From: Candidatus Aenigmatarchaeota archaeon | GTDB taxonomy: Archaea; Aenigmatarchaeota; Aenigmatarchaeia; QMZS01 | Reading direction: 5' to 3' | NCBI GenBank assembly: GCA_016932615.1 | Contig: JAFGCN010000007.1 | Coordinates: 19,189-83,188, forward strand | Length of the DNA stretch: 64,000 nt | Shown here: piece by piece, positions 1-64,000 of the stretch | Layout of the letters: every line of letters starts with the position of its first letter | Numbering within the stretch: the first letter of the stretch is position 1 | Program-made: the position numbers and the translations under genes | Notes under the pieces: model-generated | Seen by the model: only the letters and a program-made list of their open reading frames with translations | What the model was told of the DNA's origin: nothing | Database searches by the model: none

Positions 1-50
1 TTAATGGAAGGACTCCGCCAGAAGAAGGAACCTTCCTGTGCGAGACCAAA

Positions 51-269
51 GTGCACTTTATGGTCCTCGTAACTAAAGGCAGCGGAAAACTATTCTGCGG
101 CAACTCCACATACCTTGTCGAGGAAGGTGACTGCCTGGATGTCCCTGCAGGAACCCTTTTTGCGGCAGAAGGCAATTTCGAGTACATAACTGCTGAAAGC
201 CCTGCCTGGTACAAAGAGCAGGCAAAAATCGTCGATATTGAGGGAAATTCAGCCGAAAGTGAAACTTAG
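51..269 (+). CDS. small cupin-like protein (possibly 5'-truncated by window edge)
   Basis: 72-aa ORF; sequence pattern reminiscent of cupin beta-barrel; weak. Confidence 0.25.
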   Translation: MHFMVLVTKGSGKLFCGNSTYLVEEGDCLDVPAGTLFAAEGNFEYITAESPAWYKEQAKIVDIEGNSAESET

Positions 270-358
270 ACTTTGGCAAAGCCACACCTTTTTTAAAAAA
301 AAGGCATTTTTATGGGCGTGTAGCTCAGCTTGGATAGAGCGCTACCCTTCTAAGTCAG

Positions 359-384
359 ACCTTCTTTCTTTAGAAAAGAAAGAA
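359..384 (+). repeat. intron hairpin (CTTCTTTCTTT / AAAGAAAGAA) 8 nt after the 5' splice site
   Basis: perfect 9-bp inverted repeat TCTTTCTTT-AGA-AAAGAAAGA. Confidence 0.6.
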
Positions 385-448
385 TGGCCGACACCTCCAA
401 GAAAGAAAACGGACGGTTGATGAAGTCAGGTAGACGTCGCAGGTAGAT

Positions 449-470
449 CCCTTTTCTTGAAAAGAAAAGG
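449..470 (+). repeat. intron hairpin (CCTTTTCTT-GAAA-AGAAAAGG)
   Basis: inverted repeat immediately downstream of the proposed T-loop splice site; same motif as 2163-2183. Confidence 0.6.
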
Positions 471-624
471 TCTCCATCCCAAAAGAAAAAGATTCAAGAA
501 AGACCGATGGAAGGCAAAGCCTCCCGTTATGTTCACCGTTTGGGGTGCAGACCTTTGGCCGAAGGCTAAAGGGTTGCTGCAATCGAATCCTGTCACGCCC
601 AAATTTTTAATTATATCTACACTT

Positions 625-1187
625 ATGTTTGACTATAAACTGGACGTTGGGGAAATGCTTGGAGAGATAAAAAGAGGTGAACGCTATGTCATCTTTCCGT
701 CAGAAATTGGAGAAAGAAAAGACCTGTTTGAAGAGCTTGGGGGGCTGGAGGTAAGCGACACCGATTTTTGGAAAATGTGTGGTCTGCATGGCACCTGGCA
801 AATTCCTGGACTTCCGGGGCTTTTTAGGGAAAAATACGGCCTAAGCGATGAGCAGGAGTTATTACTTGAGTTTCTCATAGAAAACGCCATAATTCATGGA
901 AACGAAATGACCCAGATAAGCAAATAGACATAAAAGTCCTTGTAGGAGACCACACTGCATTTAAGATAACAGACCAGGGGCTTGGATTCTACTCTCGTGA
1001 CGTCCAAGAGCGTTTTGAAAAGGGACTTCCCTATTCGGGAGGTAGTGGACTAGGCACCAGAGTAGCAGCCAAGTGCACCCAGTCGCGTCTTCGCTACCTG
1101 GAAAATGGAACTTCAGTAGAAGTGCTTTTCCTAAACCCAGAGGTTATGCCAAAGCCGTATTTTATGAAACTTTATCCAGCCCATTAG
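625..1187 (+). pseudogene. GHKL (histidine-kinase/anti-sigma-factor-like) ATPase, disrupted by a -1 frameshift near nt 904-908
   Basis: Frame 1 (625-927) ends ...EFLIENAIIHGNE, an N-box-like motif. Frame 0 continues NDPDKQIDIKVLVGDHTAFKITDQGLGF... (G1 box) and GGSGLGT (G2 box) up to the TAG at 1185-1187. The listed ORF start at 457 lies inside the tRNA; ATG 625 is the plausible start. Confidence 0.45.
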
Positions 1188-1193
1188 ACCAGT

Positions 1194-1421
1194 TCATCGC
1201 TCAACCCAGGTCCCAAGATCGTCCTTGACAAATTTTTCCTTTACCGCACTCCAGGCGACCTTGCTTGCAACCTCCTCCCTGCTCTCCTTATTTCGAATCC
1301 TCCTTGGGTCTCTGTAGGTTTCCCAGGCACTGTTAAATGCCTTCAGGTAAATTTCCTGGGCATGCTTTGGGAGCACTCTCCTGACAGAGGGAGGCAAATC
1401 GGTAAGGGATTTATGGGGCAT
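1194..1421 (-). CDS. ChaB family protein
   Basis: 75 aa; LPKHAQEIYLKAFNSAW motif typical of ChaB domain. Confidence 0.55.
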   Translation of the reverse strand: MPHKSLTDLPPSVRRVLPKHAQEIYLKAFNSAWETYRDPRRIRNKESREEVASKVAWSAVKEKFVKDDLGTWVER

Positions 1422-1486
1422 ATTTCATAAATATATGTTTTTTTCAGTATATATGCTACAGAAACTAACTCCTGTCCTGAAAGTAG

Positions 1487-1903
1487 CTAAACAGTAAGCC
1501 GGAGCTTTACTTCAGGGCAGCCGACAACCTCAACCATAACCTCAGTTATGCCTGGAAGAGTTGTCTGAAAGGAGATTGTCCGTATATCTGCCTTCTTTAT
1601 CACTTCAGCCACCTCCTTTAAAAGCTCCTGCCCCTTGTCGCTAAAGCCATAGACTGTGTAGCCCCGTATGTCTGCCCCCGAATTCTGAATCCGGATAAGC
1701 CCCTCCTGCGAGTTATTGTCATACTTGAAGTCCAGATGCTGAATGCTCACGCTCTGGCAATACGCATCCCCCTCAAGCTTTGAAATTTCACCCCGGGTGT
1801 AATTCATGGCCCAGGTGCCCACAATGGTCGCTATTGCAATGCTAAACGCGATAAGAAGAACAGAAGCAACGACAGGAGAAACCCCTTTGGGCCTATATCC
1901 CAT
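1487..1903 (-). CDS. class III signal peptide (archaeal type IV pilin-like) protein
   Basis: N-terminus RPKGVSPVVASVLLIAFSIAIATIV matches archaeal prepilin signal (KG-VSPV-hydrophobic). Confidence 0.55.
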   Translation of the reverse strand: MGYRPKGVSPVVASVLLIAFSIAIATIVGTWAMNYTRGEISKLEGDAYCQSVSIQHLDFKYDNNSQEGLIRIQNSGADIRGYTVYGFSDKGQELLKEVAEVIKKADIRTISFQTTLPGITEVMVEVVGCPEVKLRLTV

Positions 1904-1969
1904 AACTAATACCCTATTTTAAAATAACTCTGGCAATCATTTTATGCCTCTGTAGCTCAGTCGGCTGAA

Positions 1970-1990
1970 TCTTTTTCTTGCGAAGAAAAA
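1970..1990 (+). repeat. intron hairpin (CTTTTTCTT-GCG-AAGAAAAAG)
   Basis: perfect 9-bp inverted repeat 6 nt after proposed D-loop splice site. Confidence 0.6.
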
Positions 1991-2162
1991 GCTCCATGAC
2001 CAAAAAGAACCTGCGTTTTCCTTCGGGAAAACGATGCCTCATTTGCCCACGGGCAAATAGAGGGCAGTTTAGCCGCCTTGCGGCTTATAATTGACTACGG
2101 CTTGGAATTTCCGGCAAAGAGCGCGGGTTTTGTAAACCTGAGGTCGAGGGTTCAAGGTCATC

Positions 2163-2183
2163 CCTTTTCTTAAGAAGAAAAGG
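2163..2183 (+). repeat. intron hairpin (CCTTTTCTT-AAG-AAGAAAAGG)
   Basis: perfect 9-bp inverted repeat, nearly identical to 449-470. Confidence 0.6.
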
Positions 2184-2287
2184 TCTGACAACCCCAAAAG
2201 AAAGGGGGTTGTGATGAGGAGTCTCCCTCCAGGGGCTATATTTTATCAAAAACTATTTCTTTCAAACGAATTAATTCTGGAATTTTC

Positions 2288-3769
2288 TTATTTTCTGCCG
2301 CGATAAACCCTTTTCTGGTGTGTAGGCCGCCTTGCCTTTCCCCGCTTTATTTCGGGAGGGGCTCTTGCTTCGCCGCCTTGCCTGAAGGTTCTTTTTCCGC
2401 CAGTTCTTGGGCCTCCGTTTCCGGACGGCCTGAATCCAACTGGGTTTCCGCCGCTTCTGCCTGAACTAAATCCTCCTCGCGGACCGGACCTGTCTCCATA
2501 GCTGCTTCTTCCATAGCTTCCGCCACGGCTGCCACGGTCATCTCCGGGCCTGCCGCCTTCAGAACGATAACCCTGATCTTTGCCGCCGAATCTGCCTCCC
2601 CTGGAATCAAACCTCCCGCCTCGCTGGTCGCCAGTCCTTATTGACCTAATCCTTTCCACATAGGGCATCTTGGTTTCCGCTATCTCAAACTCATATTCCT
2701 TAAGAACCTGCCTGAAATTATCGGTGTCCCTACCGGAAACAAGGTTAATGACCATTCCCTCTTTGCCGGCTCTAGCGGTCCTTCCAGCCCGGTGGACATA
2801 TTCTTTTGCGTCCTTTGGGGAATCGTAATTGTAAACGTGGGACACGCCCTTAACGTCAAGCCCTCTTGCCGCAACATCTGTGCAAACCAAAACCCCGACC
2901 TTCTTTGAGTGAAATTTCTCCATCACAGTGTCGCGCTTGTTCTGAGTAAATCCGCCGTGTATCGGAAGCGCCTCTATTCCAAGCGCTTTGAGATTCTCGG
3001 AAACAAAATCGACATTCCTTCTCGTGTTGCAAAAAATCATCACAAGCCCAGGGTGCTCCTCTTTCAGAAGGTGGGCAAGAAGCGAGAACTTCAGGTTGTC
3101 AGGATAAACATCATAATAAATCTGCTTCAGTTTCTTCGGGTCAACATAATCGCCTGCAGAAATCCTGGTCGGCTCGCACAAAAACCTCTTTGAAAGCCCC
3201 TCGATTTCATAAGGCATCGTGGCCGAAAAAAGCATTGTCTGGCGGTCTTCAGGGCACTCGTAGATTATGTCCTCGACATCGGGAAGAAAGCCCATGTCAA
3301 GCATCAGGTCCGCCTCATCCAGAACAAGAATGAATACCTCCCGAAGGTCAACAGTTCCCCGGTCAATATGGTCAAGCATCCTGCCTGGAGTCGCAACTGC
3401 AATCTCAGCAGACTCAAGCGCTTTAACCTGCGGGTCAAAGGAAACGCCACCGTAAATAGAGGCGACTTTCAGTTTCTTGGCCTTTGCAAATTTCTTCAGG
3501 GTTTCCGACACCTGGTTTGCAAGCTCCCTTGTGGGAGTAAGCACAAGCCCCTGCAGGCCCTTTCCCTTCTCAATGGACTCTATCATTGGCAGGCCGAAGG
3601 CAAGAGTTTTTCCCGATCCCGTATAGGAAGCGGCAATAATATCCTGTCCCTTTAGCGCCATGGGAATTGTCTTTTCCTGAATCTCTGTAGGCACAGTGAT
3701 TTCAGCTTCCTTCAAAATAACCAGAAGATCATCGCGAATCCCCAGTTTTTTAAACTTGTCCATCACCAT
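2288..3769 (-). CDS. DEAD-box ATP-dependent RNA helicase with C-terminal RGG/Gly-Arg-rich tail
   Basis: Motifs AASYTGSGKT (Walker A), VLDEADLMLDMGF (DEAD), SAT, HRAGRTARAG. C-terminal ~130 aa RGG repeats ending in APPEIKRGKARRPTHQKRVYRGRK. Confidence 0.85.
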   Translation of the reverse strand: MVMDKFKKLGIRDDLLVILKEAEITVPTEIQEKTIPMALKGQDIIAASYTGSGKTLAFGLPMIESIEKGKGLQGLVLTPTRELANQVSETLKKFAKAKKLKVASIYGGVSFDPQVKALESAEIAVATPGRMLDHIDRGTVDLREVFILVLDEADLMLDMGFLPDVEDIIYECPEDRQTMLFSATMPYEIEGLSKRFLCEPTRISAGDYVDPKKLKQIYYDVYPDNLKFSLLAHLLKEEHPGLVMIFCNTRRNVDFVSENLKALGIEALPIHGGFTQNKRDTVMEKFHSKKVGVLVCTDVAARGLDVKGVSHVYNYDSPKDAKEYVHRAGRTARAGKEGMVINLVSGRDTDNFRQVLKEYEFEIAETKMPYVERIRSIRTGDQRGGRFDSRGGRFGGKDQGYRSEGGRPGDDRGSRGGSYGRSSYGDRSGPRGGFSSGRSGGNPVGFRPSGNGGPRTGGKRTFRQGGEARAPPEIKRGKARRPTHQKRVYRGRK

Positions 3770-3882
3770 ATATGCAGGAAAGCTTTAGTAGGGCATATAC
3801 TTGCAAGAAAATCCAATTCGATATATAACTCTAAAAAACAGGCAAAAAAACCAAAACATTCAAGCGATCTTTGGGGAAAATC

Positions 3883-4254
3883 TTATCTTCCCCGGTAAAC
3901 AGTTCTTGCAAGAGTGGTTTCTCCTCTTGCCTTCCCCCTTTTCACTTCGGGGGGCATTTTTTCCTCTTCTTCCTGTCTCCTATAACTTCTTCGTTCCCGG
4001 AACCTGTCCCGGCCTTCGCCTTCGTCCCTGTCTCTGAACCTCGGTCTTCCACGGCCTCTTTCTCCTTCAGGCCTCCGACCAAACCTATCGTCCCTTCTTT
4101 CTCCAAACCTGGAGTAACTTCTTCTTCTAAAGCCCGGCCTTTCGCTTCCCTCGGCGGGGCTTCTTTCACGGGGCATCTCGTCCCCGTAGTCTTCGTATTC
4201 TTCCATTACTGAAGTTGATTTGAAAGCTTTAGTAGTTGGTAAATCTAAATGCAA
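3883..4254 (-). CDS. Arg-rich low-complexity protein sharing the helicase C-terminal motif
   Basis: RD/RE/RG repeats ending MPPEVKRGKARGETTLARTVYRGR, cf. helicase end APPEIKRGKARRPTHQKRVYRGRK. Probable start at the internal Met (MEEYEDY...). Confidence 0.4.
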   Translation of the reverse strand: MHLDLPTTKAFKSTSVMEEYEDYGDEMPRERSPAEGSERPGFRRRSYSRFGERRDDRFGRRPEGERGRGRPRFRDRDEGEGRDRFRERRSYRRQEEEEKMPPEVKRGKARGETTLARTVYRGR

Positions 4255-4982
4255 TTCTGATTATGGTGCCACAGCATAAACCAAGTTTCAAAAATAATAC
4301 CCTTCCACGCCTCCTCCTTCTCGCCATTCTCTCAATACCCTTCATTTTCTTCTCCGAGTTCTATGCGCACTTCAGGGCATACCTGACCGGAAACATCATA
4401 ACGCAGGTCATTGTAGGAAACTGGCCAGTGGTTATTCTCAGCGCCCTTCTCTTTATTGCCTTCCTCATTCCCCTTTCTTACAGGCGGAAAGCCAACTGGG
4501 CAGAGTACGGCCTTGCAACCGCATTCTTCGTCTCGCTCTTTGTCGAGATGTACGGAATCCCCCTCACGCTACTTTTCGCCTCCCGCTTCTTCTACTCCCC
4601 CGAAATTTCGCTCCCAGGCGACTTCGCGCATGTGTCCCTTCCCGGCTTTTCATTTTCGATGGACCTTGCCATGACTTACGGGGCGGGGCTTATGGTTCTT
4701 GGCGGCACGCTCATAATCGCCGGCTGGGTGACTCTCTACAGGAGCGTCAGGAAAAACAAGCTCGTGACAGGCGGAATCTACGCCTATTCGCGCCACCCCC
4801 AGTATCTGGGCTTTATCCTGATTATTTTGGGATGGCTTTTCGGCTGGCCGACAATCCTTACCTTAATCTTCTCGCCAATACTGATTTACATGTACCTTCG
4901 GGCAAGCATCAGGGAAGAGGAGGAAATGGAAAAAATCTCTGACTACAAAAGGTATCGGGAAAGAGTGCCTTTTTTTATATAA
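4236..4982 (+). CDS. isoprenylcysteine carboxyl methyltransferase (ICMT/PEMT) family membrane protein
   Basis: multi-TM; YSRHPQYLGFILIILGW motif characteristic of ICMT family. Confidence 0.55.
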   Translation: MVNLNAILIMVPQHKPSFKNNTLPRLLLLAILSIPFIFFSEFYAHFRAYLTGNIITQVIVGNWPVVILSALLFIAFLIPLSYRRKANWAEYGLATAFFVSLFVEMYGIPLTLLFASRFFYSPEISLPGDFAHVSLPGFSFSMDLAMTYGAGLMVLGGTLIIAGWVTLYRSVRKNKLVTGGIYAYSRHPQYLGFILIILGWLFGWPTILTLIFSPILIYMYLRASIREEEEMEKISDYKRYRERVPFFI

Positions 4983-4998
4983 ATGCCCTTCAGTAATT

Positions 4999-5385
4999 AT
5001 GATTAAGTTTCGTGTTGGTCAGGCCTTTCCAAAAAACCCAAATTGTTGGGATACTCAGAAAGTAACTTCTCTCAAAGGTCCAGACCTAGGAGTTATTTCC
5101 CATTTCTTAGAGCACCTATGCTACGCATACCCGGGATTAAACATCGTAGACAAGGGGGATATTTTCTACATGGGTTCTGGCTGCATTGAGTACGACCTGC
5201 TACTAGAAGACAAACGAATAGGTCTCATCAAGACCTACTACCAAAACAACAAGTTTATGTCCGCAAGTTATGATGGGCTCTATCCTAAATGCAATGATAT
5301 GCCCGTTAACTTCATTTTCGGGAAATATGGGGGTAGAAAGGACAAATCCCCAATAGACCAAAAAGTATCCTTGCCAAATAACTAA
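4999..5385 (+). CDS. hypothetical protein
   Basis: 128-aa ORF, no recognisable motif. Confidence 0.3.
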   Translation: MIKFRVGQAFPKNPNCWDTQKVTSLKGPDLGVISHFLEHLCYAYPGLNIVDKGDIFYMGSGCIEYDLLLEDKRIGLIKTYYQNNKFMSASYDGLYPKCNDMPVNFIFGKYGGRKDKSPIDQKVSLPNN

Positions 5386-5395
5386 CGGGTTAATT

Positions 5396-5611
5396 ATGGC
5401 AGCGGACAAAAAGAAGGAAAGGTGGGTTTATGTCTGCCCAAAATGCGGCAGCAAAGATATTGCCATAAGGTCATGGGACATTGCATTTAACGAAAAAATC
5501 TGCAGCCGCTGCGGCTACACTTCCCAGTTCTTCCCGCAGGTTCCCCTGAAAGCAAGGAAAAAGCAAGCGGGCGAAATCAAGAAGCGGCCCTCTCCAAAAG
5601 GCAAGTTATAG
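5396..5611 (+). CDS. small zinc-ribbon protein
   Basis: CPKCGS...CSRCGY two CxxC pairs, basic C-terminus. Confidence 0.4.
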   Translation: MAADKKKERWVYVCPKCGSKDIAIRSWDIAFNEKICSRCGYTSQFFPQVPLKARKKQAGEIKKRPSPKGKL

Positions 5612-5621
5612 AGATATTGTT

Positions 5622-6155
5622 ATGAACGAAATAGTTGATAAGGTGATTGAGTTTGCGTCCAAGCACTACCAGAAATCTGACGGGATTCATGGAATAAGCC
5701 ACGCAAAAACCACCGCAAAATTCGCCGAGGTTCTTGCCAAAGCCGAAGGGGCAAATGTGGAAAATTGCGTGATGGCTGCCTGGCTTCACGACATTGCCCG
5801 GAAAAAGGAGTGGGTGGTTGAAACCCCGGAAGAAAACCACGGCGTCTGGGCAGCTCGCCTTTCAAGGCCTTTTCTTGAGTCTCTTGGGCTTTCAGGGGCA
5901 GATATTGGCGAAATCTGCACTGCACTAAGCGAGCACTGCCTCCCGGGAAAGCAGACAACGCTCGCCTCAAAAATCCTCTGGGACTCCGACAAATTAAACC
6001 ATTTTGACAAGGAGAGGGAAAAAGAGTACCTGAAATACCTAGCTAAAGAGCAGGGAACTCCTGAGAAAGCGCGCCAGACTGAGGAGAAAATAAGGGCGGG
6101 CTACATTAAGCATTTCCAGACAAAAACCGCCCGGGAACTTTCAGGCCAGAATTAG
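5622..6155 (+). CDS. HD-domain phosphohydrolase
   Basis: HGISHA ... WLHDIARK ... DSDKL motifs (H..HD..D). Confidence 0.6.
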   Translation: MNEIVDKVIEFASKHYQKSDGIHGISHAKTTAKFAEVLAKAEGANVENCVMAAWLHDIARKKEWVVETPEENHGVWAARLSRPFLESLGLSGADIGEICTALSEHCLPGKQTTLASKILWDSDKLNHFDKEREKEYLKYLAKEQGTPEKARQTEEKIRAGYIKHFQTKTARELSGQN

Positions 6156-6173
6156 AAATTTTTAATCCCAGTT

Positions 6174-7013
6174 ATGAGAGAAAAGCCCTATATCGAGGTT
6201 ACGGGCATAGCAACCCAGGAAGACGCAAAGCAGGTGATAAGCGGATTCAAGAGAGCCGGGATTTCAATGGAGAAAAGCCACATTCCGATGGCTGGCGTGC
6301 TCTCCTCGCACGAGCCCGAAAATACTTACACAAGTGACTGGCGCTATCCCCGGCCGGAACGGCTGAGAGGAATTTTTGAAGACCTGTCAAAACTAGGAAT
6401 TGCTGCGCTCCACTACGACAGCAAAAACCCAAAAGGATTTGCAGAAAAGCTTTACCCCATCTTAAGACCCCTTTACGAAAAGGGCCTTTGCAAAGGCCTC
6501 CAGATTAATGTGCATAGCCCCGATAAAGGCCAGGTTAAAAAGATAGCTTCAAGCTTCCCAGAACTTGAGATCATACTCCCCCTCACAAGGAATGGGCTAA
6601 AAATCGCCACAGGAAGTGAAGAATATGAGCCAATAAGAGTGGCTGACTACATAAGACCCTATTACGATTTTATCAGCTATGTCCTGGTTGACCCCTCACT
6701 TGGAAAAGGGGGGGAGTTAAATGCAAATGTCTACGCTGACATCTATGCAGTAATTGATGAACAGTTCCCTGAGGTATGCACAATACTTGCAGGAAGCTTC
6801 GACCATAATAATGTCCACTCACGCATCCGGAATCTGATGGATTACATTGGTTCTGGCTTTGGAATCGATGCCCAAAGTGGGCTAAGGTCCCAGGTCAGGC
6901 CTAAAGGAATAACCGATAGCCAATTCAACAAAAATAAGCACAAATACACCCTCTTTGCTCCCGAACGGGCAAATGAATACCTTAGAAACGCAGCCAGGGC
7001 ATTTGGGGTTTAG
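6174..7013 (+). CDS. phosphoribosylanthranilate isomerase (TrpF)-like TIM-barrel protein
   Basis: YIEVTGIATQEDAKQV (cf. KICGIT..EDA), VLVDPSLGKGGE, ILAGSFDHNNV, GIDAQSGLRS..PKGITD resemble TrpF landmarks; longer than canonical TrpF. Confidence 0.4.
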   Translation: MREKPYIEVTGIATQEDAKQVISGFKRAGISMEKSHIPMAGVLSSHEPENTYTSDWRYPRPERLRGIFEDLSKLGIAALHYDSKNPKGFAEKLYPILRPLYEKGLCKGLQINVHSPDKGQVKKIASSFPELEIILPLTRNGLKIATGSEEYEPIRVADYIRPYYDFISYVLVDPSLGKGGELNANVYADIYAVIDEQFPEVCTILAGSFDHNNVHSRIRNLMDYIGSGFGIDAQSGLRSQVRPKGITDSQFNKNKHKYTLFAPERANEYLRNAARAFGV

Positions 7014-7097
7014 AAAAGATATATAAATAACCTAATTATATTATAGAGCAGTTTTGGCTTTGACCAAATAACTGTAATTTTCCAAAGGTGACCAACC

Positions 7098-8960
7098 ATG
7101 GATTATATCAAAGTCGTTGAGCAAAATCTCCCTGACGTTAGCGACGCCAGGATACACTACGAGGGAAGCAAGATTGTCGTATACACGAGAAATCTCAATT
7201 TTTTCCTCACAGGCGAAGACAAGATAAGGGGGATTGTGGACCAGATTAAAAAAAGAATAGAGGTAAGAATAGAGCCGGACACACTCCCTTCAACTGATGA
7301 CACCATAAAGAAAATAAAGGAGATTATCCCAAAAGACGCAGGAATTGAAGACATTTCATTTGAGCCGGATTTCTCGAAAGTCATAATAAGCGTGCGCCAG
7401 CCGCAGATTGCAGTTGGCGAAAGCGGGGAGACCGTAAAGGAGATAAAAAAGGAAACGCTATGGATTCCATTTGTCCAGAGAGTCGCTTCCCCAAAGTCCG
7501 TGCCTGTCGAAGCCATAAGGAAAGTTTTGTATGAAAGCTCGAAGTTCCGGAAGAAATTCCTTAATGACGTCGGAAAGCAGATTTACAGCGCTGAAAACAA
7601 GGACACCAAATGGGGGCGCGTATCCTGCCTTGGCGGAAGCAGGGAAGTAGGAAGGTCATGCTTCCTCCTCCAGACCCCAAACTCAAAAATACTAATGGAC
7701 TGCGGTCTGTCTACTGGCGCAACAGGGGAAGACCAGTACCCCATATTTCTCAGCGGCGAGTTCGACATAAACTCGCTTGACGCAATAATCCTGAGCCACG
7801 CGCACCTTGACCACTGCGGATTTATCCCTTACCTTTACAAAATGGGCTTTAACGGGCCTCTCTACTGCACTACCCCCACAAGGGAGCTTGCAGCCCTCCT
7901 CCAGATGGACACGATAGACATAATGCAAAAGGACATGGGAAAAAGCCTGTACACTTCAACTGACATAAAGAACATGATTAAGCACACGATACCGCTCAAA
8001 TATAAGGAGATAACTGACATCACTTCCGACATCCGGCTTATTTTCGAGAACGCAGGGCACCTCCTTGGAAGCGCAATCACCCACCTCAACATTTCAAATG
8101 GAAAAAGAAACCTTATCTACACCGGTGACATCAAGTATTCTGTCTCAAACCTTCTTGACCCTGCATTCACCCAATTCATGCGCTGCGAGTGTTTGATAAT
8201 GGAAAGCACTTACGGCGGGCCTAATGACCTAACGCCTCGGCTTGAAGACGCAGAAAAGGACCTTGTTTACGCAGTCGAGGAAACCGCAAAAAGAGGCGGA
8301 AAAGTTTTGATACCAAGCTTTGCGGTTGGAAGAGGCCAGGAGATAATGATAATACTTGACAAGTATGGAATAGACCTTCCGGTTTACATCGACGGAATGA
8401 TTTGGGATGCGTCATCCATACACTCGACTTACCCCAAGTACCTGTCCTACAAGCTTCAGAGGCAGATTATAGAGGAAAACAAAAACCCATTCGAGTCGGA
8501 CAAGTTCATCCATGTTGCAAGCAGAAAGGAGCGTGACCAGGTAATCGCAGACCAAAAGCCATTTGTGGTCCTGGCAACCTCCGGCATGGTAAACGGCGGG
8601 CCGATTATGGAATACATAAAGAAATTCGGCTCCGACCCTAAAAACACGCTTGTTTTCGTCGGTTACCAGGCGGAAGGCACGATCGGGAGAAAAATACAGA
8701 GAGGCGACAAGGTCATCGAAACCCCTGACGGCGAGCAGGTCGAAATCAACCTCCAGATAAAAACTATAGACGGGCTTTCCGGCCACTCAGACAGGAAACA
8801 ATTGCTAAATTACATCGGCCACCTGAAGGAAAAGCCGCAGCGGCTTGTAGTAGCCCACGGCGAGATGAGTAAGTGCGTCAACTTCGCGGATGCTGCAGGC
8901 AAGATTTTCGGGATAGATGCAATAGCGCCGTGGAACCTTGAGACATTCAGGTTTTTGTAG
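7098..8960 (+). CDS. fttA: archaeal CPSF1 / FttA (KH-KH-MBL-beta-CASP ribonuclease, transcription termination factor)
   Basis: 620 aa; N-terminal KH-like region then metallo-beta-lactamase motif ILSHAHLDHCG and beta-CASP region; size and architecture match aCPSF1. Confidence 0.8.
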   Translation: MDYIKVVEQNLPDVSDARIHYEGSKIVVYTRNLNFFLTGEDKIRGIVDQIKKRIEVRIEPDTLPSTDDTIKKIKEIIPKDAGIEDISFEPDFSKVIISVRQPQIAVGESGETVKEIKKETLWIPFVQRVASPKSVPVEAIRKVLYESSKFRKKFLNDVGKQIYSAENKDTKWGRVSCLGGSREVGRSCFLLQTPNSKILMDCGLSTGATGEDQYPIFLSGEFDINSLDAIILSHAHLDHCGFIPYLYKMGFNGPLYCTTPTRELAALLQMDTIDIMQKDMGKSLYTSTDIKNMIKHTIPLKYKEITDITSDIRLIFENAGHLLGSAITHLNISNGKRNLIYTGDIKYSVSNLLDPAFTQFMRCECLIMESTYGGPNDLTPRLEDAEKDLVYAVEETAKRGGKVLIPSFAVGRGQEIMIILDKYGIDLPVYIDGMIWDASSIHSTYPKYLSYKLQRQIIEENKNPFESDKFIHVASRKERDQVIADQKPFVVLATSGMVNGGPIMEYIKKFGSDPKNTLVFVGYQAEGTIGRKIQRGDKVIETPDGEQVEINLQIKTIDGLSGHSDRKQLLNYIGHLKEKPQRLVVAHGEMSKCVNFADAAGKIFGIDAIAPWNLETFRFL

Positions 8961-10352
8961 CTAAAACATATCGGGGTGCTCCGTGTGGATTGGAATCAGA
9001 TTTTCCGCATTTATTTCCCCGATTAATGCCCTTATTTCATCGCCTGATGCATGCCCTGAAGCGTGGGCAAATGCTTCTCTTATTGAGAAGTGCTCAAGCC
9101 AGTTTTTCTTTCTCTCCTCATCAAGCTCCATCTCCTCACAAAACGGCTCGCAGGAAGACTTTATCCATAGCGCGCCTTTTGGCTTGATGTCAACAAGCTG
9201 GCCTATCTCCCACATGTTCATGGAGACTGCAAACTTTTCCGGGCTTTTCTGGAGTTCCCTGTAGGTTATCGAGTTTTTAAGGCCAATGAATTGCCTCTCC
9301 CATTCGCTATAATCCTGGGCAACCTGTTCGCAGCCATATCCCTCCCTGCAGATAAGCCCCCAGCTTTTTGGGGGAATAAGAATTTTCACTTCATCAAGGG
9401 AAAATGGAGCTAAATTCCCCAGGCAGCTTATCAGGTAGGCAAGCTTCAGGTTTACTACAAACTCCCGCTTGTTCTGCTTTGCCGACTGGAAAATCGAATT
9501 AACCCTGTCAGTGTCCCTTATTGGGTGCTCTATGAAAACCATTCCCTTCGAGCCCGATATTTCTTCAGAAATCCTGCTTCTTACCTCACTTTCTGAGGTT
9601 GTGTCCTCTGAGTCAATCCTTGTGCCTTCGCATAAAAGCCACCTTGGCTTTGCTTCCTTTGCTTTTCTTACAAAATCCATGGTAAGGGCCCCATTCGAGC
9701 CGTGAAACCTGATATCTCCTGTGTAAACCAGGTTTCCCTCATCCGAGCGGACAATATATGCGCAGGCGCCCGGTAAGGAATGGTCAACAGGCACCATTTC
9801 CACTTCAAGGGAGCCAATCTTTACCGGGCTGTTTTCGCCCATTATGTTAAAAACTCTCTCCTTTACAAAATCCTGATTTCTCCTTGTAACTCTTGACAAT
9901 CCGCCTTTGGTATTCCTGTAAAAAGTAAACGCCTCGCAGGCAGTGGTGTAGTCAGAGAAAGATCCTATTCCTGTGTTTTCCATCGCCTCAAGGATAATTT
10001 TTGTGGGCTTTGTCGAGTAAATTAAAATGTCAGGGCGCAGGAAATGCAGGTACTGCGTGTGGTCAGTGTGCGCGTGAGTGAGAAAGACAGCGTCTATTGC
10101 CTTGTCTTCTTTAGGCAGGCCCATGTGGCGGATATAGTCCTCCCTGTAAACCCCTTTGAGGTTTGGGAGAAGGCCAAGCTCGAAAAAGTCCTTGAGGGCG
10201 GCGCATTTTCTTGGCTGGAGGAACTCGCAATAGAATTTTCCGGCCTGGGCAAAGCTCATGCCAAAGTCAAGGAAAATCCTTGTCCCCTTGTGCTCGACCA
10301 GAATCTTGTTTCCGCCAATTTCATTTTTCCCGCCTAAAACCGAGATTTCCAT
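8961..10352 (-). CDS. beta-CASP metallo-beta-lactamase ribonuclease (archaeal RNase J-like)
   Basis: 463 aa; GGKNEIGGNK near N-terminus (RNase J-like), FLTHAHTDHTQYL MBL motif; convergent with fttA. Confidence 0.6.
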   Translation of the reverse strand: MEISVLGGKNEIGGNKILVEHKGTRIFLDFGMSFAQAGKFYCEFLQPRKCAALKDFFELGLLPNLKGVYREDYIRHMGLPKEDKAIDAVFLTHAHTDHTQYLHFLRPDILIYSTKPTKIILEAMENTGIGSFSDYTTACEAFTFYRNTKGGLSRVTRRNQDFVKERVFNIMGENSPVKIGSLEVEMVPVDHSLPGACAYIVRSDEGNLVYTGDIRFHGSNGALTMDFVRKAKEAKPRWLLCEGTRIDSEDTTSESEVRSRISEEISGSKGMVFIEHPIRDTDRVNSIFQSAKQNKREFVVNLKLAYLISCLGNLAPFSLDEVKILIPPKSWGLICREGYGCEQVAQDYSEWERQFIGLKNSITYRELQKSPEKFAVSMNMWEIGQLVDIKPKGALWIKSSCEPFCEEMELDEERKKNWLEHFSIREAFAHASGHASGDEIRALIGEINAENLIPIHTEHPDMF

Positions 10353-10522
10353 AATTAGGTCTGTGGCTGCTTAAATCATAAGTTGATTAGTCACAAGGGC
10401 GGGGCTTTCCGAGCATAGTCCCGCTCCGCCGCCTTTTAAAGCATAATCCATCTGGACTGCCATGGTACCCGCTACTCACTGCATATGAAAAGTTGATTTT
10501 AGAATTTCTGAGCAGGGCATAA

Positions 10523-10855
10523 TTAGCCCTTTCTGGCGGAACTGCTCACCAAAAAGCCCTTTTTCGAAACAAGCTTTTCAGCTTTTTTGTTTGACTTTAT
10601 GATTGTAATAATCCTGATTTGTTCCGGGCCTGCTGCGGCAACGATTATGAGATGATATTTTCCGGACATCCTGTATATGAGCTTATATGCCCCGCTTTCT
10701 TCCTGATACTGGGCGTATAGAAACTCCCTGTTGATTAGGTAATCTGCAACCTCCTCTTTTGAAACCGGCCTTTGGGACTGGCGCTTCAGGAAATGCGCCG
10801 TAAAATGCAGGTCTTCAGGTAAAATATCCCTTTTGATGACCTCCCGGAAATACAT
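10523..10855 (-). CDS. DUF4258-like small protein (putative toxin-like)
   Basis: 110 aa; FTAHFLKRQSQRPVSKEEV...YKLIY...KYHLIIV pattern resembles DUF4258. Confidence 0.4.
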   Translation of the reverse strand: MYFREVIKRDILPEDLHFTAHFLKRQSQRPVSKEEVADYLINREFLYAQYQEESGAYKLIYRMSGKYHLIIVAAAGPEQIRIITIIKSNKKAEKLVSKKGFLVSSSARKG

Positions 10856-10878
10856 AAATATACGCCGCTAAATAGATT

Positions 10879-11187
10879 ATGGTTGATTTTGGGTATAGCA
10901 TCGAGGGCGACGTCCTTGAAGTCTTCAGGGAGGGCGAAAAAGTGGATTACAGTGTGGAGCTTTTCGAGGACTACTTTATCGACATCGGCTCAAACGGAAA
11001 AATCGTGGGCCTCGAGATAATTAACGCATCCTCCGCCCTTGGAGTTGACAAAAAAGACCTCCAGAAAATCAGGAAGGCGGAGCTTCACGCTTCAGACGCA
11101 AAAGGCGGGAAAAAAATCGTGTTTATCCTCAAAGTGGATAAAGCCGAGATAAAAAGCCAGATAATGTTGCCTGCCCTTACCGCCTAA
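10879..11187 (+). CDS. DUF2283 family small protein
   Basis: 102 aa; FGYSIEGDVLEV...DIGSNGKIVGLEIINAS pattern typical of DUF2283. Confidence 0.5.
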   Translation: MVDFGYSIEGDVLEVFREGEKVDYSVELFEDYFIDIGSNGKIVGLEIINASSALGVDKKDLQKIRKAELHASDAKGGKKIVFILKVDKAEIKSQIMLPALTA

Positions 11188-11208
11188 AGCCCGGATTTTT
11201 CTAAAAAA

Positions 11209-14118
11209 CTATTTCCCCAAACTCTCCTCGACAATCCTGATTTCGTCTTCGGTTAATCCGTAGAGCTTGTAGACGAGAGAGTCGATTTCTTTATCTGTGG
11301 TTTTGATTTCCTCCTCGATTTTCTTTCTCTCGTCAGTGATTTTCTCTCCCAATTCATTTAGCCGTTTGTTGAGGGAGAGCATCTTAGTCGCTAAAGACAC
11401 AAAATCATTATGGACTTTAAGATTGTCTTGGTTATTCAAGTCAATAGTAGGAAAACAGAAGGGATTTAAAAACTCAGGAGTTAATCTATAAGCATTACCT
11501 CTCAAAGCAGTACTTGTATTGGATATAAAAAACCAGAACAATTTTGAATTTAAAATAGCCAAATATAGCAAGGGGTTTTGTCCCTTTACTCTTTCGCTAA
11601 ACACTACGCTGTGGATAGCGGGGCCATGATAAAAATTTCCTTTTTCGTCGTAAGTTATCCTGTTGCTGATCAGCATATCGGGAACCATTATCTTTGGCTT
11701 ACTATATTCTGGCAAACTGCGTGCTGCCGAATACTTGTAGAAATTAGTCGCATCCGTCTCAATCTTCCTAATTCCTAACGCTTCGCTTAAACCATTCAGG
11801 TATCGATAGCCCATGGGATATTTTACTTTCATTTCTTGGGGGGTGAATAACTGCATCTTACTATTTGTCAAGTGATATGGGAACAATAATCTTTTTTTAC
11901 TTTCCAAGGTTGCATATCTACGCACATCTTCTCCATAAACAAAAGGTTTAAGCAAAGATTTTTCAATCTCTACATTTCTATTGAGTTGCTTTGAAAAAAC
12001 AGTCGAGGTATCTTTATTTTCTTTCACAAGGTCAAACAGAAATATGTCATCATTGCCTGTTGAAGAACCCTTGAATATCTTTTCGGTAATATCCAAAAAT
12101 GAATTTTTATGAGATTTTATTTTAGATATTATCTTTTGAGTATCATCACTGCCAAAATTCCATTTGTTTTCTTTCAACAACTCAACGCTCTTTCTTTCAA
12201 ATTCGATATTCTTCAAGTCAGTAAAGTCTTCCCCTAAAGAAAATTTCTTGTATAAAAAAGTATCATTTTTCTTCTTTGATAGGAATAGTAGGCATGTATA
12301 AGTGGCTGCATCTTCGAAAACTTGATTTGTAGTAAAATCTACAATTTTATGAAGAGACTTTGTCTCATAAATATATTTCCGGATATTTTCTCCCATTTCT
12401 CCTTGAAAGAATTTATGGGGTAAAATTAGCCCGACTAACCCCTCTTCCTTTACTAAACTGAGTGCCTTTTCAATAAACAGAATGTAGATGTCATAATTCT
12501 TCGTGGGAGATTTGTAGTTGTTATTGAAGTAATCAACATCTTTCTTGTCAAGAGTCTGGATTCTGATATATGGCGGGTTCCCAATCACAACGTCAAACCC
12601 GCCTTCCTTCATAACATCCTTGAACTGCTCGCTCCACTTGAACGCCTTGTCGCCTGCAACTTTCTCGTCGTCTATAAGGGAGTTTCCGTTCCTTATGTTT
12701 TTCTGCAAAGTGGGAAGGCGCTTTCCCTTCTCGGTGATTTTGAGAAGCAGGTTTAACTGGGCGATTTCAACGGCCTGCTTGTCAAGGTCCACCCCGAAAA
12801 TATTGTTTTCAAGGATTTTGACTTTCCGGGAATAGGTCGCCTCAAGCCCGTCTGACAGGTCAAGCTTCGACTGGGCTTTTGCGGCCTGTCTTTTGGAATA
12901 GCAGCCATGCAAAACGTCATACGCCTTAATCAGAAATGATCCGGAGCCGCAGGCCGGGTCAAGAACCCTTATTTTCTCTATATCAACGTTCTTGTCTTTA
13001 AGGAGTTCGCCCAGGGTATTTTTGACAATGTAATCAACAATGTAAGTCGGGGTGTAATAAATTCCCTGCTCCTTGCGTTTCGCCTTGCTCTCGGTTAAGT
13101 TAGCCCTTTTGGCGGTTTTCTTCAGGATGTGGCCAAGATACTGCTCGTAGATATTCCCCAAAATATCCGCCTCGATTGCGGCAAAGTCGTAGGAAACAGA
13201 GCGGTCTTTCGTGGAGTAAAGCCCCTCGATAACCTCCTTCCAGGCATCGTCATCGATTTCAAGCTGGTCGCAGAGGTGCCCCTCAAAAAACCTGCTGTCA
13301 TACTGGGCGTTATAATACCCAAACAGCTCCTTGACGCTCCGGTCAAGGCCTCCCCTGCCGCTGCTTTGCCATTCCCTAAGCCGGGAAATAAGTTCCTTTC
13401 CCTCAAGCCCCCTGTCTTCAGAGCTTCGGATAAATATCATCCGGTCAAGCAATCTTTGCACCGCCTCGTCAAGCTCCTCTTCGCTCACATTAAGCTTCTG
13501 GTTTTGCTTTGTGGCATTTTTCGACAAAAGCTCTCTGAAACGGGTAAAGTCAGAAAGAAGCTGCTTGTCAATCGATATTTTCTTGGTCTTCTTTCCCCAC
13601 CTCTCAGCTTCCTTGTCCAGAAGCCCTTTCTCAAAGCTTTCCTTTGAAAGCATCCACAGCCGGCCAAAATCCTCAAGGAAGCTTTCAGAGTAGAGCTCCA
13701 TGAACTGCGAATGAAGGGGGTTTACGATTTTGACCTCGGCATTTAATATCTTTATCTCCCGGAAATTCGTCAAAACTGCCCAGGTGCAGCCCTTGTGGTA
13801 AGCGTAATTCACCGCCTGCTGGATAAACTCGGGCTTGTTTATGTCCTCCTTAAAGGACTTTGCCTCAAGGAAAAACTTCGGCACGCCCTTAATGCGAAAT
13901 CCATAGTCCGGCCTTTTTTTAGCCACCTTTTCCTCACGAGTTACTTCCTCAAAATTACGAAGGTCCCAGCCCAGATACTCGAAAAGCGGCTCTATAAAGT
14001 TTGACTTCGTGTCCTGCTCCGTAAATCTGTTGACCTTTCCCTCATTTTTGGCGTCAAGGTATTTCTGAACAAGAAGCTTTACAAGGTTTTCGCTGCCGCT
14101 CTTGGTGATGCCTTCCAT
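11209..14118 (-). CDS. Type IIG restriction-modification enzyme (fused PD-ExK endonuclease / N6-adenine DNA methyltransferase / target recognition domain)
   Basis: 969 aa; N-terminal PDYGF...FLEAK (PD-ExK), methyltransferase motif I VLDPACGSGSFL and motif IV GNPPY; MmeI/Eco57I-like size. Confidence 0.7.
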   Translation of the reverse strand: MEGITKSGSENLVKLLVQKYLDAKNEGKVNRFTEQDTKSNFIEPLFEYLGWDLRNFEEVTREEKVAKKRPDYGFRIKGVPKFFLEAKSFKEDINKPEFIQQAVNYAYHKGCTWAVLTNFREIKILNAEVKIVNPLHSQFMELYSESFLEDFGRLWMLSKESFEKGLLDKEAERWGKKTKKISIDKQLLSDFTRFRELLSKNATKQNQKLNVSEEELDEAVQRLLDRMIFIRSSEDRGLEGKELISRLREWQSSGRGGLDRSVKELFGYYNAQYDSRFFEGHLCDQLEIDDDAWKEVIEGLYSTKDRSVSYDFAAIEADILGNIYEQYLGHILKKTAKRANLTESKAKRKEQGIYYTPTYIVDYIVKNTLGELLKDKNVDIEKIRVLDPACGSGSFLIKAYDVLHGCYSKRQAAKAQSKLDLSDGLEATYSRKVKILENNIFGVDLDKQAVEIAQLNLLLKITEKGKRLPTLQKNIRNGNSLIDDEKVAGDKAFKWSEQFKDVMKEGGFDVVIGNPPYIRIQTLDKKDVDYFNNNYKSPTKNYDIYILFIEKALSLVKEEGLVGLILPHKFFQGEMGENIRKYIYETKSLHKIVDFTTNQVFEDAATYTCLLFLSKKKNDTFLYKKFSLGEDFTDLKNIEFERKSVELLKENKWNFGSDDTQKIISKIKSHKNSFLDITEKIFKGSSTGNDDIFLFDLVKENKDTSTVFSKQLNRNVEIEKSLLKPFVYGEDVRRYATLESKKRLLFPYHLTNSKMQLFTPQEMKVKYPMGYRYLNGLSEALGIRKIETDATNFYKYSAARSLPEYSKPKIMVPDMLISNRITYDEKGNFYHGPAIHSVVFSERVKGQNPLLYLAILNSKLFWFFISNTSTALRGNAYRLTPEFLNPFCFPTIDLNNQDNLKVHNDFVSLATKMLSLNKRLNELGEKITDERKKIEEEIKTTDKEIDSLVYKLYGLTEDEIRIVEESLGK

Positions 14119-14195
14119 AATAGAACACCTGAACTAATATTTCCGATTGAAAGCGCAGGATATCCTGTTTCTATCTATTAAATAGGCTTTAAATT

Positions 14196-14513
14196 ATGGC
14201 AAAGGCGGCAATAAAAGAATCGGCAGAAGTCAGGAAAATGAAGTCCGTGATAGCAAGTTACAGAGAGATAATGAGGCGAAAGTACAAGGTAAAGGAAATT
14301 GGGCTTTTCGGCTCTTATGCCCGAGGGGAACAGAAAAAGACAAGCGACATAGACCTTCTTGTCAGGTTCAGGGAAAACGCGACACTCTTTGATTTTGTAA
14401 GCCTCGGCGACTTTCTTGAAGAAAAGCTGAAGAAAAAAGTGGACTTGGTCTCTGTTGGAGGCGTGAGAAAGGAGCTTGAGAAAAACATCCAAGAAGAGCT
14501 TATCCGCCTATGA
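14196..14513 (+). CDS. mntA: minimal nucleotidyltransferase (MNT) antitoxin
   Basis: LFGSYARGEQKKTSDIDLLV nucleotidyltransferase motif (GS...DxD). Confidence 0.8.
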   Translation: MAKAAIKESAEVRKMKSVIASYREIMRRKYKVKEIGLFGSYARGEQKKTSDIDLLVRFRENATLFDFVSLGDFLEEKLKKKVDLVSVGGVRKELEKNIQEELIRL

Positions 14514-14857
14514 AACGTAACCCTGGATTGTTCTTGAATGATATCGTTTCCGCAATAGAGAGCATTGAAGAGTTTATCGGGGAGTTAACTCTTGAGGAGC
14601 TTATGAAAGATGATAAAACTTCAAGCGCAGTCATAAGAAAATTTGAGATAATCGGGGAAGCTTCAAAGCACGTTCCTGAAAGCATAAAATCTAGGCACAA
14701 AGAAATTCCATGGAAAGCTATGTCCGGCATGAGAGACCGGCTAATACACGCATATTTTGGGATTGATTATAATCTTGTATGGAAAGCGGTAAAGATCGAG
14801 ATACCCAAGCTAAATCCTAAACTTAAAAAGGCTCTGGCAAAGATGGAAAAAGAGTGA
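14510..14857 (+). CDS. hepT: HEPN-domain (DUF86/HepT) toxin
   Basis: 115 aa; R-x4-HAY HEPN motif (RDRLIHAYFGIDY); 4-nt overlap with MNT gene. Confidence 0.8.
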   Translation: MKRNPGLFLNDIVSAIESIEEFIGELTLEELMKDDKTSSAVIRKFEIIGEASKHVPESIKSRHKEIPWKAMSGMRDRLIHAYFGIDYNLVWKAVKIEIPKLNPKLKKALAKMEKE

Positions 14858-14910
14858 TGCGAATCTGCATGCAGCCAGAGGCGCTTTTATAGTAAATATT
14901 ATCTATATAA

Positions 14911-15525
14911 ATGGATATACTTATGGCAAAGGGCCAGGTTGGCCTCCTTGAGCGGCTTGGAGTATGTGGATTTTGCGATGAAATAAAAAACCTCACTTAT
15001 CTGAAGACTGGAATTTACCAGCCAAAGGCAAGATATATGGCCGAGCTTAGCGCATACTACCTTATTGCATTTATGACCCCTTTCTTTCTTTTCCAATCGC
15101 AGTTCATGCTGGGGACAATCGTAAACTCGATGCTTGTAACCGGAGCCCTATACACAAAGGGAAAGGAGATGCTCCCGGTAATTTTCCTTCCAAGCATCGC
15201 CACTTTGGCGCAGGGCGTGCTTTTCGGCTCGCTTACAAAATACCTGCTCTTCATGCTTCCGTTTATCTGGATAGGAAACGCGCTCCTTGTTTACGGAATA
15301 AAGTCGCTTCACATCAAGAAAAAGCAAAGCTTCGTCACCAGCGCCGCAATGGCAGCAACAGTCAAGGCAGGTTTCCTTCTGGTTGCCTCATACACACTTT
15401 TCACCATAGGGGTCATTCCAGCCGCATTCCTTACCGCTTTTGGAATGATTCAGCTGGGAACTGCTCTAGCCGCAATAATGGTAATCTGGCCGATTCACTC
15501 CTGGCGGCTCAAAAGGCAAAAGTAG
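14911..15525 (+). CDS. integral membrane protein, hypothetical
   Basis: 204 aa, ~6 predicted hydrophobic helices. Confidence 0.35.
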   Translation: MDILMAKGQVGLLERLGVCGFCDEIKNLTYLKTGIYQPKARYMAELSAYYLIAFMTPFFLFQSQFMLGTIVNSMLVTGALYTKGKEMLPVIFLPSIATLAQGVLFGSLTKYLLFMLPFIWIGNALLVYGIKSLHIKKKQSFVTSAAMAATVKAGFLLVASYTLFTIGVIPAAFLTAFGMIQLGTALAAIMVIWPIHSWRLKRQK

Positions 15526-15531
15526 ATTACG

Positions 15532-16872
15532 ATGAATAAGAAAAAAGTAATTTCAGAATTTAGTGAACTTGTTTCCATCCAGTCAGTTTCACCCGACCCA
15601 AAAAGATTTCGCGAATTGCTGGAAGCCGCAGAATTCCTGTCTGAAAAGTTAAAGTCACTAGGATTTTTCGTAAAAAAATATGGCGGCGAAAAGGCGCCGC
15701 CCCTGTTAGTTGCAAAGCTTGAAGCCAGCCAAAACCAAAAGAAGGCAAGAACAGTTGGAATTTACGGCCACTACGATGTCCAGCCAGAAGACCCTCTTGG
15801 AGAATGGAAAACCCCTCCCTTCAAGCTGTCAAAAAGCAAAGGCCGGTTTTGGGGGAGGGGAGTTTCAGACAACAAGGGTCCGATTATCCAGAATCTTGCG
15901 GCAGTGGAAAACCTGATTGAACGAAAAGAGCTTAACAGCAACACCATAATTGTCATTGAAGGCGAAGAGGAATCCGGAAGCGCGCATTTCGAAAAATTCC
16001 TGAAAAAAGCCCTGCCCACTGTTTCAAAAGCGGATGCCTTTTACGTGACAGATGTGGAAATGCAGCATAACTGCACGCCGCAAATTTTTTATGCCCTGAG
16101 GGGTCTTGTCTATTTTGAGCTGCAAATTAAAACCGGGAAAAAAGACCTCCACTCTGGAACTTATGGAAATGCTGTCCTCAACCCTGCGCAGGCGCTTTGC
16201 GAGATTCTCTCCCGGATGAAATGCTCTAAAACGGGCCTGATAAACATTCCGGGGTTCTACAAGGAATTAAAAAAAGTAAGCCCAAAAGAATCCCGCCTCC
16301 TCAGGAAGACCTTCCATAGAGCCAAAGAAAAAGAAGAGGCAGAGGTCTTTGAAATGTGCTACTCTGACAAAAAAGAGCCGCACCTCTCGTCAAAAGCTCG
16401 CCCCTCGATGGACATAAACGGCATCTTCTCCGGCTACACTGGAGAAGGCGCAAAGACAATAATCCCGCATTCCGCTACAGCAAAGTTCTCCTTCCGCCTT
16501 GTAGAGCGCCAAACTCCAGAACGCATGGAAAAGCTTGTAAGAAGATTCGTGGAAAAAAATGTTCCAAAAGAAGCCAGATTTAAGCTTGAATTGCTTGGCA
16601 AAGCAGCCCCATTCTACACACCACCCAATAGCCCCTTCATAAAAAGCACAGCAAGGGTTCTCAGCGAAGTTTTCGGAAAAGAAACCCTGCTTAACAGGGA
16701 CGGAGCAAGCATTCCGGCAGCGGAAATCCTGCAGCGCCTCCTCAAAAAGCCCGTAATCCTCACGGGCTTTGCAAACCCCGGGTGCAACATGCACGCCCCA
16801 AACGAGAACTTCTCAGAGATTAACTTCTGGAAGGGGATTGATGCGCTTGAGAGAATTTACTCACGGGATTAG
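15532..16872 (+). CDS. M20 family metallopeptidase / dipeptidase (ArgE/DapE/CPG2 family)
   Basis: GIYGHYDVQPEDPLGEWKTPPF ... GRGVSDNKGP motifs of M20 peptidases. Confidence 0.75.
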   Translation: MNKKKVISEFSELVSIQSVSPDPKRFRELLEAAEFLSEKLKSLGFFVKKYGGEKAPPLLVAKLEASQNQKKARTVGIYGHYDVQPEDPLGEWKTPPFKLSKSKGRFWGRGVSDNKGPIIQNLAAVENLIERKELNSNTIIVIEGEEESGSAHFEKFLKKALPTVSKADAFYVTDVEMQHNCTPQIFYALRGLVYFELQIKTGKKDLHSGTYGNAVLNPAQALCEILSRMKCSKTGLINIPGFYKELKKVSPKESRLLRKTFHRAKEKEEAEVFEMCYSDKKEPHLSSKARPSMDINGIFSGYTGEGAKTIIPHSATAKFSFRLVERQTPERMEKLVRRFVEKNVPKEARFKLELLGKAAPFYTPPNSPFIKSTARVLSEVFGKETLLNRDGASIPAAEILQRLLKKPVILTGFANPGCNMHAPNENFSEINFWKGIDALERIYSRD

Positions 16873-16875
16873 CTA

Positions 16876-17541
16876 TTATTGCTTCTGTTCCTCAGCGTCC
16901 AATATAAACTGCGCCAGGTCCACTGCCGATTGTACTGCCTCCGGCAATTTCTCTTCAGGCAAAGGATTGTAAATCCCTTCTGGAACCTTATAATTTGAAT
17001 CTTCGAGCTTTTTTCGCTCTTCTTCACTAAAATCAGAAGGCCTTAGCTCAAAAAGCTCCTGAAAAGTCCTGACTTGCCCGGTAACAGGCTTGAGCTGATA
17101 AGTGCAAACCTTTTTTTCGCTGCCTTCTCCTGAATAAAATAATGGAACAACCTGCCATTTTAAATCATGAGTCTTGTTATATGCTTCAACAATTTGCTTG
17201 AGTTTTTCTATATCCCCTTCTGCAGAAACATCTACCCAGGGATACTTTCTGCCACGGTCTGAATGCCCTTCGCACGAAGCTTGCGTGGAATATCCTGACT
17301 TCCATAATGCTCCGACAAGAGGCATGATTCCCTCGTCAACCTCCATTCCAAGCCTATCCTTAACAGCATAGAGTTTGTCAGCCACTTCCTGCCCAAGAGT
17401 TCTATTAAGGTACTCATGCATTGAAACGCTATGCCGATATGCGCCATTTGAACCGCCAGAATATCCTTTTTCAAGATTCAACTGGAGGCCAGACCAATCA
17501 GGATGACTTGTTTCAGAAACAGGGCTTGCTTCTTTCGCCAT
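16876..17541 (-). CDS. hypothetical protein
   Basis: 221-aa ORF, acidic, no recognised motif. Confidence 0.3.
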   Translation of the reverse strand: MAKEASPVSETSHPDWSGLQLNLEKGYSGGSNGAYRHSVSMHEYLNRTLGQEVADKLYAVKDRLGMEVDEGIMPLVGALWKSGYSTQASCEGHSDRGRKYPWVDVSAEGDIEKLKQIVEAYNKTHDLKWQVVPLFYSGEGSEKKVCTYQLKPVTGQVRTFQELFELRPSDFSEEERKKLEDSNYKVPEGIYNPLPEEKLPEAVQSAVDLAQFILDAEEQKQ

Positions 17542-17557
17542 AACTTATAGGGAAACC

Positions 17558-19261
17558 TCAGAAATACCTTGGCTTCCTTTTGTGGTACTTGGTATGAAGA
17601 AGCTTTTCGGCTTTTTTGCTTAGCGGCTTTCCCAGGAAGTCCTTGTAAAGCGTCTGGATGTCCGGGTTGTGGCTTGAAATTCTTATGGAAAGCCCCTTAT
17701 CTTCCTTGTAAAGCGCCTCCATTCTCTTGAGCCGAATCTCATTTGTAGTGGGCCTCGGCTGACCACCGCCCCCGATGCATCCGCCAGGGCACGCCATGAC
17801 CTCGATAAAGTGATATTTCTTCCACTGCCCGCCGTCGAAAAACTTCCTGATGTTTCCTAAGGTGTGGACAATAGCAACCTTTATGCGCTCTCCGGCAATA
17901 GAAATTTCCGCTTCCCTGATTCCATCGAGCCCGCGAACAGAAGTAAAGTCCAGCTTATTCAGGGATTTTCCGGTAAGCTCCTCATAGGCAACCCTTAGCG
18001 CCGCCTCCATCACGCCGCCAGTGACTCCAAAAAGGGCGGCCCCTCCGCTTGAAGAGCCAAGCGGCGTGTCGTAATCCCCGTCAGGCAACTTTGAAAATTC
18101 TATTCCCTTGGACTTAATGACCCGACCAAGTTCCCGGGTAGTCAGAACAAGGTCAACATCCGGCGAGCCGGTTGTCCTCATTTCGGGCCTTGCCGCTTCA
18201 AGCTTCTTTGCAACGCACGGCATTATCGACGCCACGAAGATACCTTTAGCATCTTTTCCAAGAAGCTTTGCGTAGTAATTTTTGGCTACTGCCCCGAACA
18301 TCTGCTGTGGCGACTTGCATGATGAGATATGCTTAAACAGATGCGGGTAATTCTGCTCGGCAAAAACAATCCAGGAAGGGCAGCAGGAAGTAATAAGCGG
18401 CAGGTTTTTCTTCTTTTTGTACCTCTCCAGAAATTCATTTGCTTCCTCCATTATAGTAAGGTCTGCCGCAAAGTTCGTGTCAAACACCTTGTCAAAGCCA
18501 ATTTTTTTAAGGGCGGAGACCATCTTTCCCTTTACCAAAGTGCCTGGAGCCATGCCAAACATCTCGCCTAGCGACGCCCTGACCGCAGGCGCGGTCTGCA
18601 CTACATAAAACTTTTTCTTGTGCGAGATATCCAGTGCCATCTCATCTATCGTTCTTACAAGCTTTTCGCTCAGCGCCCTTTCCCGGAGAGCGGTTGTCGG
18701 GCAGTAGAGCGCGCATTGGCCGCAGAAAGTGCATGGCGATTCGAGCATCGGCGTATTGTAAGGGGTGGTTATGGATGAGCAGACGCTCCGGTTCACAACA
18801 TCAATGTTCTCTATTCCCTGAATCCTGGAGCAGACCTGGGCGCACCTTCCGCAAAGGACGCAAAGCCGGCCTTCCCGCTCCAGAGGAACCGCCCTCTTGC
18901 AGGAAGAAATGCTTGAAGAGCCAAACATTGTCTTTTCTATTCCAAGCTCCCGAAAGACCTTGGTAATCTCCACGTCATTGTCGCTATGCGCATTTCCGTG
19001 CAAAAGCTCCGCATTCAGCTTTCTTGCATCAGTCACCCGCTTCGTATGGGTCAGAACTTCCATCCCTTCCCTTACCGGAGTATTGCAAGACGTTACAAGC
19101 TTTCCGTCTGCTTCAACGATGCATATCCTGCACCGCCCTTCCGGCTTGAGGTCGGGATGGTAGCAAAGTGTAGGTATGCTTATGCCGATTCTTTTGGCAA
19201 CCTCGAGAATTGTCTCTCCATCTTTTGCAAACACCCTTTTTCCATCGATTTTTACCTGCAT
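17558..19261 (-). CDS. hydA: [FeFe]-hydrogenase catalytic subunit HydA
   Basis: N-terminal 2Fe-2S ferredoxin fold, two 4Fe-4S motifs (CVLCGRCAQVC, CTFCGQCALYCP), H-cluster motifs L1 TSCCPSW, L2 MPCVAKKLE, L3 EVMACPGGCIGGGGQP. Confidence 0.8.
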   Translation of the reverse strand: MQVKIDGKRVFAKDGETILEVAKRIGISIPTLCYHPDLKPEGRCRICIVEADGKLVTSCNTPVREGMEVLTHTKRVTDARKLNAELLHGNAHSDNDVEITKVFRELGIEKTMFGSSSISSCKRAVPLEREGRLCVLCGRCAQVCSRIQGIENIDVVNRSVCSSITTPYNTPMLESPCTFCGQCALYCPTTALRERALSEKLVRTIDEMALDISHKKKFYVVQTAPAVRASLGEMFGMAPGTLVKGKMVSALKKIGFDKVFDTNFAADLTIMEEANEFLERYKKKKNLPLITSCCPSWIVFAEQNYPHLFKHISSCKSPQQMFGAVAKNYYAKLLGKDAKGIFVASIMPCVAKKLEAARPEMRTTGSPDVDLVLTTRELGRVIKSKGIEFSKLPDGDYDTPLGSSSGGAALFGVTGGVMEAALRVAYEELTGKSLNKLDFTSVRGLDGIREAEISIAGERIKVAIVHTLGNIRKFFDGGQWKKYHFIEVMACPGGCIGGGGQPRPTTNEIRLKRMEALYKEDKGLSIRISSHNPDIQTLYKDFLGKPLSKKAEKLLHTKYHKRKPRYF

Positions 19262-20370
19262 ACTTCAAGGAATTCTTTTTTGAAATACCTGAGCGCGCAC
19301 TCAAGGTGGGTTGTCGAAAACCGCCCAAGCGTGCAGTAAGACGTGTCACGGATATCTGGCACAAGCGCCTGTATTATTTTAAGGTCAGACCTGCACGACT
19401 TCTTGTCGCGCATTTTCCTGAGCGCTTCAAGAACGCGGAAATTTCCCTCCCTGCACGGAGTGCAATAGCCGCAGGACTCATGGACAAAAAACTCGGCAAA
19501 TATCTTGGACACTTCCGGTATGCTCCGATTCTGACCCACCACGATAAGGGCTCTTGAGCCCATCATAGCGCCGGTTCCGGAAAAGCTTTTTTCATCAAAA
19601 GGCATCTTCCTGAAATTTTTGTATGGAAGGCACCCAGCCGACGCCCCAAAATAAACTGCCTTTGGCTCCTCTTTTGGCTTTCCCATTGCGATAATCTCAC
19701 CAAGGGGAGTTCCAAGCTTGGCCTCATAAACTCCCGGGGCCTGAAGGTCTCCTGAAAGGCACACAACGGTAAGCTCTGGGTTCCACGTTCCGTCAAGTAT
19801 CAGGGGAATAGTTGCCAGGGTTTCGACATTGTTGACGCAGGTAGGCCGACCATTCAGACCTGCCTGAACAGGATAAGGGGGCTTCCTTCTTACGATGGGG
19901 CGGTTTCCCTCCATGGATTCGAGAATTGCCGACTCCTCGCCGCAGAGGTACGCCCCGGCTCCAAGCACAACCGTAATCCTAAGCCCAATCTTCTTCAGCC
20001 GTGAAGAGGATTTTTTTATCTCGGCTTCAAGCTTTGGCCGAATGTAGGAATATTCCCCCCGGAGGTAAATCCACGCCCGCCGGATTCCCATTGCGTAGGC
20101 GGCAATCGCCATTCCCTCAATAAGAAGTGAAGGATTATTTTCCATTATGAACCTGTCCTTAAACGTTCCCGGCTCGCCCTCATCCGCATTGCATACAAGG
20201 TAGCGCTCGCCTTTTCCCATCGACTCCCACTTCTGTCCCGTAGGATAATTCGAGCCGCTTCTGCCGCGAAGCCCTGACTCCTTTACCAGCCCTATAACCT
20301 TTTTCGGGCTTCTCTTGAGCGCTTTTTCATAGCCCCTCCAGCAAGTGTTAGTTAGCAGTTGCATATTCAA
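19252..20370 (-). CDS. hydB: NuoF-like NADH-binding flavoprotein subunit (HydB)
   Basis: GSNYPTG...CNADEGEPGTFKDR FMN/NADH motifs; ESCGYCTPCREG 4Fe-4S motif. Confidence 0.75.
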   Translation of the reverse strand: MNMQLLTNTCWRGYEKALKRSPKKVIGLVKESGLRGRSGSNYPTGQKWESMGKGERYLVCNADEGEPGTFKDRFIMENNPSLLIEGMAIAAYAMGIRRAWIYLRGEYSYIRPKLEAEIKKSSSRLKKIGLRITVVLGAGAYLCGEESAILESMEGNRPIVRRKPPYPVQAGLNGRPTCVNNVETLATIPLILDGTWNPELTVVCLSGDLQAPGVYEAKLGTPLGEIIAMGKPKEEPKAVYFGASAGCLPYKNFRKMPFDEKSFSGTGAMMGSRALIVVGQNRSIPEVSKIFAEFFVHESCGYCTPCREGNFRVLEALRKMRDKKSCRSDLKIIQALVPDIRDTSYCTLGRFSTTHLECALRYFKKEFLEVCR

Positions 20371-20813
20371 TCAAGCCCGGCAAGAATCTGCCGTATTTTT
20401 TCCTCAGTAAGGTTCGTGTAAACCTTGCCGTCAACCATCATTGAGGGGGCCTTGTCGCACTGCCCAAGGCATGACGCCTTCTCAAGCGTGAATTTTCCGT
20501 CGGTTGTCGTATCTCCAAGCTTCACCCCCAGCTCTTTTTTAAGAAAGTCAAGAAGCGTGAAGGACTTATTCAGGTAGCAGGAAGGGCTCCCACAAACGCG
20601 TATAATATGCTGTCCGCACTTTTTTGTCGGAAGAAAAGCATAAAAGCTGGCAACCCCATAAAGCTTTGCTAAAGGCATTCCAAGGCCACGGCTTACCTTG
20701 TCAAGCTTTTCAAAAGAAACATATCCCTCCTGCCGGACAATCTCCTCAAGAACGGTTAAAAGCTCGATTTCGCCATTCCTGCAGGATTTGATGAGCAAAT
20801 CCAGTTTCCCCAT
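20367..20813 (-). CDS. hydC: NuoE-like thioredoxin-fold [2Fe-2S] subunit (HydC)
   Basis: CGSPSCY ... CLGQCDKAPSMMVDGKVY motif of NuoE/HndA. Confidence 0.75.
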   Translation of the reverse strand: MGKLDLLIKSCRNGEIELLTVLEEIVRQEGYVSFEKLDKVSRGLGMPLAKLYGVASFYAFLPTKKCGQHIIRVCGSPSCYLNKSFTLLDFLKKELGVKLGDTTTDGKFTLEKASCLGQCDKAPSMMVDGKVYTNLTEEKIRQILAGLD

Positions 20814-20877
20814 AAATTAGTAAATTATTAAAGAGTTCCCAGGAAGTCAAAAATTACTGCTTGCCATAAAATGACTT

Positions 20878-21710
20878 GTGGTCTATATTATGCTTCCTAT
20901 AACGCTTAGGCCCTGCCCCAAAAAGCATAGCTATGATCTGGACAAAGCAGAATTGCCTGAAGTTACTCTCAAAAGAGTCACTCATGCGCTGGAAACCCTG
21001 GACTCAGAAGTCAGCCTGGAAAATCTTGAAAGCAAGGAAAAACTTTGGGTGTACCGGGCAGTCTCAAAAAAATTTCTAGATATCGACCCGCCATACATCC
21101 GCTGCGGGAGGTCACACGGAAAAGGGGTGACGCAGGTACAAGCAAAATGCAGTGCCCCGATGTAGCAGGTCGAAAGAATAAATGCAAAAAACGTCATGCA
21201 GAACCTTGTAAGAGACCCGGAAACCTTGTTTGAGGCGTATGAAGGGCTCCCTAAAGAGTCGTCTATTCCAATCAGCCAACTGCTTTCCTATGGCTACCAC
21301 CCTTCATTTTACGCTCCCAATGCAGGGCAAGTCTTTAGGAAAAAGAAAATGATGTTCATGAAGGTCCACTGCCTGACAGACAAAACTGAAAAATACCTGC
21401 CGCTTTTCTGGCATCTCTATTTTTACGGAACAAATGGGTTTGCTTCCGGGAACACTTACGAAGAAGCGGTTCTTCGGGCGCTTTGCGAAGTTATCTAAAG
21501 ACATAATAAGATAGAAACCAGAAACAGGTACTTGGAAAGAAAGGAGATTTGGCTTGATTCCCACCAGGAGATTATCTCAGGTCTTCTCAGCAACCTGAAC
21601 GCCTGGGGGTTCAAGCCCATCCTTGAAGAGTGGAGCCGCCCGATACCAGTCCCCACTATCCAATGCAGACTCGGGTACAAGGCCGGATATGGCACATACC
21701 CCAAACCAAA
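20878..21710 (+). pseudogene. degraded YcaO-domain paralog (stop and frameshifts, C-terminus missing)
   Basis: Three ORF fragments (20878-21165, 21196-21498, 21532-~21710) align in order to the intact paralogs at 21966 and 25736. Fragment 1 stops at KCSAPM*, where the paralogs read KCSALMEWVER. Confidence 0.55.
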
Positions 21711-21715
21711 CTCCA

Positions 21716-21886
21716 TCAGATCTTCAAATTTATCTCCTTTAGCTTCTCACGCACAATCGGCGCGCACTCCTGGCATACCCAGCACTCATCCTTTCCAATC
21801 GAGGTCTTCTTTATTATCTGGAGCCGGCCGTTCTTTGTGGGCTTGAACCTTTGCCCGCAAAGTTCGCATTTATGAAGCTTTAGCAT
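21716..21886 (-). CDS. small zinc-ribbon protein (56 aa)
   Basis: MLKLHKCELCGQRF...ECWVCQEC; ATG 21884-21886, TGA 21716-21718; divergent from YcaO gene at 21966; below ORF-track size cut-off. Confidence 0.35.
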   Translation of the reverse strand: MLKLHKCELCGQRFKPTKNGRLQIIKKTSIGKDECWVCQECAPIVREKLKEINLKI

Positions 21887-21965
21887 AATAGATTAAAGAG
21901 TTAACCTATAAAGTACCGGACATTTCCGGTTTGCCTAGTGACCTCCACTACACTAACTGCTTAGC

Positions 21966-23168
21966 TTGCATATATATTTTATGCAACAAATAATGCTGGA
22001 AGCTTGTCCCAAAAAATACACCTATGATCAAGACAAGGCAGAATTGCCCGAAAAAACATTGGAAAATGTACTAGGCATACTAAAAGACAGACATATAGAA
22101 GTAGAATTCAGGGAAGTCCAAAGCCTACTGGGAATCCCGTTTTACAAGTTGATGTCCACCGACCCCGAACGAAATTACTCCTCATATCTATTTTCAGGCA
22201 GCTCTTCTGGAAAAGGATCAACGCGCTTCCAGTCAAAATGCAGCGCCCTTATGGAGTGGGTCGAGCGAGTAAACGCAGGGCAAATCCCAACTAGACTACT
22301 CAACAGCGAAGAGATGGTCCATTGCAGCTATAATGAACTCTGTACAAACTCCAGAATCGCCCCGAAAGAAATGCTGTCCTACAGCTTCCACCCCTCATTT
22401 AAAAGCAATGCCTCAGAAGAGATACTGAGACATAAAAAAATGCACTACCTGAAGTTCCAGTGCCTTTCCGGACAAGAGGGGGCATACCTTCCAATATTCT
22501 GGCACCTGTATTTCAACTGCTCAAACGGACTTGCTGCAGGGAATACTTATGAGGAAGCAATCCTTCAAGCATTGTGTGAAGTCGTAGAGCGTAATAATGT
22601 CATTGAAACAAGGCTGAGAAATCTAAAATATCGAAGAGAAATAGTGCTAGATACCGATTATAAGCCCTTGAGAGATATGTCTGAGGTGCTTCACAAACAA
22701 GGAATAACCCCCATTATAGAGGACTGGAGTTGTCCGATACCAATACCTACAATGCACTGCCGATTTGGACCCAGAGCGGGCTATGGAACCAGCACTAGCC
22801 CCATAAAGTCTGCCATAAGAGCGATAACTGAAATGGTTCAGGACTATGCGATAAACGAAAAACACTGCCTTCCGCCGCAGGAAAATATAATCTATCCTCC
22901 GGCGGATAAAAAGATAGAGCTAAGCAAAATAAAAAGTCTGGAAAGGCAGGATATCCTTTCAGAGATAAAGGAAATCGTCAGCACCCTTAATTCCATGGGG
23001 TACCAGACCTATGTCAGGGACATCTCCCTACAGATACCTGTGCCTACGGTTCTGGTGGTTGTTCCTGGGCTTAAATGCTATGATTTCAGAAATCAAGAGA
23101 GGCATCTTCTGGATTTTAAGAGCAACCTTGTCCAGTATTATAACGATTACCTCATATACCTGCGCTAA
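21966..23168 (+). CDS. YcaO-domain protein
   Basis: 400 aa; SGKGSTRFQSKCSALMEWVER matches the YcaO ATP-binding signature (GKG..T...A..SAL.E..ER). Confidence 0.7.
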   Translation: MHIYFMQQIMLEACPKKYTYDQDKAELPEKTLENVLGILKDRHIEVEFREVQSLLGIPFYKLMSTDPERNYSSYLFSGSSSGKGSTRFQSKCSALMEWVERVNAGQIPTRLLNSEEMVHCSYNELCTNSRIAPKEMLSYSFHPSFKSNASEEILRHKKMHYLKFQCLSGQEGAYLPIFWHLYFNCSNGLAAGNTYEEAILQALCEVVERNNVIETRLRNLKYRREIVLDTDYKPLRDMSEVLHKQGITPIIEDWSCPIPIPTMHCRFGPRAGYGTSTSPIKSAIRAITEMVQDYAINEKHCLPPQENIIYPPADKKIELSKIKSLERQDILSEIKEIVSTLNSMGYQTYVRDISLQIPVPTVLVVVPGLKCYDFRNQERHLLDFKSNLVQYYNDYLIYLR

Positions 23169-23281
23169 CCTCAAAAATGGCCGGGTTCAAGGAGGGGACT
23201 ATTTGAATCTCCAGCATTCCGTTGCCCACCTGCACCAATTAAGCTTGCCTCTAAAACCTTCGTACAGAAAACAGAAGATCA

Positions 23282-23602
23282 TCAAGGAACAAGCCCCGGA
23301 AACTTCTGGCGGCAGTACTGCTTGCACTCGTCAGAATTAAGGGCCATGTTCTTCATGGACAGCCGGCATGCATGAAGAAGAGTGTCTGATGCGCCATCAT
23401 CATCTATGTCGCCAAGCATTAAAGCACTGGGGTCCATACCAGTTTCGGCAAATTTCCTGCAGCCGTCGTTTAAGGCGGACTCAACCGATAAACCTGACAT
23501 CTGTCCCATCGACCCGCTAAGGTAAAGCACGCTTAAGACAAGAACAATTGCTCCAAGAGCAACAATAATTATGCTGTTTACGGTAAGCTCGATGCCCTTC
23601 AT
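23282..23602 (-). CDS. small class III signal peptide (pilin-like) protein
   Basis: MKGIELTVNSIIIVALGAIVLVLSV N-terminus. Confidence 0.4.
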   Translation of the reverse strand: MKGIELTVNSIIIVALGAIVLVLSVLYLSGSMGQMSGLSVESALNDGCRKFAETGMDPSALMLGDIDDDGASDTLLHACRLSMKNMALNSDECKQYCRQKFPGLVP

Positions 23603-23632
23603 AAATATACTGTATTTCTATAGCTATTATTT

Positions 23633-23953
23633 ATGAGGCAAGGCAACCTGACCATAGAACACGTGATTCTATTGTTAATAGCACTCCTTGTTCTCGTAGT
23701 GTCCTACCTTTTCGTAAATGGCTCCATAAAAGGCCCTACAAACAGCACAACCGAGCTGACGCAAACCTACAGCGAGTGTAACAAGTGGAGGATGTTTGGC
23801 TACCTGGGAACAGATTTCTCAACACACGTTGACGGAAAGCCAAAATACCCTGCGCTGTGGCAGACCTACGTAGGTGCAATCACAAATACACCGACCCCAG
23901 AACAAATAGAGCAGGCAAAAAAATACTGCACCCTGTCGCAAAATAGCCCTTAA
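23633..23953 (+). CDS. small membrane-anchored protein, pilin-like N-terminus
   Basis: MRQGNLTIEHVILLLIALLVLVVSY N-terminus. Confidence 0.35.
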   Translation: MRQGNLTIEHVILLLIALLVLVVSYLFVNGSIKGPTNSTTELTQTYSECNKWRMFGYLGTDFSTHVDGKPKYPALWQTYVGAITNTPTPEQIEQAKKYCTLSQNSP

Positions 23954-24006
23954 AAAGCAGGCCAAAACCTCAAAATCAGAAATGAATTATTATTCCAGAT
24001 TCATTT

Positions 24007-25503
24007 ATGTTCATCGAGCATCCTCTGATTAAAAAGGGGGCTTTGCAGATAAGAGACTATCAGGTCGAGATTGCAAAAAGCGCGATAAGTAAAAATACTC
24101 TTGTTGTGATACCTACCGGAATGGGAAAGACGAACATTGCGCTTCTCGTAGTCGCCGAGCGGCTCAATAAGGTGGATGGAAAGGTCCTTTTTCTTGCCCC
24201 CACAAAGCCGCTTGTCGAGCAACACAAGAAGACCTTTGAAAAGCTGTCTGAACTTGCAGACCTGGAAGTCATAACCGGGACAATAAGGCCGGACCTTCGC
24301 GGGAAGCACTACCAGCGCTCAAGAATTATATTTGCAACGCCCCAGACTATTGAAAATGACCTGAAGAGCGGAATTCTAAATTTCGAGGATTTTGTCCTGC
24401 TGATTGTTGATGAAGCGCACCGCTCTGTCGGAAACTATGCTTACACATACATTGCAGAAAACTATATGGGGCGGGCGAAAAATCCACTTCTTATCGCGCT
24501 TACCGCCTCTCCTGGAGGGAGGGTTGCACGGGTCGAGGAAATAAAGAAAAACCTGTTCATAGAATCAGTTGAATTTCGCTCTGAAAAAGATTCTGATGTT
24601 TCCCAGTATGTAAAAGACCGGGAAATGAATACTGTTCAGGTCGAGCTTCCAGCAGAATACCTTGAGGCAAAGAAACTTCTCCAGGAGATAATTTCGTCAA
24701 AGTCCGATACTCTTTGTTCAATGGGCGCGGTTCCTACAAAAAAGTTCTCCAAGAAGATGCTTTTGGAGTTCCAGAATTTCTACGCAAAGAAGGCAAGCCA
24801 GACGAAAAATCCCCGTCTCTTCCAAGCGATGTCAAAAATAGCCGAGCTGATAAAGCTGGACTACTGTCTTGAATTGCTTGAAACTCAAGGGGCGGCGCCT
24901 CTCAGGGAATACCTCAAAAAGCTGAAAACCGAAAGCACCAAGGCCTCAGCCAGCATGCTTAATAACCCCAAGTTTATGGGATTTTTAAAGCGTGCGGAAA
25001 ACCTGCCCGACCACCCCAAAATGAATGAGCTTGAAAAAATCGTCAAAAGCGAAATCGAAAAAAAGGTCATTGTGTTCACTCAGTACCGGGCCACAGCTAG
25101 CGACATACTATTTAACCTGAAGCGCATTGAGGGTGTGAAGCCCGCACTCCTGATAGGGCAGAAATCCGGCCTGACTCAAAAAGAGCAGGTAAGCGTCATC
25201 AGGGACTTTGAGGATGGGTTCTTTAATGTATTGATTTGCACATCCATTGGCGAGGAAGGGCTCGACATAAAAGGCGTTGGAACGGCCGTCTTTTACGAGC
25301 CGGTCCCTTCAGAAATAAGGAGCATCCAGAGAAGGGGGAGGGTTGCGCGGCTTGTCGAGGGAAAGCTGTATGTTCTGGTTGCAAAAGACACCCGGGATGA
25401 AGCATACTACTGGACGGCTTACCACAAGGAAAAGAAGATGAGCCGGTCGCTTGGTGGCGAAAAAGAGCAGGCAAAGCTGGGAGACTTTGAAAGCCAGGGG
25501 TAG
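24007..25503 (+). CDS. Hef/ERCC4-type superfamily 2 helicase (helicase domain only)
   Basis: VVIPTGMGKT Walker A, LIVDEAHRSVGNYAY (DEAH), QRRGRVAR motif VI; inserted helical region between RecA-like lobes typical of Hef/FANCM family. Confidence 0.6.
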   Translation: MFIEHPLIKKGALQIRDYQVEIAKSAISKNTLVVIPTGMGKTNIALLVVAERLNKVDGKVLFLAPTKPLVEQHKKTFEKLSELADLEVITGTIRPDLRGKHYQRSRIIFATPQTIENDLKSGILNFEDFVLLIVDEAHRSVGNYAYTYIAENYMGRAKNPLLIALTASPGGRVARVEEIKKNLFIESVEFRSEKDSDVSQYVKDREMNTVQVELPAEYLEAKKLLQEIISSKSDTLCSMGAVPTKKFSKKMLLEFQNFYAKKASQTKNPRLFQAMSKIAELIKLDYCLELLETQGAAPLREYLKKLKTESTKASASMLNNPKFMGFLKRAENLPDHPKMNELEKIVKSEIEKKVIVFTQYRATASDILFNLKRIEGVKPALLIGQKSGLTQKEQVSVIRDFEDGFFNVLICTSIGEEGLDIKGVGTAVFYEPVPSEIRSIQRRGRVARLVEGKLYVLVAKDTRDEAYYWTAYHKEKKMSRSLGGEKEQAKLGDFESQG

Positions 25504-25548
25504 GGCAAGCAAAAAAAGACACACAAAAAAGCAATTTGGCTAAGTGGC

Positions 25549-25695
25549 TTATTCATCAGTTTTCTTTGGCTTCCTTACCGCAACTGGCCCAATATAGCCG
25601 CAATCGAGGCAGTCGTACTGGTTGTCCTGGCCTCCCAGGTAAGGGCTAAGCTCTGTAGAGCCGCACTTCGGGCACTTGAGAGGCGATTTGTTCAT
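25549..25695 (-). CDS. small zinc-ribbon protein (48 aa)
   Basis: MNKSPLKCPKCGS...YDCLDCGY; divergent from YcaO gene at 25736; below ORF-track size cut-off. Confidence 0.35.
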   Translation of the reverse strand: MNKSPLKCPKCGSTELSPYLGGQDNQYDCLDCGYIGPVAVRKPKKTDE

Positions 25696-25735
25696 AATAT
25701 TCCAAAACTTATAAGAGTTCAAAACTATTGGATTT

Positions 25736-26932
25736 ATGAAGCCAATCGTCCTGAAAAAATGCCTAAAGAAATATACCTACGACACCGACAAGGCAGAAAC
25801 GCCCAAAGACACTATCGGAAGAGTGACTCGGGTCCTAAAGGGGCAAGGACTAAATATCGTCTTCGAAAAGCTGGAAAACAGGGCAAATATTCCCGTCTAC
25901 CGCGTAGTTTCTGCCGATCCTTCCAAGGATTATTCTTCCCTAGTCTTTAGCGGAAAGGCGCACGGAAAAGGTGCGACTGAAAGCCAGGCGAAGTGCAGCG
26001 CTCTTATGGAGTGGGTGGAACGAGTAAATGCTGGAAACGCAATACGCCTGCTTGCAAAAGACAAGGAAACAATCTTCAGGGCTCATGAAACTATCCCTTC
26101 AGAATCCACTATAGATATCAAATATATGCTGTCTTACAGCCATAACCCTAGCTTTTATGGGAAAAGTGCAGAAAGGATTATCAAACGCAAAAAAATGCAT
26201 TTTATGAAAGCTTACTGCCTTACCGATAAACGGGAGAGATATCTACCATTTTTATGGCACCTGTACTTCAATGGGTCAAATGGGCTTGCCTCAGGAAACA
26301 CTTACGAGGAAGCTGTTCTTCAGGCGCTTTGTGAAGTTATCGAAAGACACAATATTGTGGAGATAAAGACATTAAATTCAAAAGTAAACGCTATCGAGCT
26401 AGGCTTTCCCTGCAAGCCCCTCGCAGAAATGCTTTCAAAAATCCAGGAAGTTACTGCAAGACCAATCATACAAAAGTGGAGCCGCCCGATACCAGTCCCC
26501 ACTGTCGCCTGCAGGCTACACGATAGCACTGGATACGGAACTGCTCCAAGCCCAGCAAAAGCAGCCATGAGAGCCATAACAGAAGCCATACAAGAAGATA
26601 CCGCTACGAGACGGTATGGACAAGATAGTGCCACAATCAAGATTGAGTCACAAGAGCCAATACCTCTCAGCAGTATGGAAAGCCTGGAGAGGGAAGATCT
26701 GTATGATGAGATTAATGAAATCTCAAGGATTCTTGAGTCCATGGGGCATATGATATATGTTATGGATTTCTCCTCAATCGTCCCCATACCCACTGTCGAG
26801 GTGATTGTGCCTGGACTCAGGTCTGTCGACTACACTGGAAGAGATCGCCACCTACGGGAATTTCAGTCTTGCCTTATTGAGTATTTTAACCTCGTAGCAA
26901 GCTTACCTCAGTGGAATATTTTAACCGCTTAG
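25736..26932 (+). CDS. YcaO-domain protein
   Basis: 398 aa; SGKAHGKGATESQAKCSALMEWVERVNAG signature; paralog of 21966-23168 (shared CxKKYTYDxDKAExP N-terminus). Confidence 0.7.
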   Translation: MKPIVLKKCLKKYTYDTDKAETPKDTIGRVTRVLKGQGLNIVFEKLENRANIPVYRVVSADPSKDYSSLVFSGKAHGKGATESQAKCSALMEWVERVNAGNAIRLLAKDKETIFRAHETIPSESTIDIKYMLSYSHNPSFYGKSAERIIKRKKMHFMKAYCLTDKRERYLPFLWHLYFNGSNGLASGNTYEEAVLQALCEVIERHNIVEIKTLNSKVNAIELGFPCKPLAEMLSKIQEVTARPIIQKWSRPIPVPTVACRLHDSTGYGTAPSPAKAAMRAITEAIQEDTATRRYGQDSATIKIESQEPIPLSSMESLEREDLYDEINEISRILESMGHMIYVMDFSSIVPIPTVEVIVPGLRSVDYTGRDRHLREFQSCLIEYFNLVASLPQWNILTA

Positions 26933-26992
26933 CCACTCTGCAGAATCACCTTCAGAAGAAGACTTCCATAGATACTTAACCGATAAAAATAA

Positions 26993-27183
26993 CGCTGGGG
27001 GCAAGATTTGAAATCGCGGAAAACCTCATAGCCAATTTAGCAGTAATATTCCTGCTTTGCAGGAATCTGCTTCTTTTGACGTTGAGGCATTATTCTTCCT
27101 CGGGAAGAATAAAGCTTCACTCGCGCCTCCTTGCGGAGACCAGCTTTCCAGGCTGGCGCCTTAGACCACTCGGCCACCCCAGC
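26993..27183 (-). tRNA. tRNA-Ser(GGA) with a ~107-nt intron between T-stem and T-loop (53/54)
   Basis: Minus-strand exon 1 (27183-27120): GCTGGGG-TG-GCC-GAGTGGTCTAA-GGC-G-CCAGC-CTGGAAA-GCTGG-long variable arm-GCGAG. Exon 2 (27012-26993): TTCAAAT-CTTGC-CCCCAGC-G. Acceptor arms pair perfectly; the T-stem GCGAG/CTTGC pairs with one G-U. Confidence 0.65.
27089..27112 (-). repeat. intron hairpin (TTTATTCTTCC-CGAG-GAAGAATAA) 6 nt after 5' splice site
   Basis: inverted repeat in tRNA-Ser intron, same pyrimidine-arm/purine-arm design as the other four intron hairpins. Confidence 0.55.
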
Positions 27184-27317
27184 ATAACATTAGTAGAATA
27201 GTTTCTTAAAGGGCTGAATCCGCCCCACAGGAAGCTTTGCAGAAAACCCCTTCTTTACGGCGCAGGTCCAGATTTATAGGTACGCCATTTCCCAGATAAC
27301 GCCTCCGCAAAATTTGG

Positions 27318-27962
27318 CTAATCTTGGCCGTGCTTTTGACGCTCTTTTTTCTCAAGCTCCTCGCGGATTGATTCATACTGCCCAAAATTCTTGTGAACTG
27401 TTTTTTGTAGTGGCTCTGGTTTTGGCTCTATATCGGCCTTTATCGGATTTTTTTCATAATGCCTGTATTCAAGCCGTGGGACTTTATGCTTTTTGCCTTT
27501 TACTTCCTTTTTGATTTTTGCCAATTCATTTAGGATTATCAAAAGCCCCGGAATGAATATGAAAAGCGCAAAGCCCATTGGAGTCCTTACGAAATTTCCA
27601 AGATGACCCAGGTAAGGAATACAAAATATTACTATTCCTTCAACACTGCCGGGCCGTGTTACTTCCATGTCAGGGTCCTCATTTGCATCACCCTTCGTCA
27701 AAAAGCCATCCGGCGTAACGTTTATAATCCTGTGGGTAGTGTAGGTTCCGGCGCTTCCAAAAGTAATAATGTCGCCGATTTTGAGGTCTGACGCATTTAC
27801 CCTCGCTATGGCAACAACATCCCCTACGTTAATGGCTGGAGACATCGAGCCGGAAACAACAGTCCTGAACTGAATGCCCTGGGATTGCAGGCCAAATGCA
27901 ATGAATGCTGCAAGAGCAAGAACAGCTACTGCTGCGCCAAATTTAAGTATATTGCTTGCCAT
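27318..27962 (-). CDS. signal peptidase I (archaeal/ER-type S26B; SipW-like)
   Basis: N-terminal TM, VVSGSMSP (SGSMxP catalytic Ser box), TKGDAN(E)D box; placed directly upstream of four SipW-cognate substrates. Confidence 0.8.
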   Translation of the reverse strand: MASNILKFGAAVAVLALAAFIAFGLQSQGIQFRTVVSGSMSPAINVGDVVAIARVNASDLKIGDIITFGSAGTYTTHRIINVTPDGFLTKGDANEDPDMEVTRPGSVEGIVIFCIPYLGHLGNFVRTPMGFALFIFIPGLLIILNELAKIKKEVKGKKHKVPRLEYRHYEKNPIKADIEPKPEPLQKTVHKNFGQYESIREELEKKERQKHGQD

Positions 27963-28011
27963 AATATAATATACCTCAAGTTACCCTTTCCTTTATCAGG
28001 CCTATTCAAAA

Positions 28012-29205
28012 CTACTTCTCATTTAGCGAGCTGCACTTAAAGTTAAAGTTATTGAGTCTCTGCTCAGCATAAAAAGACAAGTCTGCAATGAGCGAATCCG
28101 TCTGGGCGACATTGTTCTGGTGAGACGTTCCGTCGCACTCAGCGCTGTAGCCGCTGACGGTTATATGCCCAAAGCACCAGAGAAGGCCTACCCTCTTTGG
28201 AACATTGCTTCTAAGAACCATGTTGTTTGTCGGGTCCGCTATTGGAAAGGAGGTAACCTTGTTGCTTATTGGCCCAATGAAAAGCTTTGTGTCGCCCAGG
28301 CCGTATTTTCCATCCTTAACTGTGTCAATCCACCCAAAAAGCTCTATGAAACCGGAAAGCTCGCCCTGGTCTTCGCCCGAAGTCGTGTCGCCTGCCTCTT
28401 CTTCGGGGTCAATGAGGCCGTTTTCAAGGTCCTGTTTGTTCCTGACAACAAGGCAAGCCCATGCCTCCTGGCCACTGACTGAAATCGAAAAAAGCCCCTC
28501 ACCAGTGTCTCCCGGCTTAACGTCTTCCACTATGAAGGTCGGCTTTCCTTCGATGTCGATGCCGTACCCCCCGCATGACTCCTCAGTCAGATTAATCCGG
28601 TACAAAAGCCCTGCCGTATTCCTGGTCGGGTCGGGAAACCCAGCCCGGTTTTTAACCTTTATCTCAATTGTATTTTCTCCTGCTTTCATCCTTCCAAGAA
28701 GGTTGTAAGTGCGAACCGACCCGTAATTTGTGTTTAAAACGCTTGCGCCTACCAAAAGCCCATTGACCCTAAGCTCATAAGTGTTGTCCGCGGCGAGTTC
28801 AATCATCGCGTATTTCGGCGGAACCGTAAGAGTAACCTTTCTTACAAAAGTATAAGTCTCGTCCCGGCTGGGATTTTCAACATAATAGCTTTTCCATATC
28901 CATTTCGCTCCGGGGATGCTGGTCCAGGCGGGATTTCCGGAGTATGCCTCAACTGCGTTTTCTCCGGTTTCCTTTACGGTGTCCTCCTCACTGCTTGTGA
29001 TAATCTGGTAGCAGGCCTCCGGGTTGGGCGAAGGAAGCAGATTCACGTTAAGAGTAAATGGCTGGGATGAAAATCCACTCCCAGACATTATCGAGTCAAC
29101 TGAAAAAGCGCCGGTAACATTCTCCATGCTCCCAAAAGCCAGGGCAAGAATTCCCACTGCAAGAATGCCTGCAAAAACGACGAGATACTGGGAAGAGAGT
29201 CTCAT
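28012..29205 (-). CDS. secreted protein with SipW-cognate (TasA/camelysin-type) signal peptide
   Basis: N-terminus ...ILALAFGSMENVTGAFSVDSIMSGSG carries the TGAFxxD core of the SipW-cognate signal. Confidence 0.55.
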   Translation of the reverse strand: MRLSSQYLVVFAGILAVGILALAFGSMENVTGAFSVDSIMSGSGFSSQPFTLNVNLLPSPNPEACYQIITSSEEDTVKETGENAVEAYSGNPAWTSIPGAKWIWKSYYVENPSRDETYTFVRKVTLTVPPKYAMIELAADNTYELRVNGLLVGASVLNTNYGSVRTYNLLGRMKAGENTIEIKVKNRAGFPDPTRNTAGLLYRINLTEESCGGYGIDIEGKPTFIVEDVKPGDTGEGLFSISVSGQEAWACLVVRNKQDLENGLIDPEEEAGDTTSGEDQGELSGFIELFGWIDTVKDGKYGLGDTKLFIGPISNKVTSFPIADPTNNMVLRSNVPKRVGLLWCFGHITVSGYSAECDGTSHQNNVAQTDSLIADLSFYAEQRLNNFNFKCSSLNEK

Positions 29206-29323
29206 AAACTATCTTGAAAAACCGCCAATATATACTTTACCTCTCGTAAGTGTCCTGTAATGCTTCTGCACGCCGTCCGTTGTTTCATTCATGCAGAAAA
29301 AACAAATGGCAGAGCCGACTTGA

Positions 29324-30280
29324 TTAAGGCGATTGGCAATGCGCAATGCCCCAAAGAATTGCTTCAAGCCCGCTGTAATCCGACGCACTGAAGAAATAGG
29401 TCGTGTCGGTGGGTATGTTTGTCCTGTACCAGTCTATCCACCCGGCATTTGTCCCGACGAATACGACATATATCTTTATTCCTGCGGCCTTTGCGGCATC
29501 GGCCTGGGCTATTGCGGCGGCCTCACCCGTTCCAGGGTTGCCTGGCTTGTTGGGCATCTTGTCGGCGATAAGTATCATGTAATCCGGCGACCCGGCATCA
29601 TTTCGGTCGTTAGGTCCTGTAAGCTCAGTTGTCGCGTTCAGAAGGCCTCCGTAAAGGTTTGTGTTGCTGCCTGTGTCAAGCAGCTCTATTGCCGCGTCGA
29701 TTGCCGCCCTGTCGCCGGTTAAAATCTGGTCCAGGGTTCCCTCATCAGCATAACTTGCCTGGCCTATGTGCGGCCCATCCAGCTCTGGAGTCAGGTTATC
29801 AACAAAGGAATGAGCTGCTGCCTTTAAGGTGTCCATATCGCCGGACGTGCCTCCAGACCTTTGAAACACAAGCATCACGTCAGGCCTTGCCGAGCACATG
29901 CTTGGAAGAGTGCAGTCCGACAGGCAATTCACGCCATTATTGACGCCGTCATCGCACTCCTCAGGCCCGTTTACTGTTCCGTCGCCGCAGTATTCATCGG
30001 TTATGCATTCATCCCAAAGGCAGCTTTCTGTGCAACCCCTCATTCCGGAGTATCCTAACAGAGTTGTGCAAGAGCCCAGGTTTCCGTCGCACTCTTCGCC
30101 TTCTTCGACCTCCCCGTTTCCGCAAGAAGAAGGAAAAACTGCCGCCACCGAAAATGAATTCCCCGCAGAGCTTTCCGTGTCAGTTATAAAAGCGCCTGTC
30201 GGCTTTTCGGCCGTGCCTGAAAGGATAAGTAAAGCTAGACCAACAAACATTACACCGGCTAAAACTCTTGAACTCACCAT
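29324..30280 (-). CDS. SipW-cognate secreted protein with Myxococcus-type Cys-rich repeats and vWA domain
   Basis: PTGAFITDTESSAGNSFSVA signal; CGNGEVEEGEECD and CGDGTVNGPEECDDG repeats; vWA-like LVFQRSGGTSGD ... LIADKMPN ... IYVVFVG. Confidence 0.6.
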   Translation of the reverse strand: MVSSRVLAGVMFVGLALLILSGTAEKPTGAFITDTESSAGNSFSVAAVFPSSCGNGEVEEGEECDGNLGSCTTLLGYSGMRGCTESCLWDECITDEYCGDGTVNGPEECDDGVNNGVNCLSDCTLPSMCSARPDVMLVFQRSGGTSGDMDTLKAAAHSFVDNLTPELDGPHIGQASYADEGTLDQILTGDRAAIDAAIELLDTGSNTNLYGGLLNATTELTGPNDRNDAGSPDYMILIADKMPNKPGNPGTGEAAAIAQADAAKAAGIKIYVVFVGTNAGWIDWYRTNIPTDTTYFFSASDYSGLEAILWGIAHCQSP

Positions 30281-30409
30281 GCTTAAATATATTTAGCCGG
30301 GGATGCTATATATGCAAAGTGGTTTGTAGTGCTATTGTAATGGTTTTTGCAGACGTTCCTGCCACAGGGGGAAAACAAAAAAGCTGAAAAGTGAAAAGAA
30401 AATGTTGGA

Positions 30410-31189
30410 CTAATCTACTGGGTTGCAAAGGAATTTGCCGTTGTTTCTTGCCTGGACTACCTCAAAGGAGATGTCTGCTGTGTAGCTGTCTGTCTGGACG
30501 CTGTTGTCTATAGGCAGGCCATTGCAGTATCCATCACCTTCGATGGTTCCAAGGCACCATGCTGCGCCTATAAAGTATGTCTTGGTTGGGTCCAATGGCT
30601 CGCCATCAATTCCGCCCACGTTGTTCTCTGCTGCGTCTGCAAGAGTCCACTTGACTGTTGAAATTGCGTCTGCCGTGCCTGCTGTCAAAAGCTCATCGCA
30701 CTCCACCTGATAGATGTTGTCTCCAGGGACTGCATCGTCTTCATCATCGCAAATGTCTGCCCAAATCATGAAGTTGAGGTTTGCTCCAAGCTCTCCATCT
30801 GTATCAGACTCGCAAGTTGGCTCATCATCGATTTCTGGCTCGTTGCATCCGTTTTCATCATCGCTTGTCTTTGTAAGAACCACGCATCCCCATGCAGGGT
30901 TTGTGTCAACGTGGATGCTTATCGTGTTCTCACCATAGTCGCCGGGCTTAAGGTCTGCGTAGTTGAAAAACTTCTGTGCCTCAAGGTCAGTGAGTTCCCA
31001 GCTGCATTCCTCCTTAGGATCTCCATTGTAAGTACAGGTGCTGTCAATCAACAGGTCAATTTCTCCGGCAGTAAATGTGTTGCCCTGTGATGTCTCAGTG
31101 TCAGAGAAGAATGCTCCTGTCATGCTTCCGCCAATAGCTGCTGCTGTTAGTCCGATAACTAGTAAACTGACTAGTATTTTTGTATTCAT
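30410..31189 (-). CDS. SipW-cognate (TasA/camelysin-like) secreted protein
   Basis: MNTKILVSLLVIGLTAAAIGGSMTGAFFSDTETSQGNTFTAGEIDL matches SipW-cognate signal consensus (GAFFSD.E.S..N.F.AG.LDL). Confidence 0.65.
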   Translation of the reverse strand: MNTKILVSLLVIGLTAAAIGGSMTGAFFSDTETSQGNTFTAGEIDLLIDSTCTYNGDPKEECSWELTDLEAQKFFNYADLKPGDYGENTISIHVDTNPAWGCVVLTKTSDDENGCNEPEIDDEPTCESDTDGELGANLNFMIWADICDDEDDAVPGDNIYQVECDELLTAGTADAISTVKWTLADAAENNVGGIDGEPLDPTKTYFIGAAWCLGTIEGDGYCNGLPIDNSVQTDSYTADISFEVVQARNNGKFLCNPVD

Positions 31190-31375
31190 ATAAATAGATT
31201 GTCCTCTACAATATTTAAGGAAAAAATAATTCCATTACGCTCGTAATTGTTGGATACTTCTTGGAAGTCTTATCTGGCAGTAATTTCAAAAAATCGGGCT
31301 TAATGAATTTTATCCGGGAGTAATCAAACTGAACAGAATGAGTAAGAAAAATTAAGAGAAAAAATAAAACAAAAC

Positions 31376-32815
31376 TTAGTCGCCGTTGCTGCAGTTTGCA
31401 AGATCTTCAAGTATCTCCAGCAAGTCGTTGAAATTCCCTGCGTCAAAGTAGTATGTAGAGTCGGTTGCAATATTTGCCTTGAGCCAGTCGGCATTGTCGG
31501 TGCTAACTCCAACCCCTACGACATATATCTTTGTGCCTCTGCTATCAGCAACATCTGCCTGCGCCTTTGCCATGTTTCTTGGCGTGTCTGGGCTTGTTGG
31601 AAGGTTTGGCTCTCCATCAGTTATTATGACCATGTAGTCCGGGGAGTCTGCGTCATCCCTGTCGTAAGAGGCATCTTCAAGCTCTTGGTTTGCAAGCAAG
31701 ATTCCCTCATAAAGGTTTGTGCTTCCGCCAGGAGATACTGCATCTATTGCCGCGTCGATTGCTGTTTTGTCGCTGGTTAAGTGCAGATCAAGTGTTCCGC
31801 TTGTTGAGAAACTTGTCTGGCCCATATGCGCTCCGTCTGTTTTTGGGTCAAGGGCTGTGACAAATGCGTGGGCTGCGTTCTTCATGGTGTTCATCTCAGT
31901 TGTGTCAATGCTTGCTGATCTGTCGAGAACGGTCATCACGTCAGGCGCTGCCGCGCAGATTCCCGGAAGGGTGCAGTCATTTCGGCATTCGTCATCATTT
32001 ACGTCATTTCCGTCGTCGCATTCCTCGCCCTGTTCAAGAATTCCATTTCCGCACACCGGCTCAGTGCCTGGCACGCAAAGGAAGTTCTCATTATGCCTCT
32101 GCTGGATTGCTTCAAAGGATATGTCTGCCATTACGCTGTCTGTCTGGATGATGTTTCCTGTTTCACTGGGAACGCTCCATGCAACCGCTATGCAGTAGTT
32201 GACTCCGGGTTGGACTGGTTCTCCCGTCAGGGCATCGGCAATTGGCCAGACAAGGTCTGTTGCCTTTGCTCCCTGGACAAGGTACTCATCTATTTCTACA
32301 TCGAAGTCGTTTTCGCAGTCATAATCCCTCCAGATGTCAAAAGACAAAACATCCTGCAGTTCGCCTTCGCCTAATCCTTGGTCGCCGCAGGTGCCATCTG
32401 CCTCATCTTCCGGCTCTGTGCAGCCGTTTTCAGCGTTTGAGAGGCCGGATATTTTTGCGCAAACCCAGGCCGGGTTTGAGGTAACGTGGATGCTTATTGT
32501 GCTCTCGCCATAGTCGCCGGGCTTGACATCACCAAAATTTAGGATTGGCTGTCCGTTCAGGTCCTGGGCAAGCCATGTGCATTCGCATTCTGTTCCAGGA
32601 ACAGGGTAATCATTTCCTCCCTGCCAGGTTCCGTCAACGCACTCGTTTCCATTGTAGTGGCATTCGCTGTCTACAGTAAGGTCAATTTCTCCGGCAGTAA
32701 ATGTGTTGCCAGTTGATGTTTCCGTGTCTGAGAAGAATGCTCCAGTCATTGTGCCGCCAATAGCTATCGCTGTCAGTCCGATAACTAGTAAACTGACTAG
32801 TATTTTTGTATTCAT
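31376..32815 (-). CDS. SipW-cognate secreted protein with Myxococcus-type Cys-rich repeat and C-terminal vWA domain
   Basis: N-terminus nearly identical to 30410-31189 product; CGNGILEQGEECDDGNDVNDDEC repeat; vWA MIDAS VLDRSASI ... ITDGEPN ... IYVVGVG. Confidence 0.65.
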   Translation of the reverse strand: MNTKILVSLLVIGLTAIAIGGTMTGAFFSDTETSTGNTFTAGEIDLTVDSECHYNGNECVDGTWQGGNDYPVPGTECECTWLAQDLNGQPILNFGDVKPGDYGESTISIHVTSNPAWVCAKISGLSNAENGCTEPEDEADGTCGDQGLGEGELQDVLSFDIWRDYDCENDFDVEIDEYLVQGAKATDLVWPIADALTGEPVQPGVNYCIAVAWSVPSETGNIIQTDSVMADISFEAIQQRHNENFLCVPGTEPVCGNGILEQGEECDDGNDVNDDECRNDCTLPGICAAAPDVMTVLDRSASIDTTEMNTMKNAAHAFVTALDPKTDGAHMGQTSFSTSGTLDLHLTSDKTAIDAAIDAVSPGGSTNLYEGILLANQELEDASYDRDDADSPDYMVIITDGEPNLPTSPDTPRNMAKAQADVADSRGTKIYVVGVGVSTDNADWLKANIATDSTYYFDAGNFNDLLEILEDLANCSNGD

Positions 32816-32901
32816 ATAAATAGCTTAACTTCGGGATTATAAACATAAAACAGTTTCAATTACATGTGTAATTGATAGATACTGCCCAAAGATTAGCGGT
32901 T

Positions 32902-33465
32902 TTATCCCTTTATCAGAATCTTATTCTGTGTTGTATCGTATTTTATCCTGATGAGCGTCTGGTTTTCGATAACGCCTCCGTAGATTTCCCAGCCAATCTG
33001 GTCCTGGTCTCCGCAGTCCCCGTCATACTCGTACTCGCCCCCCAATTCATCAACGAGCAGGTAGTTTTGAAGGACTTCGCATCCGCCCTGCGTTTCCATG
33101 ACCTTGGTAAAATCGTACTCGGTCAGCCGGCCAGGGTGAGTCTTCAGAAAAACTTCGCTGCAAACAACGTCTTTTTTCTGGGCGGGTTTTATTGCATCCT
33201 GCCAGCAGATTATCGCGCGCGATGCAAGGTCAATTGCAAGCTGCTGGGTTGTCCTCGGCTCGATTTCTTCAGTCAGTCTTGAAAATCCGCTCGGCTTGCA
33301 CCAGTTCGGCTTGACGCCAATTTTTTCGGTCAGGTAGCAAAAACCGTCACTCATTGCCTGTTGGATTGTATTATTGGTAAAGGCAAGAAGAAGCGCTATT
33401 CCGACAAGCGCGATAATCATTGTCCCAACCAGGTCAAGCTCAAGGCCTTTTGCCATAATAGTCAC
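32902..33465 (-). CDS. class III signal peptide (pilin-like) protein
   Basis: MAKGLELDLVGTMIIALVGIALLLAF N-terminus. Confidence 0.4.
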   Translation of the reverse strand: MTIMAKGLELDLVGTMIIALVGIALLLAFTNNTIQQAMSDGFCYLTEKIGVKPNWCKPSGFSRLTEEIEPRTTQQLAIDLASRAIICWQDAIKPAQKKDVVCSEVFLKTHPGRLTEYDFTKVMETQGGCEVLQNYLLVDELGGEYEYDGDCGDQDQIGWEIYGGVIENQTLIRIKYDTTQNKILIKG

Positions 33466-33487
33466 TAATAATATTCAATAAGCAAAG

Positions 33488-34405
33488 TTATCGCTTGGAG
33501 TCCAGGGACTGGTGAACTAGTATCGGCTCTTCCTTCTCCAGGACATATGTGTATGAAGTCGTGATTTTGAGCGTAAGCTCTACGTCCTGGCCGGAGCTAA
33601 GGTGTGGCGGAGAAATCTTGACAATGCAGTCTCCGGTCTTTCCTCCGCGGAGCCGAGCATTCCTGCACTCGCTGGTGTCAACGCTCCCGACAAGGTTTTG
33701 CCCAAGTGACTCGACTTTGACAGAATCTATCGTAAACTCCCTTGGGTCAGAAGTGTCTCCCTGCGGGTATCCATTATCGATATTTGTAAACTTAAGCGTA
33801 ACTGGAATCTTGTCGTTCGAGCCGCCCACAATGAAAACGTTATCCATCAAGACATCCACGACAATCGGCGCCCTGGAGTTTGAAATTGTCTTTGCCGTAT
33901 CCGGCATAACGCCACGCTCGCGCATCCCCTTGTAGGCATCTTCAGTAAGCGCGTAAACCTTGGCGGTTGTTATGGTTGCATAATCGTAATATATCCTAAC
34001 TCCAGCAGTATAGGTCTCAGTTTCCCCAATCTCCGGAACCCGGACGTTTTTCCAGGTAATTGTGCACGGGTCGCCAATCCGGTTAAGCTCCTCGTTAGGG
34101 GGGTAAAGCTGCGGCTGATTGCACCTCTGCTCGCTTGAGTAGCCAACCCAGGAAAGCCGATAGGGCTTTGCAACAACATTTTCTATGGTCGTGTCACCCA
34201 GGTTCTGAACCTTCAGGACAATGTCTATGGTATCACCGGAACTCACATAGTCATACCCTGAGCCAAAGTCAATAATAGAAAGGCCGCTTCCGTAAGTAAT
34301 GGGCTCATTGTTTGAGCCACCAAAAGACGTGCAGCCGCTTGTTGCCACAACCAGGAGCATCATGAATCCAGCAAAAAAGATATTTTTCATGCTACTATTC
34401 ATCAT
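33488..34405 (-). CDS. secreted protein, paralog of 34395-35282 (possible lipoprotein, SGCT after signal peptide)
   Basis: Signal peptide plus SGCT; shares VVAKP..L.W.G...E..C / YYDY / PVTLKFTN blocks with the adjacent gene. Confidence 0.4.
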   Translation of the reverse strand: MMNSSMKNIFFAGFMMLLVVATSGCTSFGGSNNEPITYGSGLSIIDFGSGYDYVSSGDTIDIVLKVQNLGDTTIENVVAKPYRLSWVGYSSEQRCNQPQLYPPNEELNRIGDPCTITWKNVRVPEIGETETYTAGVRIYYDYATITTAKVYALTEDAYKGMRERGVMPDTAKTISNSRAPIVVDVLMDNVFIVGGSNDKIPVTLKFTNIDNGYPQGDTSDPREFTIDSVKVESLGQNLVGSVDTSECRNARLRGGKTGDCIVKISPPHLSSGQDVELTLKITTSYTYVLEKEEPILVHQSLDSKR

Positions 34406-35282
34406 CCTCCAAGCTGGGGTTTACGGTAATCGTCTGCTTCTCTTCTATCGCATAGCTGTACTTAGAGACAATCCTTATGTCCGCCACTATTTCGTCTGTT
34501 GTACTCGAAGGCACCTCAAGCCAGAAAATGCAGTCTCCTGACGCTCCCCCCCTCATAGGTATTTCGCTTCCGCAGTTTCCTAAGTCATCAATTCTCATGC
34601 CGCCGCTTCTTTCAAGGTTCACCTCTACAGAATCAATCTGGTAGCTTCTTGCGTCCCCATCAAATGACTGAGGGTAGCCGCTAGCAGCGTTTGTAAACTT
34701 AAGGTTAACCGGAACTCTCTTTGTTCCGGAGGTTGGAATAATTATTACGCTGTCTATTGAAACGCTCACCTGAATAGGCCCATTAGTGTTCGAAATTGTC
34801 TTTGCCATTGGCACTTCGCCTCTCTCCTTAAGCCCTGCAAATTGCCTTGCGCTTATTGCAAACACTTGGGCACTTGTTTCAGTGGAATAATCATAATAGA
34901 ATCGAACGCCCACAGGGAAAGTCTCCTGGGTCTGTACCTTTGGAACTCTTATGCCCCTCCAGCTTACATAGCACGGCTGGCCTTGCCTTTCAAGGTCGGA
35001 TTTTGGGGGGTAAAGCTCGTCGCAGGTTCTCTCCTGGTTAAAGCCATCCCATGGAAGGTAGATTGGCTTTGCTACTACATGGTCTATTTTCCGGTCGCCC
35101 AGGTTTGTCGCCTGGGCCTCAATTGAAATGCTGTCGCCCGACATAACATAATTGTAGCTTGGGCGCACATAATCAATAGAAAGCCCCGTGCCGCCGCCAG
35201 CCCCGCCATCAGAATCAGAATTCGTACATCCGCTTAATGACACCACCAGCAGAAGAGAAAATATCAGCCAGGTGTTCTTCAT
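34395..35282 (-). CDS. secreted protein, paralog of 33488-34405
   Basis: signal peptide + SGCT; tandem paralog, 11-nt overlap. Confidence 0.4.
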   Translation of the reverse strand: MKNTWLIFSLLLVVSLSGCTNSDSDGGAGGGTGLSIDYVRPSYNYVMSGDSISIEAQATNLGDRKIDHVVAKPIYLPWDGFNQERTCDELYPPKSDLERQGQPCYVSWRGIRVPKVQTQETFPVGVRFYYDYSTETSAQVFAISARQFAGLKERGEVPMAKTISNTNGPIQVSVSIDSVIIIPTSGTKRVPVNLKFTNAASGYPQSFDGDARSYQIDSVEVNLERSGGMRIDDLGNCGSEIPMRGGASGDCIFWLEVPSSTTDEIVADIRIVSKYSYAIEEKQTITVNPSLEDDE

Positions 35283-35336
35283 AATATAACCATATCTATA
35301 TATAAAAGATAAAACAATTCAAAATATCAAAATCAA

Positions 35337-36350
35337 CTAAGGCGTGTCTACTGGCGCGCATTCCGGCTCATCGAGCGTGAAGGTCATCTTTATGTTCCAC
35401 TCCATTGGCTTTCCGTCTTCACCGCCCAAAGGAATAAACTTGTGGTCTGCAAGGTAGATATTTATCGAATGAGGGTCGCCTCCCTGAAGTAAAAGAGGGC
35501 TCATGCACATCTCCTCCTGTTTCTTCCTGATGCAATCGGTGTGTGGCGATGAAAGCTCGGTTATCTTGCATTCTACGTATTCGGGGTTGTCCGGGTCAAG
35601 CTTCTTCTTGAGGTCCTCGCAGAGGTCGTCGTAAGCGATCTTAAGCTTGGTAAGCTCGTCCTCTGGGCAGTTTCCCGCCATGGAAGCAGACATTATCCTT
35701 ATTGGGTTGTTCTTCTCGAACTCTTTACTGAGCACGTTGTAGAAGTGGGTGGACCTTATTGGGCCGATGTCATTAACGTTGAGGGCTCCGTTATAATTGG
35801 TCCTTACAGGGTCTGTTACCTCTATAAGCTCATCCGGAAGGCCCGAGCCAAAGTAGTTGCAGTTGAGGTGATTGCATCCCGAAAGCTCTGGAAGAGTGAC
35901 TCCTACGCACTCCGGGTCCGAAACAGAGATGCCTTTTTCTGCCAATACCGGCTGCTTGTTTAGCGCCTCTACATAGGCAGTCATATACTGAAGCGAATTT
36001 GTGCCTATTGCCGCTTTAAACTCATTTGGAGTAACCGGCTGAGCGACATTGTTGCAGCACCAGTAGGTGTCGGGGTTTGTCGTGCCGCCGTTCTTCGTTA
36101 TGTCCATTACCCCATTCAATGTGCTAAACCTTAAGTCCTGAAGGACCATTGATTTTGTTATCTCAAGCTTCTCCGTAGCCCTGTCCTGGTCAATCTTCTG
36201 AGAGCTGCTTTCCGCAAGCCCGGAGCCCATGGAAGACTGGTAGCTAAGAGCTCCAAGAACTCCAAGAACTCCGACCAATGCAATTATCGCAACCACTGAG
36301 TATGCCACGCCTTTCCTGTGTTTCATTAAGCTAGACATAATAGTATTCAC
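35337..36350 (-). CDS. class III signal peptide (pilin-like) protein
   Basis: MKHRKGVAYSVVAIIALVGVLGVLGA N-terminus. Confidence 0.4.
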   Translation of the reverse strand: MNTIMSSLMKHRKGVAYSVVAIIALVGVLGVLGALSYQSSMGSGLAESSSQKIDQDRATEKLEITKSMVLQDLRFSTLNGVMDITKNGGTTNPDTYWCCNNVAQPVTPNEFKAAIGTNSLQYMTAYVEALNKQPVLAEKGISVSDPECVGVTLPELSGCNHLNCNYFGSGLPDELIEVTDPVRTNYNGALNVNDIGPIRSTHFYNVLSKEFEKNNPIRIMSASMAGNCPEDELTKLKIAYDDLCEDLKKKLDPDNPEYVECKITELSSPHTDCIRKKQEEMCMSPLLLQGGDPHSINIYLADHKFIPLGGEDGKPMEWNIKMTFTLDEPECAPVDTP

Positions 36351-36402
36351 AAGAGAATATATATAGGTAATGCCTAATGACTCTACTCTGGAACTTTAAG
36401 CG

Positions 36403-37626
36403 CTACTTGTTCCAGTGGTAAACATATAGCTCGACATACTTTCCAAGAACCGTGACGGGAAGTATGTTTGTCGAAGACCTTATATTCTTGCCTTTGGGAG
36501 GCACCGTTCCCGCCTCAAGGTAAGGCACTCTGTTTGGCTGGATTTCCTTGATTATCTTCTCTATTGTTTCGGCAGAATCAGAAACATCAGACAGGTCGTA
36601 CATCTGCCCTTTGGTGGTATTGGACATCTCGTCCATCCACTGGGAAAGTGTTCCTCTGCTGCACGAACAGTAATTGTCGGGCACAACTACGCTCTGGCAG
36701 CCCGCCCCAGTCTTTATTGTCCCACAGGCATCGCCTCTGAATGCAAATATGTAGACGTCATCCTGAGTCGCCCTCTTAAGCCCCCTGTCAAAAAGTGTTC
36801 TTGAGCCGCCAGAAGGGCAGCCGCACTCGGTTCCGCCAGGAAGCTCATCAGAAATAGGTATCGCGACTTTTATGACATTTTCTCTCCAGCCAAATTGCCC
36901 GGGTCCCTTGTAAGGCCCCATGGCAATTGCGCACTCGAGGCCTGCGCCCCAGTCCTCATCATTTGAGCCCTGTCCTCCGCAGGGGTTTCTGCATACCATA
37001 TTTTCATAATTCAAAGGCATGGCAACAACATGAAAATAATCGGTTTCCTTTGTTTCCTTTCTCACATCAAATGGAATCCAAGCGCCATTTTTCTGGATGC
37101 AGCAGCTTGGAGTCCCCAAAAGGAAAATGGTCATTTCGGCTTTCTTTCCATTAGCTCTAAGGTCATCAATGACCTGCGGCACATCGGTCACAAGGGCATA
37201 TATCTGCTCGCACATCGAGGCAGACGTGTCTACAACAGCAACAATCTGGACATCCGCAGAAACATTTGGGAATGGAATTCTAAGGTACCAGTTGCCTTTT
37301 CCGTATATGGCATCAAACTTCCACTCAAGCTCTTTTTTGACATCGATTTCCCCAACGCCAGGCCCAAAGTAAATTGTGGTGTTTCCAGACTTTGCTGCTA
37401 TTCCCAAAAGCTCTATCATAGTCTTTCCTGTTCGTGATTCCGTGGTGTAGAGTATAGAGTTTACTCCTGCCTTGAAGCTTTCAAGCTGCTGGCGTTCTGT
37501 CAGGTCTTTTGCGGTGTTCGTATAGTCCTTCATGGAAAAGACCCCTAAAAAGAAAAGAAGCCCAATAATAGCAACTCCAAGAACTACCATGCCAAGTATC
37601 TCAAACGTCTGTCCTTTTGCTTTCAT
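36403..37626 (-). CDS. pilin-like protein with vWA domain
   Basis: MKAKGQTFEILGMVVLGVAIIGLLFF (KG|Q...E prepilin signal); MIDAS VAVVDTSASM. Confidence 0.5.
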   Translation of the reverse strand: MKAKGQTFEILGMVVLGVAIIGLLFFLGVFSMKDYTNTAKDLTERQQLESFKAGVNSILYTTESRTGKTMIELLGIAAKSGNTTIYFGPGVGEIDVKKELEWKFDAIYGKGNWYLRIPFPNVSADVQIVAVVDTSASMCEQIYALVTDVPQVIDDLRANGKKAEMTIFLLGTPSCCIQKNGAWIPFDVRKETKETDYFHVVAMPLNYENMVCRNPCGGQGSNDEDWGAGLECAIAMGPYKGPGQFGWRENVIKVAIPISDELPGGTECGCPSGGSRTLFDRGLKRATQDDVYIFAFRGDACGTIKTGAGCQSVVVPDNYCSCSRGTLSQWMDEMSNTTKGQMYDLSDVSDSAETIEKIIKEIQPNRVPYLEAGTVPPKGKNIRSSTNILPVTVLGKYVELYVYHWNK

Positions 37627-38408
37627 ACTCTCACAATCAGCCGGTTAGGATACTCAAAAGAGGTTGCCAGCCGGTATGTCCCCTTTGATTTTATGTCTTT
37701 CATGTCAAGTTCGCACAGGAGCTTCCTGCAGTCCTTGTTCTTTAGCCCTATGCAAAGCTCGCCCTCTGAGTAGCTTAATGGATAATCAAGCGAGATTTTG
37801 GCTGAGGACTGATTCTTGCAGGAAGACTTTCCCATCATGCAGGCCCGGTCAAGAAAGCCCGCAATCCGGTCAAGCTGGCCGTCGACAACCGTAAGGTTCA
37901 GCCGCCCAAGCCCCACCTCCTTTTCGGAATATTTTATCGCAATGGGCATAATGTAGCTCATCTTGTTATCATAATATTCCCTGGAAAAGTTTCCCCTCCC
38001 AAAGGTCCAAGTCTTCCCAACCCTTGAGCCAAGGTCAGTCATCACAATCTCGCTTACTTCCACCCGAAAGCCAAAGTCATAGTTCCTTGCGCACATCGGC
38101 TCTATTCCCTGATACTCCAATGAAAAGCTGTCAAGCTTCTTTACGTCAACTATGTTTGCATAGGCGCTTTCGCCTGTCGGAAGCTGGTAAGCCAGGCAAT
38201 CCTCAGAGTTGGCAAGAATCAAGAGAACATCCGTTGCCGCGCTTCTAAGCTCCAGGTCCCGCTGGGCTTTCTCTTTCTTTACTTCCGACGAGTTCAGGAA
38301 CATTAGCAAAAAGAGAAGCAGAACAATCATCATCAGCATCGTAAACGGCTTTACGGTAAAACTCATCTGGCCCTTTATTCTCGTCATCCTATCAATCTTC
38401 GCCATCAT
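37623..38408 (-). CDS. class III signal peptide (pilin-like) protein
   Basis: RIKGQMSFTVKPFTMLMMIVLLLFLLMF N-terminus; 4-nt overlap with upstream gene. Confidence 0.45.
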   Translation of the reverse strand: MMAKIDRMTRIKGQMSFTVKPFTMLMMIVLLLFLLMFLNSSEVKKEKAQRDLELRSAATDVLLILANSEDCLAYQLPTGESAYANIVDVKKLDSFSLEYQGIEPMCARNYDFGFRVEVSEIVMTDLGSRVGKTWTFGRGNFSREYYDNKMSYIMPIAIKYSEKEVGLGRLNLTVVDGQLDRIAGFLDRACMMGKSSCKNQSSAKISLDYPLSYSEGELCIGLKNKDCRKLLCELDMKDIKSKGTYRLATSFEYPNRLIVRV

Positions 38409-38409
38409 G

Positions 38410-40905
38410 CTAATATACGCACTTCTCTACCCCTATCATCTGGCACATTCCTTTCGGGTTTTCACGGTTAAGTATGCAGGAAGGGTCAACCTTGCAATTA
38501 AGCTTCCTTATTCCACTTTGAGGGAATGCGTAGCCCGTATCATCATCAACTTTTCCTCCAAAGCCATATATCGAAGGGTCAATCTGCGGGTATGCCCCAT
38601 AGTCATTGTAGGCGATGCACATGTGGTCGCACCATTGGGTTCCTTCAAACGGCTTTATCTCATGCCAGGTAGCATCAAACCAAAGCCACTTCTTTTCGTT
38701 TCCTTTGCATGCAGAAAGAGTCAGGTGGTCGGGAAGGTCCGGGTCACAGAAGTATATGACATAAGCGTGCCTGAACTGCGGGTTTACCGAGCTTGAAAGA
38801 GTTGCATAAACATCATAGGGTGGGACGCCAAGAGTCCTTAAAATGGAAAGCATTGCAACTGCGTGGTCTCCGCAAAAGCCAATCCCATCGCAAAGCGGAC
38901 CTACATAGTCAACGCTTCCGCACCTGCCACAGGAGTCAGCGCAGCAGGTCGAATCGGTAAGGTTGTATTGCTCATTTGCCTCTATGGTCTTGCTTGCATT
39001 TTGGACGAAGCTTCCGTCCTCTGCAGGGGTGCATTTTCCTTGTGAGTTCCTTATTGTCGAGTACCTTGAGCCATCAAATGCAAAGCCAAGAGGATGCGGG
39101 GAGAGCAGGTCTTTTTCGACCTGCTTTATGTCCCATCCCCTCCGGTCAAGATACCGGATGACCGATTCAGAACAAATCTCAATTGCGCCATCTGTCCAGT
39201 AGACCTTATCATTCTGCCAGTTGGTTGGGTCTGTGTCGTAAAAGGCAGGAGACTTATCAAAATTATCGCTCTTATTCACCCTCACAGGGCAATAGCATCC
39301 GGGGGAACTGGCGCATGGGCCAGCCGAGTTGAATTGGCAACAGTCGGGGTCGCAAATCTCGGTATTGCCCTTGCAGTCGGGGTCGCAGTTTCCAGCAGCA
39401 AGAAGCTCCAGAGCGAGGTTCTCTGAAGTGTTATCTGGAGGGACGGCAAAGCTAGGCACATCTTTTACCGGAAGGCAGATGCCATCTCCTTCCCGAGTTT
39501 GCTTCCGGTCATTGACATAAGGGCAACCCGGGTGAAGCGAGCAGTCGGGGTCACAGTAATAATAATCGTCACTGGCTCCGGCATTGGACCAGCCGCCCGT
39601 CGTGTATCCGGTTCTCCAAAGGCAGTCAACCTGGTCGCAGATTCCGTCAACAGTCCTGTCGCATACAAGGTCAGAGGTCCTTATCAGCTGGGTTTCCTTA
39701 TTTTTTATCTGCGAAGCTGTGCAGTCAAGCGGGCAGGTATATGAATTCTCCCAATTCAGGGAGCTATCAACAGCAGAAAAGGCGGGAAGTGTGAATCCTA
39801 CCCCCTGAACTCCCTCAAGAGTCAGCAGGTCTTTTACTAACGGCGAAACCTCGCACTCGCCGTTGCCGCAACAGGCGGGCTTCGTGATGTCGCTTGCGTC
39901 AGCGCAGGTTTTTGTCCCTGGGCAGCAGACTTCAGGAATGTCCTTTGTGCAGCAGGAGAGGGCTATGCAGCTTTCCCCCACAAGGGCGCACTTGTCCTCG
40001 CAGTCCTCGTCAAGGTTGCAGTCGGGGTCGCATACGTTATTCGTGGCATTGCAGTCAAGGTCGCAGATTCCGTCAGAAGTCATTCTCAACGCCTCCCCAA
40101 CCATCTTTTCATAGCAGCCACTGTAGCAAATTCCATCTGCTTCGTCCTCGAACTTATCGCCATCGGAGTCCTTCGGCTTGCAGGCGGGGTCGCATACCCC
40201 TTCAAACCCTGCGGTCCCATTATACCTCTTGAAGCAATCCAGGTCACAGGCGGTTTTGTTCACATTCGCGCAGTCAGGATCGCAGATTCCATCCTCCACC
40301 CCGTCCTGTATGCAGTCCGTGTCGCATATCAGGTCATTTTCATTTGAATAGCAGTCGGGGTCGCATGAGCTATCCCCGCTTTTGGCGCAGTACTTGCTGC
40401 AAAAGTAGTCGGGTTCCTCCGTTTTGCAGTCGGGGTCGCACTTGAAGTCAAGAAGGCAGGCAGGGTCGCACACACCATCATTGAACCGGCAGATGCATTC
40501 TCTTGGGACGATGGTAATCTTCCGGTCATCCCTGTTCTTGACAAAGCACAATCCTTTTGGGTTCTCAAAAAAATATGGGCCCGAATGAATCAGCCCGGAA
40601 AAAGTCTTGCTTGCGGTTCCCTTGTCGTAAATGACCGTCACAATCTTGTTGTCAACCGTCAGGTTTACATTGACGCCTTCAGGAAGCTGGTAATAAGTCT
40701 GCTGGGAACCGGCAAGAGCTGCCGTCCGGTCTATTGCGTAAACAACATCACGTGCTATCGGCTCGATAGAGGAGGCATATGTATTTTCAGAAGACTGGGC
40801 AAAAATTCCCCTTACAACCAGAACTATGAGCACAAAGGACAGCAGCAGGGCAATAACATTTATCATGCTTTCTGAAAGTGCTGCATCGCCCTTCTTAAGC
40901 CCCAT
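38410..40905 (-). CDS. large Cys-rich DGICDPDC-repeat surface protein with C-terminal transglutaminase-like (papain-fold) domain
   Basis: 831 aa; pilin-like N-terminus KKGDAALSESMINVIALLLSFVLIVLVV; >12 copies of CDPDC/CDPAC/CDLDC motif; C-terminal GFCGDHAVAMLSILRTLGVP...H...D resembles transglutaminase-like core. Confidence 0.5.
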   Translation of the reverse strand: MGLKKGDAALSESMINVIALLLSFVLIVLVVRGIFAQSSENTYASSIEPIARDVVYAIDRTAALAGSQQTYYQLPEGVNVNLTVDNKIVTVIYDKGTASKTFSGLIHSGPYFFENPKGLCFVKNRDDRKITIVPRECICRFNDGVCDPACLLDFKCDPDCKTEEPDYFCSKYCAKSGDSSCDPDCYSNENDLICDTDCIQDGVEDGICDPDCANVNKTACDLDCFKRYNGTAGFEGVCDPACKPKDSDGDKFEDEADGICYSGCYEKMVGEALRMTSDGICDLDCNATNNVCDPDCNLDEDCEDKCALVGESCIALSCCTKDIPEVCCPGTKTCADASDITKPACCGNGECEVSPLVKDLLTLEGVQGVGFTLPAFSAVDSSLNWENSYTCPLDCTASQIKNKETQLIRTSDLVCDRTVDGICDQVDCLWRTGYTTGGWSNAGASDDYYYCDPDCSLHPGCPYVNDRKQTREGDGICLPVKDVPSFAVPPDNTSENLALELLAAGNCDPDCKGNTEICDPDCCQFNSAGPCASSPGCYCPVRVNKSDNFDKSPAFYDTDPTNWQNDKVYWTDGAIEICSESVIRYLDRRGWDIKQVEKDLLSPHPLGFAFDGSRYSTIRNSQGKCTPAEDGSFVQNASKTIEANEQYNLTDSTCCADSCGRCGSVDYVGPLCDGIGFCGDHAVAMLSILRTLGVPPYDVYATLSSSVNPQFRHAYVIYFCDPDLPDHLTLSACKGNEKKWLWFDATWHEIKPFEGTQWCDHMCIAYNDYGAYPQIDPSIYGFGGKVDDDTGYAFPQSGIRKLNCKVDPSCILNRENPKGMCQMIGVEKCVY

Positions 40906-40943
40906 AAATACAGTAATATAACTATTTGTAAAGAATCTGTATT

Positions 40944-43900
40944 ATGGAGTTGACATATTCTCCGGGCCAGAAAAACCGGAGCTTTCCCACTATCATGATA
41001 CTTGCACTGCAAGCCATTATTGCCGGCTTGCTGTTTTCACTGCCCGCATACGCAACAAATATAAGCTCCTGCTCAATCATAAGCGCCCCAGGAAACTACA
41101 CTCTTGTAGACAACATAACGCTCACGACAGGCCAAAACTGCATCGAGGTAAATATACGAGATGTAGTAATTGACTGCGCCGGAAACGCAATTGCAGGAAG
41201 CGGTAGCTCGGGCACTTCAGGAGTTTACGCAAGCAAGGACGGATTCATCCTGAGAAACTGCACAATTACAAATTTCCATAACGGCCTCCGCATGGAGGGG
41301 TCAAACAATGGCCTTGTCGAAAATTCCAGGATAATTGGAAACTACCGCGGAATTACCCTTTCGTATTCGGAAAACAATGCTATCTCCAACACGCTGCTTA
41401 TCCAGAACAACATCGGGGTGCAAATTTCCTTTTCCGAGAGAAACCGCTTCTACAACAATCTCCTGAATAACACCAACAACACGGTCTTTATTGGAACAAA
41501 CGAGAACACCTGGTATTCCAGCAAGGAAAAAGGCAAGAGGATATACTCTCCCGGAACTTATATTGGCGGAAACTACTGGTCAAACCCCGGTGGCGGACCC
41601 TCAGATTCCTGTAATGATGCAAACCGCGATGGGTTCTGCGATGAGCCGTACGAAATGGACCCTCAGAATAGGGACTCATTTCCACTAAGCAACAGGTACC
41701 TTTCCGACACCGTGCCTCCAACGATTATAATTAATTCCCCGAAAACAAACCAGATTGTAGACAATACCACAATAACCATATCGATTACCGCAAATGATGC
41801 CGTTTATGCTTATACCAACCTCTCGATAATGCAGGGAAACGAAACCGTAAAGAGTGCAGTCAGCACCAAGAACGGCACCTTTGAGGAAGACTTAAAAGTA
41901 AATAAGGGCGGCTATTACAACATAACCGCAACCGCCTACGACATGGACGGAAACAGCGCATCAAGCACTGTCTACAACATCCTTACCCCTCTGGAAGTCA
42001 CCTCCTGCTCAGACTTGAATGTTGCAGGGGAAAAATACACCGTCGAAAATACTATAACCCACACGAGCGGAAGCATATGCCTCAACATCCAGGCAGACAA
42101 CATCATTCTCGACTGCAAAAACCGGGCAATAACCGGAAAGGAAGCCGCATATAAGACCTACGGCATTTCGCTTAACGGCAGGAAAAACGTCACCATAAAA
42201 AACTGCATTGTTTCTGAGTGGGACTACGGAATATTTTCACAGTTCTCTACAGGCAACCACATCAACAACAACCTTGTCCTCAAAAACAGAAATACCGGGA
42301 TATACCTTTATTCCTCTGGCGGAAACGAAATCCAGGGAAATGTCATTGGCAATAATACCATGGGCATACGGCTCTATTCTTCTTCCGACAACAGGATATA
42401 CAACAATGTATTTAGCAACGAAAAAGAAGCTGGGTTTGAAGGGGAAACGCTGAAAAATTATTGGAACGTCGAAAAGAAAGAAGGCCTCAGAGTAACTTCA
42501 AAGGGCAGCAAAATTGGAGGAAACTTCTGGTCGGGAAAAGGAAACGATTACTCCATAGCATGCACTGACAAAGACACTGACGGGTTCTGCGATGAGCCCT
42601 ATGATGTCGGGTATGGAAGCCAAAATTCCGGCACTGGGTTCTTCCTGAAAGATATTATAACAGGCCTGTTTTTGACGCTCAGTGTTTTTGGCCCGCCTCC
42701 CGAAAGCAATAACATAGATTATCTTCCCCTGAGCGATGAGTTTGCGCCAGATGTTACGCCGCCTGCCACAAATATCACAATAACGCTTCCAAATGGGAAA
42801 GCTTATAACTCAAGCCAGTGGATAAGCGAAAATTATGTAAATGTAACCGCCTACTGCTCAGACGGGTACGGCTCAGGATGCAAGAGAATTCTCTACTGCA
42901 TAGACCGTTATGGAAACTGCACTCCTGAAACAACCTACAAGGAACCGTTCAAGATAGAGCCGGACAAAAACCTGACCGAGCAAATATACCTCAGGTACTA
43001 TAGCGTGGATAAGGAAGACAACAACGAAACAATAAAGATTGCAATGATAAGAAGCTTGTCATCCAGCCAGAAAGTCGTGATATCAAGCCCGCTTGAAGGC
43101 GACCAGTTCAACTCAACAAACATAACCCTGTCGGGAACTGTCCTGAGGGAAAACGAGCACAACACAACCCAGATTAACATATACAATTCAAGCGGAAACG
43201 TTACGCGCACAGTAACCATAACTGCAAACGGCACATTTGAACGTAACCTGACGCTACCCGGAGAAGGCACATACCTTGCAGAGGTAATTTTCAGAAGCAT
43301 CTATGGCTTTAACACCACAGAAAGTGAATTCAGCATAATTGTAGACCTGACCCCTCCGACAATCAGCTTCAAGCTAAACAAGGAGAAGGTATTTGAAGGC
43401 GAAACAATAATCGGAACGTGCAATGCGCAGGACAATTTTAAGGGGTCATTTCAGGGAACAATTACCGGGATAAATACCTCATCAGAAGGCGCAAAAAGCG
43501 CAACCTGCATAGCAATCGATGATGCCGGAAACATAGCACGGGAAACGCTGGATTATCTGGTAGAAGAGAAAGTATGCACCAAGGGCGAGAAAAAATGCGC
43601 GTCAAATGTCCTCTACCTATGCGAAGATAATGCCTGGACCGAAAAAGAAACCTGCGAGTACGGCTGCGATGCCAAGAACAAAGTATGCATCAGTGCTCCA
43701 AAGAATAATTCAAAAAATGGAACCATTGACCCCAGAGATGATGACCCAAATCAGGATGATGGCGATAAAGAACTAAACCCCACCGTAGTTGCAACAAGCG
43801 CATTCCTTCTGCTGTTCATTGTCGGAGTTATGGCATTCCTTTACTTCAAGATTTTCCAAAAGCCGACCTATGACTTTGACAAGAAGCTTGCATTCCTTGA

Positions 43901-44054
43901 AGCAAGGGTGAGAGAAGCCGAAAGCAAGGGAAAAGACACAACAAATGTAAGAAGCGAACTAGAGATGGCCGAGCAGGAAGTCAGCATGGGGCTTTTCGAA
44001 ATGGCAGGCCCAAGAATAAAAGCCCTTGAAAAAGACCTTAAACGGCTGAAGTAA
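40944..44054 (+). CDS. right-handed parallel beta-helix repeat surface protein with C-terminal TM anchor and coiled coil
   Basis: 1036 aa; signal peptide; two blocks of PbH1-like repeats (NCTITNFHNGLRMEGSNNGLVENSRIIGNYRGITL...); C-terminal VVATSAFLLLFIVGVMAFLYF TM. Confidence 0.5.
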   Translation: MELTYSPGQKNRSFPTIMILALQAIIAGLLFSLPAYATNISSCSIISAPGNYTLVDNITLTTGQNCIEVNIRDVVIDCAGNAIAGSGSSGTSGVYASKDGFILRNCTITNFHNGLRMEGSNNGLVENSRIIGNYRGITLSYSENNAISNTLLIQNNIGVQISFSERNRFYNNLLNNTNNTVFIGTNENTWYSSKEKGKRIYSPGTYIGGNYWSNPGGGPSDSCNDANRDGFCDEPYEMDPQNRDSFPLSNRYLSDTVPPTIIINSPKTNQIVDNTTITISITANDAVYAYTNLSIMQGNETVKSAVSTKNGTFEEDLKVNKGGYYNITATAYDMDGNSASSTVYNILTPLEVTSCSDLNVAGEKYTVENTITHTSGSICLNIQADNIILDCKNRAITGKEAAYKTYGISLNGRKNVTIKNCIVSEWDYGIFSQFSTGNHINNNLVLKNRNTGIYLYSSGGNEIQGNVIGNNTMGIRLYSSSDNRIYNNVFSNEKEAGFEGETLKNYWNVEKKEGLRVTSKGSKIGGNFWSGKGNDYSIACTDKDTDGFCDEPYDVGYGSQNSGTGFFLKDIITGLFLTLSVFGPPPESNNIDYLPLSDEFAPDVTPPATNITITLPNGKAYNSSQWISENYVNVTAYCSDGYGSGCKRILYCIDRYGNCTPETTYKEPFKIEPDKNLTEQIYLRYYSVDKEDNNETIKIAMIRSLSSSQKVVISSPLEGDQFNSTNITLSGTVLRENEHNTTQINIYNSSGNVTRTVTITANGTFERNLTLPGEGTYLAEVIFRSIYGFNTTESEFSIIVDLTPPTISFKLNKEKVFEGETIIGTCNAQDNFKGSFQGTITGINTSSEGAKSATCIAIDDAGNIARETLDYLVEEKVCTKGEKKCASNVLYLCEDNAWTEKETCEYGCDAKNKVCISAPKNNSKNGTIDPRDDDPNQDDGDKELNPTVVATSAFLLLFIVGVMAFLYFKIFQKPTYDFDKKLAFLEARVREAESKGKDTTNVRSELEMAEQEVSMGLFEMAGPRIKALEKDLKRLK

Positions 44055-44087
44055 GCGCACCCTAAACAGACAAGCATTTCTCAGCTA

Positions 44088-44657
44088 TCACTTTATTAGT
44101 GTTTCTGCTGTAACAAGCACTGAATGCTCACCGGTCTTGTTTATCGAAAGACGATAATTATATGTGGGATTGCTTCCCATTATGCGGGCAATCCTGCTGG
44201 AAAGAGTAGTCTTCATCGAGGGTGTCCCTATATACGTAAAGTTAAGGTCGCACCGCGATTCCCAACATTTCTTTGGAAGGTTTGTATCTGTATAAGCAAG
44301 TTGGTAGCAAAAAAAGTTTCCAATCGCGGACTTATTTTCCGAAATCATAACAGAAACTTTGTCTGGAGCAGGAATCATATCCGCCTTTGCGACATAAACC
44401 GCCTTGATATTTTCTGGAAGGGAGATATCGTATATCTCATAAGCGCCAGTTCCTTTACTAACACACATAGACCGGAGGCTATTCTGTAGGTTAGTGACCT
44501 CATCAAGAATGAGCCGGTCGGAAACACTCTGAATCTGGCCGCTTATGAGAACATATCCTGCAAAAAAAATCATCAGCCCGAACAAGACGCTCCCAACAAC
44601 CCATATCCACGAAGCCATTCCTTTGGCAATGCCTTTCATGATGCTAGTAGCCACCAT
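44088..44657 (-). CDS. class III signal peptide (pilin-like) protein
   Basis: MKGIAKGMASWIWVVGSVLFGLMIFFAGY N-terminus. Confidence 0.4.
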   Translation of the reverse strand: MVATSIMKGIAKGMASWIWVVGSVLFGLMIFFAGYVLISGQIQSVSDRLILDEVTNLQNSLRSMCVSKGTGAYEIYDISLPENIKAVYVAKADMIPAPDKVSVMISENKSAIGNFFCYQLAYTDTNLPKKCWESRCDLNFTYIGTPSMKTTLSSRIARIMGSNPTYNYRLSINKTGEHSVLVTAETLIK

Positions 44658-45321
44658 ACTCGGGTGGGCTCGGTCCGGAAAAACTCTCTGCAGAAGGAGC
44701 AGAATCCTTTCTGCGCTTTAATCGCCACATTAGTAAAATAGCCAGGATTATTACTAGGAAGATTATTCCAATCACCCAATAATTGGTTTCCTGTGTTTCG
44801 CCATTCTCTATGTCTGGAGCGTCTTCACCACTCTCTGGACCGATCTCTAAAGATGACCCGGGGTTTTCAGAAACTATGCAGGCAGGAGAGTACATTGAAA
44901 CGTCAAGATTCGCCAGAGTACTATTCTGCTCATCATAAATTTTTATCATGGAAGCGTCCCTAAAATAGGGCACAATAAGGGTCTTGTTGAAGCTTTCGAC
45001 GAAATAAGGGCTTCCCGGGTCTTCGCCTTCCCTTGGCGGAGGCGGGAATATGATCTGATTAGTGCCATACCTGAAGGAATAAAGCACTTCCCCCGAGCAG
45101 GAGATGACTTCACAGGTGTGCCCCGACTCCGGCTGAATAAGCCGTTCCGGGAAATACCCTCTGCCAAGCTTAACCGCTGAATAATCCAGCTCGCCCTGGC
45201 TGTAGTGAATATCCACGACATAAATCGTCCCAAAAGCCCCCTGTACAGGGGCAAAACACACCAAAAAAGCAAATAAAGCCCCAAATATCCACGACCCCAT
45301 AACCTTAAACTCAATTTCCAT
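44644..45321 (-). CDS. secreted protein with C-terminal TM anchor
   Basis: signal peptide, C-terminal WVIGIIFLVIILAILLMWRLKRRK anchor. Confidence 0.35.
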   Translation of the reverse strand: MEIEFKVMGSWIFGALFAFLVCFAPVQGAFGTIYVVDIHYSQGELDYSAVKLGRGYFPERLIQPESGHTCEVISCSGEVLYSFRYGTNQIIFPPPPREGEDPGSPYFVESFNKTLIVPYFRDASMIKIYDEQNSTLANLDVSMYSPACIVSENPGSSLEIGPESGEDAPDIENGETQETNYWVIGIIFLVIILAILLMWRLKRRKDSAPSAESFSGPSPPEYGGY

Positions 45322-46759
45322 AGTAATCTAGCTGGCTCTCTATCTGAGCCAGGCAAACCGAACAAAAGCCATACCCTAGGTCCTTCATTATGCAGGAGTC
45401 GCTTGGCCGGTACCAGTTCGTATAGGAACATTCCCTGATGCAATCCATGCCCTGCCCCTCCCAGTCAGTGCAGGAAGGGCTCTCGTCGCAGTTGGGCGCC
45501 TCTTCAGGCATGCTTGTCGGCTGCCCATAGGAGTACTCGTCATAAAGCTTTCCAAAAGCGTGCCCAAACTCATGCACTGCTGCTTTTGTCTCGCTTCTCG
45601 CGACCACAGAAATTCCTTCCGTAATATATCCTCCCCCACCATAGGTCTCGCTGTCAAAGAGAACAATAATCTGGTCAGACGGACACCTCATGGCAAAAGT
45701 CTTTGTTTTTGGAACGTCACAGCAGATGAGCCGTGCAATGCCGGCGCAATTATAGTAGCACCCCAGGTCCCCGGAAAGATTGACCATATAGACATTTATC
45801 TTATTCACATTTTCCTTAAACGGGGAATATGAGAGCAGGGACTCAGTGTGGTTTTGGACATCGCTTCTGAATTTAGACAGGTCTACATAGCCATGCCCGA
45901 CAAAAACCACATTCAGGTTGCTTGATGAAGGACCTGTATGAATAAGGGGGATGCAATATTCCCCAACGGTTTCATTGCCTGCAGAATCTGCAACCCTGAA
46001 CTCCACCCTTGCCTCAGAAGACCTGCCGAAAGCATCATCTACCTTCAAAGTTGCTGTGTGAATTCCCAGGTCCATGCTGGATACCTCAATGACCGATTTG
46101 TTTCCCAGGTGCTTTCCGTCCAGTTCCCAGCCATAATTGTAAGGTGCTTTTCCGCCAGAAATCCACGCCTTAAACGTAATCGTTTCGTCCATTCCATATT
46201 GCGTCCCATTCACGGGAAGAGATATGAGGGCGGTCACATTTCCGGCACTGGAGGTATTTCCTCCGGTATTGCCGTTATCTGAAGAGAATACATTAAGGTC
46301 CCTTACCGATATATACCTTCCATCTGCAACGTAGGAGATTTCCACAAGCGCATCCTTCGCGCCTACAGACCACTTGAGCTTGTCCTGGTCATCATACGAT
46401 TCTGATGTGCAAAAGCTGCAGTTGCCTGTGGAGCAGATATTATTCGGAATCTGCTTGCAATCAAGCTGCTGAGTAACAGTCCTTTCGGTGAAATTCCCTG
46501 TCGCATTGACGATTATTTCTGCGCAAATGTCTGAGGAAGGGTCAAGCCCGCCGCGATGGTTTTCCCAGCAAAGCTCTATCTCTTCAGCAAGCCGTTTTGA
46601 GACATGGCTTGTGTCTCCAAACAAAACATCATCCGCACTCGTGTCAAAAACCCCGGAATACCTTGCGATGAAATAAAACATAATCGCCCCAATTACAAGC
46701 GCTATTATAAGGTACATATAATCCGTAAGCGTGTCCAGTGCGCCCTTCATCTTAGCCAA
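45311..46759 (-). CDS. M64 (IgA-peptidase-like) zinc metallopeptidase with pilin-like N-terminus
   Basis: VHEFGHAFGKLYDEY matches M64 HExxH...DEY signature; N-terminus MKGALDTLTDYMYLIIALVIGAIMFYF. Confidence 0.55.
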   Translation of the reverse strand: MAKMKGALDTLTDYMYLIIALVIGAIMFYFIARYSGVFDTSADDVLFGDTSHVSKRLAEEIELCWENHRGGLDPSSDICAEIIVNATGNFTERTVTQQLDCKQIPNNICSTGNCSFCTSESYDDQDKLKWSVGAKDALVEISYVADGRYISVRDLNVFSSDNGNTGGNTSSAGNVTALISLPVNGTQYGMDETITFKAWISGGKAPYNYGWELDGKHLGNKSVIEVSSMDLGIHTATLKVDDAFGRSSEARVEFRVADSAGNETVGEYCIPLIHTGPSSSNLNVVFVGHGYVDLSKFRSDVQNHTESLLSYSPFKENVNKINVYMVNLSGDLGCYYNCAGIARLICCDVPKTKTFAMRCPSDQIIVLFDSETYGGGGYITEGISVVARSETKAAVHEFGHAFGKLYDEYSYGQPTSMPEEAPNCDESPSCTDWEGQGMDCIRECSYTNWYRPSDSCIMKDLGYGFCSVCLAQIESQLDYYGN

Positions 46760-47639
46760 TAAGGACTATCTCAGTCACGCTTTCGTCTTCAGCAACGCCA
46801 ACGTGCCGGGCAACCCCATCTCCAACAACTGTGACCTTAACAAGCTTAATCAGCTTTCCGTACGAAGATTTTACCCCCTCCACTTCGGTTGCTTCAATGT
46901 CAATGCCCTGGTCGACTATATACTGGCTTGCAAGCTCAATTGCCCGCTCATCCGACAAAGCCATTTCCGCATACTCACATGCGTGGCTTTCCTCATCGCA
47001 TACCTCACCAGGCATGAAGCACTCACAGTCAAGGCAGCAGTTGTCAGGCCCCTCATAAAGCTCACACTTGCCGTTTCCGCAAACAGAGATCACGCAGTCC
47101 TTTTCCACATCAGAGCAGTAAGCTCCTTCGCTGCAGGTGCAGTCCCCCGGAGTATTTACGCAGTTTTCGCCAAAGGATTTCTCACAGATTCCGTTTACGG
47201 CTGCCTTCTTGGTCTCTGTGGCATTGGTCTGGACAACGGTATCGTTCTTCACAGGTTCCTGGGTCTGAGTGGATTCGTCCACGCAAAGCTTTTGCGCCTC
47301 AGAGCATATCTTGCTGCCTGTGCATTTACAGTCCTCAGAAGTAACGCAGTTTTCCCCATATTCTTTCTGGCAAATCCCATCACCCTCATGGCTTTCAGGA
47401 GAATCAGACCCGCCCGAGAAAAATATGAAATAAATCATGACCAGCACCACAAGGCCAATGACTACATAGATGACCTTGGTATAATCTTTCGAGCCGCTTT
47501 GGGCTTGACTAGATGCCTCTGGAGTTGGCATTGAAGGATAATCTTCGTATTGATTTATCAAAGTACCCATAATAGAGACCAAGGAATATATATTATATCT
47601 GACACTGCAGAAGTATATGGTAGCTCGTGCTCCAAGCAA
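46752..47639 (-). CDS. membrane-anchored Cys-rich repeat protein
   Basis: TM helix VIYVVIGLVVLVMIYFIFF then two DGIC.K.FGENCV...DC.C repeats. Confidence 0.35.
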   Translation of the reverse strand: MLGARATIYFCSVRYNIYSLVSIMGTLINQYEDYPSMPTPEASSQAQSGSKDYTKVIYVVIGLVVLVMIYFIFFSGGSDSPESHEGDGICQKEYGENCVTSEDCKCTGSKICSEAQKLCVDESTQTQEPVKNDTVVQTNATETKKAAVNGICEKSFGENCVNTPGDCTCSEGAYCSDVEKDCVISVCGNGKCELYEGPDNCCLDCECFMPGEVCDEESHACEYAEMALSDERAIELASQYIVDQGIDIEATEVEGVKSSYGKLIKLVKVTVVGDGVARHVGVAEDESVTEIVLIG

Positions 47640-47681
47640 GCACTATCTATAGCGCAAGTGCCAAAAACAGAAGCCGCCAGA

Positions 47682-50087
47682 TTATGCGCTAAACCCCTTC
47701 TTTATCTTCAGCGTTGGGTCTCCAAGCAGGCAGTTGATGTGGTAGTGGTACATCTGGCCATAAGGACAGTTATACTTTGGGAAATATGCGTTTTTGCCTT
47801 CCCTGTAGGCATCCCCAATCCGGACGCCCTCCTTAAAGCGTAATGCAATCTCAACATACAAAGAGCCAATGGAATTGTCTCCACCCAAGACATAGCAACT
47901 TCCGAGGGAGCCCAGATTGTTATCTGTGCTTCCGAAAAAAACCGCGCCTCCATTCTTAAGGAAAGTCATTGCAATCGAGTCTGAAGTTGTTTGCTTCAGC
48001 GCAAGGTGCGCCCCGCCACAGGCCATAGTCATCCAGACTGTATTCTTGACACTTATGCCATTGACAAAGCTTGGGCCTACATTAAAGCCCCCTCCATAAT
48101 AAAGATCCTCTCTCGCCGGGCCAGGACCATGTGCAAGAATCATGACAAAGCCCTTGTTGCTTGTGCTTGATGGGCCAAGATTTCCACAGCATCCGCTGCA
48201 GGCCTGGCATGAGGAGCCATAAACGGCCGAGCAAAAACACTTGCCGGAGTTCCATTGTCGATTGTCGAGACCACCACAACCCATAATCGGCGAAACCTTA
48301 TTGGATAAGGATACGCCGCCAGACTTGTGAAGCCCTATTGCAGTATCAAGGGCATTCAGGATTACGTCCATATCTCCCTTCGCTGGATCAGGGAACCTTC
48401 CAACAGAAATATCCATCAAGTACTTTCCGCCATCCCCATTGTCGCTTATGTCACCATATGGGGCGTCAGAGCCGGTCGAGGCAACTGAAGTCTGAGGGAA
48501 CCTTGCATGGCCTCCAATAATTATCAGGTACTTCGAATCAAGCTGCTTTATCAGGGGAACCGTCGTCGCCCGGATGTTTCTCCAGTCCTTGGGGCTAGTG
48601 ACTTTCTTTCCGCAGATATCTTCAACTTCATCGCTGTCAAGGTATAAAAACATTGAGCCGAGGCCATCTGAAGAAAGGGCGGACCGGAAGTCCTCAATCT
48701 TGTCCTCAAGCCGGCTTATGTCCCCTTCAGAATAAACCCCCATATTGGCCTTGATTGCGACAATCAGGACGTCCGCTCTGTCAACACATTCTCCCTCATC
48801 CTCGCTCCACATGTAGCCCAATGGACAGCAGTGGCCTCCCGTACAGGAAAGACCTGAGGAATTATCACACTGGCTGGAGCAGGCGCACTTTTCTCCCTCC
48901 TTCAGCCCCATTTCCGTAGAGCATCCATAGGAATTTCCAAGTGAGGCATATGAAGGGCAGCATACCATCCCTAAGTTTTCGCAGGTCACTCCTTGTGCAG
49001 GGCAATCCTTGCTGCAGGTTTTGCAGTCCTCCATCGCTTCCACAGAACACTTTCCATTGCCGCAGCATTCCGTAAGGTTATTGAAGCCCTGAAAGCCCTT
49101 GGGGCAGTCGGAGTCATTGTCTTCCCTCTCACAACTCATAGAGCAAAATCCGTTGCACGTCTTGTCGCAGACATAGCAGGCACTCGACAAAAGGCCGCCG
49201 GGGTTTCCATCAGACTCGACGCCATCGCAGTCAGGGTCGCACATAGTCAGGTTCTCCGCGCAGTCCGGATCACAGACTCCGTCCACAACACCCATGCTGT
49301 CCGGGTCACAAATCCCGTCAGGCGAATTCACGTTCTGCCAGGCGCAGTCCGGGTCGTATGCCCTCTGCGGGTCAAAAAAGTTATTGTAGCAGTCAAGGTC
49401 ACAGATTCCGTCCATGTCGACGCCCGATATATTTCCATTCCCATCCGAGTCAACGCAGTCGATGTCACAGGGTGTGCCATCACCGGTGCCCTCCTGGTAG
49501 CAAAGGGGGTCGCATACCCCCTCCATATAAGAGCACATAACTTCACAATTGTCATCATAAGGGTCGCATCCTTCTTCAGTAACCGTAATTATAATATCAC
49601 CCTGCGGCGCTCCCTCAAACTTAAGCTCAAGCTTGTCCCACATTTTTATCGGGTAATTTCCCGGATTGCCCCGGATTATTACTGCCCCAATTCCAATCGG
49701 CTCAAGGTCACGCCGGTAGAATATCTGGCTGGCATTTCGCCCAAGCTCCATGCTCTTCATAAGGACAGCTATATCCTCTTTGGTAAGCGAAAAGCTGGTC
49801 TGGACACTTGTCTGGTTTGATGAGCATTTTCCGTCATACATTGCCTGAAGAATCGCTTCCATATCCTTTTGCGCTACCAGTTTACCATTGTATTCCTGGC
49901 AAATATCATAGCTTTTCCCGAATGCTATCGAGCCAGCTGCCTCCCTAAAAACAGAAGCAAACTTTTCGATAGGGGATCCGATTGCTTCGGAGCCAACAGA
50001 AGTAAGAAATCCGATTGAAACCGCAATAGAAACAAGGACTATGAGCATCAAAGCAACAGACTCAAGCTCCATAATATATCGAACCAA
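47682..50087 (-). CDS. large Cys-rich DGICDPDC-repeat surface protein with C-terminal clan-CD (clostripain/gingipain-like) cysteine peptidase-like domain
   Basis: 801 aa; hydrophobic N-terminus; CDPLC/CDIDC/CDLDC/CDPDC repeats; C-terminal ...MILAHGPGP...WMTMACGGAH suggests His-Gly / Ala-Cys catalytic dyad. Confidence 0.4.
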   Translation of the reverse strand: MVRYIMELESVALMLIVLVSIAVSIGFLTSVGSEAIGSPIEKFASVFREAAGSIAFGKSYDICQEYNGKLVAQKDMEAILQAMYDGKCSSNQTSVQTSFSLTKEDIAVLMKSMELGRNASQIFYRRDLEPIGIGAVIIRGNPGNYPIKMWDKLELKFEGAPQGDIIITVTEEGCDPYDDNCEVMCSYMEGVCDPLCYQEGTGDGTPCDIDCVDSDGNGNISGVDMDGICDLDCYNNFFDPQRAYDPDCAWQNVNSPDGICDPDSMGVVDGVCDPDCAENLTMCDPDCDGVESDGNPGGLLSSACYVCDKTCNGFCSMSCEREDNDSDCPKGFQGFNNLTECCGNGKCSVEAMEDCKTCSKDCPAQGVTCENLGMVCCPSYASLGNSYGCSTEMGLKEGEKCACSSQCDNSSGLSCTGGHCCPLGYMWSEDEGECVDRADVLIVAIKANMGVYSEGDISRLEDKIEDFRSALSSDGLGSMFLYLDSDEVEDICGKKVTSPKDWRNIRATTVPLIKQLDSKYLIIIGGHARFPQTSVASTGSDAPYGDISDNGDGGKYLMDISVGRFPDPAKGDMDVILNALDTAIGLHKSGGVSLSNKVSPIMGCGGLDNRQWNSGKCFCSAVYGSSCQACSGCCGNLGPSSTSNKGFVMILAHGPGPAREDLYYGGGFNVGPSFVNGISVKNTVWMTMACGGAHLALKQTTSDSIAMTFLKNGGAVFFGSTDNNLGSLGSCYVLGGDNSIGSLYVEIALRFKEGVRIGDAYREGKNAYFPKYNCPYGQMYHYHINCLLGDPTLKIKKGFSA

Positions 50088-50125
50088 TATCCAAATATAA
50101 GTACTAGCAAGACCTTAAGCCGGAC

Positions 50126-50671
50126 CTAAATAATCTCCAGGCGATGGTCAAATGCATTGTACTTGACAATTATTGTTACCTCTTCACCGGAAATGTCGCC
50201 AATCTTCCACAGGAGGCGATTTGAAGCTCCACAGTCCGTTCCCGACTTCTCCACATCCAAGAAATTGTTTGGGATTGTATCGCAAAGCCCCCTTTCCTCG
50301 AGAAGTGAAGTAAACGTTTCTTCCGTTATAGTTCCGCTTACCTCCCAGACAAAAAGCTCATAGCAGGTGTAAGTCATTCCGCCCATCCCCTCGTCATTAT
50401 TTTCCCAGCACTCCTCTGCATACTGCAGGAGCGTGGCATCGTCAAGAGGGTACTGGAGTTCCTGCCTTGCCGAAGTGTGCTTAAGTCCGCACTGGTCAAG
50501 TGATGGCTTCAGGTGGTGAGGAATTGGAAGGGCTGAAATTGCATTGCCTATGCCGCAAAAAGTGTTTCCGGTTGCGCCCGGGAGCATGCCCTCTATTATC
50601 AGCAAAAAGAAAGCAACGGCAAACAGGGCAACGATAAGCTCAGCTATTGTTTTAAATGCAAGCTCCACCAT
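50126..50671 (-). CDS. class III signal peptide (pilin-like) protein
   Basis: MVELAFKTIAELIVALFAVAFFLLIIEG N-terminus. Confidence 0.4.
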   Translation of the reverse strand: MVELAFKTIAELIVALFAVAFFLLIIEGMLPGATGNTFCGIGNAISALPIPHHLKPSLDQCGLKHTSARQELQYPLDDATLLQYAEECWENNDEGMGGMTYTCYELFVWEVSGTITEETFTSLLEERGLCDTIPNNFLDVEKSGTDCGASNRLLWKIGDISGEEVTIIVKYNAFDHRLEII

Positions 50672-50707
50672 AACTTAACAGCATTTTATTAGTCTCTAGA
50701 TTATCTG

Positions 50708-51142
50708 TCAGCTAACAAAAACCTGCCTTCCGGTGTTGAGATACTCTATCCTTAGGTGGTCTCTTGACAGGTTGGAAGGAAGGTAGACCTTCTCTTGGAG
50801 CTCAATCCGCAAGAGCTGCCTTATCTCAAGAGGGCTTGCAGAAAGTCCTATTTCAGAGCCAGATGTCAGAAGGTAGCAAACTGTATCCTCCCGCTGGCTT
50901 TCCGGAACCTTCAAAATAGCATCATAGCAGTTTTCAACATACCCTGCAATATCCCCGCTCGAAAAAGATTTCTCCTGAATAATTTTTGGAAATTCCTGGA
51001 CTCTGCCAGAAGGGTTTAAAAGATTCTGAATGCGGCCCTTGAGGTCGTTATGCCCTACTATGAAATATGCATTCACTATACCTGCAACAGCAACAAGAAC
51101 TAAAAAAAGAATCACCGTTTCCCGGGTAAGTTCACACTTCAT
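50708..51142 (-). CDS. pilin-like small protein, paralog of 51146-51586
   Basis: N-terminal TM; shared C-terminal block CYDA...DTVCY.L. Confidence 0.4.
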   Translation of the reverse strand: MKCELTRETVILFLVLVAVAGIVNAYFIVGHNDLKGRIQNLLNPSGRVQEFPKIIQEKSFSSGDIAGYVENCYDAILKVPESQREDTVCYLLTSGSEIGLSASPLEIRQLLRIELQEKVYLPSNLSRDHLRIEYLNTGRQVFVS

Positions 51143-51145
51143 AGT

Positions 51146-51586
51146 TTAGCTTACAATTATTTCATCCCCCAATTCCTTGAACTCTATCTTAAGGTGTGTT
51201 TGCGTCAGGTCTGTTTTGAAGTGCAAGTCTTGCCTAATCTTTGCCGAAACTGCACTCCTTATCGCATCGACACTTGTAAAGCCGGAAAAATCGGAATCTG
51301 CCAGAAGGACATAGCAAACAGTATCCTTTTGCTCAACCTCTTCTACCTCTGTCAGGGCATCATAGCAGCTTTCTATATACTGGGCGATGCCTCCTGGAGA
51401 AAAAGTGCTTTGCTCATATGTTTTTGGAAAGTCTGTCTGCAGCTTTTTCTTGTCGGGTCCAAAAAGGTCTTTTACCGCGTTTTTCGAGTCGCCAGAAAAC
51501 CTCATGAAAAGCCCTATTACGATTGCCGCAACAACAAGTATTATCAGAAATTTGACAACCATGTCCAGCGCCAATTCGCCTTTCAT
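51146..51586 (-). CDS. pilin-like small protein, paralog of 50708-51142
   Basis: MKGELALDMVVKFLIILVVAAIVIGLFMRF classic prepilin-like N-terminus. Confidence 0.45.
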   Translation of the reverse strand: MKGELALDMVVKFLIILVVAAIVIGLFMRFSGDSKNAVKDLFGPDKKKLQTDFPKTYEQSTFSPGGIAQYIESCYDALTEVEEVEQKDTVCYVLLADSDFSGFTSVDAIRSAVSAKIRQDLHFKTDLTQTHLKIEFKELGDEIIVS

Positions 51587-51620
51587 AATCTAAAGGCCTT
51601 TTTTAAAATTAGTTTAGACA

Positions 51621-52973
51621 TCATTTGCCTGCAATGGCCTGGTTCGAGTAAACCGCCTTCCTGACGCCGCCTGCGTGATAAGTCACTTTAGCAATGTTAA
51701 ACTGGTAAGTGCCGCCAAGCCCGACTTTTGGAACTATCGTGTAGGTAAATACTCTGGCTTCCCTCGGCTGGATGCTTGGAATCTTCCAGACAATCTTGAT
51801 ATCGTCGCCTTTCCTGTAAAAACCCACCGGCTCGACTCCCGAAAAGCGGCGCTTTATCCTGAAAATCGGCTGGACGAAGTCCTCAATGGTAAGGTCCCGG
51901 ATTTCGCGCCAGGAACGGTTTGTAACCTCAAGGCAGATTCTTATCTCAGTGTCACTTTTTATGTGTACGATTTTTCCCATGACGCTTTTTTTGACCTCCA
52001 CTTCAGTCCTGAGTATCATGGCAAGCAGCACAACTAGGCAGATAGCCACGAAAAAGCCGATAAAGATGAGGTGGTAATTGTACTGGTGGGTAAATGTCCT
52101 GGTCTGCCCTCCTGAGACGGAAAGTTCCCAGATATATTTTGTAACTCCGCCCTCCCGCACCTTTGTAAACGGCTCTGAAGAGCTTATAAGCGGCTCAAGG
52201 TAGCTTTCTGTCTCCAGCTCGTAAATTTTGGTTTCAGTGCCCCTTCCGTTGTTGACCAGTGTCACGGTTGTAACAGATGCGAGCAGGGAATCTTTGGTTT
52301 CCTCGTAGACCTGAAGCTTCGAGCCATATTGCCAGTAGTATGATTCCTGGCCAGAAAAAAGTGCAGTTTCATCCTTGCGGACAGCATAGCTCATCGAGTA
52401 GGTTCCTGTCCCCAGCCCCTCAAAATCCGGAAGGTTGCTAAAGGAATCCCTTCCCGGGCCAATAAGTTCAGTAAACTCTTCAATTGGGGTGTTATTCAGG
52501 GAAAGAACCGCTTCAAGGGCAAGCCCCTCTGTGGTGTAAACGTCCAGCTTAAAGCCATTCTGGTCAAACTTTGCCCCCAGAAGCTCGCTTTTCGGCTCTT
52601 CCGGGACATTAAGCTTAGTCACTTCCAAAAGAATATGGCGGCTCAAGTTGTCCAGCCGGGAAGTTGCCATGATATCGAGGGCATATATGTCAGGCGCCAC
52701 ACTAAGGTCGGGGGCAGCCACAATGCTAACCTCCCTCATTTCGCCCGGCTCAAGGACAACCTGGGAATCGGTTATAAATACCCATACAAACCAGCCCTTT
52801 ACGAAAAGCGAGTAAACAACCGGAGAATCGGACGGATTTGCCAGAGTAACCTTGAAAGAGGTGCTCTTTAGAGGATCCACCTTTACCCAGCTTTCACTAT
52901 CCTCAGCAATGCAAGGGACTATCAGGATGAAAGAAACCGCCAGCAAAAGTATAAGGTAAGCCCTAAACTCCAT
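51621..52973 (-). CDS. secreted/membrane-anchored surface protein, hypothetical
   Basis: 450 aa; signal peptide, central TM LIFIGFFVAICLVVLLAMIL. Confidence 0.35.
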   Translation of the reverse strand: MEFRAYLILLLAVSFILIVPCIAEDSESWVKVDPLKSTSFKVTLANPSDSPVVYSLFVKGWFVWVFITDSQVVLEPGEMREVSIVAAPDLSVAPDIYALDIMATSRLDNLSRHILLEVTKLNVPEEPKSELLGAKFDQNGFKLDVYTTEGLALEAVLSLNNTPIEEFTELIGPGRDSFSNLPDFEGLGTGTYSMSYAVRKDETALFSGQESYYWQYGSKLQVYEETKDSLLASVTTVTLVNNGRGTETKIYELETESYLEPLISSSEPFTKVREGGVTKYIWELSVSGGQTRTFTHQYNYHLIFIGFFVAICLVVLLAMILRTEVEVKKSVMGKIVHIKSDTEIRICLEVTNRSWREIRDLTIEDFVQPIFRIKRRFSGVEPVGFYRKGDDIKIVWKIPSIQPREARVFTYTIVPKVGLGGTYQFNIAKVTYHAGGVRKAVYSNQAIAGK

Positions 52974-53133
52974 TAATAATTATAGGCAAACGATATATAT
53001 TTGGCAATCTGGCGCATTTTTCCGGCAACTTCCCGGAAAAAGGTAATAATGCCTTATTAATTTTTGAATGCCCTATAATTTAATGAGAGCTTGAGTAACC
53101 TAACTCAAGCAATGAAGTAGCTAGAGTAAAATC

Positions 53134-53149
53134 AGCTATGGAACAGGAG
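53134..53149 (+). other. 5' strand of 16S rRNA processing stem
   Basis: AGCTATGGAACAGGAG is the perfect reverse complement of 54680-54695. Confidence 0.7.
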
Positions 53150-53180
53150 GAGCAAAACGAGGAGCGATTAAACCCCGCAG

Positions 53181-54636
<1,456 letters not shown>

Positions 54637-54679
54637 TTTAAGTACAATGTGGTCACACAACAAGTGTGCACAGCTTAAA

Positions 54680-54695
54680 CTCCTGTTCCATAGCT
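54680..54695 (+). other. 3' strand of 16S rRNA processing stem
   Basis: CTCCTGTTCCATAGCT pairs with 53134-53149. Confidence 0.7.
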
Positions 54696-54744
54696 TTCTA
54701 GACTAATTGGCTTACTCGTAAGTATCTGCCGCTGGAAGTATATT

Positions 54745-55383
54745 ATGCCAACCTGGAATTCAATATTCAAAACCCAAAAAGACATCTTGAACGACCCAAT
54801 TCCGGAAATGAAGAACGTTATTGAAATTCTGAAGAAAATGAATGCCAGAAAAGTCCTGGACCTTGGGTGTGGCTCAGGAAGGCACACCATCCTGCTGGCA
54901 AAGAAAGGCTTTGAGGTGTACGGGCTGGATAATGCTAAAGAAGGTCTGGCGCTTACCAGAAAGAAGCTAAAGGCGCTTGGCTTAAAGGCAAAGCTCAAAA
55001 ATTGGGATTGCTACAAACCCTTCCCCTACAGGGACGGATTCTTTGATGCAGTGGTTTCAACGCAAACGATAAACCACAACTACCGCAAAAAGGTGCAGGG
55101 CTGCATCTCTGAAATGAAGAGGGTCCTCAGTCCCGGAGGGCTTATCTTCGTGACAGTTGCCTCACGGCGCCGGCTATCTCCAAGGGCGGGCCTGCCTGGA
55201 AAGTTCAAGACCGTGGCGCCTAACACCTACATTCCGCTGGACGGCCACGAAAAGGGAATTCCCCACTTAATCTACACAAAGGCGCTTTTAAGGCAGGACT
55301 TTAAGGGCTTTGAAATACTTGAGGCCTGCAAAGACCTGGAAAGGAGAAAGTACTGCCTTTTTGGAAGAAAACCAAAGGAGTAA
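54745..55383 (+). CDS. class I SAM-dependent methyltransferase
   Basis: VLDLGCGSGRHT motif I; 212 aa. Confidence 0.7.
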   Translation: MPTWNSIFKTQKDILNDPIPEMKNVIEILKKMNARKVLDLGCGSGRHTILLAKKGFEVYGLDNAKEGLALTRKKLKALGLKAKLKNWDCYKPFPYRDGFFDAVVSTQTINHNYRKKVQGCISEMKRVLSPGGLIFVTVASRRRLSPRAGLPGKFKTVAPNTYIPLDGHEKGIPHLIYTKALLRQDFKGFEILEACKDLERRKYCLFGRKPKE

Positions 55384-55445
55384 GCGCATTACATATGTAA
55401 CCGCCAGCCCTTTTAAAAAGTATATATCTATAAAGTTATAAAAAT

Positions 55446-55979
55446 ATGGCGAAAAAATACCTTGGCGGGCGTAAGGATATTCGTGGATTCCAGCCACATA
55501 AATGTGAAGATAAAAGCAGAGCTGGAAACCCAGAAGCAGGCGCGCCTCAGTGGAAAAAGAGGCCTGCCGGAAGGCCTGAACATGGAAGGATATGTTCCCA
55601 AATTATTGATGGAACCAACACTCTAGTATATGGTGTAACCTTGGATCGCCCATATAATGCCTCCAATGATCTTAGGAGAATCGCCACAGGCCCACTGAGA
55701 GCCAGCGTAATGCTTGCAAGACCTGCTAAAACCGATGAGGAAATGGTTTCTTATGCCCAGGTCTTGAAACCTGAATCAAAAACCCCTTACTGGACTCGGG
55801 CAGCTGTCGACTTTACTGGACGAGGTGCTAATGAAAAGGTTAGCATAAGACCGGATTACACCCAAGCGTTAGTATTGGAGGGGCCAAGAATCTATCTGGG
55901 AGACCTAGGTTCAGTTAACGTAGAGGGAGGCTCTTACAAACTCAATCCAAATGCAGGAGTTTGGGTAAGAACCATATAA
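55446..55979 (+). CDS. hypothetical protein with basic N-terminal arm
   Basis: 177 aa; Lys/Arg-rich first ~50 aa followed by beta-rich-looking domain. Confidence 0.3.
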   Translation: MAKKYLGGRKDIRGFQPHKCEDKSRAGNPEAGAPQWKKRPAGRPEHGRICSQIIDGTNTLVYGVTLDRPYNASNDLRRIATGPLRASVMLARPAKTDEEMVSYAQVLKPESKTPYWTRAAVDFTGRGANEKVSIRPDYTQALVLEGPRIYLGDLGSVNVEGGSYKLNPNAGVWVRTI

Positions 55980-56023
55980 GATAGCACTATAACGCCAAAA
56001 ATAACCAAAAACCAAAATAGCAA

Positions 56024-56308
56024 TTACTCCTCCTTTATCTCCTCGAATTCCTTTCTTCCTTCCTCAAGCTCCTTTTCCTGCTCCTTGTCTTTCTCGAGAA
56101 GAAGTGCCTGGAATTCGCCTACATGCGTTTTTTCCTCCTTTGCGATGTCCAGGAGAAGCTTCTTCAATAGGGCGTCTTCAGCCATTGCCGCCATCTGCTC
56201 GTAAAGGTTTATTGCATCGAGCTCGGCGATAACGCCTGCCCTGAGGATTTCCTTGTCAATTTCACTTCTCTTCGCCTTTGCCAAATCAATCGGGATTTGC
56301 GATAGCAT
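56024..56308 (-). CDS. small ferritin-like/rubrerythrin-like protein (EncFtn-like)
   Basis: 94 aa; single E...ExxH half-site (LYEQMA...EEKTH), acidic coiled-coil C-terminus. Confidence 0.35.
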   Translation of the reverse strand: MLSQIPIDLAKAKRSEIDKEILRAGVIAELDAINLYEQMAAMAEDALLKKLLLDIAKEEKTHVGEFQALLLEKDKEQEKELEEGRKEFEEIKEE

Positions 56309-56498
56309 AACCTATTTTCTACTAGGAATATTAAGCAACACTGAAGAAAAGAAGAGTTTCAGATAATTTCATGATACCCCAAAGCAGAAGTAATCGTAAA
56401 AGGAGGCATACTCTTAAAAATCAAGGGCTCCCTTTTATGCACCTCAAAGCTTAAAAGAACTATCTTCCAGGTAACCGCTTGTGCCGATTTACCTCAAA

Positions 56499-56837
56499 TT
56501 ACTTTCCTGTCGCCTTGAATGCGAAAAGAAGGCCAACGAGGACAATTCCCATCACAATCAGCGTGGAAAAGTAGTTCTGCGGGTTGTCTATCGTTATCGC
56601 GGCGATTGGCTGCACAGGGTACGTCACATAGAACAAAAGCGCAAAAATAAGCACGGTAAAGCCCATCACAGCGAAGTTATCCTTAGTTGTTATTGCAAGG
56701 AATGCTAGCCCACCGACAAGAAGGAATATTGCAAGAGTGAGCGGCTCTGTGCCGACAATTGCGCCCAAAATGAATATAGAAAATAGTATCGCAAGAACGC
56801 CCATAAGCTGATAGTTTGTTCCCTTCATAGTTGTCAC
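56499..56837 (-). CDS. small integral membrane protein
   Basis: 112 aa, three hydrophobic helices. Confidence 0.35.
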   Translation of the reverse strand: MTTMKGTNYQLMGVLAILFSIFILGAIVGTEPLTLAIFLLVGGLAFLAITTKDNFAVMGFTVLIFALLFYVTYPVQPIAAITIDNPQNYFSTLIVMGIVLVGLLFAFKATGK

Positions 56838-56908
56838 CTAATTGTAATATCAATTAAAAGTATAAATAGTTTTATTCAAAATTACACCCAAAGCAAGGAT
56901 AACCTCAA

Positions 56909-57313
56909 TTAGGGCCTTTCCAAGCCAACTTTTGCAATCATGTCTGCGCCCTTCTTGGTTAGAATCCTGCCCATCCTCTTTGTCTTGGACTTCTCGACAA
57001 GACCGCTGTTTTCGAGCTGTATCAGGATTGTCCTTATAAGCTTTCTTGAGCCGCGGAAAAATTTGTCTGTCCTCGAACCCCGGTTCTTCCTTCCGCCATA
57101 GTGGTTGGCCAGCCGCTCTGTCCCGATAGGGCCGTTTATGTAAACTTTCCTCAATATGGAGGCAGACCTTATGTACCACCAGCCGTCATCCTGGGGCACC
57201 CTTTCCCGGGAAACTCCTGTCCTTATGAATCTTGCCCACTCTGGCATCTCGACAATCTTCTCACTCTTCAGTTTTTTCGACAATTCCGCCAGTTTCAGGT
57301 TCATTTCTTCCAT
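56909..57313 (-). CDS. rps19e: ribosomal protein S19e
   Basis: WARFIRTGVSRERVPQDDGWWYIRSASILRKVYINGPIGTERL...GSRKLIRTILIQLE matches eS19 family. Confidence 0.8.
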   Translation of the reverse strand: MEEMNLKLAELSKKLKSEKIVEMPEWARFIRTGVSRERVPQDDGWWYIRSASILRKVYINGPIGTERLANHYGGRKNRGSRTDKFFRGSRKLIRTILIQLENSGLVEKSKTKRMGRILTKKGADMIAKVGLERP

Positions 57314-57611
57314 ATTTCTTATAAGGGTAACGCTTAATATTATTACACCTAAAACATTTTATAGCCATCATCCCGGTCTGGCTGGTTAACCTTATGCTGC
57401 TCGTAAGCCCGGGGATAAGGATGGAGTCACACTTCTTGCAGAATTTGCGCTTTAGGTCCCTTGGAATCGGCTCCTGGACCTTCATCGAGATTTTCCTTGC
57501 AATCCCTATATACCGCCTGGAACGCTCAGGGTTTCCCCTCTTTGCCTCCTCTTCAGCCAAGCAAAAGAGGGTTTTTATCCTGGCAAGCGCGATTTCTTTT
57601 TTCGAGAGCAT
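57261..57611 (-). CDS. rnp4: RNase P protein subunit Rpp21 (Rpr2/RNP4)
   Basis: CKKCDSILIPG...IKCFRCNN zinc-ribbon of Rpr2 family preceded by basic helix; apparent 53-nt overlap with rps19e suggests S19e starts at a downstream ATG. Confidence 0.65.
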   Translation of the reverse strand: MLSKKEIALARIKTLFCLAEEEAKRGNPERSRRYIGIARKISMKVQEPIPRDLKRKFCKKCDSILIPGLTSSIRLTSQTGMMAIKCFRCNNIKRYPYKKYGRNEPETGGIVEKTEE

Positions 57612-57659
57612 AATTTAGTAAATCTCTAGCCATTAAGCATGGCCCGTTCTCCGTAAAGA

Positions 57660-58241
57660 TTAGCTCCAGGGACTGAACAACTGCTGATTCATCTCTCTAT
57701 CAACAGCTTTTCGAACTGACGCATCTAGCACCTTAAGTTCGCTTATGAGGGGCTCTAGAGGTTTGACTATCCTTTGCTTATAGCCCATTCTTATTAATGC
57801 TTCCTCAGCAGAAAGCCCTTTTCCTCTTAATTCATAGTACTCGGGAAATCTTGAATACATAATCTCAGTCACAATTTCCCTGGAAACTGAATCTTTAGTG
57901 GGTAGAATCTTCCACGGTTCGGGCACACGGGTCTCACAAAGACAGCACCCCCCTCCATTAGAAACCATTCCCCGTGCAAGTTCAGCCGCAGTCCCTCTTA
58001 TCAGCGGGTGATGTACCTGCAATGCCTCGGTATGGCTCTCAAGACCATGATAGTGTTTTGCAGAGCAGGTTCCTCCTGCATTCTTGATTTCACCCGCCCT
58101 CAAGCCAGTGATTGCTTCATAGATACTGGTTTTATAGGTCATCCTGCAGAGGGAAGGTCTATCTCCCCCATCACAGAGTTCCGTATATTTCGGAACATAT
58201 ACCCCCCGTTTAGCTGCCCAGCACCCAAGAGACATCTTCAA
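57660..58241 (-). CDS. hypothetical Cys/His-rich protein
   Basis: 193 aa; CSAKHYHGLESHTEALQVHH ... GGGCCLCE putative metal ligands. Confidence 0.3.
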   Translation of the reverse strand: MKMSLGCWAAKRGVYVPKYTELCDGGDRPSLCRMTYKTSIYEAITGLRAGEIKNAGGTCSAKHYHGLESHTEALQVHHPLIRGTAAELARGMVSNGGGCCLCETRVPEPWKILPTKDSVSREIVTEIMYSRFPEYYELRGKGLSAEEALIRMGYKQRIVKPLEPLISELKVLDASVRKAVDREMNQQLFSPWS

Positions 58242-58253
58242 CTCACCCCTAAG

Positions 58254-58637
58254 TCATACAGGAACACCCGACAGGGCTGCGACTTCAGGAACTATTGGAA
58301 GGGCTGCTAGGTCCGAAGAATATGGCCTTGGGCCTGCGGATTTAGGCGCTATGTTAAAGCCCTCAAGCCCCTCCCTTTTCCAGTGCCGGTACAGTATATA
58401 AATCATGCAGATGTTTGTCAGCGCAAGAACCGGATCGTAGTAAGGAAGAGTTGAAGTTCCGGTCAATGCCACATCGGAAAGCCCCATAAATGAATAAGGA
58501 GCCCCGACAAGGGCTGTAGCTGCCGCTGCGTATTCTGCCTTGCCTCCGGGGGTTTCATTTCTAAAGCCCCTAGCGACATCGCCAATAAGCGATTTCGCGT
58601 CCGATACTAAGTTTTCTGCTTCCACCATAGTTACCAC
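58254..58637 (-). CDS. hypothetical protein
   Basis: 127-aa ORF with hydrophobic segments. Confidence 0.25.
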   Translation of the reverse strand: MVTMVEAENLVSDAKSLIGDVARGFRNETPGGKAEYAAAATALVGAPYSFMGLSDVALTGTSTLPYYDPVLALTNICMIYILYRHWKREGLEGFNIAPKSAGPRPYSSDLAALPIVPEVAALSGVPV

Positions 58638-58719
58638 CTAAATATAGTAGGTTATATGCCTATATATGCTTTTCTATTGTTAAGGATATATTGGAAACAA
58701 TACCCTTTGGAGGGAAACC

Positions 58720-59295
58720 TTAGCGAATCGACTCCTTTAGCCCTTTTTCGAACTTCAAGCGAAAGTCCTTGTTTTTCTGGAGCTTCTCGTCAGCAAGCTT
58801 CAGGAGGTAAACCAGGTATTCCTTTGGCACAAGAGGCCTGCCGCCCTCCATTACCGGAACCGCCATGGAGGGTGTCCCGTTAAGCTCAAGGACGTACCTT
58901 TCCGGCTTGAAGACAAACACACCCGAGTGTTTCAGCCCACACTTTATGCCAAGGTCCAGCATCCTTGTCGCCTCGGTCAGGGTCCTTGATGCGATGTGTA
59001 TTATGAAGGGCTCCTGCTTAAGCCACACCCTGCCGCCAAGGCCCTCCGGGCTTGCATTCAGGAAGTCGTCAGGGTTTACCTTCTCGTGCTCCTTTACTAT
59101 AAACTCATTGTCCACCTTCCTCTTTCCAAACTCATGAAGGAAAATAACTCTTCCTGAGCAGCTTGAAGTCGTATAGTAGTCAGTGAGGGAATTTATGTAG
59201 TTAATCATCTCGATAATGGGTCTATCCACCTTGCCCTCTTCAAGCGCCAGGGAATATTTTTTCATCGCCTTTAGCTTATCATTTCTAAATCCCAT
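58720..59295 (-). CDS. taw3: tRNA wybutosine-synthesizing protein 3 (Taw3/TYW3)
   Basis: YYTTSSCSGRVIFL motif of TYW3 family; 191 aa. Confidence 0.75.
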   Translation of the reverse strand: MGFRNDKLKAMKKYSLALEEGKVDRPIIEMINYINSLTDYYTTSSCSGRVIFLHEFGKRKVDNEFIVKEHEKVNPDDFLNASPEGLGGRVWLKQEPFIIHIASRTLTEATRMLDLGIKCGLKHSGVFVFKPERYVLELNGTPSMAVPVMEGGRPLVPKEYLVYLLKLADEKLQKNKDFRLKFEKGLKESIR

Positions 59296-59299
59296 AATT

Positions 59300-59782
59300 A
59301 TGGGAAAGGTTGCAAATATTATTTCAGTTTTGAACCTTTCTCTTGGCGTTCTCGCGATAAGGTTTGCCTTTTTTGGTGAACTCTACACCTCTGCAGTCCT
59401 GCTTCTCCTGGCCGTTGTTGCTGACGTTCTTGACGGAAAGGTCGCAAGAGGCGAAAAAAAGACGGAACTGGGAAAGCAGCTTGACTCTCTTTCCGATATG
59501 ATATCGTTTGGTGCAGCCCCCGCAGTAATCCTCATGGCCTACCTTCCTTTCGAGCTGTTCTTTATCCCGCTTCTTATAGCAATTGCAGGAGAACTTCGGC
59601 TTGCAAGATACAATGTGACAAACCAGAGCAAGGCCTTCATCGGCCTTCCGATTACCTTCAACGGGCTTTTTGTGCCCATCCTGATTTTTGGAGGGCTTAC
59701 CAGCCCCCTTGCGGTAATCGCATACTCGCTAATTGTTTCTATACTGATGGTTTCGACGGTCAGGATTAAAAGGATAATTTAG
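59300..59782 (+). CDS. CDP-alcohol phosphatidyltransferase (archaetidylserine synthase-like)
   Basis: DVLDGKVARGEKKTELGKQLDSLSD = D-x2-DG-x2-AR...G-x3-D-x3-D signature. Start placed at the internal ATG 59300 to avoid overlap with taw3; the ORF track begins at 59216. Confidence 0.7.
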   Translation: MGKVANIISVLNLSLGVLAIRFAFFGELYTSAVLLLLAVVADVLDGKVARGEKKTELGKQLDSLSDMISFGAAPAVILMAYLPFELFFIPLLIAIAGELRLARYNVTNQSKAFIGLPITFNGLFVPILIFGGLTSPLAVIAYSLIVSILMVSTVRIKRII

Positions 59783-59820
59783 CCGAAAAAACTGGTTCTC
59801 AAAATACAATCAAAGCTGAA

Positions 59821-60639
59821 CTATTTGCAGCCGCTAATCAAACCCGATATGCTTGAATTCCCGGTGAGGTTTATTGTCAGGTGGTCTCCCTTCAGGCAGT
59901 AAGTGTCTTCTATCCTTGCAAAGCAGTTCTTGTTCGGAGTAAGGGCCTCAAGAGAAGCGCAGGCAGTGCCTGTTCCGCTCCAGTATGCGATAGTTTTGGG
60001 AGAGCCGGCAACAGAGTACCTTATTGCGCTGAGGTTTAAGTCCCGCTTGTTCGAAACCGGGGTCTTTATCTGGAAGCATATGCCTGAGCCGCACTGGTAA
60101 ACTGACGGTATTGCCAAATCAATCCCTGCATTTTCCTCTCCCGGTGCCACGCTTGTAGAAGTCCCTGTTGTTTGGGTCTGGTTGGTTTTGTTTTGCACAG
60201 TTTCCCCGTCACCGGACGAAATTTCTCCACTTGCCCCAACATCCCTTAGGCAGTCAGACCTGAGCTGAGGCAGGAAGATCTTTTCACATAAAGCAGCGCT
60301 CTTCTTGTAAATGCCTACCCGGAAATAACAGGCATCCTTTTTGGAAGAATCCGTCAATTGTTCGCAAACCGACTCCTCCATCAAAACCTTCGAAACCTCC
60401 TCATAGCAGGTTTCTGTATAAAAGTCTCCAGGAATCCGGTCACAGATTGAAGTGTCCTTATTCTTGACTGCAAGGTCTGTGTAACATCCCACTACAAAGG
60501 AAGTCTGCTGAAAGCTGTCGCACCGGCTGAAGTCTCCGCAGTCATGAAGGAAGTATCCAATAACAGCCCCAATCACCAGACATGCAACTGATGCTGCAAT
60601 TATTGTTCCCCTGGACGAGTTTGGTGCCGATTTTGCCAT
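59821..60639 (-). CDS. membrane-anchored Cys-rich protein, hypothetical
   Basis: N-terminal TM IIAASVACLVIGAVIGYFL; 14 Cys. Confidence 0.3.
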   Translation of the reverse strand: MAKSAPNSSRGTIIAASVACLVIGAVIGYFLHDCGDFSRCDSFQQTSFVVGCYTDLAVKNKDTSICDRIPGDFYTETCYEEVSKVLMEESVCEQLTDSSKKDACYFRVGIYKKSAALCEKIFLPQLRSDCLRDVGASGEISSGDGETVQNKTNQTQTTGTSTSVAPGEENAGIDLAIPSVYQCGSGICFQIKTPVSNKRDLNLSAIRYSVAGSPKTIAYWSGTGTACASLEALTPNKNCFARIEDTYCLKGDHLTINLTGNSSISGLISGCK

Positions 60640-60724
60640 AATTAAAAGAGCAATGGTATTTAAGCGACTATTTTCCCCAAAAGCAGCTTTTTCTGAGAAA
60701 CTTCAAGTCCGGATTGGATATATG

Positions 60725-61519
60725 CTACCTGAATTTAAAATCCACGCAATACCTTGAGATTTTGGCAGAGTATGTGCCGCACTCGACAACATCCAGCACT
60801 TCAACATCCTCCTTAACCTTGCTTAATGCATCTTCCCTGGACTCCGCGAAAACATAGAGATGTATCACTGCGCCGTCTTGGGAAGCGCCCCTTGCCACAT
60901 CGAGAAAAGTTTCTGCATCCTTTGGAAGAGGCATTATTATGCGGTCGAACCTCTCTTCAAGCTTTGGCACGACTTCCCGGACGTCACCGCAGAAAAAACG
61001 TACCCTCCGCCCGACCTTGTTAAGCCGCACGTTTTCTTCCATGTAGCGCACGGCCTCGGGATTTATTTCGACGGCATAGACCATTTCCGGCTTTGCGCGC
61101 TTTGCAATCTGGATTGCGTATGGGCCGATTCCGGCAAACATAACCAGAACCTTTTCGCCTTCCTGCACAAGTCCCACAATCCGCTCCCGCTCGTTTCCAA
61201 GGCGAGGGGAAAAATAGGCCTTAGTGACATCAACCTTGTAGCGGCTTCCATACTCAACATATATCGTCTCTCTCTTGTCCTCCCCCGCAAGAAGAGAGTA
61301 CCGCCTTACCCGGAACTCATCTTCAACAGCGCTCTCACGCTTCAGGACAGTCTTTAGGTTCTTGAAGGACAATAGCTTCTCCCCAATTTCCCTTTCCTTG
61401 CTTTTTAACTCATCCGGAATCCAGATTATTGCAATGTCGCCGACCATGTCAAAGGCAGAAGGGGCAAACTTCATCTCCTCTTCAGTAAGCACACCAGCCA
61501 GCAGTTCTTTTAGTTTCAT
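60725..61519 (-). CDS. Trm5/Taw2 family tRNA methyltransferase (Met-10+ like)
   Basis: FDMVGDIAII, YFSPRLGNER, MFAGIGPYAI motifs. Confidence 0.75.
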   Translation of the reverse strand: MKLKELLAGVLTEEEMKFAPSAFDMVGDIAIIWIPDELKSKEREIGEKLLSFKNLKTVLKRESAVEDEFRVRRYSLLAGEDKRETIYVEYGSRYKVDVTKAYFSPRLGNERERIVGLVQEGEKVLVMFAGIGPYAIQIAKRAKPEMVYAVEINPEAVRYMEENVRLNKVGRRVRFFCGDVREVVPKLEERFDRIIMPLPKDAETFLDVARGASQDGAVIHLYVFAESREDALSKVKEDVEVLDVVECGTYSAKISRYCVDFKFR

Positions 61520-61575
61520 AAATGTTTATCTGAAAAAAACCAAAACTAAGAAGCCAGAAAAAGCAAACCTTACGG

Positions 61576-62169
61576 CTAGCACCCAGAGATGAACCTATAG
61601 TTTTCCATGCCCCAGGAAAGGGATATCTTCAATATGTTTCCGTCAGAGCAGTCTGCGTTGAGGCTTCCATAGCAGCTTTCTCCCGGCGAAAGAACGGGAT
61701 TATCTGCGCAGTCGGGGCCGTCTATTTCTGGGCCATACCAAACTCTTGGCTCCATAGGGACATTGGACAAGTAGTAGCCCGCACCTTCCATAGGCAGGTC
61801 ATAGTCATTTGTGCCAATTGCCTTTACCTCAAAACAAATCCTGGAGCCGCAAATATACGCAGTTGGAATACTGAATTTCTGGCTCATCATTTCGTTTTTA
61901 GCCATCTGCCTGTCAGTCCCTGCCTGAGCAGTCGTTATAAATTCCCTCAGGTAATCATTGACAAAAAAGACCAGAAAGACAGTTACCATCACCATGAGGA
62001 TTGTAGCAATAACCGGCGAAACACCTTTACGAAATCTTTTCGGCCTGACAAAAAGATTCTTTTCAAAAGAAGCCATAATATAAGTAGCTATTTGATATAA
62101 AAACAGCCCATAACTCAGAAAAATCGTTAGCTGCAATTGGATATGCTCTTTGAGTCTTCTGCGCCCCAT
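61576..62169 (-). CDS. class III signal peptide (pilin-like) protein
   Basis: RFRKGVSPVIATILMVMVTVFLVFFV N-terminus; paralog of next gene. Confidence 0.5.
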   Translation of the reverse strand: MGRRRLKEHIQLQLTIFLSYGLFLYQIATYIMASFEKNLFVRPKRFRKGVSPVIATILMVMVTVFLVFFVNDYLREFITTAQAGTDRQMAKNEMMSQKFSIPTAYICGSRICFEVKAIGTNDYDLPMEGAGYYLSNVPMEPRVWYGPEIDGPDCADNPVLSPGESCYGSLNADCSDGNILKISLSWGMENYRFISGC

Positions 62170-62624
62170 GCGATCGAAACCTTGAACACATCCCCAATTC
62201 CACAGTCCTCGTCAAGCATACCATAGCATTTCGCGCCTGGAGCCAGCATCAGGCCAGGGTCCATACAGGAAACACCGCCACTTATGCCCCCCGTCCAATC
62301 TTCCGGACCCTTTGGAACACCATTTATATAGTAGCTTGTTCCCGTCATGTTTACGCTATAAGAATTCGTGGTAAGCGCCTTAAGCTCAAAATAAATTGCC
62401 CCTCCATCCTGATAAACCGTGGTGATTGCGACCTTCTGGTTCAGCTTTTCTGTGTTGGATATTACTTCACTGGTCCTTTGCTGGGAACCCTCCATTGTGC
62501 CCTGAAGCCAGGTATAGCTGAAGGCAATAAGAACAACGGTTATCATGACCATAAGAATTGTGGCCACTACTGGTGAAACACCCTTCCTAAAAGCGTTATT
62601 GCTATTTGAAGCTAAAAGGCCCAT
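62127..62624 (-). CDS. class III signal peptide (pilin-like) protein
   Basis: AFRKGVSPVVATILMVMITVVLIAFSY N-terminus; shared C-terminal C.G.L..DC..G...K block with 61576-62169. Confidence 0.5.
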   Translation of the reverse strand: MGLLASNSNNAFRKGVSPVVATILMVMITVVLIAFSYTWLQGTMEGSQQRTSEVISNTEKLNQKVAITTVYQDGGAIYFELKALTTNSYSVNMTGTSYYINGVPKGPEDWTGGISGGVSCMDPGLMLAPGAKCYGMLDEDCGIGDVFKVSIAWGAEDSKSISNCS

Positions 62625-62672
62625 ATATACTTATATTAAAGTATATATAAATCCGCTTAGGAAAGAAATACT

Positions 62673-64000
62673 ATGAAACCTGTAAATCCAAGTGGGCACA
62701 CCAGTACTTTTTTCTACATACAAACCCATGGCTGTTCCGCAAACCAGTCCGACAGTGAAATTATTGCGGGAATACTTCAGGAATCCGGATTTAAGATTTC
62801 AGAAAACATCGAGAATGCAAAGCTCATCATCATAAACACCTGCTACGTAAAGCAAACAACAGAGAACAGGATACTTGGCCGGTTGAAATATCTCTCGAAG
62901 AAATACCCCTCCAAAAAAATCCTGGTCTGCGGGTGCATGCCTGACGCAATCCGGGACAAACTGGCTAAGGCATCACCAAATGCAGGTCTTTTATCCACAA
63001 ACCGCATCGGGGAGATAAAGAAAGCAGCATTGGCTTTGCTGGACGGAGGCCGACCCGAGCTTCTCGGAAGTTGCAGAAAAGAAAAAGCGGGTCTTCCAAG
63101 AAAGAGAAAAAATCCTCTTGTAGGAATTGTCCAGATTTCATCGGGCTGCCTTGGAAACTGCTCTTACTGCGGGACAAAAATAGCAAAAGGGTCTATTCTG
63201 TCATACTGCCCTGAAAGCATTGTCCATGACGTAAAGGATGCCGTATCTTCCGGATGCACTGAGATATGGCTTACAAGCCAGGATAATGCCTGCTACGGAT
63301 TTGACCTAGGAACTGACCTTTCAGATCTTCTCAAAAACATCCTTCGGGCAAATGGAAAATACTATATCCGTATTGGAATGTTAAACCCTAACCAGCTTAA
63401 AAAAATAATAGGCCCTCTTCTTGAAGTCTGCTCTGATAAGCGGGTCTTTAAGTTCTTCCACATGCCGGTCCAGTCTGGCTCAGCCAAAGTCCTAAGTGAC
63501 ATGAATAGGCCTTACAAGCCAGAGGCGTTTGAAGAGCTTGTGCGGAAAATCAGAAAGAGTTTTCCGCTTTCCACGATAGGCACAGACCTTATCGTTGGCT
63601 ACCCGACAGAAACCAAGGAAGACTTTGAGATGACCCTTGAGCTCATGAGAAAAACCCGACCCGACTGGATAAATATCTCCAGGTATTCCGAAAGGCATGG
63701 AACTCCTGCAGAAAAGCTTAAGCCGCTGGATTCTTCAGTATTGAAAAAAAGAAGCGAAATTGCCCACATGCTTGCAAAAGAAATCGCCGAAGTGGAAACA
63801 AAAAAATGGATTGGCTGGACTGGCGAAGCGCTTATCACAGAAAAGCGAATTGGAAAAAACTTTGCCCATAGGGAGATTATTCTTGACAAGGTTTGCCCTC
63901 CAGGAAAATTTGTAATAGTCAGGGTAGAAAAAACCGAAGGGACAAAAATCTTTGGAAAAATTGATTTGCATAAAACTGCCGAAGAATATTATAATTATAT
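62673..64000 (+). CDS. MiaB-like radical SAM methylthiotransferase (archaeal MtaB/e-MtaB), 3'-truncated by window edge
   Basis: MTTase N-domain (FYIQTHGCSANQSD), radical SAM CLGNCSYCG, TRAM-like C-terminus; ORF open to end of window. Confidence 0.8.
   Translation, partial: MKPVNPSGHTSTFFYIQTHGCSANQSDSEIIAGILQESGFKISENIENAKLIIINTCYVKQTTENRILGRLKYLSKKYPSKKILVCGCMPDAIRDKLAKASPNAGLLSTNRIGEIKKAALALLDGGRPELLGSCRKEKAGLPRKRKNPLVGIVQISSGCLGNCSYCGTKIAKGSILSYCPESIVHDVKDAVSSGCTEIWLTSQDNACYGFDLGTDLSDLLKNILRANGKYYIRIGMLNPNQLKKIIGPLLEVCSDKRVFKFFHMPVQSGSAKVLSDMNRPYKPEAFEELVRKIRKSFPLSTIGTDLIVGYPTETKEDFEMTLELMRKTRPDWINISRYSERHGTPAEKLKPLDSSVLKKRSEIAHMLAKEIAEVETKKWIGWTGEALITEKRIGKNFAHREIILDKVCPPGKFVIVRVEKTEGTKIFGKIDLHKTAEEYYNY

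Follow-up and report, generated by a model that had tools for sequence, protein, structure and literature searches.

Two predicted multi-intron tRNA genes in an Aenigmarchaeota genome and a hairpin-plus-mirror module shared by their introns

Two loci of roughly 290 nt, lying close to the start of a 64,000-nucleotide stretch of archaeal DNA (hereafter the window, meaning the whole stretch analysed), had been read by eye as genes for tRNA-Arg(TCT) and tRNA-Thr(TGT), each split by two long introns. They raise the question of whether such heavily interrupted loci can encode functional tRNAs and, if so, what the interrupting segments are. The host was identified as a member of the Aenigmarchaeota (DPANN), as the aCPSF1 gene of the window matched a protein of an Aenigmarchaeota MAG at NCBI with 100% identity; the source MAG is of the mesophile type, with a GC content of about 47%. 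ARAGORN made no tRNA call on the raw window with intron mode either on or off. Rfam in E-value mode returned only partial, sub-threshold tRNA matches at the two unspliced loci (314-399 at 19.1 bits for Arg and 2099-2166 at 17 bits for Thr), and the same mode also gave chance matches, e.g., ciliate telomerase RNA and CRISPR-DR37.

Exons, junction geometry and conservation of intron positions

When segments 353-427 and 445-582 were removed in silico, ARAGORN called a 75-nt tRNA-Arg(tct), and removal of 1966-2117 and 2157-2223 gave a 73-nt tRNA-Thr(tgt); both spliced products had a 7-bp acceptor stem together with D, anticodon and T arms of the standard form. The canonical cloverleafs with complementary acceptor arms proposed in the preliminary description were thereby recovered, and its gene spans of about 290 nt agreed with the measured 288 nt (Arg) and 292 nt (Thr), while its start for the Arg gene, 313, was corrected to 314. 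A third interrupted gene in the window, tRNA-Ser(GGA), was likewise missed by ARAGORN in its unspliced form, its locus giving an Rfam tRNA match of 37.9 bits, and yielded an 84-nt tRNA-Ser(gga) call from ARAGORN once its intron had been removed in silico. A simple, non-exhaustive scan of the window found no further hidden tRNAs. The genes and introns are as follows.

314-601 (288 nt), + strand: tRNA-Arg(TCT) gene, exons 314-352, 428-444 and 583-601
353-427 (75 nt), + strand: Arg intron 1, canonical position 37/38, strict hBHBh' form
445-582 (138 nt), + strand: Arg intron 2, T-loop position 54/55, relaxed HBh'-type motif
1946-2237 (292 nt), + strand: tRNA-Thr(TGT) gene, exons 1946-1965, 2118-2156 and 2224-2237
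1966-2117 (152 nt), + strand: Thr intron 1, D-loop position 20/21
2157-2223 (67 nt), + strand: Thr intron 2, T-loop position 59/60
26993-27183, - strand: tRNA-Ser(GGA) gene, exons 27183-27120 and 27012-26993
27119-27013 (107 nt), - strand: Ser intron, T-loop position 53/54

The discriminator of tRNA-Arg(TCT) is A601, with CCA not encoded, and that of tRNA-Thr(TGT) is T2237. A T5 run directly follows the 3' end of the former, and an oligo-T run is similarly found after the mature 3' end of the latter.

The BHB register used here was derived from the A-I-pair rule, and each junction was tested by ranking the chosen pair against 625 neighbouring junction pairs. All five introns displayed a 4-bp helix (H) between two 3-nt bulges in the register that yields the exons listed above, with H fully paired in four introns (including one G.U in Thr intron 1) and paired at three of four positions in Thr intron 2; the ranks of the five chosen junctions spanned 1 to 11 of the 625 alternatives. 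Arg intron 1 had the strict hBHBh' form, in which the 5-bp anticodon stem serves as the outer helix h, h' comprises 5 bp, and H pairs 347-350 with 422-425 (Watson-Crick, 4/4) between bulges TA|A and TC|A; its junction pair ranked first, and the minimum-free-energy fold reproduced its BHB. Thr intron 2 was strict save for one A/G mismatch in H (2151-2154/2218-2221; bulges AG|G and TC|T), with the 5-bp T stem as h and the 5-bp TCATC/GATGA as h', and its junction pair also ranked first. The other three introns represented relaxed BHB types, which are known for broad-specificity EndAs. In Arg intron 2, which has no outer helix, H pairs 439-442 with 577-580 (Watson-Crick, 4/4) between bulges GT|A and AA|T, and the junction 444|583 restores the T-loop TTCGAAT. 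In Thr intron 1, H is formed by 1960-1963/2112-2115 (G-C, U.G, C-G, G-C) with bulges GC|T and AA|A, the outer helix is the D stem offset by 1 nt by A1959, and h' is only 3 bp; the minimum-free-energy fold reproduced the H helix and the 3' bulge, and the mature D-loop after splicing reads AGTCGGCA. The BHB register favoured 1965|2118 over 1965|2116, a placement that would leave a D-loop of 10 nt. Because the junction pairs of Arg intron 2 and Thr intron 1 ranked 11th and 7th, respectively, these two junctions could be off by 1-2 nt. The Ser intron combined a CGCG/CGCG H helix (4/4) with a 2-bp h, and its junction ranked first of the 625.

Three of the four Arg and Thr introns occupy non-canonical sites (54/55, 20/21 and 59/60). 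BHB geometry and orthologue comparison both agreed with the earlier placement of the introns after position 37, in the D-loop and in the T-loops, but the accompanying statement that all of these positions are non-canonical did not extend to Arg intron 1, which lies at the canonical 37/38. Introns at 20/21, 53/54 and 59/60 have been documented in archaea (PMC4090602).

Orthologues of the tRNA-Thr gene on metagenome contigs L130/L134 and L137 also carried introns at 20/21 and 59/60, with exons 90-100% identical and introns 35-77% identical to those of the window, and L137 was syntenic with the tRNA-Thr region of the window, sharing a pilin-like gene upstream. The D-loop H helix changed from GUCG/CGGC in the window to CCCG/CGGG in L130, including a two-sided compensatory change. 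At 59/60, the L130 intron was homologous to Thr intron 2 (77% identity) and the L137 intron had a perfect TTCA/TGAA H helix; the L137 tRNA-Thr showed a C/U mismatch in its D stem. T-loop introns at 59/60 in other genomes paired TTCG with CGAA or TTCA with TGAA. Because intron positions and exon sequences are conserved in the orthologues, a chance origin of the intron assignments is excluded. A synteny search around the aCPSF1 gene in relatives L001-L006 and L127-L129 yielded neither an Arg nor a Thr orthologue and turned up only another multi-intron tRNA-Ser.

Two other classes of insertion were considered and rejected. No group I or group II ribozyme model matched (Rfam, E <= 10), and the introns are only 67-152 nt long. 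For introns bearing a C/D-box sRNA or a K-turn, likewise, no C/D-box model matched at this threshold; the sole candidate box pair, CTGA...TGATGA in Thr intron 2, was rejected on its 1-nt bulge geometry and because its GATGA is needed by the h' helix, and the other introns were without boxes.

In-silico splicing with ARAGORN, BHB geometry and orthologues all upheld the reading of two tRNA genes with two introns each, and on this sequence evidence we consider it highly probable that the loci are functional genes for tRNA-Arg(UCU) and tRNA-Thr(UGU), each with two archaeal BHB introns, in an Aenigmarchaeota host. We infer that the Arg and Thr precursors are expressed, as well as which enzymes act on them and in what order splicing proceeds. 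Each gene would be transcribed as a single ~290-nt precursor, in which the exon sequence just 5' of the 5' splice site would pair with the last intron nucleotides to give a 4-bp helix with a 3-nt bulge on either side; the splicing endonuclease EndA would then cleave between bulge nucleotides 2 and 3, and the RtcB ligase would seal the exons and circularise the intron. With three of the four Arg and Thr motifs relaxed or at non-canonical positions, the host EndA would be of broad specificity, as in other DPANN lineages. A Pfam scan of the 48 window ORFs found neither EndA nor RtcB. Disrupted tRNA genes are described for DPANN lineages with inserted-loop EndAs (PMC5829648).

The hairpin-plus-mirror module

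All five window introns opened, 5-9 nt 3' of the 5' splice site, with a module consisting of a perfect pyrimidine/purine (Y/R) hairpin and, 8-15 nt downstream, a tract that mirrors its purine arm. In each of the five copies, the order of these parts matched the geometry of a class II intrastrand triplex motif. The copies are listed here, together with a degenerate inverted one.

362-408, + strand: module copy of Arg intron 1, hairpin 362-384 (TTCTTTCTTT aga AAAGAAAGAA), mirror purine tract 399-408 (AAGAAAGAAA)
450-487, + strand: module copy of Arg intron 2, hairpin 450-470 (CCTTTTCTT gaa AAGAAAAGG), mirror tract 481-487 (AAAAGAA)
538-572, + strand: degenerate inverted module copy at the 3' end of Arg intron 2, GTTTGGGG (538-545), hairpin 552-572 (CCTTTGGCC gaa GGCTAAAGG)
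1971-2009, + strand: module copy of Thr intron 1, hairpin 1971-1991 (CTTTTTCTT gcg AAGAAAAAG), mirror tract 2002-2009 (AAAAAGAA)
2163-2202, + strand: module copy of Thr intron 2, hairpin 2163-2183 (CCTTTTCTT aag AAGAAAAGG), mirror tract 2196-2202 (AAAAGAA)
27093-27109: hairpin core of the module copy in the Ser intron (intron on the - strand)

The copy in Arg intron 1 has a 10-bp perfect Y/R hairpin whose mirror copy matches at 10 of 10 positions, the one in Thr intron 1 has a G at the mirrored position rather than at the direct one, and the hairpin at 552-572 of the inverted copy is present in the minimum-free-energy fold. Perfect Y/R hairpins of at least 7 bp numbered six in the window (0.66 expected), and all six lay in or beside tRNA genes. 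Similarity among the window introns was confined to the 5' ~45-nt module, and no near-identical module copies were found within the window; in a relative, L001, a tRNA-Ser gene intron was 95.8% identical over 48 nt to the module region of Thr intron 2.

Beyond the window, the module occurred across four DPANN phyla in tRNA introns and tRNA trailers and, inverted, in mRNA leaders. Counting those of the window, intron copies were located in different tRNAs at positions 37/38, 20/21, 53/54, 54/55 and 59/60. In other DPANN, the module lay 4-7 nt after complete tRNA genes, the tRNA coordinates being confirmed by Rfam for three of the loci with trailer modules (L060, L069 and L090). The inverted copies lay 5-10 nt upstream of the ATG of genes for uL14, eS6, Spt5, an OB-fold protein and pilin-like proteins, and these leader modules were preceded by a conserved TATA-like box. 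Archaea of the ANME-1 and Methanosarcinales groups also carried related motifs, as did bacteria of the Selenomonadaceae, where the motifs were very long.

The three strands of the module varied together. Arm lengths of T4/A4/A4 versus T5/A5/A5 were perfectly correlated in 38 of 38 copies, and 31 of 82 distinct purine arms had a perfect mirror copy downstream, compared with 7 for which the copy was direct and a mean of 4.0 after shuffling, counts that apply to loci retrieved by a pattern that already imposed part of the motif. Between the T-loop introns of the window and L130, a one-residue difference was present in all three module strands; such three-strand covariation in orthologous introns indicates probable selection over mere descent, and points to a putative nucleic-acid triplex under selection in archaea, of which no description was found in the literature searched. 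One module subfamily had all triplets canonical on both strands. RNA is not known to form stable triplexes of the purine motif.

The module in these introns appears to be an undescribed feature; multi-intron tRNA genes as such are already known in DPANN and Thermoproteales. Our best guess, in which we have little confidence, is that the module folds as a unit of its own and derives from a common intron or trailer ancestor, that it would keep a long intron from disturbing the tRNA fold and the BHB, and that its mirror repeat may be under selection for a three-strand (triplex-type) geometry.

Alternative readings of the introns and the module

A serious if somewhat improbable alternative sees in the introns a small DNA cassette of mobile or duplicative type (MITE-like, or resembling the 'transposed introns' of Thermoproteales), or the descendants of one, with the module forming its ends and having no role in the host. 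The spread of the same ~45-nt module over different tRNAs and positions in four DPANN phyla, and also outside tRNA genes, is consistent with such a cassette, as are the inverted module copies found at both intron ends in L036, L137 and Arg intron 2 of the window, which resemble terminal inverted repeats. Because the helix partner of the 59/60 introns is the universal TTCR of the T-loop, these introns are portable between tRNAs, and intron transposition has been documented in Thermoproteales (PMC4090602). However, the introns with two modules (L036, L137 and Arg intron 2) showed no target-site duplications, the window copies were alike only in structurally constrained segments with none outside tRNA genes, and the three-strand covariation persists in orthologous introns.

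It is rather doubtful that the module is instead a selected triple-helix element at the edges of highly expressed genes or exons, acting as DNA (a single-stranded non-template strand or H-DNA) or as pyrimidine-sense RNA, with its presence in tRNA introns being one use of a general element. The excess of mirror over direct and shuffled copies, the subfamily with canonical triplets on both strands, the inverted copies just before the ATG of uL14, eS6, Spt5 and others, and the related motifs in ANME-1, Methanosarcinales and Selenomonadaceae all argue for this possibility, and bacteria are known to carry class II intrastrand triplex motifs (PMC4666352). Yet the triple helix is predicted from sequence geometry, the retrieval pattern had imposed part of the motif, and the transcribed strand in tRNA introns is of the purine-motif sense, which is unfavourable for RNA. 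In a blind count, the hairpin side was proximal to coding-sequence starts in 13 cases and distal in 6, a preference that is not statistically convincing, and a G.U versus A.C test for the functional RNA strand gave too few cases for a decision (2 vs 3).

A broader proposal, which we regard as unlikely, is that such a selected triple-helix element may mark exon and gene boundaries in DPANN and some other archaea, and that tRNA introns may have been built from it, either as the fused trailer-plus-leader of once-separate tRNA pieces or as a portable BHB cassette able to enter any T-loop via the universal TTCR. If true, it would supply a concrete, testable path by which archaea gain tRNA introns, and the module would be the first natural triplex motif to be linked with the processing of tRNA.

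That the tRNA pieces are expressed separately and joined in trans (Nanoarchaeum-type), the 5' module of each intron serving as a terminator and its 3' part as a promoter or leader, is very improbable. The pyrimidine arm of the module is oligo-T-like, and the T5 run inside Thr intron 1 could terminate archaeal RNA polymerase; the trailer modules of other DPANN lie where a terminator is expected, and a TTATAA is found ~27 nt upstream of Thr exon 2. The pieces are, however, colinear and adjacent, with all exons of a gene contained within 288-292 nt, a suitably spaced TATA-like box is missing from four of the five introns, introns down to 49-75 nt are too short for a promoter, and T4 tracts are weak terminators. 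Scarcely credible is the reading of the Arg and Thr loci as pseudogenes broken by insertions, for which speak the failure of standard detectors on both, their two relaxed BHB motifs and a decayed remnant (5' exon plus D-loop intron) upstream of the L130 tRNA-Thr as proof that such remnants exist in the lineage, since the exons assemble into flawless cloverleaves, every insertion has a BHB at its borders, placed in the proper register, and relatives keep nearly identical exons together with diverged introns and a compensatory change in the BHB helix.

Implications and comparison with known systems

Taken as probable functional genes with cis-spliced introns, the loci bear on how archaeal genomes are read. 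The Arg and Thr genes were missed by ARAGORN and by Rfam at the gathering threshold, and the Ser gene by ARAGORN; because standard tools miss these genes, Aenigmarchaeota MAGs will seem to lack the corresponding isoacceptors, a case of the 'incomplete tRNA sets' problem flagged for DPANN (PMC5829648). Missed tRNA genes in turn affect completeness estimates and inferences of host dependence. The module, being common to introns at five tRNA positions, to trailers and to mRNA leaders in several phyla, offers a sequence tag for tracing the origin and spread of archaeal tRNA introns.

Multi-intron tRNA genes and transposed intron clusters have been described in Thermoproteales (Sugahara 2008; Fujishima 2010; reviewed in PMC4090602), where, as here, a tRNA may carry 2-3 BHB introns, whether in canonical places or in non-canonical ones (20/21, 53/54 and 59/60 among the sites), with relaxed HBh'/hBH motifs and related intron sequences in unrelated tRNAs. 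The present genes differ in belonging to a DPANN lineage, the Aenigmarchaeota, in that intron similarity is limited to a ~45-nt module rather than extending over the whole intron, and in that the module is also found in tRNA trailers and mRNA leaders. The preliminary description had held that multiple non-canonical introns are known mainly from Thermoproteales and a few other lineages; this is correct for Thermoproteales, but several DPANN groups must be added (PMC5829648). Disrupted tRNA genes accompanied by loop-bearing EndA are reported for ARMAN/Micrarchaeota, Nanoarchaeota and Woese-/Pacearchaeota (PMC3239211, PMC5829648). These lineages belong to the same superphylum, have multiple and non-canonical introns, and possess tRNA sets that seem incomplete to standard predictors; the two papers do not cover Aenigmarchaeota and, in the sections consulted, describe no conserved intron module.

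The split tRNAs of Nanoarchaeum equitans are likewise composed of pieces joined at a BHB formed from complementary flanks, and the occurrence of the module in tRNA 3' trailers, which the 5' ends of the introns resemble, adds to the likeness, whereas here the colinear pieces all lie within 290 nt and splicing is most likely in cis. U.A-U triple helices occur in RNA in ENE/MALAT1-type elements and in the SAM-II and preQ1-II riboswitches. The pyrimidine-sense module (mRNA leaders and some intron 3' ends) could form 7-9 U.A-U / C+.G-C triples of this kind, a likeness of geometry only, as the module has neither an A-rich 3' tail clamp nor a ligand pocket. The class II intrastrand triplex motifs known as the PIT or BoxC elements of E. 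coli were described by Holder et al. (2015; PMC4666352), a paper in which tRNA is nowhere mentioned. The archaeal module differs from these elements in being A/T-rich rather than G/C-rich, in its long second loop (8-15 nt) and in its association with tRNA introns, tRNA trailers and gene starts, but it shares with them the arrangement on one strand of a 5' pyrimidine arm, a purine arm and a second purine arm that mirrors the first (PMC4666352).

The two-intron tRNA-Arg and tRNA-Thr genes

ARAGORN detected no tRNA in the window whether or not introns were allowed, and Rfam at its gathering threshold reported a single one, tRNA-Ser(GGA) at 26993-27183 (-). In E-value mode, Rfam returned a tRNA 5' part at 314-399 (19.1 bits) and a tRNA middle part at 2099-2166 (17 bits), which fall in tRNA-Arg(TCT) (314-601, +) and tRNA-Thr(TGT) (1946-2237, +). 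The acceptor strands of both genes are complementary (GGGCGTG/CACGCCC and GCCTCTG/CAGGGGC, respectively), and oligo-T follows both mature 3' ends. When spliced in silico to 75 nt (Arg) and 73 nt (Thr), the products were recognised by ARAGORN as tRNA-Arg(tct) and tRNA-Thr(tgt), their arms canonical and their D-loops 8-10 nt long, in agreement with the canonical tRNAs with paired acceptor arms proposed in the preliminary description.

Junctions were set by the standard bulge-helix-bulge (BHB) register, the basis of which is the anticodon-intron pair rule together with two-fold symmetric cleavage, in which each 3-nt bulge is cut after its second nucleotide.

Introns of the interrupted tRNA genes (H, the 4-bp central helix of the BHB)
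353-427 (+), Arg intron 1: 75 nt, position 37/38; H of four Watson-Crick pairs
445-582 (+), Arg intron 2: 138 nt, position 54/55; H GCAG/CTGC, outer helix absent
1966-2117 (+), Thr intron 1: 152 nt, position 20/21; H at 1960-1963/2112-2115
2157-2223 (+), Thr intron 2: 67 nt, position 59/60; three of four H pairs formed
27119-27013 (-), Ser(GGA) intron: 107 nt, T-loop position 53/54; H CGCG/CGCG

Arg intron 1 has a strict canonical motif, with the anticodon stem as outer helix and a 5-bp inner helix. The T stem serves as outer helix for Thr intron 2 (inner helix 5 bp, TCATC/GATGA), and the D stem, with a one-A offset, for Thr intron 1. Of the 625 junction pairs that a range of +/-12 nt allows, the assigned pair came first for Arg intron 1 and Thr intron 2, seventh for Thr intron 1 and eleventh for Arg intron 2; the exact junctions of the latter two are the least certain of the set. 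In local minimum-free-energy folds the BHB of Arg intron 1 was recovered in full; for Thr intron 1 the folds gave H with its 3' bulge, and for Thr intron 2 both flanking helices, outer and inner, on either side of a 7x7 loop. With a BHB at each junction and agreement among tRNA-Thr orthologues, the proposed pair of introns per gene, after position 37 and in the D- and T-loops, was upheld; their description as non-canonical holds for 54/55, 20/21 and 59/60 but not for Arg intron 1, 37/38 being the canonical site. The two-intron genes are real, and their earlier interpretation was correct. A Pfam scan of 48 window ORFs found no gene for the splicing endonuclease EndA or the ligase RtcB.

A listed 156-aa ORF at 457-927 (+) starts within Arg intron 2 and passes through exon 3, which makes its 5' portion artefactual; the true start is probably the ATG at 625-627. 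This ORF had no Pfam match, and beyond its stop (about 930-1190) a protein may extend in a different reading frame.

Host, relatives and possible intron turnover

The host is a DPANN archaeon, because the 16S rRNA gene (53182-54636, Rfam) is archaeal and the aCPSF1 product (7098-8960) is 100% identical to a 'Candidatus Aenigmarchaeota archaeon' MAG protein at NCBI; the next-nearest aCPSF1 relatives (67-86% identity) are metagenome-derived. The 16S gene ends in GGATCACCTCA and contains a spurious ORF (53763-54212, -). Neither a 23S gene nor a tRNA occurs within 9 kb downstream of it (to about 64000), and the rRNA genes are therefore unlinked. Genes for TYW3 (58720-59295, -) and a Trm5/TYW2-type methyltransferase (60725-61519, -), enzymes of wyosine-family modification at tRNA position 37, lie near the eS19 gene (56909-57313). 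Two paralogous YcaO-domain genes (21966-23168, 25736-26932) flank a DEAD/ResIII helicase gene (24007-25503). In the ~20-kb stretch 32902-52973, 13 of 14 ORFs tested had no Pfam match, the sole match being Peptidase_M64 in a 482-aa ORF (45311-46759); three further ORFs of 801-1036 aa, outside this count, lie there too. Since VWA-domain and pilin-like genes border the stretch, its genes may serve the cell surface or interaction with a host as a cluster.

When metagenomes were scanned for the core of the Thr gene's anticodon arm, eight loci were obtained. L130 (identical in sequence to L134) and L137, which is syntenic with the window in having a pilin-like gene upstream, encode the same tRNA-Thr, with identical acceptor stems and both intron positions shared. 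Across window, L130 and L137, exons are 90-100% identical, D-loop introns (152, 65 and 110 nt) 35-58%, and T-loop introns (67, 78 and 171 nt) 35-77%. H of the D-loop intron reads GUCG/CGGC in the window and CCCG/CGGG in L130, a two-sided change that keeps all four pairs, and H of the L137 T-loop intron is a perfect TTCA/TGAA. In the more distant L131-L133, L135 and L136, the genes are intron-less or interrupted differently. With these orthologues, the shared intron positions and the compensatory change, a chance origin is ruled out, and a pseudogene is very unlikely.

About 150 nt upstream of its functional tRNA-Thr, L130 (also L134) carries at ~40-150 a decayed 5' exon copy (CCTCTGT...) and then a homologue of the window-type D-loop intron, a remnant that suggests intron turnover by partial gene duplication.

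From Thermoproteales and Nanoarchaeota, introns at 20/21, 53/54 and 59/60, relaxed HBh'/hBH motifs, tRNAs that carry several introns and the transposition of introns have all been described (PMC4090602), so that the Arg and Thr genes by themselves are new examples of an already documented type of multi-intron tRNA gene. The genomes analysed in a study of disrupted DPANN tRNA genes do not include Aenigmarchaeota (PMC5829648), and a literature search on Aenigmarchaeota and tRNA introns returned no paper devoted to the topic.

A pyrimidine/purine module in the introns

All five window introns, including that of tRNA-Ser(GGA), share a module that begins 5-9 nt past the 5' splice site (5/5). It consists of a perfect pyrimidine/purine (Y/R) hairpin (e.g., CCTTTTCTT-gaa-AAGAAAAGG), then 8-15 nt of GC-richer spacer, and a purine tract (e.g., AAAAGAA) that repeats the purine arm of the hairpin in mirror order, as in Thr intron 1 (AAGAAAAA then AAAAAGAA) and Arg intron 1 (AAAGAAAGAA then AAGAAAGAAA). 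With a minimum length of 7 bp, the 64-kb window has six perfect Y/R hairpins versus 0.66 expected from dinucleotide-preserving resampling (200 rounds, maximum 4), and five of the six are the intron copies. The only non-intron one (287-304, CCTTTTTT-aa-AAAAAAGG) lies 10 nt 5' of tRNA-Arg, has no mirror tract and overlaps an A/T-rich, TATA-like region.

A scan that covered one genome per species gave at least 120 loci; its search pattern was derived from the window copies and itself fixes part of the motif. Among the matches listed, the 86 titled loci are rich in Aenigmatarchaeota, Micrarchaeota, Iainarchaeota, Nanoarchaeota/Woesearchaeota, ANME-1 and Methanosarcinales, and bacterial matches were mostly low-complexity noise, the exception being Selenomonadaceae with very long versions. 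Very long intrastrand mirror/inverted purine-pyrimidine elements with arms of 19-25 nt and mirror matches of 22/22, 19/19 and 24/25 occur in L019, L033, L034, L078, L105 and L115 (three titled Selenomonadaceae; L105 and L115 untitled). They represent the motif's counterparts in bacteria and may be repeated elements.

The module occupies three contexts in DPANN. It lies just past the 5' splice sites of T-loop, D-loop and anticodon-loop introns (L018, L025, L036, L043, L061, L062, L066, L101, L102, L110 with two copies, L122, L124), including the canonical tRNA-Pro intron of L038, a gene that Rfam calls as a 136-nt tRNA. It also lies 4-7 nt 3' of complete tRNA genes, as Rfam coordinates confirm for L060, L069 and L090. 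Finally, it stands inverted 5-10 nt 5' of ATG (L031, L032, L037, L082, L103, L114), downstream of a conserved TATA-like box; because this AATAATATTGAAGAC-like box is about 25 nt further upstream, the module would be the entire 5' UTR there, in the pyrimidine (triplex-competent) sense. Inverted copies also precede start codons in ANME-1/Methanosarcinales (L017, L029, L063, L083, L109). The genes concerned encode uL14, eS6, Spt5, an OB-fold protein, pilin-like proteins and others, one product being RFC-like by eye; the leader of the window's eS19 gene is without the module. Inverted copies occur at both intron ends in L036, L137 and Arg intron 2 (degenerate, 538-572).

At the hairpin base of many loci there is a conserved C.C (sometimes C.U) mismatch bridged by two further Watson-Crick pairs (17 C.C and 5 C.T among 121 strand-unambiguous copies; e.g., L013, L021, L069, L100, L107). 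In L001 (80% aCPSF1 identity, aCPSF1 adjoining type I CRISPR-Cas genes), a tRNA-Ser(TGA) at 21210-21560 (-) has by eye three introns (D-loop, anticodon loop, T-loop), of which the anticodon-loop one matches the Thr intron 2 module at 95.8% identity over 48 nt and the T-loop one is homologous to that of window Ser(GGA).

Mirror geometry and possible role

Every Y/R hairpin of the window and of the retrieved loci was scanned without bias for mirror copies, using additional copies and variant sequences inside the pattern-selected loci. A perfect mirror copy 3-33 nt downstream was found for 31 of 82 distinct asymmetric purine arms, and a perfect direct copy for 7 of 82 (shuffled arms: mean 4.0, maximum 9); the longest archaeal mirror matches were 14/14. 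Arm lengths T4/A4/A4 versus T5/A5/A5 were perfectly correlated across 38 module copies. Between the window and L130, the orthologous T-loop introns show a one-residue difference that is present in all three strands.

For BHB-dependent splicing only the nucleotides close to the junctions are needed, and these lie outside the module. We propose, with low confidence, that the module folds on its own, has been passed down among introns and trailers, and persists through selection on its structure. The chief alternative readings make it either a cassette of MITE-like or transposed-intron type or a triplex element of general use that borders highly expressed genes. Neither of two tests was decisive: a G.U versus A.C strand test had too few cases (2 versus 3), and a blind orientation count of the hairpin side facing CDS starts gave 13 versus 6.

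The conserved triplex-type module makes the window introns a variant deserving specialist attention. A literature search found no class II triplex motifs tied to archaeal tRNA genes. Judged by its sequence, the module qualifies as a class II intrastrand triplex motif, and its other strand would allow a pyrimidine-motif U.A-U / C+.G-C triplex. The BoxC/PIT elements of E. coli are class II intrastrand triplex motifs (PMC4666352), and by definition the module would fall in the same class.

Follow-up and report, generated by a model that had tools for sequence, protein, structure and literature searches.

Why do five introns, inserted at different positions of three tRNA genes, all carry the same kind of hairpin close to their 5′ splice site? 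The first-pass annotation of the 64-kb stretch of DNA analyzed here (the window) had offered three answers, namely a common origin of the introns, an element recognized by the splicing endonuclease and an intron-encoded guide RNA.

Three tRNA genes with five introns

ARAGORN called no tRNA in the raw 64-kb window, and Rfam found tRNA-Ser as the only one of the three (37.9 bits, with a large insertion). When the introns were cut out by hand at the coordinates given in Table 1, ARAGORN recognized tRNA-Arg(tct), tRNA-Thr(tgt) and tRNA-Ser(gga) in the intron-free sequences. Since three valid tRNAs are recovered once the introns are removed, we regard the five introns as real.

In Arg intron 1 the BHB consists of the outer helix CTACC/GGTAG, the central helix CTTC/GAAG, the bulges TA^A and TC^A and the inner helix GTCAG/TTGAT. 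The Ser intron has a central helix CGCG/CGCG, the bulges AG^T and AT^T, an inner helix GAAG/TTTC and an outer helix of 2 bp. Arg intron 2, whose excision yields a normal T arm, has a fully paired central helix GCAG/CTGC (4/4) with neither an outer nor an inner long-range helix; Thr intron 1 has a central GTCG/CGGC and an inner GAA/TTC helix and no outer one. In Thr intron 2 an outer helix GAGGG/CCCTC and an inner helix TCATC/GATGA flank the central TTCA/GGAG, which is paired at 3/4 positions. A strict alternative for this last intron (2157–2220) was rejected; the T loop would be 10 nt.

Table 1. tRNA genes, introns, hairpins and mirror tracts in the window
Feature	Position	Strand	Description
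tRNA-Arg(TCT), two introns	314–601	+	exons 314–352, 428–444, 583–601; spliced in silico 75 nt (ARAGORN tct)
Arg intron 1	353–427	+	75 nt; canonical position 37/38; strict hBHBh′
Hairpin 1, Arg intron 1	362–384	+	TTCTTTCTTT-AGA-AAAGAAAGAA; perfect 10 bp; in minimum-energy fold
Mirror segment R′, Arg intron 1	399–409	+	AAGAAAGAAAA; Y/R/mirror pattern match
Arg intron 2	445–582	+	138 nt; T-loop position 54/55; relaxed BHB
Hairpin 1, Arg intron 2	450–470	+	CCTTTTCTT-GAA-AAGAAAAGG; perfect stem
Mirror segment R′, Arg intron 2	481–487	+	AAAAGAA, CCC directly 5′; pattern match
tRNA-Thr(TGT), two introns	1946–2237	+	exons 1946–1965, 2118–2156, 2224–2237; spliced 73-mer (ARAGORN tgt)
Thr intron 1	1966–2117	+	152 nt; D-loop position 20/21; relaxed BHB
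Hairpin 1, Thr intron 1	1971–1991	+	CTTTTTCTT-GCG-AAGAAAAAG; perfect stem
Mirror segment R′, Thr intron 1	2002–2009	+	AAAAAGAA; pattern match
Thr intron 2	2157–2223	+	67 nt; T-loop position 59/60; relaxed BHB
Hairpin 1, Thr intron 2	2163–2183	+	CCTTTTCTT-AAG-AAGAAAAGG; perfect stem
Hairpin 2, Thr intron 2	2189–2211	+	CAACCCC/GGGGTTG; mirror segment AAAAGAA (2196–2202) in loop
tRNA-Ser(GGA), one intron	26993–27183	−	exons 27183–27120, 27012–26993; spliced 84-mer (ARAGORN gga)
Ser intron	27013–27119	−	107 nt; position 53/54; hBHBh′-like
Hairpin 1, Ser intron	27090–27112	−	UUAUUCUUCC-CGA-GGAAGAAUAA, 10 bp; stem also written TTATTCTTCC/loop/GGAAGAATAA
Mirror segment R′, Ser intron	27070–27077	−	RNA sense AAAAGAAG; minus-strand pattern match 27070–27109
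Second hairpin, Ser intron	27039–27066	−	AUUCCUGC-AAA-GCAGGAAU, then AUAUUAC

A mirror purine tract accompanies each hairpin

All five hairpins exist, with perfect pyrimidine/purine stems of 9–10 bp, and four of the five begin within 0–1 nt of the positions first assigned to them. As claimed, they lie near the corrected 5′ splice sites, but at distances of 5–9 nt (9, 5, 5, 6 and 7 nt for Arg introns 1 and 2, Thr introns 1 and 2 and the Ser intron) instead of 6–8 nt. Perfect stems of 8 bp or more closed by a loop of 3–7 nt are found at only about 12 loci of the window, and seven of these are in the five introns.

The arms are indeed CT-rich and GA-rich, but because a pyrimidine/purine hairpin reads alike on both strands this description holds no strand information. 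A third element had been overlooked. Downstream of every one of the five hairpins, at a distance of 10–14 nt, lies a purine tract in mirror image to the 3′ arm, and the layout of all five loci is Y–loop–R–spacer–R′. It is this mirror tract that makes the arrangement strand-specific and nonrandom. The exact Y/R/mirror-R′ pattern occurs in the 64-kb window at the five intron sites only, always on the tRNA-sense strand, against a mean of 0.07 matches expected by chance (k = 6, 100 Markov simulations). In Thr intron 1 the tract mirrors the 3′ arm and is no direct copy of it, and no direct-repeat match was found at this locus; in the Ser intron the spacing of the G residues fits the hairpin arm in mirror register.

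The module is conserved in DPANN archaea

The same arrangement recurs as a module of 45–90 nt (consensus ATCCCTTTTCTT-loop-AAGAAAAGGTCT-N-CCCCAAAAGAA) in Aenigmarchaeota, Micrarchaeota and Iainarchaeota as well as in metagenomes, with at least 118 unique copies on taxonomically unassigned metagenome contigs. Its parts are, in order, a lower helix of about 5 bp that is variable and covaries, the conserved internal loop TC/TC, the 9–10 bp Y/R hairpin, a C-rich spacer of 10–14 nt which often forms the stem of a second hairpin, and the purine tract mirroring the 3′ arm. The flanks, which were not used as search query, are conserved across Aenigmat-, Micr- and Iainarchaeota. This combination of hairpin and mirror purine tract is apparently new to description.

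The lower helix shows 8–15 double-sided changes in each of four pairs and a covariation score of 0.317, compared with 0.077 in shuffled alignments (0/500 reach 0.317) and at most 0.084 in slid controls. It is almost purely Watson–Crick (1 G·U in 112 variable cells; 4 versus 4 by strand). Such a near-absence of G·U is unusual for a helix selected as RNA only and hints at a possible DNA-level or two-strand constraint.

The preference for a mirror over a direct repeat holds in a set of species-genome hairpins collected with a hairpin-only pattern: among the matches listed, 23/28 archaeal and 66/96 bacterial hairpins have the mirror heptamer AAAAGAA no more than 25 nt away, and a direct repeat stands beside 3 and 5 of them, respectively. 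For noncanonical hairpins the matches listed include a matching mirror 7-mer in 67/111 and a direct 7-mer in 27/111 cases; perfect mirrors of 12–13 nt occur among the former. The Y/R/mirror pattern is also present in bacterial intergenic repeats (Clostridia).

Low-complexity sequence without any shared element might seem sufficient to explain A/T-rich, homopolymer-like arms, where short repeats arise easily. With five loci for about 0.07 expected, flanks conserved across phyla, a covarying lower helix and the many further copies, this explanation is already refuted and its probability is practically nil.

Module-bearing introns occupy the D, anticodon and T loops of many tRNAs, and among the copies listed the insertion sites cluster near tRNA positions 12–23, 36–40 and 57–59. 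The tRNA fragments beside these listed copies are in sense orientation in 41 cases and antisense in 3. Again among the copies listed, the distance from the exon end to hairpin 1 is 4–14 nt and that from R′ to the next exon 8–185 nt; being short toward the upstream and variable toward the downstream exon, these distances show that the module sits at the start of the intron.

Introns were gained, lost and shuffled between close relatives

A syntenic relative (L004), whose helicase is 68% identical, allowed a direct comparison. Its tRNA-Thr exons are identical to those of the window save for 2 nt in the D loop; the D arm is uninterrupted, Thr intron 1 being absent, and a canonical BHB is present at the site of Thr intron 2. 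The modules reside in other tRNAs than in the window. The type found in Arg intron 1 of the window is located in the T-loop intron of the relative's tRNA-Thr, AGAAAAGGTCTGACAACCCCAAAAGAAA (28 nt of the window's Thr intron 2) is identical in intron 1 of its tRNA-Arg, and the second hairpin of the Ser intron along with AUAUUAC is common to intron 2 of that same tRNA-Arg. At the level of sequence these data demonstrate intron gain, loss and shuffling between close relatives, with the module forming the 5′ end of a BHB intron family spread among tRNA genes and positions. The suggested common origin by proliferation is supported by a single module family, by the differences to L004 and by the spread over D, anticodon and T loops.

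Reversed copies precede start codons

The module is not confined to introns. Copies without any BHB around them precede the start codons of at least 31 genes, lying in reverse orientation 2–10 nt 5′ of the ATG in genes for r-proteins, RNA polymerase, aIF2alpha and pilins (S3Ae, S17e, uS12, L21e, uS2, L30e/L7Ae, aIF2alpha, RNAP A′, L14, S3, S6e and Spt5 among them). All 31 of the 31 ORF-adjacent copies listed are opposite in orientation to the tRNA copies. Turned round in this way, the module sits before highly expressed genes, those of ribosomal proteins among them. A TATA-like promoter box is present in some copies. Being found outside introns, reversed and without a BHB, the module should have a primary function, if any, other than splicing.

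In the leader copies the mRNA strand folds 3–6 kcal/mol better than the opposite strand, and G·U pairs make up 16% of the predicted helices on the mRNA strand versus 4%. In the predicted folds this asymmetry points to selection at the RNA level. The tRNA-class copies have no strand asymmetry (predicted G·U 10.6% vs. 13.3%).

The two orientations raise the question whether excised, possibly circularized introns pair in trans with the 5′ leaders of mRNAs for r-proteins, RNA polymerase and initiation factors; such pairing would, if true, link tRNA production with that of the translation machinery. Over ATCCC, both arms, TCT and CCCCAAAAGAA, the intron copies and the leader copies are reverse complements of each other, the orientation is strict in both niches, and the leader genes are those named above. 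The purine tract of Thr intron 2 is exposed in the loop of a hairpin, as is typical of a seed, and in yeast the amounts of complementary mRNAs are reduced by free tRNA introns (bioRxiv 10.1101/2025.11.19.689297). However, complementarity is automatic for an element shared in opposite orientations. A pattern search found no leader-type copy within the 64-kb window, no one genome is shown to have both kinds of copy with matching variable parts, the intron and the leader copy of contig L193 differ in their lower helices, and the strand asymmetry of G·U is lacking in the tRNA class. We consider this pairing quite improbable. The yeast introns resemble ours as excised tRNA introns with long complementarity to mRNA; they differ in being eukaryotic and in targeting scattered coding regions, whereas the complementarity seen here at the level of sequence is to one shared 5′ leader element.

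The hairpin and the splicing of the introns

Minimum-energy folds contain hairpin 1 in all five introns (z-scores −1.8 to −4.4). It forms a side branch with no coaxial extension of the BHB, contrary to the idea that the hairpins extend the BHB helix, and lies outside the BHB proper. A weaker form of the endonuclease-recognition idea could hold in these models: three of the introns (Arg introns 1 and 2 and Thr intron 2) have an extended hairpin whose first paired position is intron nucleotide 2, and there it could replace the inner helix h′. Across the TC/TC internal loop, Arg intron 2 gains 2 bp (446–447/473–474), and in Thr intron 2 GTCA (2157–2160) and TGAC (2186–2189) may pair as a lower helix.

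The hairpin might accordingly be an obligatory h′ surrogate, required by the DPANN splicing endonuclease and selected for splicing. Its constant place at the intron 5′ end, the three extended stems, the relaxed state of several BHBs and Arg intron 2, which apart from the extended hairpin has no further helix beside the 5′ bulge, would all agree with such a role. But the hBHBh′ is complete in Arg intron 1 and in the Ser intron, neither of which needs the hairpin, Thr intron 1 lacks the lower helix and its hairpin is separate from the bulge, 3/44 tRNA-associated copies listed are antisense, and the mirror tract is left without a role. Identical modules in mRNA leaders, reversed and without a BHB, speak against a dedicated endonuclease recognition element as originally put forward. 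We regard an obligatory splicing signal as unlikely.

Haloferax and other Euryarchaeota carry a box C/D sRNA in the intron of tRNA-Trp, an example of an archaeal tRNA intron bearing a functional RNA, and a guide sRNA had been thought conceivable here as well. The strings resembling RUGAUGA and CUGA are present (TGATGA 418–423, CTGA 2185–2188, GTGATGA 2211–2217), but the TGATGA at 418–423 belongs to the BHB of Arg intron 1, where it makes up the inner plus central helix, and in Thr intron 2 the D-like string precedes the C-like one, without a terminal C/D pair. Three of the five introns have no boxes, the homologous copies in L004, L141 and L181 lack them, and Rfam gave no match even at E ≤ 1. 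Thus the defining boxes and their arrangement are absent or not conserved, the module is no box C/D guide RNA, and this explanation is already effectively refuted.

Comparison with known elements

Short structured repeats beside gene starts, some with promoters or ribosome binding sites, are known from bacteria as MITEs (Correia/NEMIS elements) and REP/BIME. The module resembles them in its many copies per genome and in the occasional TATA-like boxes. It differs in its cross-phylum conservation and its residence within spliced tRNA introns, and it showed neither terminal inverted repeats nor target-site duplications nor a link to a transposase.

Fujishima et al. in 2010 reportedly described paralogous "transposed" BHB introns at noncanonical positions of Thermoproteales tRNA genes. 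The disrupted tRNA genes of Thermoproteales and DPANN archaea (PMC5829648) have protein-spliced BHB introns in D, anticodon and T loops, several introns per tRNA, related introns across tRNAs, presence varying among relatives and an endonuclease of broadened specificity, all of which is like our case. Here, unlike there, similarity is carried by a separate structured module with which the intron begins and not by the intron as a whole; the module crosses DPANN phyla, has a triplex-type mirror segment and occurs also outside tRNA genes.

The mirror segment has its closest parallel in E. coli BoxC (TMECO), a PIT/ITxF motif with the structure CCCTCNCCC-N3-6-GGGNGAGGG-N3-GGGNGAGGG; elements of this kind adopt a triplex structure as DNA and are markers of unstable loci (PMC4666352). 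Judged by its order Y, loop, R, loop, mirror R′, the module is likewise a class II (purine motif) "potential intrastrand triplex" motif, the complementary strand being class IV (definitions in PMC4666352). Both are dispersed multicopy repeats found between genes, and the Clostridia matches follow the same rule. Unlike BoxC, the module is archaeal, A/T-rich and not G/C-rich, and a candidate triplex former; it has a strict placement at intron 5′ ends and start codons and an additional covarying lower helix, and its second loop is 10–14 nt long and often structured.

The palindrome and mirror repeat could act as DNA, either as operator of a dimeric regulator or as a triplex or cruciform tuning transcription or recombination, and introns would simply be the only site of a tRNA gene able to house such DNA. 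Watson–Crick covariation with G·U almost absent on either strand, the perfect stems and the recurrence in bacterial intergenic repeats fit this view. Mirror repeats are meaningful only as triplex geometry, and purine-motif triplexes are formed by DNA and not by RNA (PMC4666352). On the other hand, introns and leaders alike show a strongly biased orientation with respect to transcription, which is unexpected for a symmetric operator, the leader copies favor the mRNA strand in fold energy and G·U content, and the spacer exceeds the 1–6 nt loops of the motif definition. A function as a DNA-level element appears very improbable to us.

Proposed origin and mechanism

With moderate confidence we favor the view that each of the five hairpins is the core of one copy of the conserved DPANN module, and that the mechanism outlined here operates in the intron family to which these copies belong. 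Several observations do not fit this explanation easily: the BHB-free reversed copies before start codons, Thr intron 1 with its hairpin 5 nt from the splice site and no lower helix, the competition between long-range and local inner helices in both Arg intron 1 and Thr intron 2, and a lower helix with unusually little G·U for selection on RNA only.

In the pre-tRNA the module would fold by itself into a very stable extended stem–loop 0–4 nt past the 5′ cleavage site. Because it folds independently, it would keep long introns from mispairing with the exons, and it would provide the 5′ bulge with a helix on its intron side even if the long-range h′ is weak or absent. The mirror tract could form a purine-motif triplex in single-stranded nontemplate DNA. 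The near-constant orientation in tRNA genes would most simply be inherited, since the family spreads as an intron, though selection or a trans function could instead produce this bias. In DPANN archaea disrupted tRNA genes are known to occur together with endonucleases whose specificity is broadened (PMC5829648), and such a splicing endonuclease could then excise any insertion able to form a central helix of 4 bp.

Interrupted tRNA genes and their introns

ARAGORN finds no tRNA in the raw, unspliced window, and the Rfam matches there comprise only the 16S rRNA and one tRNA with a large insertion (27183-26993, minus strand). Since the three interrupted tRNAs were all missed by ARAGORN and two of them by Rfam, the introns were placed by hand, by reading the sequence and with a finder for bulge-helix-bulge (BHB) motifs. 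The spliced sequences were then recognized by ARAGORN as Arg(tct), Thr(tgt) and Ser(gga), all with canonical cloverleaves.

The splice sites follow the BHB definition of two 3-nt bulges on opposite strands with a 4-bp helix between them and cleavage after the second bulge nucleotide. The central helix is completely paired (4/4) in Arg introns 1 and 2, Thr intron 1 and the Ser intron and is paired 3/4 in Thr intron 2. The full hBHBh' form, with complete flanking helices, is confined to Arg intron 1 and the Ser intron. The other three introns are relaxed, with nothing but the central 4-bp helix and 0-3 bp of inner helix in Arg intron 2 and Thr intron 1. A strict BHB can be drawn for Thr intron 2 if it is shortened by 3 nt (2157-2220); this was rejected, the T loop of the product having 10 nt. 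Non-canonical introns with relaxed BHBs and endonucleases of broadened specificity are a known trait of DPANN archaea (PMC5829648).

Several further features of these loci were noted. The mechanical ORFs 457-927 (+), 370-582 (-) and 426-602 (-) are almost certainly not genes because they overlap tRNA-Arg and its introns; the real ORF start is probably near 626. A pyrimidine/purine hairpin without mirror tract, CCTTTTTT-AA-AAAAAAGG, lies at 287-304, upstream of tRNA-Arg and 10 nt from its 5' end, and overlaps the probable TATA region. Additional near-perfect hairpins unrelated to the module described below occur in Thr intron 1 (2014-2033, 2047-2068, 2083-2098) and in the Ser intron (27039-27066). 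AT-rich, TATA-like strings are found in the same two introns, TTATAATT near 2086-2093 and AATATTA at 27039-27045, the latter similar to the promoter box of the leader cassette. Beside the interrupted tRNAs the window carries tRNA-modification genes (TYW3, Trm5/TYW2) at 58720-59295 (-) and 60725-61519 (-). The ORF at 7098-8960 (+) probably encodes an aCPSF1/FttA-type KH/beta-CASP nuclease, a reading based only on the 620-aa ORFs with KH/beta-CASP Pfam domains in two related contigs (L002 and L004).

Features of the window and of the archaeal, bacterial and metagenomic contigs collected for comparison (L-numbers)
Feature	Sequence	Position	Strand	Remarks
tRNA-Arg(TCT)	window	314-601		introns 353-427 (position 37/38) and 445-582 (T loop, 54/55)
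tRNA-Thr(TGT)	window	1946-2237		introns 1966-2117 (D loop, 20/21) and 2157-2223 (T loop, 59/60)
tRNA-Ser(GGA)	window	27183-26993	-	intron 27119-27013 (53/54)
Second hairpin, Thr intron 2	window	2189-2211		
DEAD-box helicase	window	2288-3769	-	100% identical to the NCBI Candidatus Aenigmarchaeota protein of the same name
Reverse-orientation module upstream of start codon	L036	3832-3942		
Reverse-orientation module upstream of start codon	L098	692-818		
Reverse-orientation module upstream of start codon	L106	~1380-1451		
Reverse-orientation module upstream of start codon	L046	~3433-3476		
Reverse-orientation module upstream of start codon	L113	~2470-2537, ~7160-7236		
Reverse-orientation module upstream of start codon	many of L125-L244			
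Clostridia/Oscillospiraceae repeat array	L011	700-930		
Clostridia/Oscillospiraceae repeat array	L027	1220-1650		
Clostridia/Oscillospiraceae repeat array	L067	150-610		
Clostridia/Oscillospiraceae repeat array	L021, L032, L048, L084, L099, L120			

A mirror purine tract follows each intron hairpin

The first-pass annotation had described one hairpin in each of the five introns. These hairpins are real: all have perfect stems of 9-10 bp with 3-nt loops, and all form in minimum-energy folds of the introns with their exon flanks (z-scores -1.8 to -4.4). Perfect hairpins this large are scarce in the window, with about 12 loci, seven of them within the introns. Four of the five hairpin starts had been located to within 1 nt; the distance from the 5' splice site, given as 6-8 nt, is 9, 5, 5, 6 and 7 nt. 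The CT-rich 5' arm, which had been taken as an asymmetry, is uninformative, as a pyrimidine/purine hairpin reads alike on both strands. In the minimum-energy folds the hairpins branch off beside the BHB and do not stack on it as a continuation. An intron-encoded box C/D guide had also been considered and is rejected. Such an RNA should have box C (RUGAUGA) close to its 5' end and box D (CUGA) close to its 3' end, joined by a terminal stem, with D' and C' boxes in the interior. However, the single C-like string of Arg intron 1 belongs to the helices of the BHB, in Thr intron 2 there is only a D-like followed by a C-like string, and Arg intron 2, Thr intron 1 and the Ser intron contain no boxes at all. 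Boxes were likewise not found in the homologous introns of L004, L141 and L181, and the introns gave no Rfam match at E<=1.

A third element had been overlooked. Downstream of each hairpin, beyond 10-14 nt of C-rich and G-poor spacer, stands a purine tract which mirrors the 3' arm and so complements the 5' arm in parallel orientation (arm/mirror pairs TTTTCTT/AAAAGAA, CTTTTTCTT/AAAAAGAA, TTCTTTCTT/AAGAAAGAA and UUCUUC/AAGAAG). An exact pattern search for a pyrimidine block, loop, reverse complement, spacer and mirror (k=6) recovered in the window only the five introns, all on the tRNA-sense strand and with exact matches of 6-10 nt, against 0.07 matches per 64 kb expected from Markov simulations. 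A chance origin of the five hairpins is rejected.

The distal tract could also be a direct repeat that offers an alternative Watson-Crick partner to the 5' arm. We rejected this idea because Thr intron 1 and the Ser intron, whose arms differ in sequence, fit a mirror and not a direct repeat, and because the mirror also prevails in large samples. When a hairpin-only pattern was run over 185,579 species genomes, AAAAGAA stood within 25 nt of the hairpin in 23 of 28 archaeal and 66 of 96 bacterial cases among the matches listed, whereas the direct repeat AAGAAAA was near it in 3/28 and 5/96. Hairpins with other arm sequences had the mirror 7-mer in 67 and the direct 7-mer in 27 of the 111 matches listed, with perfect mirrors of 12-13 nt among them. 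Conservation of a single sequence therefore does not account for the mirror relation.

The block order of pyrimidine, purine and reverse-Hoogsteen purine is the published class II pattern of a 'potential intrastrand triplex', of which BoxC/TMECO of Escherichia coli is the best-studied example; the complementary strand is class IV, with Hoogsteen pyrimidine, pyrimidine and purine blocks (PMC4666352). In RNA, pyrimidine-motif triplexes form and purine-motif triplexes do not (PMC4666352). All five introns obey the class II rule, by which a pyrimidine block is followed by its reverse complement and then by the mirror of that complement. The short loops by which such motifs are defined, 1-6 nt (ITxF) or 0-10 nt (Hoyne et al.), are not kept throughout, as loop 1 has 3 nt and loop 2 has 10-14 nt in the window copies. 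The layout is of the triplex type, with a potential triple helix.

Bacterial copies, with loops of 1-3 nt, form intergenic repeat arrays in Clostridia/Oscillospiraceae MAGs. Here C-(mirror purine tract)-C comes immediately after the pyrimidine/purine hairpin, for example ...AAGAAAAGGAC-CAAAAGAAC, and the variants keep the same mirror rule. These repeats match no Rfam family, and they do not resemble ordinary terminators, a U-tract after the stem being absent on both strands.

Conserved flanks and a covarying lower helix

In genomes labelled Aenigmatarchaeota, Micrarchaeota, Iainarchaeum or unclassified archaea, conservation reaches into flanks that lie outside the search pattern and yields the module consensus (A/G)ATC-CCTTTTCTT-loop-AAGAAAAGG-TCT-N6-10-CCCC-AAAAGAA. 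A second pattern derived from these flanks retrieved at least 120 metagenome stretches, on contigs without taxonomy, with at least 118 unique copies. Neither the window copies of the module nor those at ten further loci matched an Rfam family. The viral contigs of IMG/VR gave no match, and a virus-borne module was rejected. Hairpin-plus-AAAAGAA elements were also seen outside DPANN. In a Thermoplasmata MAG (L074, 1374-1474) the element is the T-loop intron of a tRNA, and in ANME-1/Methanomicrobia MAGs (L044, L064, L070, L075) copies of the form AAACCTTTTCTT-loop-AAGAAAAGGTTT are intergenic or flank the 3' side of a tRNA; judged by these sequences the element may be more widely archaeal.

Below hairpin 1, beyond an invariant TC/TC internal loop, the stem continues as a variable lower helix. 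Since loops of differing length put the MAFFT alignment out of register, we used exact-pattern scans and a gap-free sub-alignment in place of a covariance model. In the gap-free alignment of 28 copies, four variable pairs each show 8-15 double-sided changes and use three or four types of Watson-Crick pair. Their covariation score of 0.317 compares with 0.077 in shuffles, none of 500 shuffles reached it, and slid controls stayed at or below 0.084. The spacer usually pairs with sequence beyond the purine tract to form a second, variable hairpin, as at 2189-2211 in Thr intron 2, with the tract in or near its loop.

Among the 130 copies listed, the lower helix is 84-86% Watson-Crick in both contexts, tRNA and leader, and G.U pairs are nearly absent on either strand. 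Both strands, or the DNA itself, may therefore be under constraint. An action of the module at the DNA level, as operator or triplex, would agree with this exclusively Watson-Crick covariation and with the mirror rule; however, it leaves the orientation bias unexplained, and we regard it as quite improbable.

The module in tRNA introns

With tRNA context called by a small HMM and leader context by an ORF rule, the tRNA fragments flanking the module were in 41 cases sense and in three antisense (L126, L231, L240) among the matches listed. The upstream exon ends 4-14 nt before hairpin 1 and the downstream exon starts 8-185 nt past the purine tract; therefore it is the 5' end of the intron that the module marks. 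The D loop, the anticodon loop and the T loop are the places where insertion points cluster. In L126 (~6100-6500) the module lies antisense between two tRNA halves, as an antisense-oriented intron copy. In L231 and L240, and also in L219, L222, L241 and L131, it precedes a tRNA 3' portion, which may mark a split or otherwise unusual tRNA gene.

Turnover became visible by comparison with the syntenic relative L004, which has the gene order of the window (helicase, tRNA-Thr, pilin-like gene, ChaB, tRNA-Arg) and a helicase that is 68% identical. For reference, positions 1-3242 of the window are identical to a Logan contig from SRR13394437. The tRNA-Thr of L004 has the same exons and no D-loop intron. 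Its T-loop intron sits at the same site, is longer and carries different cargo, namely a module nearly identical to that of Arg intron 1 of the window and a second canonical hairpin. Furthermore, intron 1 of the L004 tRNA-Arg is identical over 28 nt to Thr intron 2 of the window, and the hairpin GATTCCTGC...GCAGGAATATTAC is common to Arg intron 2 of L004 and the Ser intron of the window, where it is the second hairpin. As neutral DNA would be saturated at 68% protein identity, these stretches must be either strongly selected or recently moved.

Like paralogous introns, the introns show similarity between different tRNAs and positions and presence/absence polymorphism with respect to L004. The similarity does not extend over whole introns: the 5' module and sometimes the second hairpin are all that is common, and 3' parts and lengths (67-152 nt) differ. 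The common origin that had been suggested for the five hairpins is thereby supported. They are homologous copies of one widespread structured module with triplex-type layout. The BHB introns that begin with this module make up a family which varies in tRNA and position and turns over between relatives.

The module in leaders of highly expressed genes

At least 31 distinct ORFs of at least 40 aa begin 2-10 nt from the end of hairpin 1 on the opposite strand. The leader mRNA reads UUCUUUUGGGG-N-AGA-CCUUUUCUU-loop-AAGAAAAGG-GAU-N-AUG, and the ATG is preceded at a distance of ~60-70 nt by a TATA-like AATAATATT box. Among the encoded products are the r-proteins S3Ae, S17e, uS12, L21e, uS2, L30e/L7Ae, L14, S3 and S6e as well as aIF2alpha, RNA polymerase A', Spt5, an Rrp41-like protein and pilin-like proteins; several of the genes lie within r-protein operons. 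In DPANN-type contigs the reverse module looks like a putative regulon-wide 5' leader, whose 5' pyrimidine tract and hairpin could form a U.A-U triple helix. Such a leader, with a pyrimidine tract and a hairpin by the start codon, would be loosely comparable to 5'TOP mRNAs. The Y/R/mirror pattern search found in the window intron copies and no leader copies, and no r-protein gene was among the ten window ORFs scanned with Pfam.

No convincing BHB brackets the leader copies on either strand, and their reading as BHB introns was rejected. Their mRNA strand folds 3-6 kcal/mol better than the opposite strand, and G.U pairs make up 16% of the predicted helices on the mRNA strand versus 4%; in this comparison of G.U with A.C between strands, tRNA-class copies show no such asymmetry (class difference p = 0.003 and 4e-6). 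A Shine-Dalgarno function of the leader arm is not supported; the 16S 3' end (54626-54640) reads GGATCACCTCA, without the usual CCUCC anti-Shine-Dalgarno core. The 16S rRNA gene (53182-54636) is solitary, being followed by a methyltransferase ORF at 54745 and not by a 23S gene.

The leader copies also bear on the possibility that the hairpin is an obligatory signal for the splicing endonuclease. This explanation is weakened by module copies outside introns, by the three antisense cases and by complete BHBs that have no need of a hairpin.

It is attractive to think of intron RNA pairing as antisense with the shared leader, given the extensive complementarity, the strict orientations and a precedent in yeast (bioRxiv 10.1101/2025.11.19.689297). 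On the other hand, complementarity is automatic for a single element present in two orientations, and intron and leader copies were never matched within one genome in this analysis. That DPANN archaea would combine a regulon-wide, triplex-capable leader, common to ribosomal-protein, RNA polymerase, aIF2alpha and pilin genes, with its exact antisense in tRNA introns, the excised introns tuning translation-apparatus mRNAs, appears unlikely to us. If true, RNA would couple the output of tRNAs directly to the synthesis of ribosomes.

Discussion

We lean, with a slight preference, to an intron family that carries its module at the 5' end, where the module would fold autonomously right beside the 5' bulge, that is portable and that spreads as intron. 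The extended stem would start already at intron nucleotide 2 in Arg introns 1 and 2 and Thr intron 2. In this way the module might insulate long introns and replace a weak inner helix, which would make the introns portable. If the family spreads as intron, inheritance would be the simplest explanation of the orientation bias in tRNA genes.

Broken-up tRNA genes are known from DPANN archaea; the content of their non-canonical introns has hardly been examined. Many of these introns contain the same conserved structured module, which obeys the rule for intrastrand triple helices and always stands at the intron's 5' end, and the same module, reversed, recurs as leader of the most highly expressed genes. 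The bacterial phenomenon of 'intrastrand triplex repeats' is thus extended to archaea and to RNA-processing contexts. The module offers a concrete handle on the origin and spread of such introns, suggests a route to hidden tRNA genes overlooked by standard tools, and is a first candidate for a cis-element common to the genes of the DPANN translation apparatus. If the complementarity between intron and leader were functional, it would constitute a regulatory circuit of a new type.

Follow-up and report, generated by a model that had tools for sequence, protein, structure and literature searches.

A short-HydB [FeFe] hydrogenase operon in an Aenigmarchaeota archaeon probably encodes a non-bifurcating, NAD(H)-linked enzyme

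The product of the hydC-hydB-hydA operon of an Aenigmarchaeota archaeon is probably a minimal heterotrimeric [FeFe] hydrogenase in which NAD(H) and H2 are coupled directly, with no electron bifurcation, in the manner of Hyd1ABC from Syntrophomonas wolfei. This reading is based on the sequence of a 64 kb stretch of DNA, hereafter the window, and on features published for characterised relatives. The operon consists of three translationally coupled genes, all on the minus strand, and their coordinates in the list of open reading frames are exactly those of the first-pass annotation. The first gene, hydC (20367..20813), encodes a NuoE-like thioredoxin-fold [2Fe-2S] subunit of 148 aa and is preceded by an AT-rich intergenic region of 64 nt. 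It is followed by hydB (19252..20370), encoding a minimal NuoF-like diaphorase that has one N3-type [4Fe-4S] cluster besides its FMN/NAD(H) site, and by hydA (17558..19261), encoding the catalytic subunit of 567 aa with a [2Fe-2S] cluster, two [4Fe-4S] clusters, the H-domain and a fused small-subunit domain. HydB comprises 372 aa if translated from a TTG codon and 370 aa if translation starts, as NCBI has it, with the ATG at position 20364, which lies 2 nt after the hydC stop; the overlap of hydB with hydA is 10 nt.

By gene organization, with hydA adjoining a NuoF-like hydB and a NuoE-like hydC (the HydDB/Greening definition), the operon belongs to group A3. Open reading frames, Pfam matches and motifs all confirm the annotated NuoE/NuoF/[FeFe] HydA operon and show its H-cluster site to be intact. 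Its presence in Aenigmarchaeota is not new, because trimeric group A3 enzymes have already been published from at least six DPANN phyla including this one (Huang 2021, PMC8421398; Greening 2024, PMC11216029), and the Aenigmarchaeota sequences were explicitly grouped with Woesearchaeota enzymes (Huang 2021, PMC8421398). The earlier remark that [FeFe] hydrogenases are rare in archaea is thus outdated for this type. Both studies annotate the DPANN clade as 'electron-bifurcating/confurcating group A3', and the accessible text of neither discusses the absence of domains from HydB or the loss of the His-ligated cluster described below.

The catalytic subunit matches Fer2_4, a 2x[4Fe-4S] domain, Fe_hyd_lg_C (E 5e-96, 321.5 bits) and Fe_hyd_SSU (E 5e-23, 81.4 bits) in Pfam, and reaches 483.1 bits with TIGR02512 (FeFe_hydrog_A, group A), above the cutoff of 405.95. 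The best-scoring model is NCBIfam NF040763 ('NADH-dependent [FeFe] hydrogenase, group A6') with 732.3 bits, below its cutoff of 765. The H-cluster motifs L1 (TSCCPSW, aa 291-297), L2 (MPCVAKKLE, aa 347-355) and L3 (EVMACPGGCIGGGGQP, aa 487-502) agree with the consensus patterns TSCCPxW, MPCxxKxxE and ExMxCxxGCxxGGGQP, including the four ligating cysteines. Alignment to CpI and to the best solved relative, HydA1 of Thermoanaerobacter kivui (8a6t_A, 584 bits), shows that all four cysteines are conserved together with the MEEA-E, KSPQQ, MPCxxKK and EVMAC motif residues, so the loss of essential cysteines that would have spoken against the annotation is not seen.

The N-terminal part of HydA contains ligands for one [2Fe-2S] cluster (C33/C44/C47/C59) and for two [4Fe-4S] clusters (C134-C144 and C177-C187). 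An M3-type (CpI-like) architecture consists of FS2, FS4C, FS4B, FS4A and the H-cluster, and HydA departs from it in that PF10588, the His-ligated [4Fe-4S] domain (Hx2-3Cx2Cx5C), is unmatched. At the aligned site HGNAHSDNDVEITK of HydA, with three cysteines replaced, stands opposite HNADCFECDKNLHC in T. kivui HydA1 and HEFKCGPCNRRENC in CpI. A linker at residues ~85-125 (18887..19009, minus strand) takes the place of the FS4C/A4 site, and the sole cysteine within residues 60-133 is C121. The same cluster is likewise lost in 28 of the 120 best HydA homologues. The three H-cluster motifs of the first-pass annotation therefore stand with the sequences it gave, but its 'ferredoxin-like clusters' have to be corrected to one [2Fe-2S] and two [4Fe-4S] clusters, with the expected His-ligated [4Fe-4S] cluster missing.

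Published work provides several marks by which bifurcating enzymes can be told from non-bifurcating ones. The former carry A/E232, M234, F367 and GGPSG (Thermotoga maritima numbering), the latter T/S, K/S/A and Y at these positions and no GGPSG (Losey 2020, PMC7311640). The Bfu family is defined by clusters B2-B5, which are absent from non-bifurcating homologues including S. wolfei Hyd1ABC (Schut 2022, PMC9304861), and the B3/B4 domain occurs in all characterised bifurcating [FeFe] hydrogenases but not in non-bifurcating ones (Furlan 2022, PMC9499530). HydC matches 2Fe-2S_thioredx (E 3.3e-42, profile positions 5-144 of 145) and has the cysteines C74/C79/C115/C119 of cluster C1, which do not discriminate because non-bifurcating enzymes have C1 as well.

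HydB matches Complex1_51K (E 3.5e-42), NADH_4Fe-4S (E 1.4e-20), a weak SLBB and no other Pfam domain, and has the N3 cysteines C298/C301/C304/C344. Its reading frame is already the longest possible, with no extension in either direction. It aligns to bifurcating HydB/NfnB chains in the core only, for example to the stretch 174-553 in the T. maritima HydB of 626 aa, and equally well to NuoF/Nqo1 proteins of 418-438 aa. The N-terminal [2Fe-2S] domain is lacking, residue ~12-15 of HydB being paired with residue 141-174 of the bifurcating chains. So is the C-terminal 2x[4Fe-4S] domain (B3/B4, IPR017896): Pfam finds no Fer4 domain, and the protein ends ...FLEVCR directly past the four-helix bundle, 4-5 residues beyond the point where its alignment to the NuoF core stops. 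Since the stop codon lies inside the start region of hydA, no C-terminal domain can exist. The Zn/B2-site ligands AHIxxKxCPxxxC follow the helix bundle in the four bifurcating-type solved chains with displayed alignments (7t2r_B, 7q4v_B, 9n5u_B and 9bov_B), and HydB terminates ahead of this motif.

The signatures of HydB read GEPG-T-F-K-DR, GAGA-Y, and FGASAG where bifurcating enzymes have GGPSG. In its nearest 119 homologues the T is found in 116, the K and the Y in all 119, and GGPSG in none. HydB thus lacks the Bfu-family domains, ligands and signature residues alike, the C1 cluster of HydC being the one family feature present, and it fits the description of an S. wolfei Hyd1ABC-type HydB (FMN plus one [4Fe-4S], T/S232, K/S/A234, Y367, no GGPSG), by criteria that were derived from few characterised bacterial enzymes and are here applied to an archaeal one. 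All 119 of these relatives have the short form, and those with a name come almost exclusively from DPANN archaea. Identity to HydB is 43-65% within this archaeal clade and at most 43% for bacterial NuoF; a GTDB scan for placement of the clade gave mostly generic NuoF matches. The FMN loop of the Aenigmarchaeota subclade is GRSGSNYPTG, off the consensus GRGGAGFPTG, with substitutions common to a subclade of homologues (16 of the 119 have S at position 38, and 15 have it at position 40). The cofactor ligands and the NuoF-type nucleotide and FMN motifs are invariant across the clade, and the invariance of the ligands argues that function has been maintained.

Gene content, cofactor ligands, signature residues and their conservation are thus shown directly; from them we infer how the subunits assemble, in which direction electrons flow, which of NAD and NADP is used, and the physiological role. 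NADH would give a hydride to the FMN of HydB, and electrons would pass singly from the N3-type [4Fe-4S] cluster to the N-terminal [2Fe-2S] cluster of HydA and through its two ferredoxin-type [4Fe-4S] clusters to the H-cluster, where protons would be reduced in a reversible reaction. HydC would supply an N1a-like [2Fe-2S] cluster beside the flavin. The direct wire consists of the H-cluster, A1, A2, A3, B2 and FMN, with the His-ligated A4 off the path at the HydA-HydA interface (Furlan 2022, PMC9499530). Exactly the clusters on this path, plus that of HydC, are kept in the window enzyme. All accessory cofactors by which bifurcating HydABC enzymes couple to ferredoxin or link protomers are absent, namely the N-terminal [2Fe-2S], Zn/B2 and two C-terminal [4Fe-4S] sites of HydB and the His-ligated [4Fe-4S] of HydA. 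The step from NADH to H2 is uphill at standard conditions, so H2 evolution would require a very low partial pressure of H2, next to a partner or host that consumes it; failing that, the enzyme would take up H2 instead. The purified non-bifurcating HydAB of Syntrophus aciditrophicus formed only 2.2-40.2 Pa H2 from NADH (PMC7311640). The same domain-based reasoning has been used to call bacterial 'sub-type II' enzymes non-bifurcating (PMC11406978).

The physiological partner of an active complex could be other than, or not only, NAD(H): NADP(H), or ferredoxin or flavodoxin docking on HydA, with HydB and HydC as an auxiliary or alternative entry. Nucleotide specificity is unreadable from sequence, ferredoxin is the partner of monomeric relatives such as CpI (PMC9499530), and the related Hnd of D. 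fructosovorans was first named NADP-reducing, a name that the source labels of homologues follow. We nevertheless regard this as unlikely, given that the NuoF-type nucleotide and FMN motifs are invariant in the clade.

A canonical group A3 HydABC that co-oxidises NADH and reduced ferredoxin to H2 is somewhat less probable still. It would agree with the gene order, since the hydC-hydB-hydA trimer operationally defines group A3, in which the DPANN clade was placed by Huang 2021 and Greening 2024, and with the bifurcating T. kivui HydA1 as best solved relative. This similarity of HydA is not decisive, however, because bifurcation resides in HydB and HydC (PMC9304861, PMC9499530), and with its missing domains and non-bifurcating residues HydB does not fit the Bfu family as defined by domains. 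Full-length HydB of the bifurcating type does exist in some DPANN: a Woesearchaeota locus (L090) encodes a 610-aa HydB with GDPGAFMNR, GAGAF, GGPSG and two CxxCxxCxxxC motifs, and its HydA keeps the His-ligated site, so that features of HydB and HydA co-vary within DPANN. A ferredoxin-interacting partner may also be encoded outside the 64 kb. Of the two options originally offered, NAD(P)-linked or bifurcating, the second is accordingly disfavoured.

About equally improbable is that the genes are conserved without giving a working hydrogenase in this organism, either as an apo-enzyme left unmatured for want of HydEFG or as a repurposed redox or sensor protein. When every open reading frame of at least 300 aa in the window was examined, by Pfam directly or by annotation in a matching locus, no radical-SAM or HydF-type GTPase domain was found, which bears out the earlier observation that hydE, hydF and hydG are not in the window. 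Maturases are also reported to be missing from most archaeal genomes (Greening 2024, PMC11216029). On the other hand, the same study reports that cultured Asgard archaea make H2 and that a heterologously produced DPANN enzyme was active, although those genomes have no maturases. The intact H-cluster cysteines with their surrounding motifs, and the invariant cofactor ligands of HydB, also speak for a functional enzyme.

The archaeal context holds: the 16S rRNA identified by Rfam is archaeal, genes for aCPSF1/FttA, ribosomal protein S19e and TYW2/TYW3 are present, and identical proteins in NCBI are labelled Candidatus Aenigmarchaeota (MAG). The first-pass annotation had also invoked archaeal tRNAs; Rfam finds one tRNA in the window, of 191 nt and carrying an insertion, and ARAGORN finds none. 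The three hyd genes have a GC content of 0.47-0.51 (window background 0.475 +/- 0.026) and a GC3 of 0.53-0.58 (background 0.52 +/- 0.06), and their codon-usage distance lies inside the background of 0.98 +/- 0.22. The lateral acquisition that had been proposed is unsupported as a recent event by this composition, by the conserved synteny and by the short form of the nearest 119 HydB; with its host-like composition and conserved synteny, the operon appears to be a long-time resident, for which an ancient bacterial origin is possible. A recent bacterial transfer or a binning or assembly chimera is hardly credible, for although HydA homologues of ~50% identity beyond the archaeal clade are bacterial (e.g. 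Atribacterota, and Firmicutes 'group A6') and several transfers of group A enzymes from bacteria to archaea have been inferred (Greening 2024, PMC11216029), the composition is that of the window, the cassette has archaeal genes to either side, the locus is reproduced in an independent Logan assembly, and the order FttA - 6TM - hydA-hydB-hydC is kept in independent assemblies of Aenigmarchaeota relatives.

Convergent with hydA lies a gene for a protein with six transmembrane helices (TM204; 14911..15525, plus strand), probably the 'hyd6TM' of Greening 2024. It has the six-helix fold of an ECF-transporter S-component but no sequence match in Pfam, NCBIfam or PDB, even with a 70-member profile, belongs to no known S-component family, and is accompanied by no ABC ATPase (EcfA) or EcfT gene in the window. 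Genes of this type recur next to [FeFe] hydrogenases in DPANN, and the neighbouring enzyme can have any of three architectures: a minimal HydABC, a full-length HydABC or an ultraminimal form of 281 aa. That TM204 is a solitary uptake protein scavenging a cofactor or precursor for the H-cluster domain is a long shot; if true, it would help to explain active [FeFe] hydrogenases in maturase-less, host-dependent archaea. More modestly, it could import riboflavin/FMN or tether the enzyme to the membrane. An orphan frame of 221 aa (ORF221; 16876..17541, minus strand) begins 16 nt past the hydA stop and is possibly co-transcribed with hydA. It has no Pfam or NCBIfam match, is not found beside the cassette in the related loci examined and has only two cysteines, so it is no Fe-S protein. 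Rather than a subunit of the hydrogenase, it is probably an insertion.

In current metabolic reconstructions of DPANN, the trimeric [FeFe] hydrogenases figure as bifurcating enzymes in which NADH and reduced ferredoxin are consumed together. Should the widespread form with a short HydB prove to be a plain NADH:H2 enzyme, H2 could be evolved only at pascal-level H2, and these small-genome archaea would be energetically tied to H2-consuming neighbours or hosts; alternatively, it would take up H2 and make NADH. The short form would also be the smallest natural wire from NADH to the H-cluster, with FMN, three [4Fe-4S] and two [2Fe-2S] clusters, and hence a useful engineering scaffold. The ECF-S-like fold gives a first testable handle on the 'uncharacterised' 6-TM gene, a gene that may bear on how hydrogenase is assembled independently of maturases.

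Among known systems, S. wolfei Hyd1ABC and S. aciditrophicus HydAB (Losey 2017, 2020) are non-bifurcating, ferredoxin-independent, NADH-dependent [FeFe] hydrogenases. Compared by published features, the window enzyme shares with them the NuoE-like/NuoF-like/HydA trimer, a HydB of ~400 aa or less with FMN and one [4Fe-4S], an NADH site with T/S and K, an FMN site with Y, and the lack of GGPSG. [quoted passage not shown] With bifurcating HydABC (T. maritima 7P5H, T. kivui 8A6T, Acetobacterium woodii 8A5E) it has homologous subunits, the core wire H-cluster-A1-A2-A3-B2-FMN and C1 in common, but not the HydB N-terminal [2Fe-2S], Zn/B2, B3/B4, the HydA A4 or the bifurcating signature residues. The DPANN 'group A3' of Huang 2021 and Greening 2024 is the same clade with the same gene organization and usually without maturases; bifurcation is predicted there, unlike in the present reading, and short and full-length HydB both occur in DPANN. 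Finally, relative to NuoE/NuoF/NuoG (Nqo2/Nqo1/Nqo3) of Complex I, HydB scores as highly against Aquifex NuoF and Thermus Nqo1 as against any HydB (~255 bits) and has the same T/K and Y residues, and the Complex I path FMN, N3, N1b, N4 corresponds to FMN, B2, A3, A2 of the hydrogenase. Unlike in Complex I, no quinone module is fed, and the NuoG-like subunit ends in the H-cluster domain.

Three minus-strand open reading frames were found at exactly 17558-20813, where the first-pass annotation had placed a three-gene hyd operon: hydC (20813..20367, 148 aa), hydB (20370..19252, 372 aa if translation begins at a TTG, or 370 aa from the ATG at 20364, which both NCBI and the Logan assembly take as the start) and hydA (19261..17558, 567 aa). 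Only 2 nt separate the hydC stop codon from the hydB ATG, and 10 nt are shared by hydB and hydA, the layout of a translationally coupled operon. An AT-rich stretch was observed upstream of hydC. The subunits are identified beyond doubt by their Pfam and NCBIfam matches: HydC belongs to the NuoE type of thioredoxin-like [2Fe-2S] proteins, HydB consists of a Nuo51 FMN-binding domain and a NuoF [4Fe-4S] domain (with a weak SLBB match below cutoff), and HydA carries, from the N-terminus, a [2Fe-2S] domain, a single ferredoxin domain with two [4Fe-4S] clusters, and the large H-cluster domain together with a fused small-subunit domain. The three H-cluster motifs reported earlier for HydA are present (TSCCPSW, 291-297; MPCVAKKLE, 347-355; EVMACPGGCIGGGGQP, 487-502), and in a residue-level alignment against the solved [FeFe] hydrogenases CpI and T. 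kivui HydA1 (8a6t_A) none of the four H-cluster cysteines is missing and the conserved motifs around them are intact. ORF221, an orphan 221-aa reading frame after hydA, was considered as a fourth hydrogenase subunit and rejected, as it has no family match, contains only 2 cysteines and is missing in all related loci.

The archaeal assignment of the contig was borne out by a full-length archaeal 16S gene at 53182-54636 (+) (Rfam), by the archaeal markers aCPSF1/FttA, ribosomal protein S19e, TYW2 and TYW3, and by NCBI records of identical HydA, HydB and neighbouring membrane protein sequences, which come from a 163-kb contig (locus-tag prefix JW727_) labelled 'MAG: Candidatus Aenigmarchaeota archaeon'. 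In an independent Logan assembly (run SRR13394437), 16 kb of the locus were recovered with unchanged gene order. Neither 23S nor 5S rRNA was detected anywhere in the window with Rfam and the 16S gene is solitary, with a methyltransferase gene beginning 109 nt downstream, so the rRNA genes are unlinked. A tRNA search of the window with ARAGORN gave no hits; one tRNA missed by this program, apparently a tRNA-Ser(GGA) whose variable arm is long, was observed at 26993-27183 (-) (Rfam, 37.9 bits), and a ~100-nt insertion in its 3' half looks like a non-canonical archaeal intron. The earlier remark that the window holds no hydE, hydF or hydG maturase genes also stands, since no ORF of at least 300 aa in the window contains a radical-SAM or HydF-like GTPase domain.

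[FeFe] hydrogenases had been described in the first-pass annotation as rare in archaea, a view since overtaken for enzymes of this type. Trimeric group A enzymes with nuoF-like and nuoE-like genes were reported from Woesearchaeota, monophyletic with sequences from Micrarchaeota, Aenigmarchaeota and Nanohaloarchaeota (Huang 2021, PMC8421398), and group A3 HydABC is known from at least six DPANN phyla (Greening 2024, PMC11216029); the operon in an Aenigmarchaeota genome is thus no discovery. In both studies the DPANN enzymes were labelled electron-bifurcating/confurcating, a label that does not fit the HydB predicted here. With moderate confidence we propose instead that the operon encodes a non-bifurcating, NADH-dependent trimeric [FeFe] hydrogenase, from an archaeal clade that the literature already lists with another functional label. 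A limited literature search found no paper linking DPANN with a non-bifurcating hydrogenase, which is no proof that the point has not been made.

The proposal draws on both HydB and HydA. In comparisons of the 370-aa HydB with solved structures, the alignable part of bifurcating chains is confined to their core, for instance 141-522 in a 602-aa NfnB and 174-553 in T. maritima HydB (626 aa), and the 418-438-aa Aquifex NuoF and Thermus Nqo1 are matched equally well. As the reading frame, in addition, cannot be extended, both the N-terminal [2Fe-2S] domain and the C-terminal 2x[4Fe-4S] domain are missing. All four bifurcating-type solved chains with displayed alignments continue after the four-helix bundle with the stretch AHIxxKxCPxxxC, and the window HydB terminates short of it, at ...FLEVCR. 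The His and Cys of this stretch are, we infer, residues of the Zn/'B2' site, which is located at the end of the four-helix bundle (Furlan 2022, PMC9499530); the source papers do not name the ligands. The residues proposed to discriminate the two types (Losey 2020, PMC7311640; T. maritima numbering) give the same picture. Position 232 is A or E in bifurcating and T or S in non-bifurcating enzymes, and T in the window (GEPG-T-F-K-DR); position 234 is M as against K, S or A, and K in the window; position 367 is F as against Y, and Y in the window (GAGA-Y); and the GGPSG of bifurcating enzymes at 427-431, not found in non-bifurcating ones, is replaced by FGASAG. Given the missing terminal Fe-S domains and the full set of non-bifurcating residues, the bifurcating option raised in the first-pass annotation is probably wrong. 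The electron-bifurcating Bfu family is defined by clusters B2-B5 of BfuB, the HydB counterpart, and these are missing in non-bifurcating homologues including S. wolfei Hyd1ABC (Schut 2022, PMC9304861). A like argument has been used for the bacterial 'sub-type II' enzymes of Hydrogenedentota (PMC11406978).

HydA is reduced as well. At the site of the His-ligated cluster (A4), T. kivui HydA1 has HNADCFECDKNLHC and CpI HEFKCGPCNRRENC, and the window HydA aligns there with HGNAHSDNDVEITK; only one cysteine occurs within its residues 60-133, and PF10588 gave no Pfam match. The site is also lost in 28 of the top 120 HydA homologues, including the entire Aenigmarchaeota clade of 63-70% identity. In a neighbour-joining tree of the H-domain, midpoint-rooted and without support values, 19 of 26 HydA sequences lacking the site cluster with the window, and the others form a clade of five and two singletons. 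In T. maritima, A1, A2, A3 and B2 join the H-cluster to FMN, and A4 is no part of that route but connects two protomers at the HydA-HydA interface (Furlan 2022, PMC9499530). The window enzyme thus retains just the HydC cluster and this direct connection between H-cluster and FMN, with no further clusters.

For the physiology of such an enzyme we infer the following steps. NADH would reduce the FMN of HydB, from which electrons would reach the H-cluster by way of the HydB [4Fe-4S] cluster, the HydA [2Fe-2S] cluster and then the pair of [4Fe-4S] clusters in HydA, in a path that would be reversible. Without a ferredoxin branch, NADH-driven H2 evolution would be expected only at very low H2; the purified non-bifurcating S. 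aciditrophicus HydAB yielded 2.2-40.2 Pa H2 (PMC7311640). Alternatively, the enzyme could run towards H2 uptake and NADH formation. If the NADH-only mechanism is true, the need for low H2 would fit a symbiont living beside an H2 consumer.

The hyd cassette also occurs in related Aenigmarchaeota assemblies. The gene order of comparison locus L094, ICMT-like - FttA - 6TM - (convergent) hydA-hydB-hydC, is kept in the window, broken by two blocks of added genes: in the first, an Eco57I-type restriction-modification gene of low GC lies with an MBL-fold gene and the toxin-antitoxin pair HepT/MNT; the second comprises an M20 peptidase and ORF221. Together with a GC, GC3 and codon-usage distance of all three hyd genes inside the range of 46 other window genes, this argues for a cassette long resident in the phylum and inherited vertically there. 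A bacterial source in the distant past is conceivable, bacterial 'A6' HydA being ~50% identical. Of the lateral acquisition considered possible in the first-pass annotation, a recent event is unsupported.

The first of these blocks, at 8961-14857 between FttA and the hyd-proximal 6-TM gene, is extra relative to L094 and resembles an inserted defence island. Besides HepT/MNT and the MBL-fold gene, which is of the MBL/RMMBL kind, it encodes the restriction-modification protein as an Eco57I/MmeI-type fusion of 969 aa, in a stretch of GC 0.39. Three YcaO-domain paralogues (20878-21846, 21966-23168, 25736-26932, +) are oriented divergently to the hyd operon, two of them intact (400 and 398 aa) and one split into several short ORFs and probably a pseudogene; their best NCBIfam match is the McrA-thioamidation YcaO, at 96 bits far under the cutoff of 365, and the host is a non-methanogen. 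The ~25 kb at 28012-52973 contain large ORFs of up to 1036 aa, mostly on the minus strand, with VWA, NosD/beta-helix, peptidase M64 or C25-fragment matches or no Pfam match, presumably secreted or surface proteins.

The 6-TM neighbour of the operon (TM204, 14911-15525, +) has no match in Pfam, NCBIfam or PDB sequences by sequence or profile search; its family comprises 584 cluster representatives at E <=1e-3 among 1.84 billion. Eight of ten genomic contexts examined place TM204 or a homologue next to [FeFe] hydrogenase genes. Members of the family adjoin minimal HydABC in the window, in loci L002, L006 and L094 and on the contig of homologue P0243, constitute the first gene of a full-length Woesearchaeota operon (L090), and are situated 0-6 nt directly upstream of 281-282-aa ultraminimal hydrogenases in loci L091 and L092. 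The two exceptions are located beside a Nitro_FeMo-Co-domain gene (L089) and SufC/SufBD (L093). It may be speculated that TM204 supplies something to the H-cluster domain. The proteins immediately downstream in L091 (8562-9407) and L092 (3087-3935) contain only Fe_hyd_lg_C, with degenerate H-cluster motifs (STVCPG, SPCNFKKTE, FCVGSCVGGP), and look like 'ultraminimal' DPANN hydrogenases.

Judged by its homologues, the short, non-bifurcating-type HydB is a feature of the whole clade. The best 119 in a 5.8-billion-protein collection are 346-406 aa long with three core domains only, and carry the names Aenigmarchaeota, Woesearchaeota, Altiarchaeales, Diapherotrites and Nanoarchaeota (one label is incomplete). 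In a MAFFT alignment the signature T is found in 116, and K and Y in all 119; GGPSG occurs in none of the 120 sequences that include the window's own entry (P0121), and the cysteines of N3, the single HydB [4Fe-4S] cluster, are invariant. A GTDB scan, keyed on generic NuoF peptides (EPGTFKD[KR]) and hence uninformative on how widely the short HydB is distributed among taxa, yielded among the matches listed at least one Aenigmarchaeota locus (L009) and at least 79 bacterial loci, the latter NuoF-like at 35-43% identity. One of these, L011 from a Melioribacteraceae MAG (4436-8051; hydC 172 aa, hydB 391 aa, hydA 639 aa), is a HydB encoded in a hyd operon and a bacterial counterpart of the short form: as in the window, it shows the T/K and Y signature and lacks the C-terminal Fe-S domain, but the accompanying HydA, unlike that of the window, keeps the His-ligated site. 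The Woesearchaeota operon L090 (MAG GCA_038873495.1, 8581-12618), met by chance, serves as an internal control. In contrast to the window, it encodes a full-length, 610-aa bifurcating-type HydB with GDPGAFMNR, GAGAF, GGPSG and two C-terminal CxxCxxCxxxC [4Fe-4S] motifs, and its HydA (577 aa) keeps the His-ligated cluster site. Canonical and minimal HydABC thus both occur in DPANN, and the features that discriminate them co-vary.
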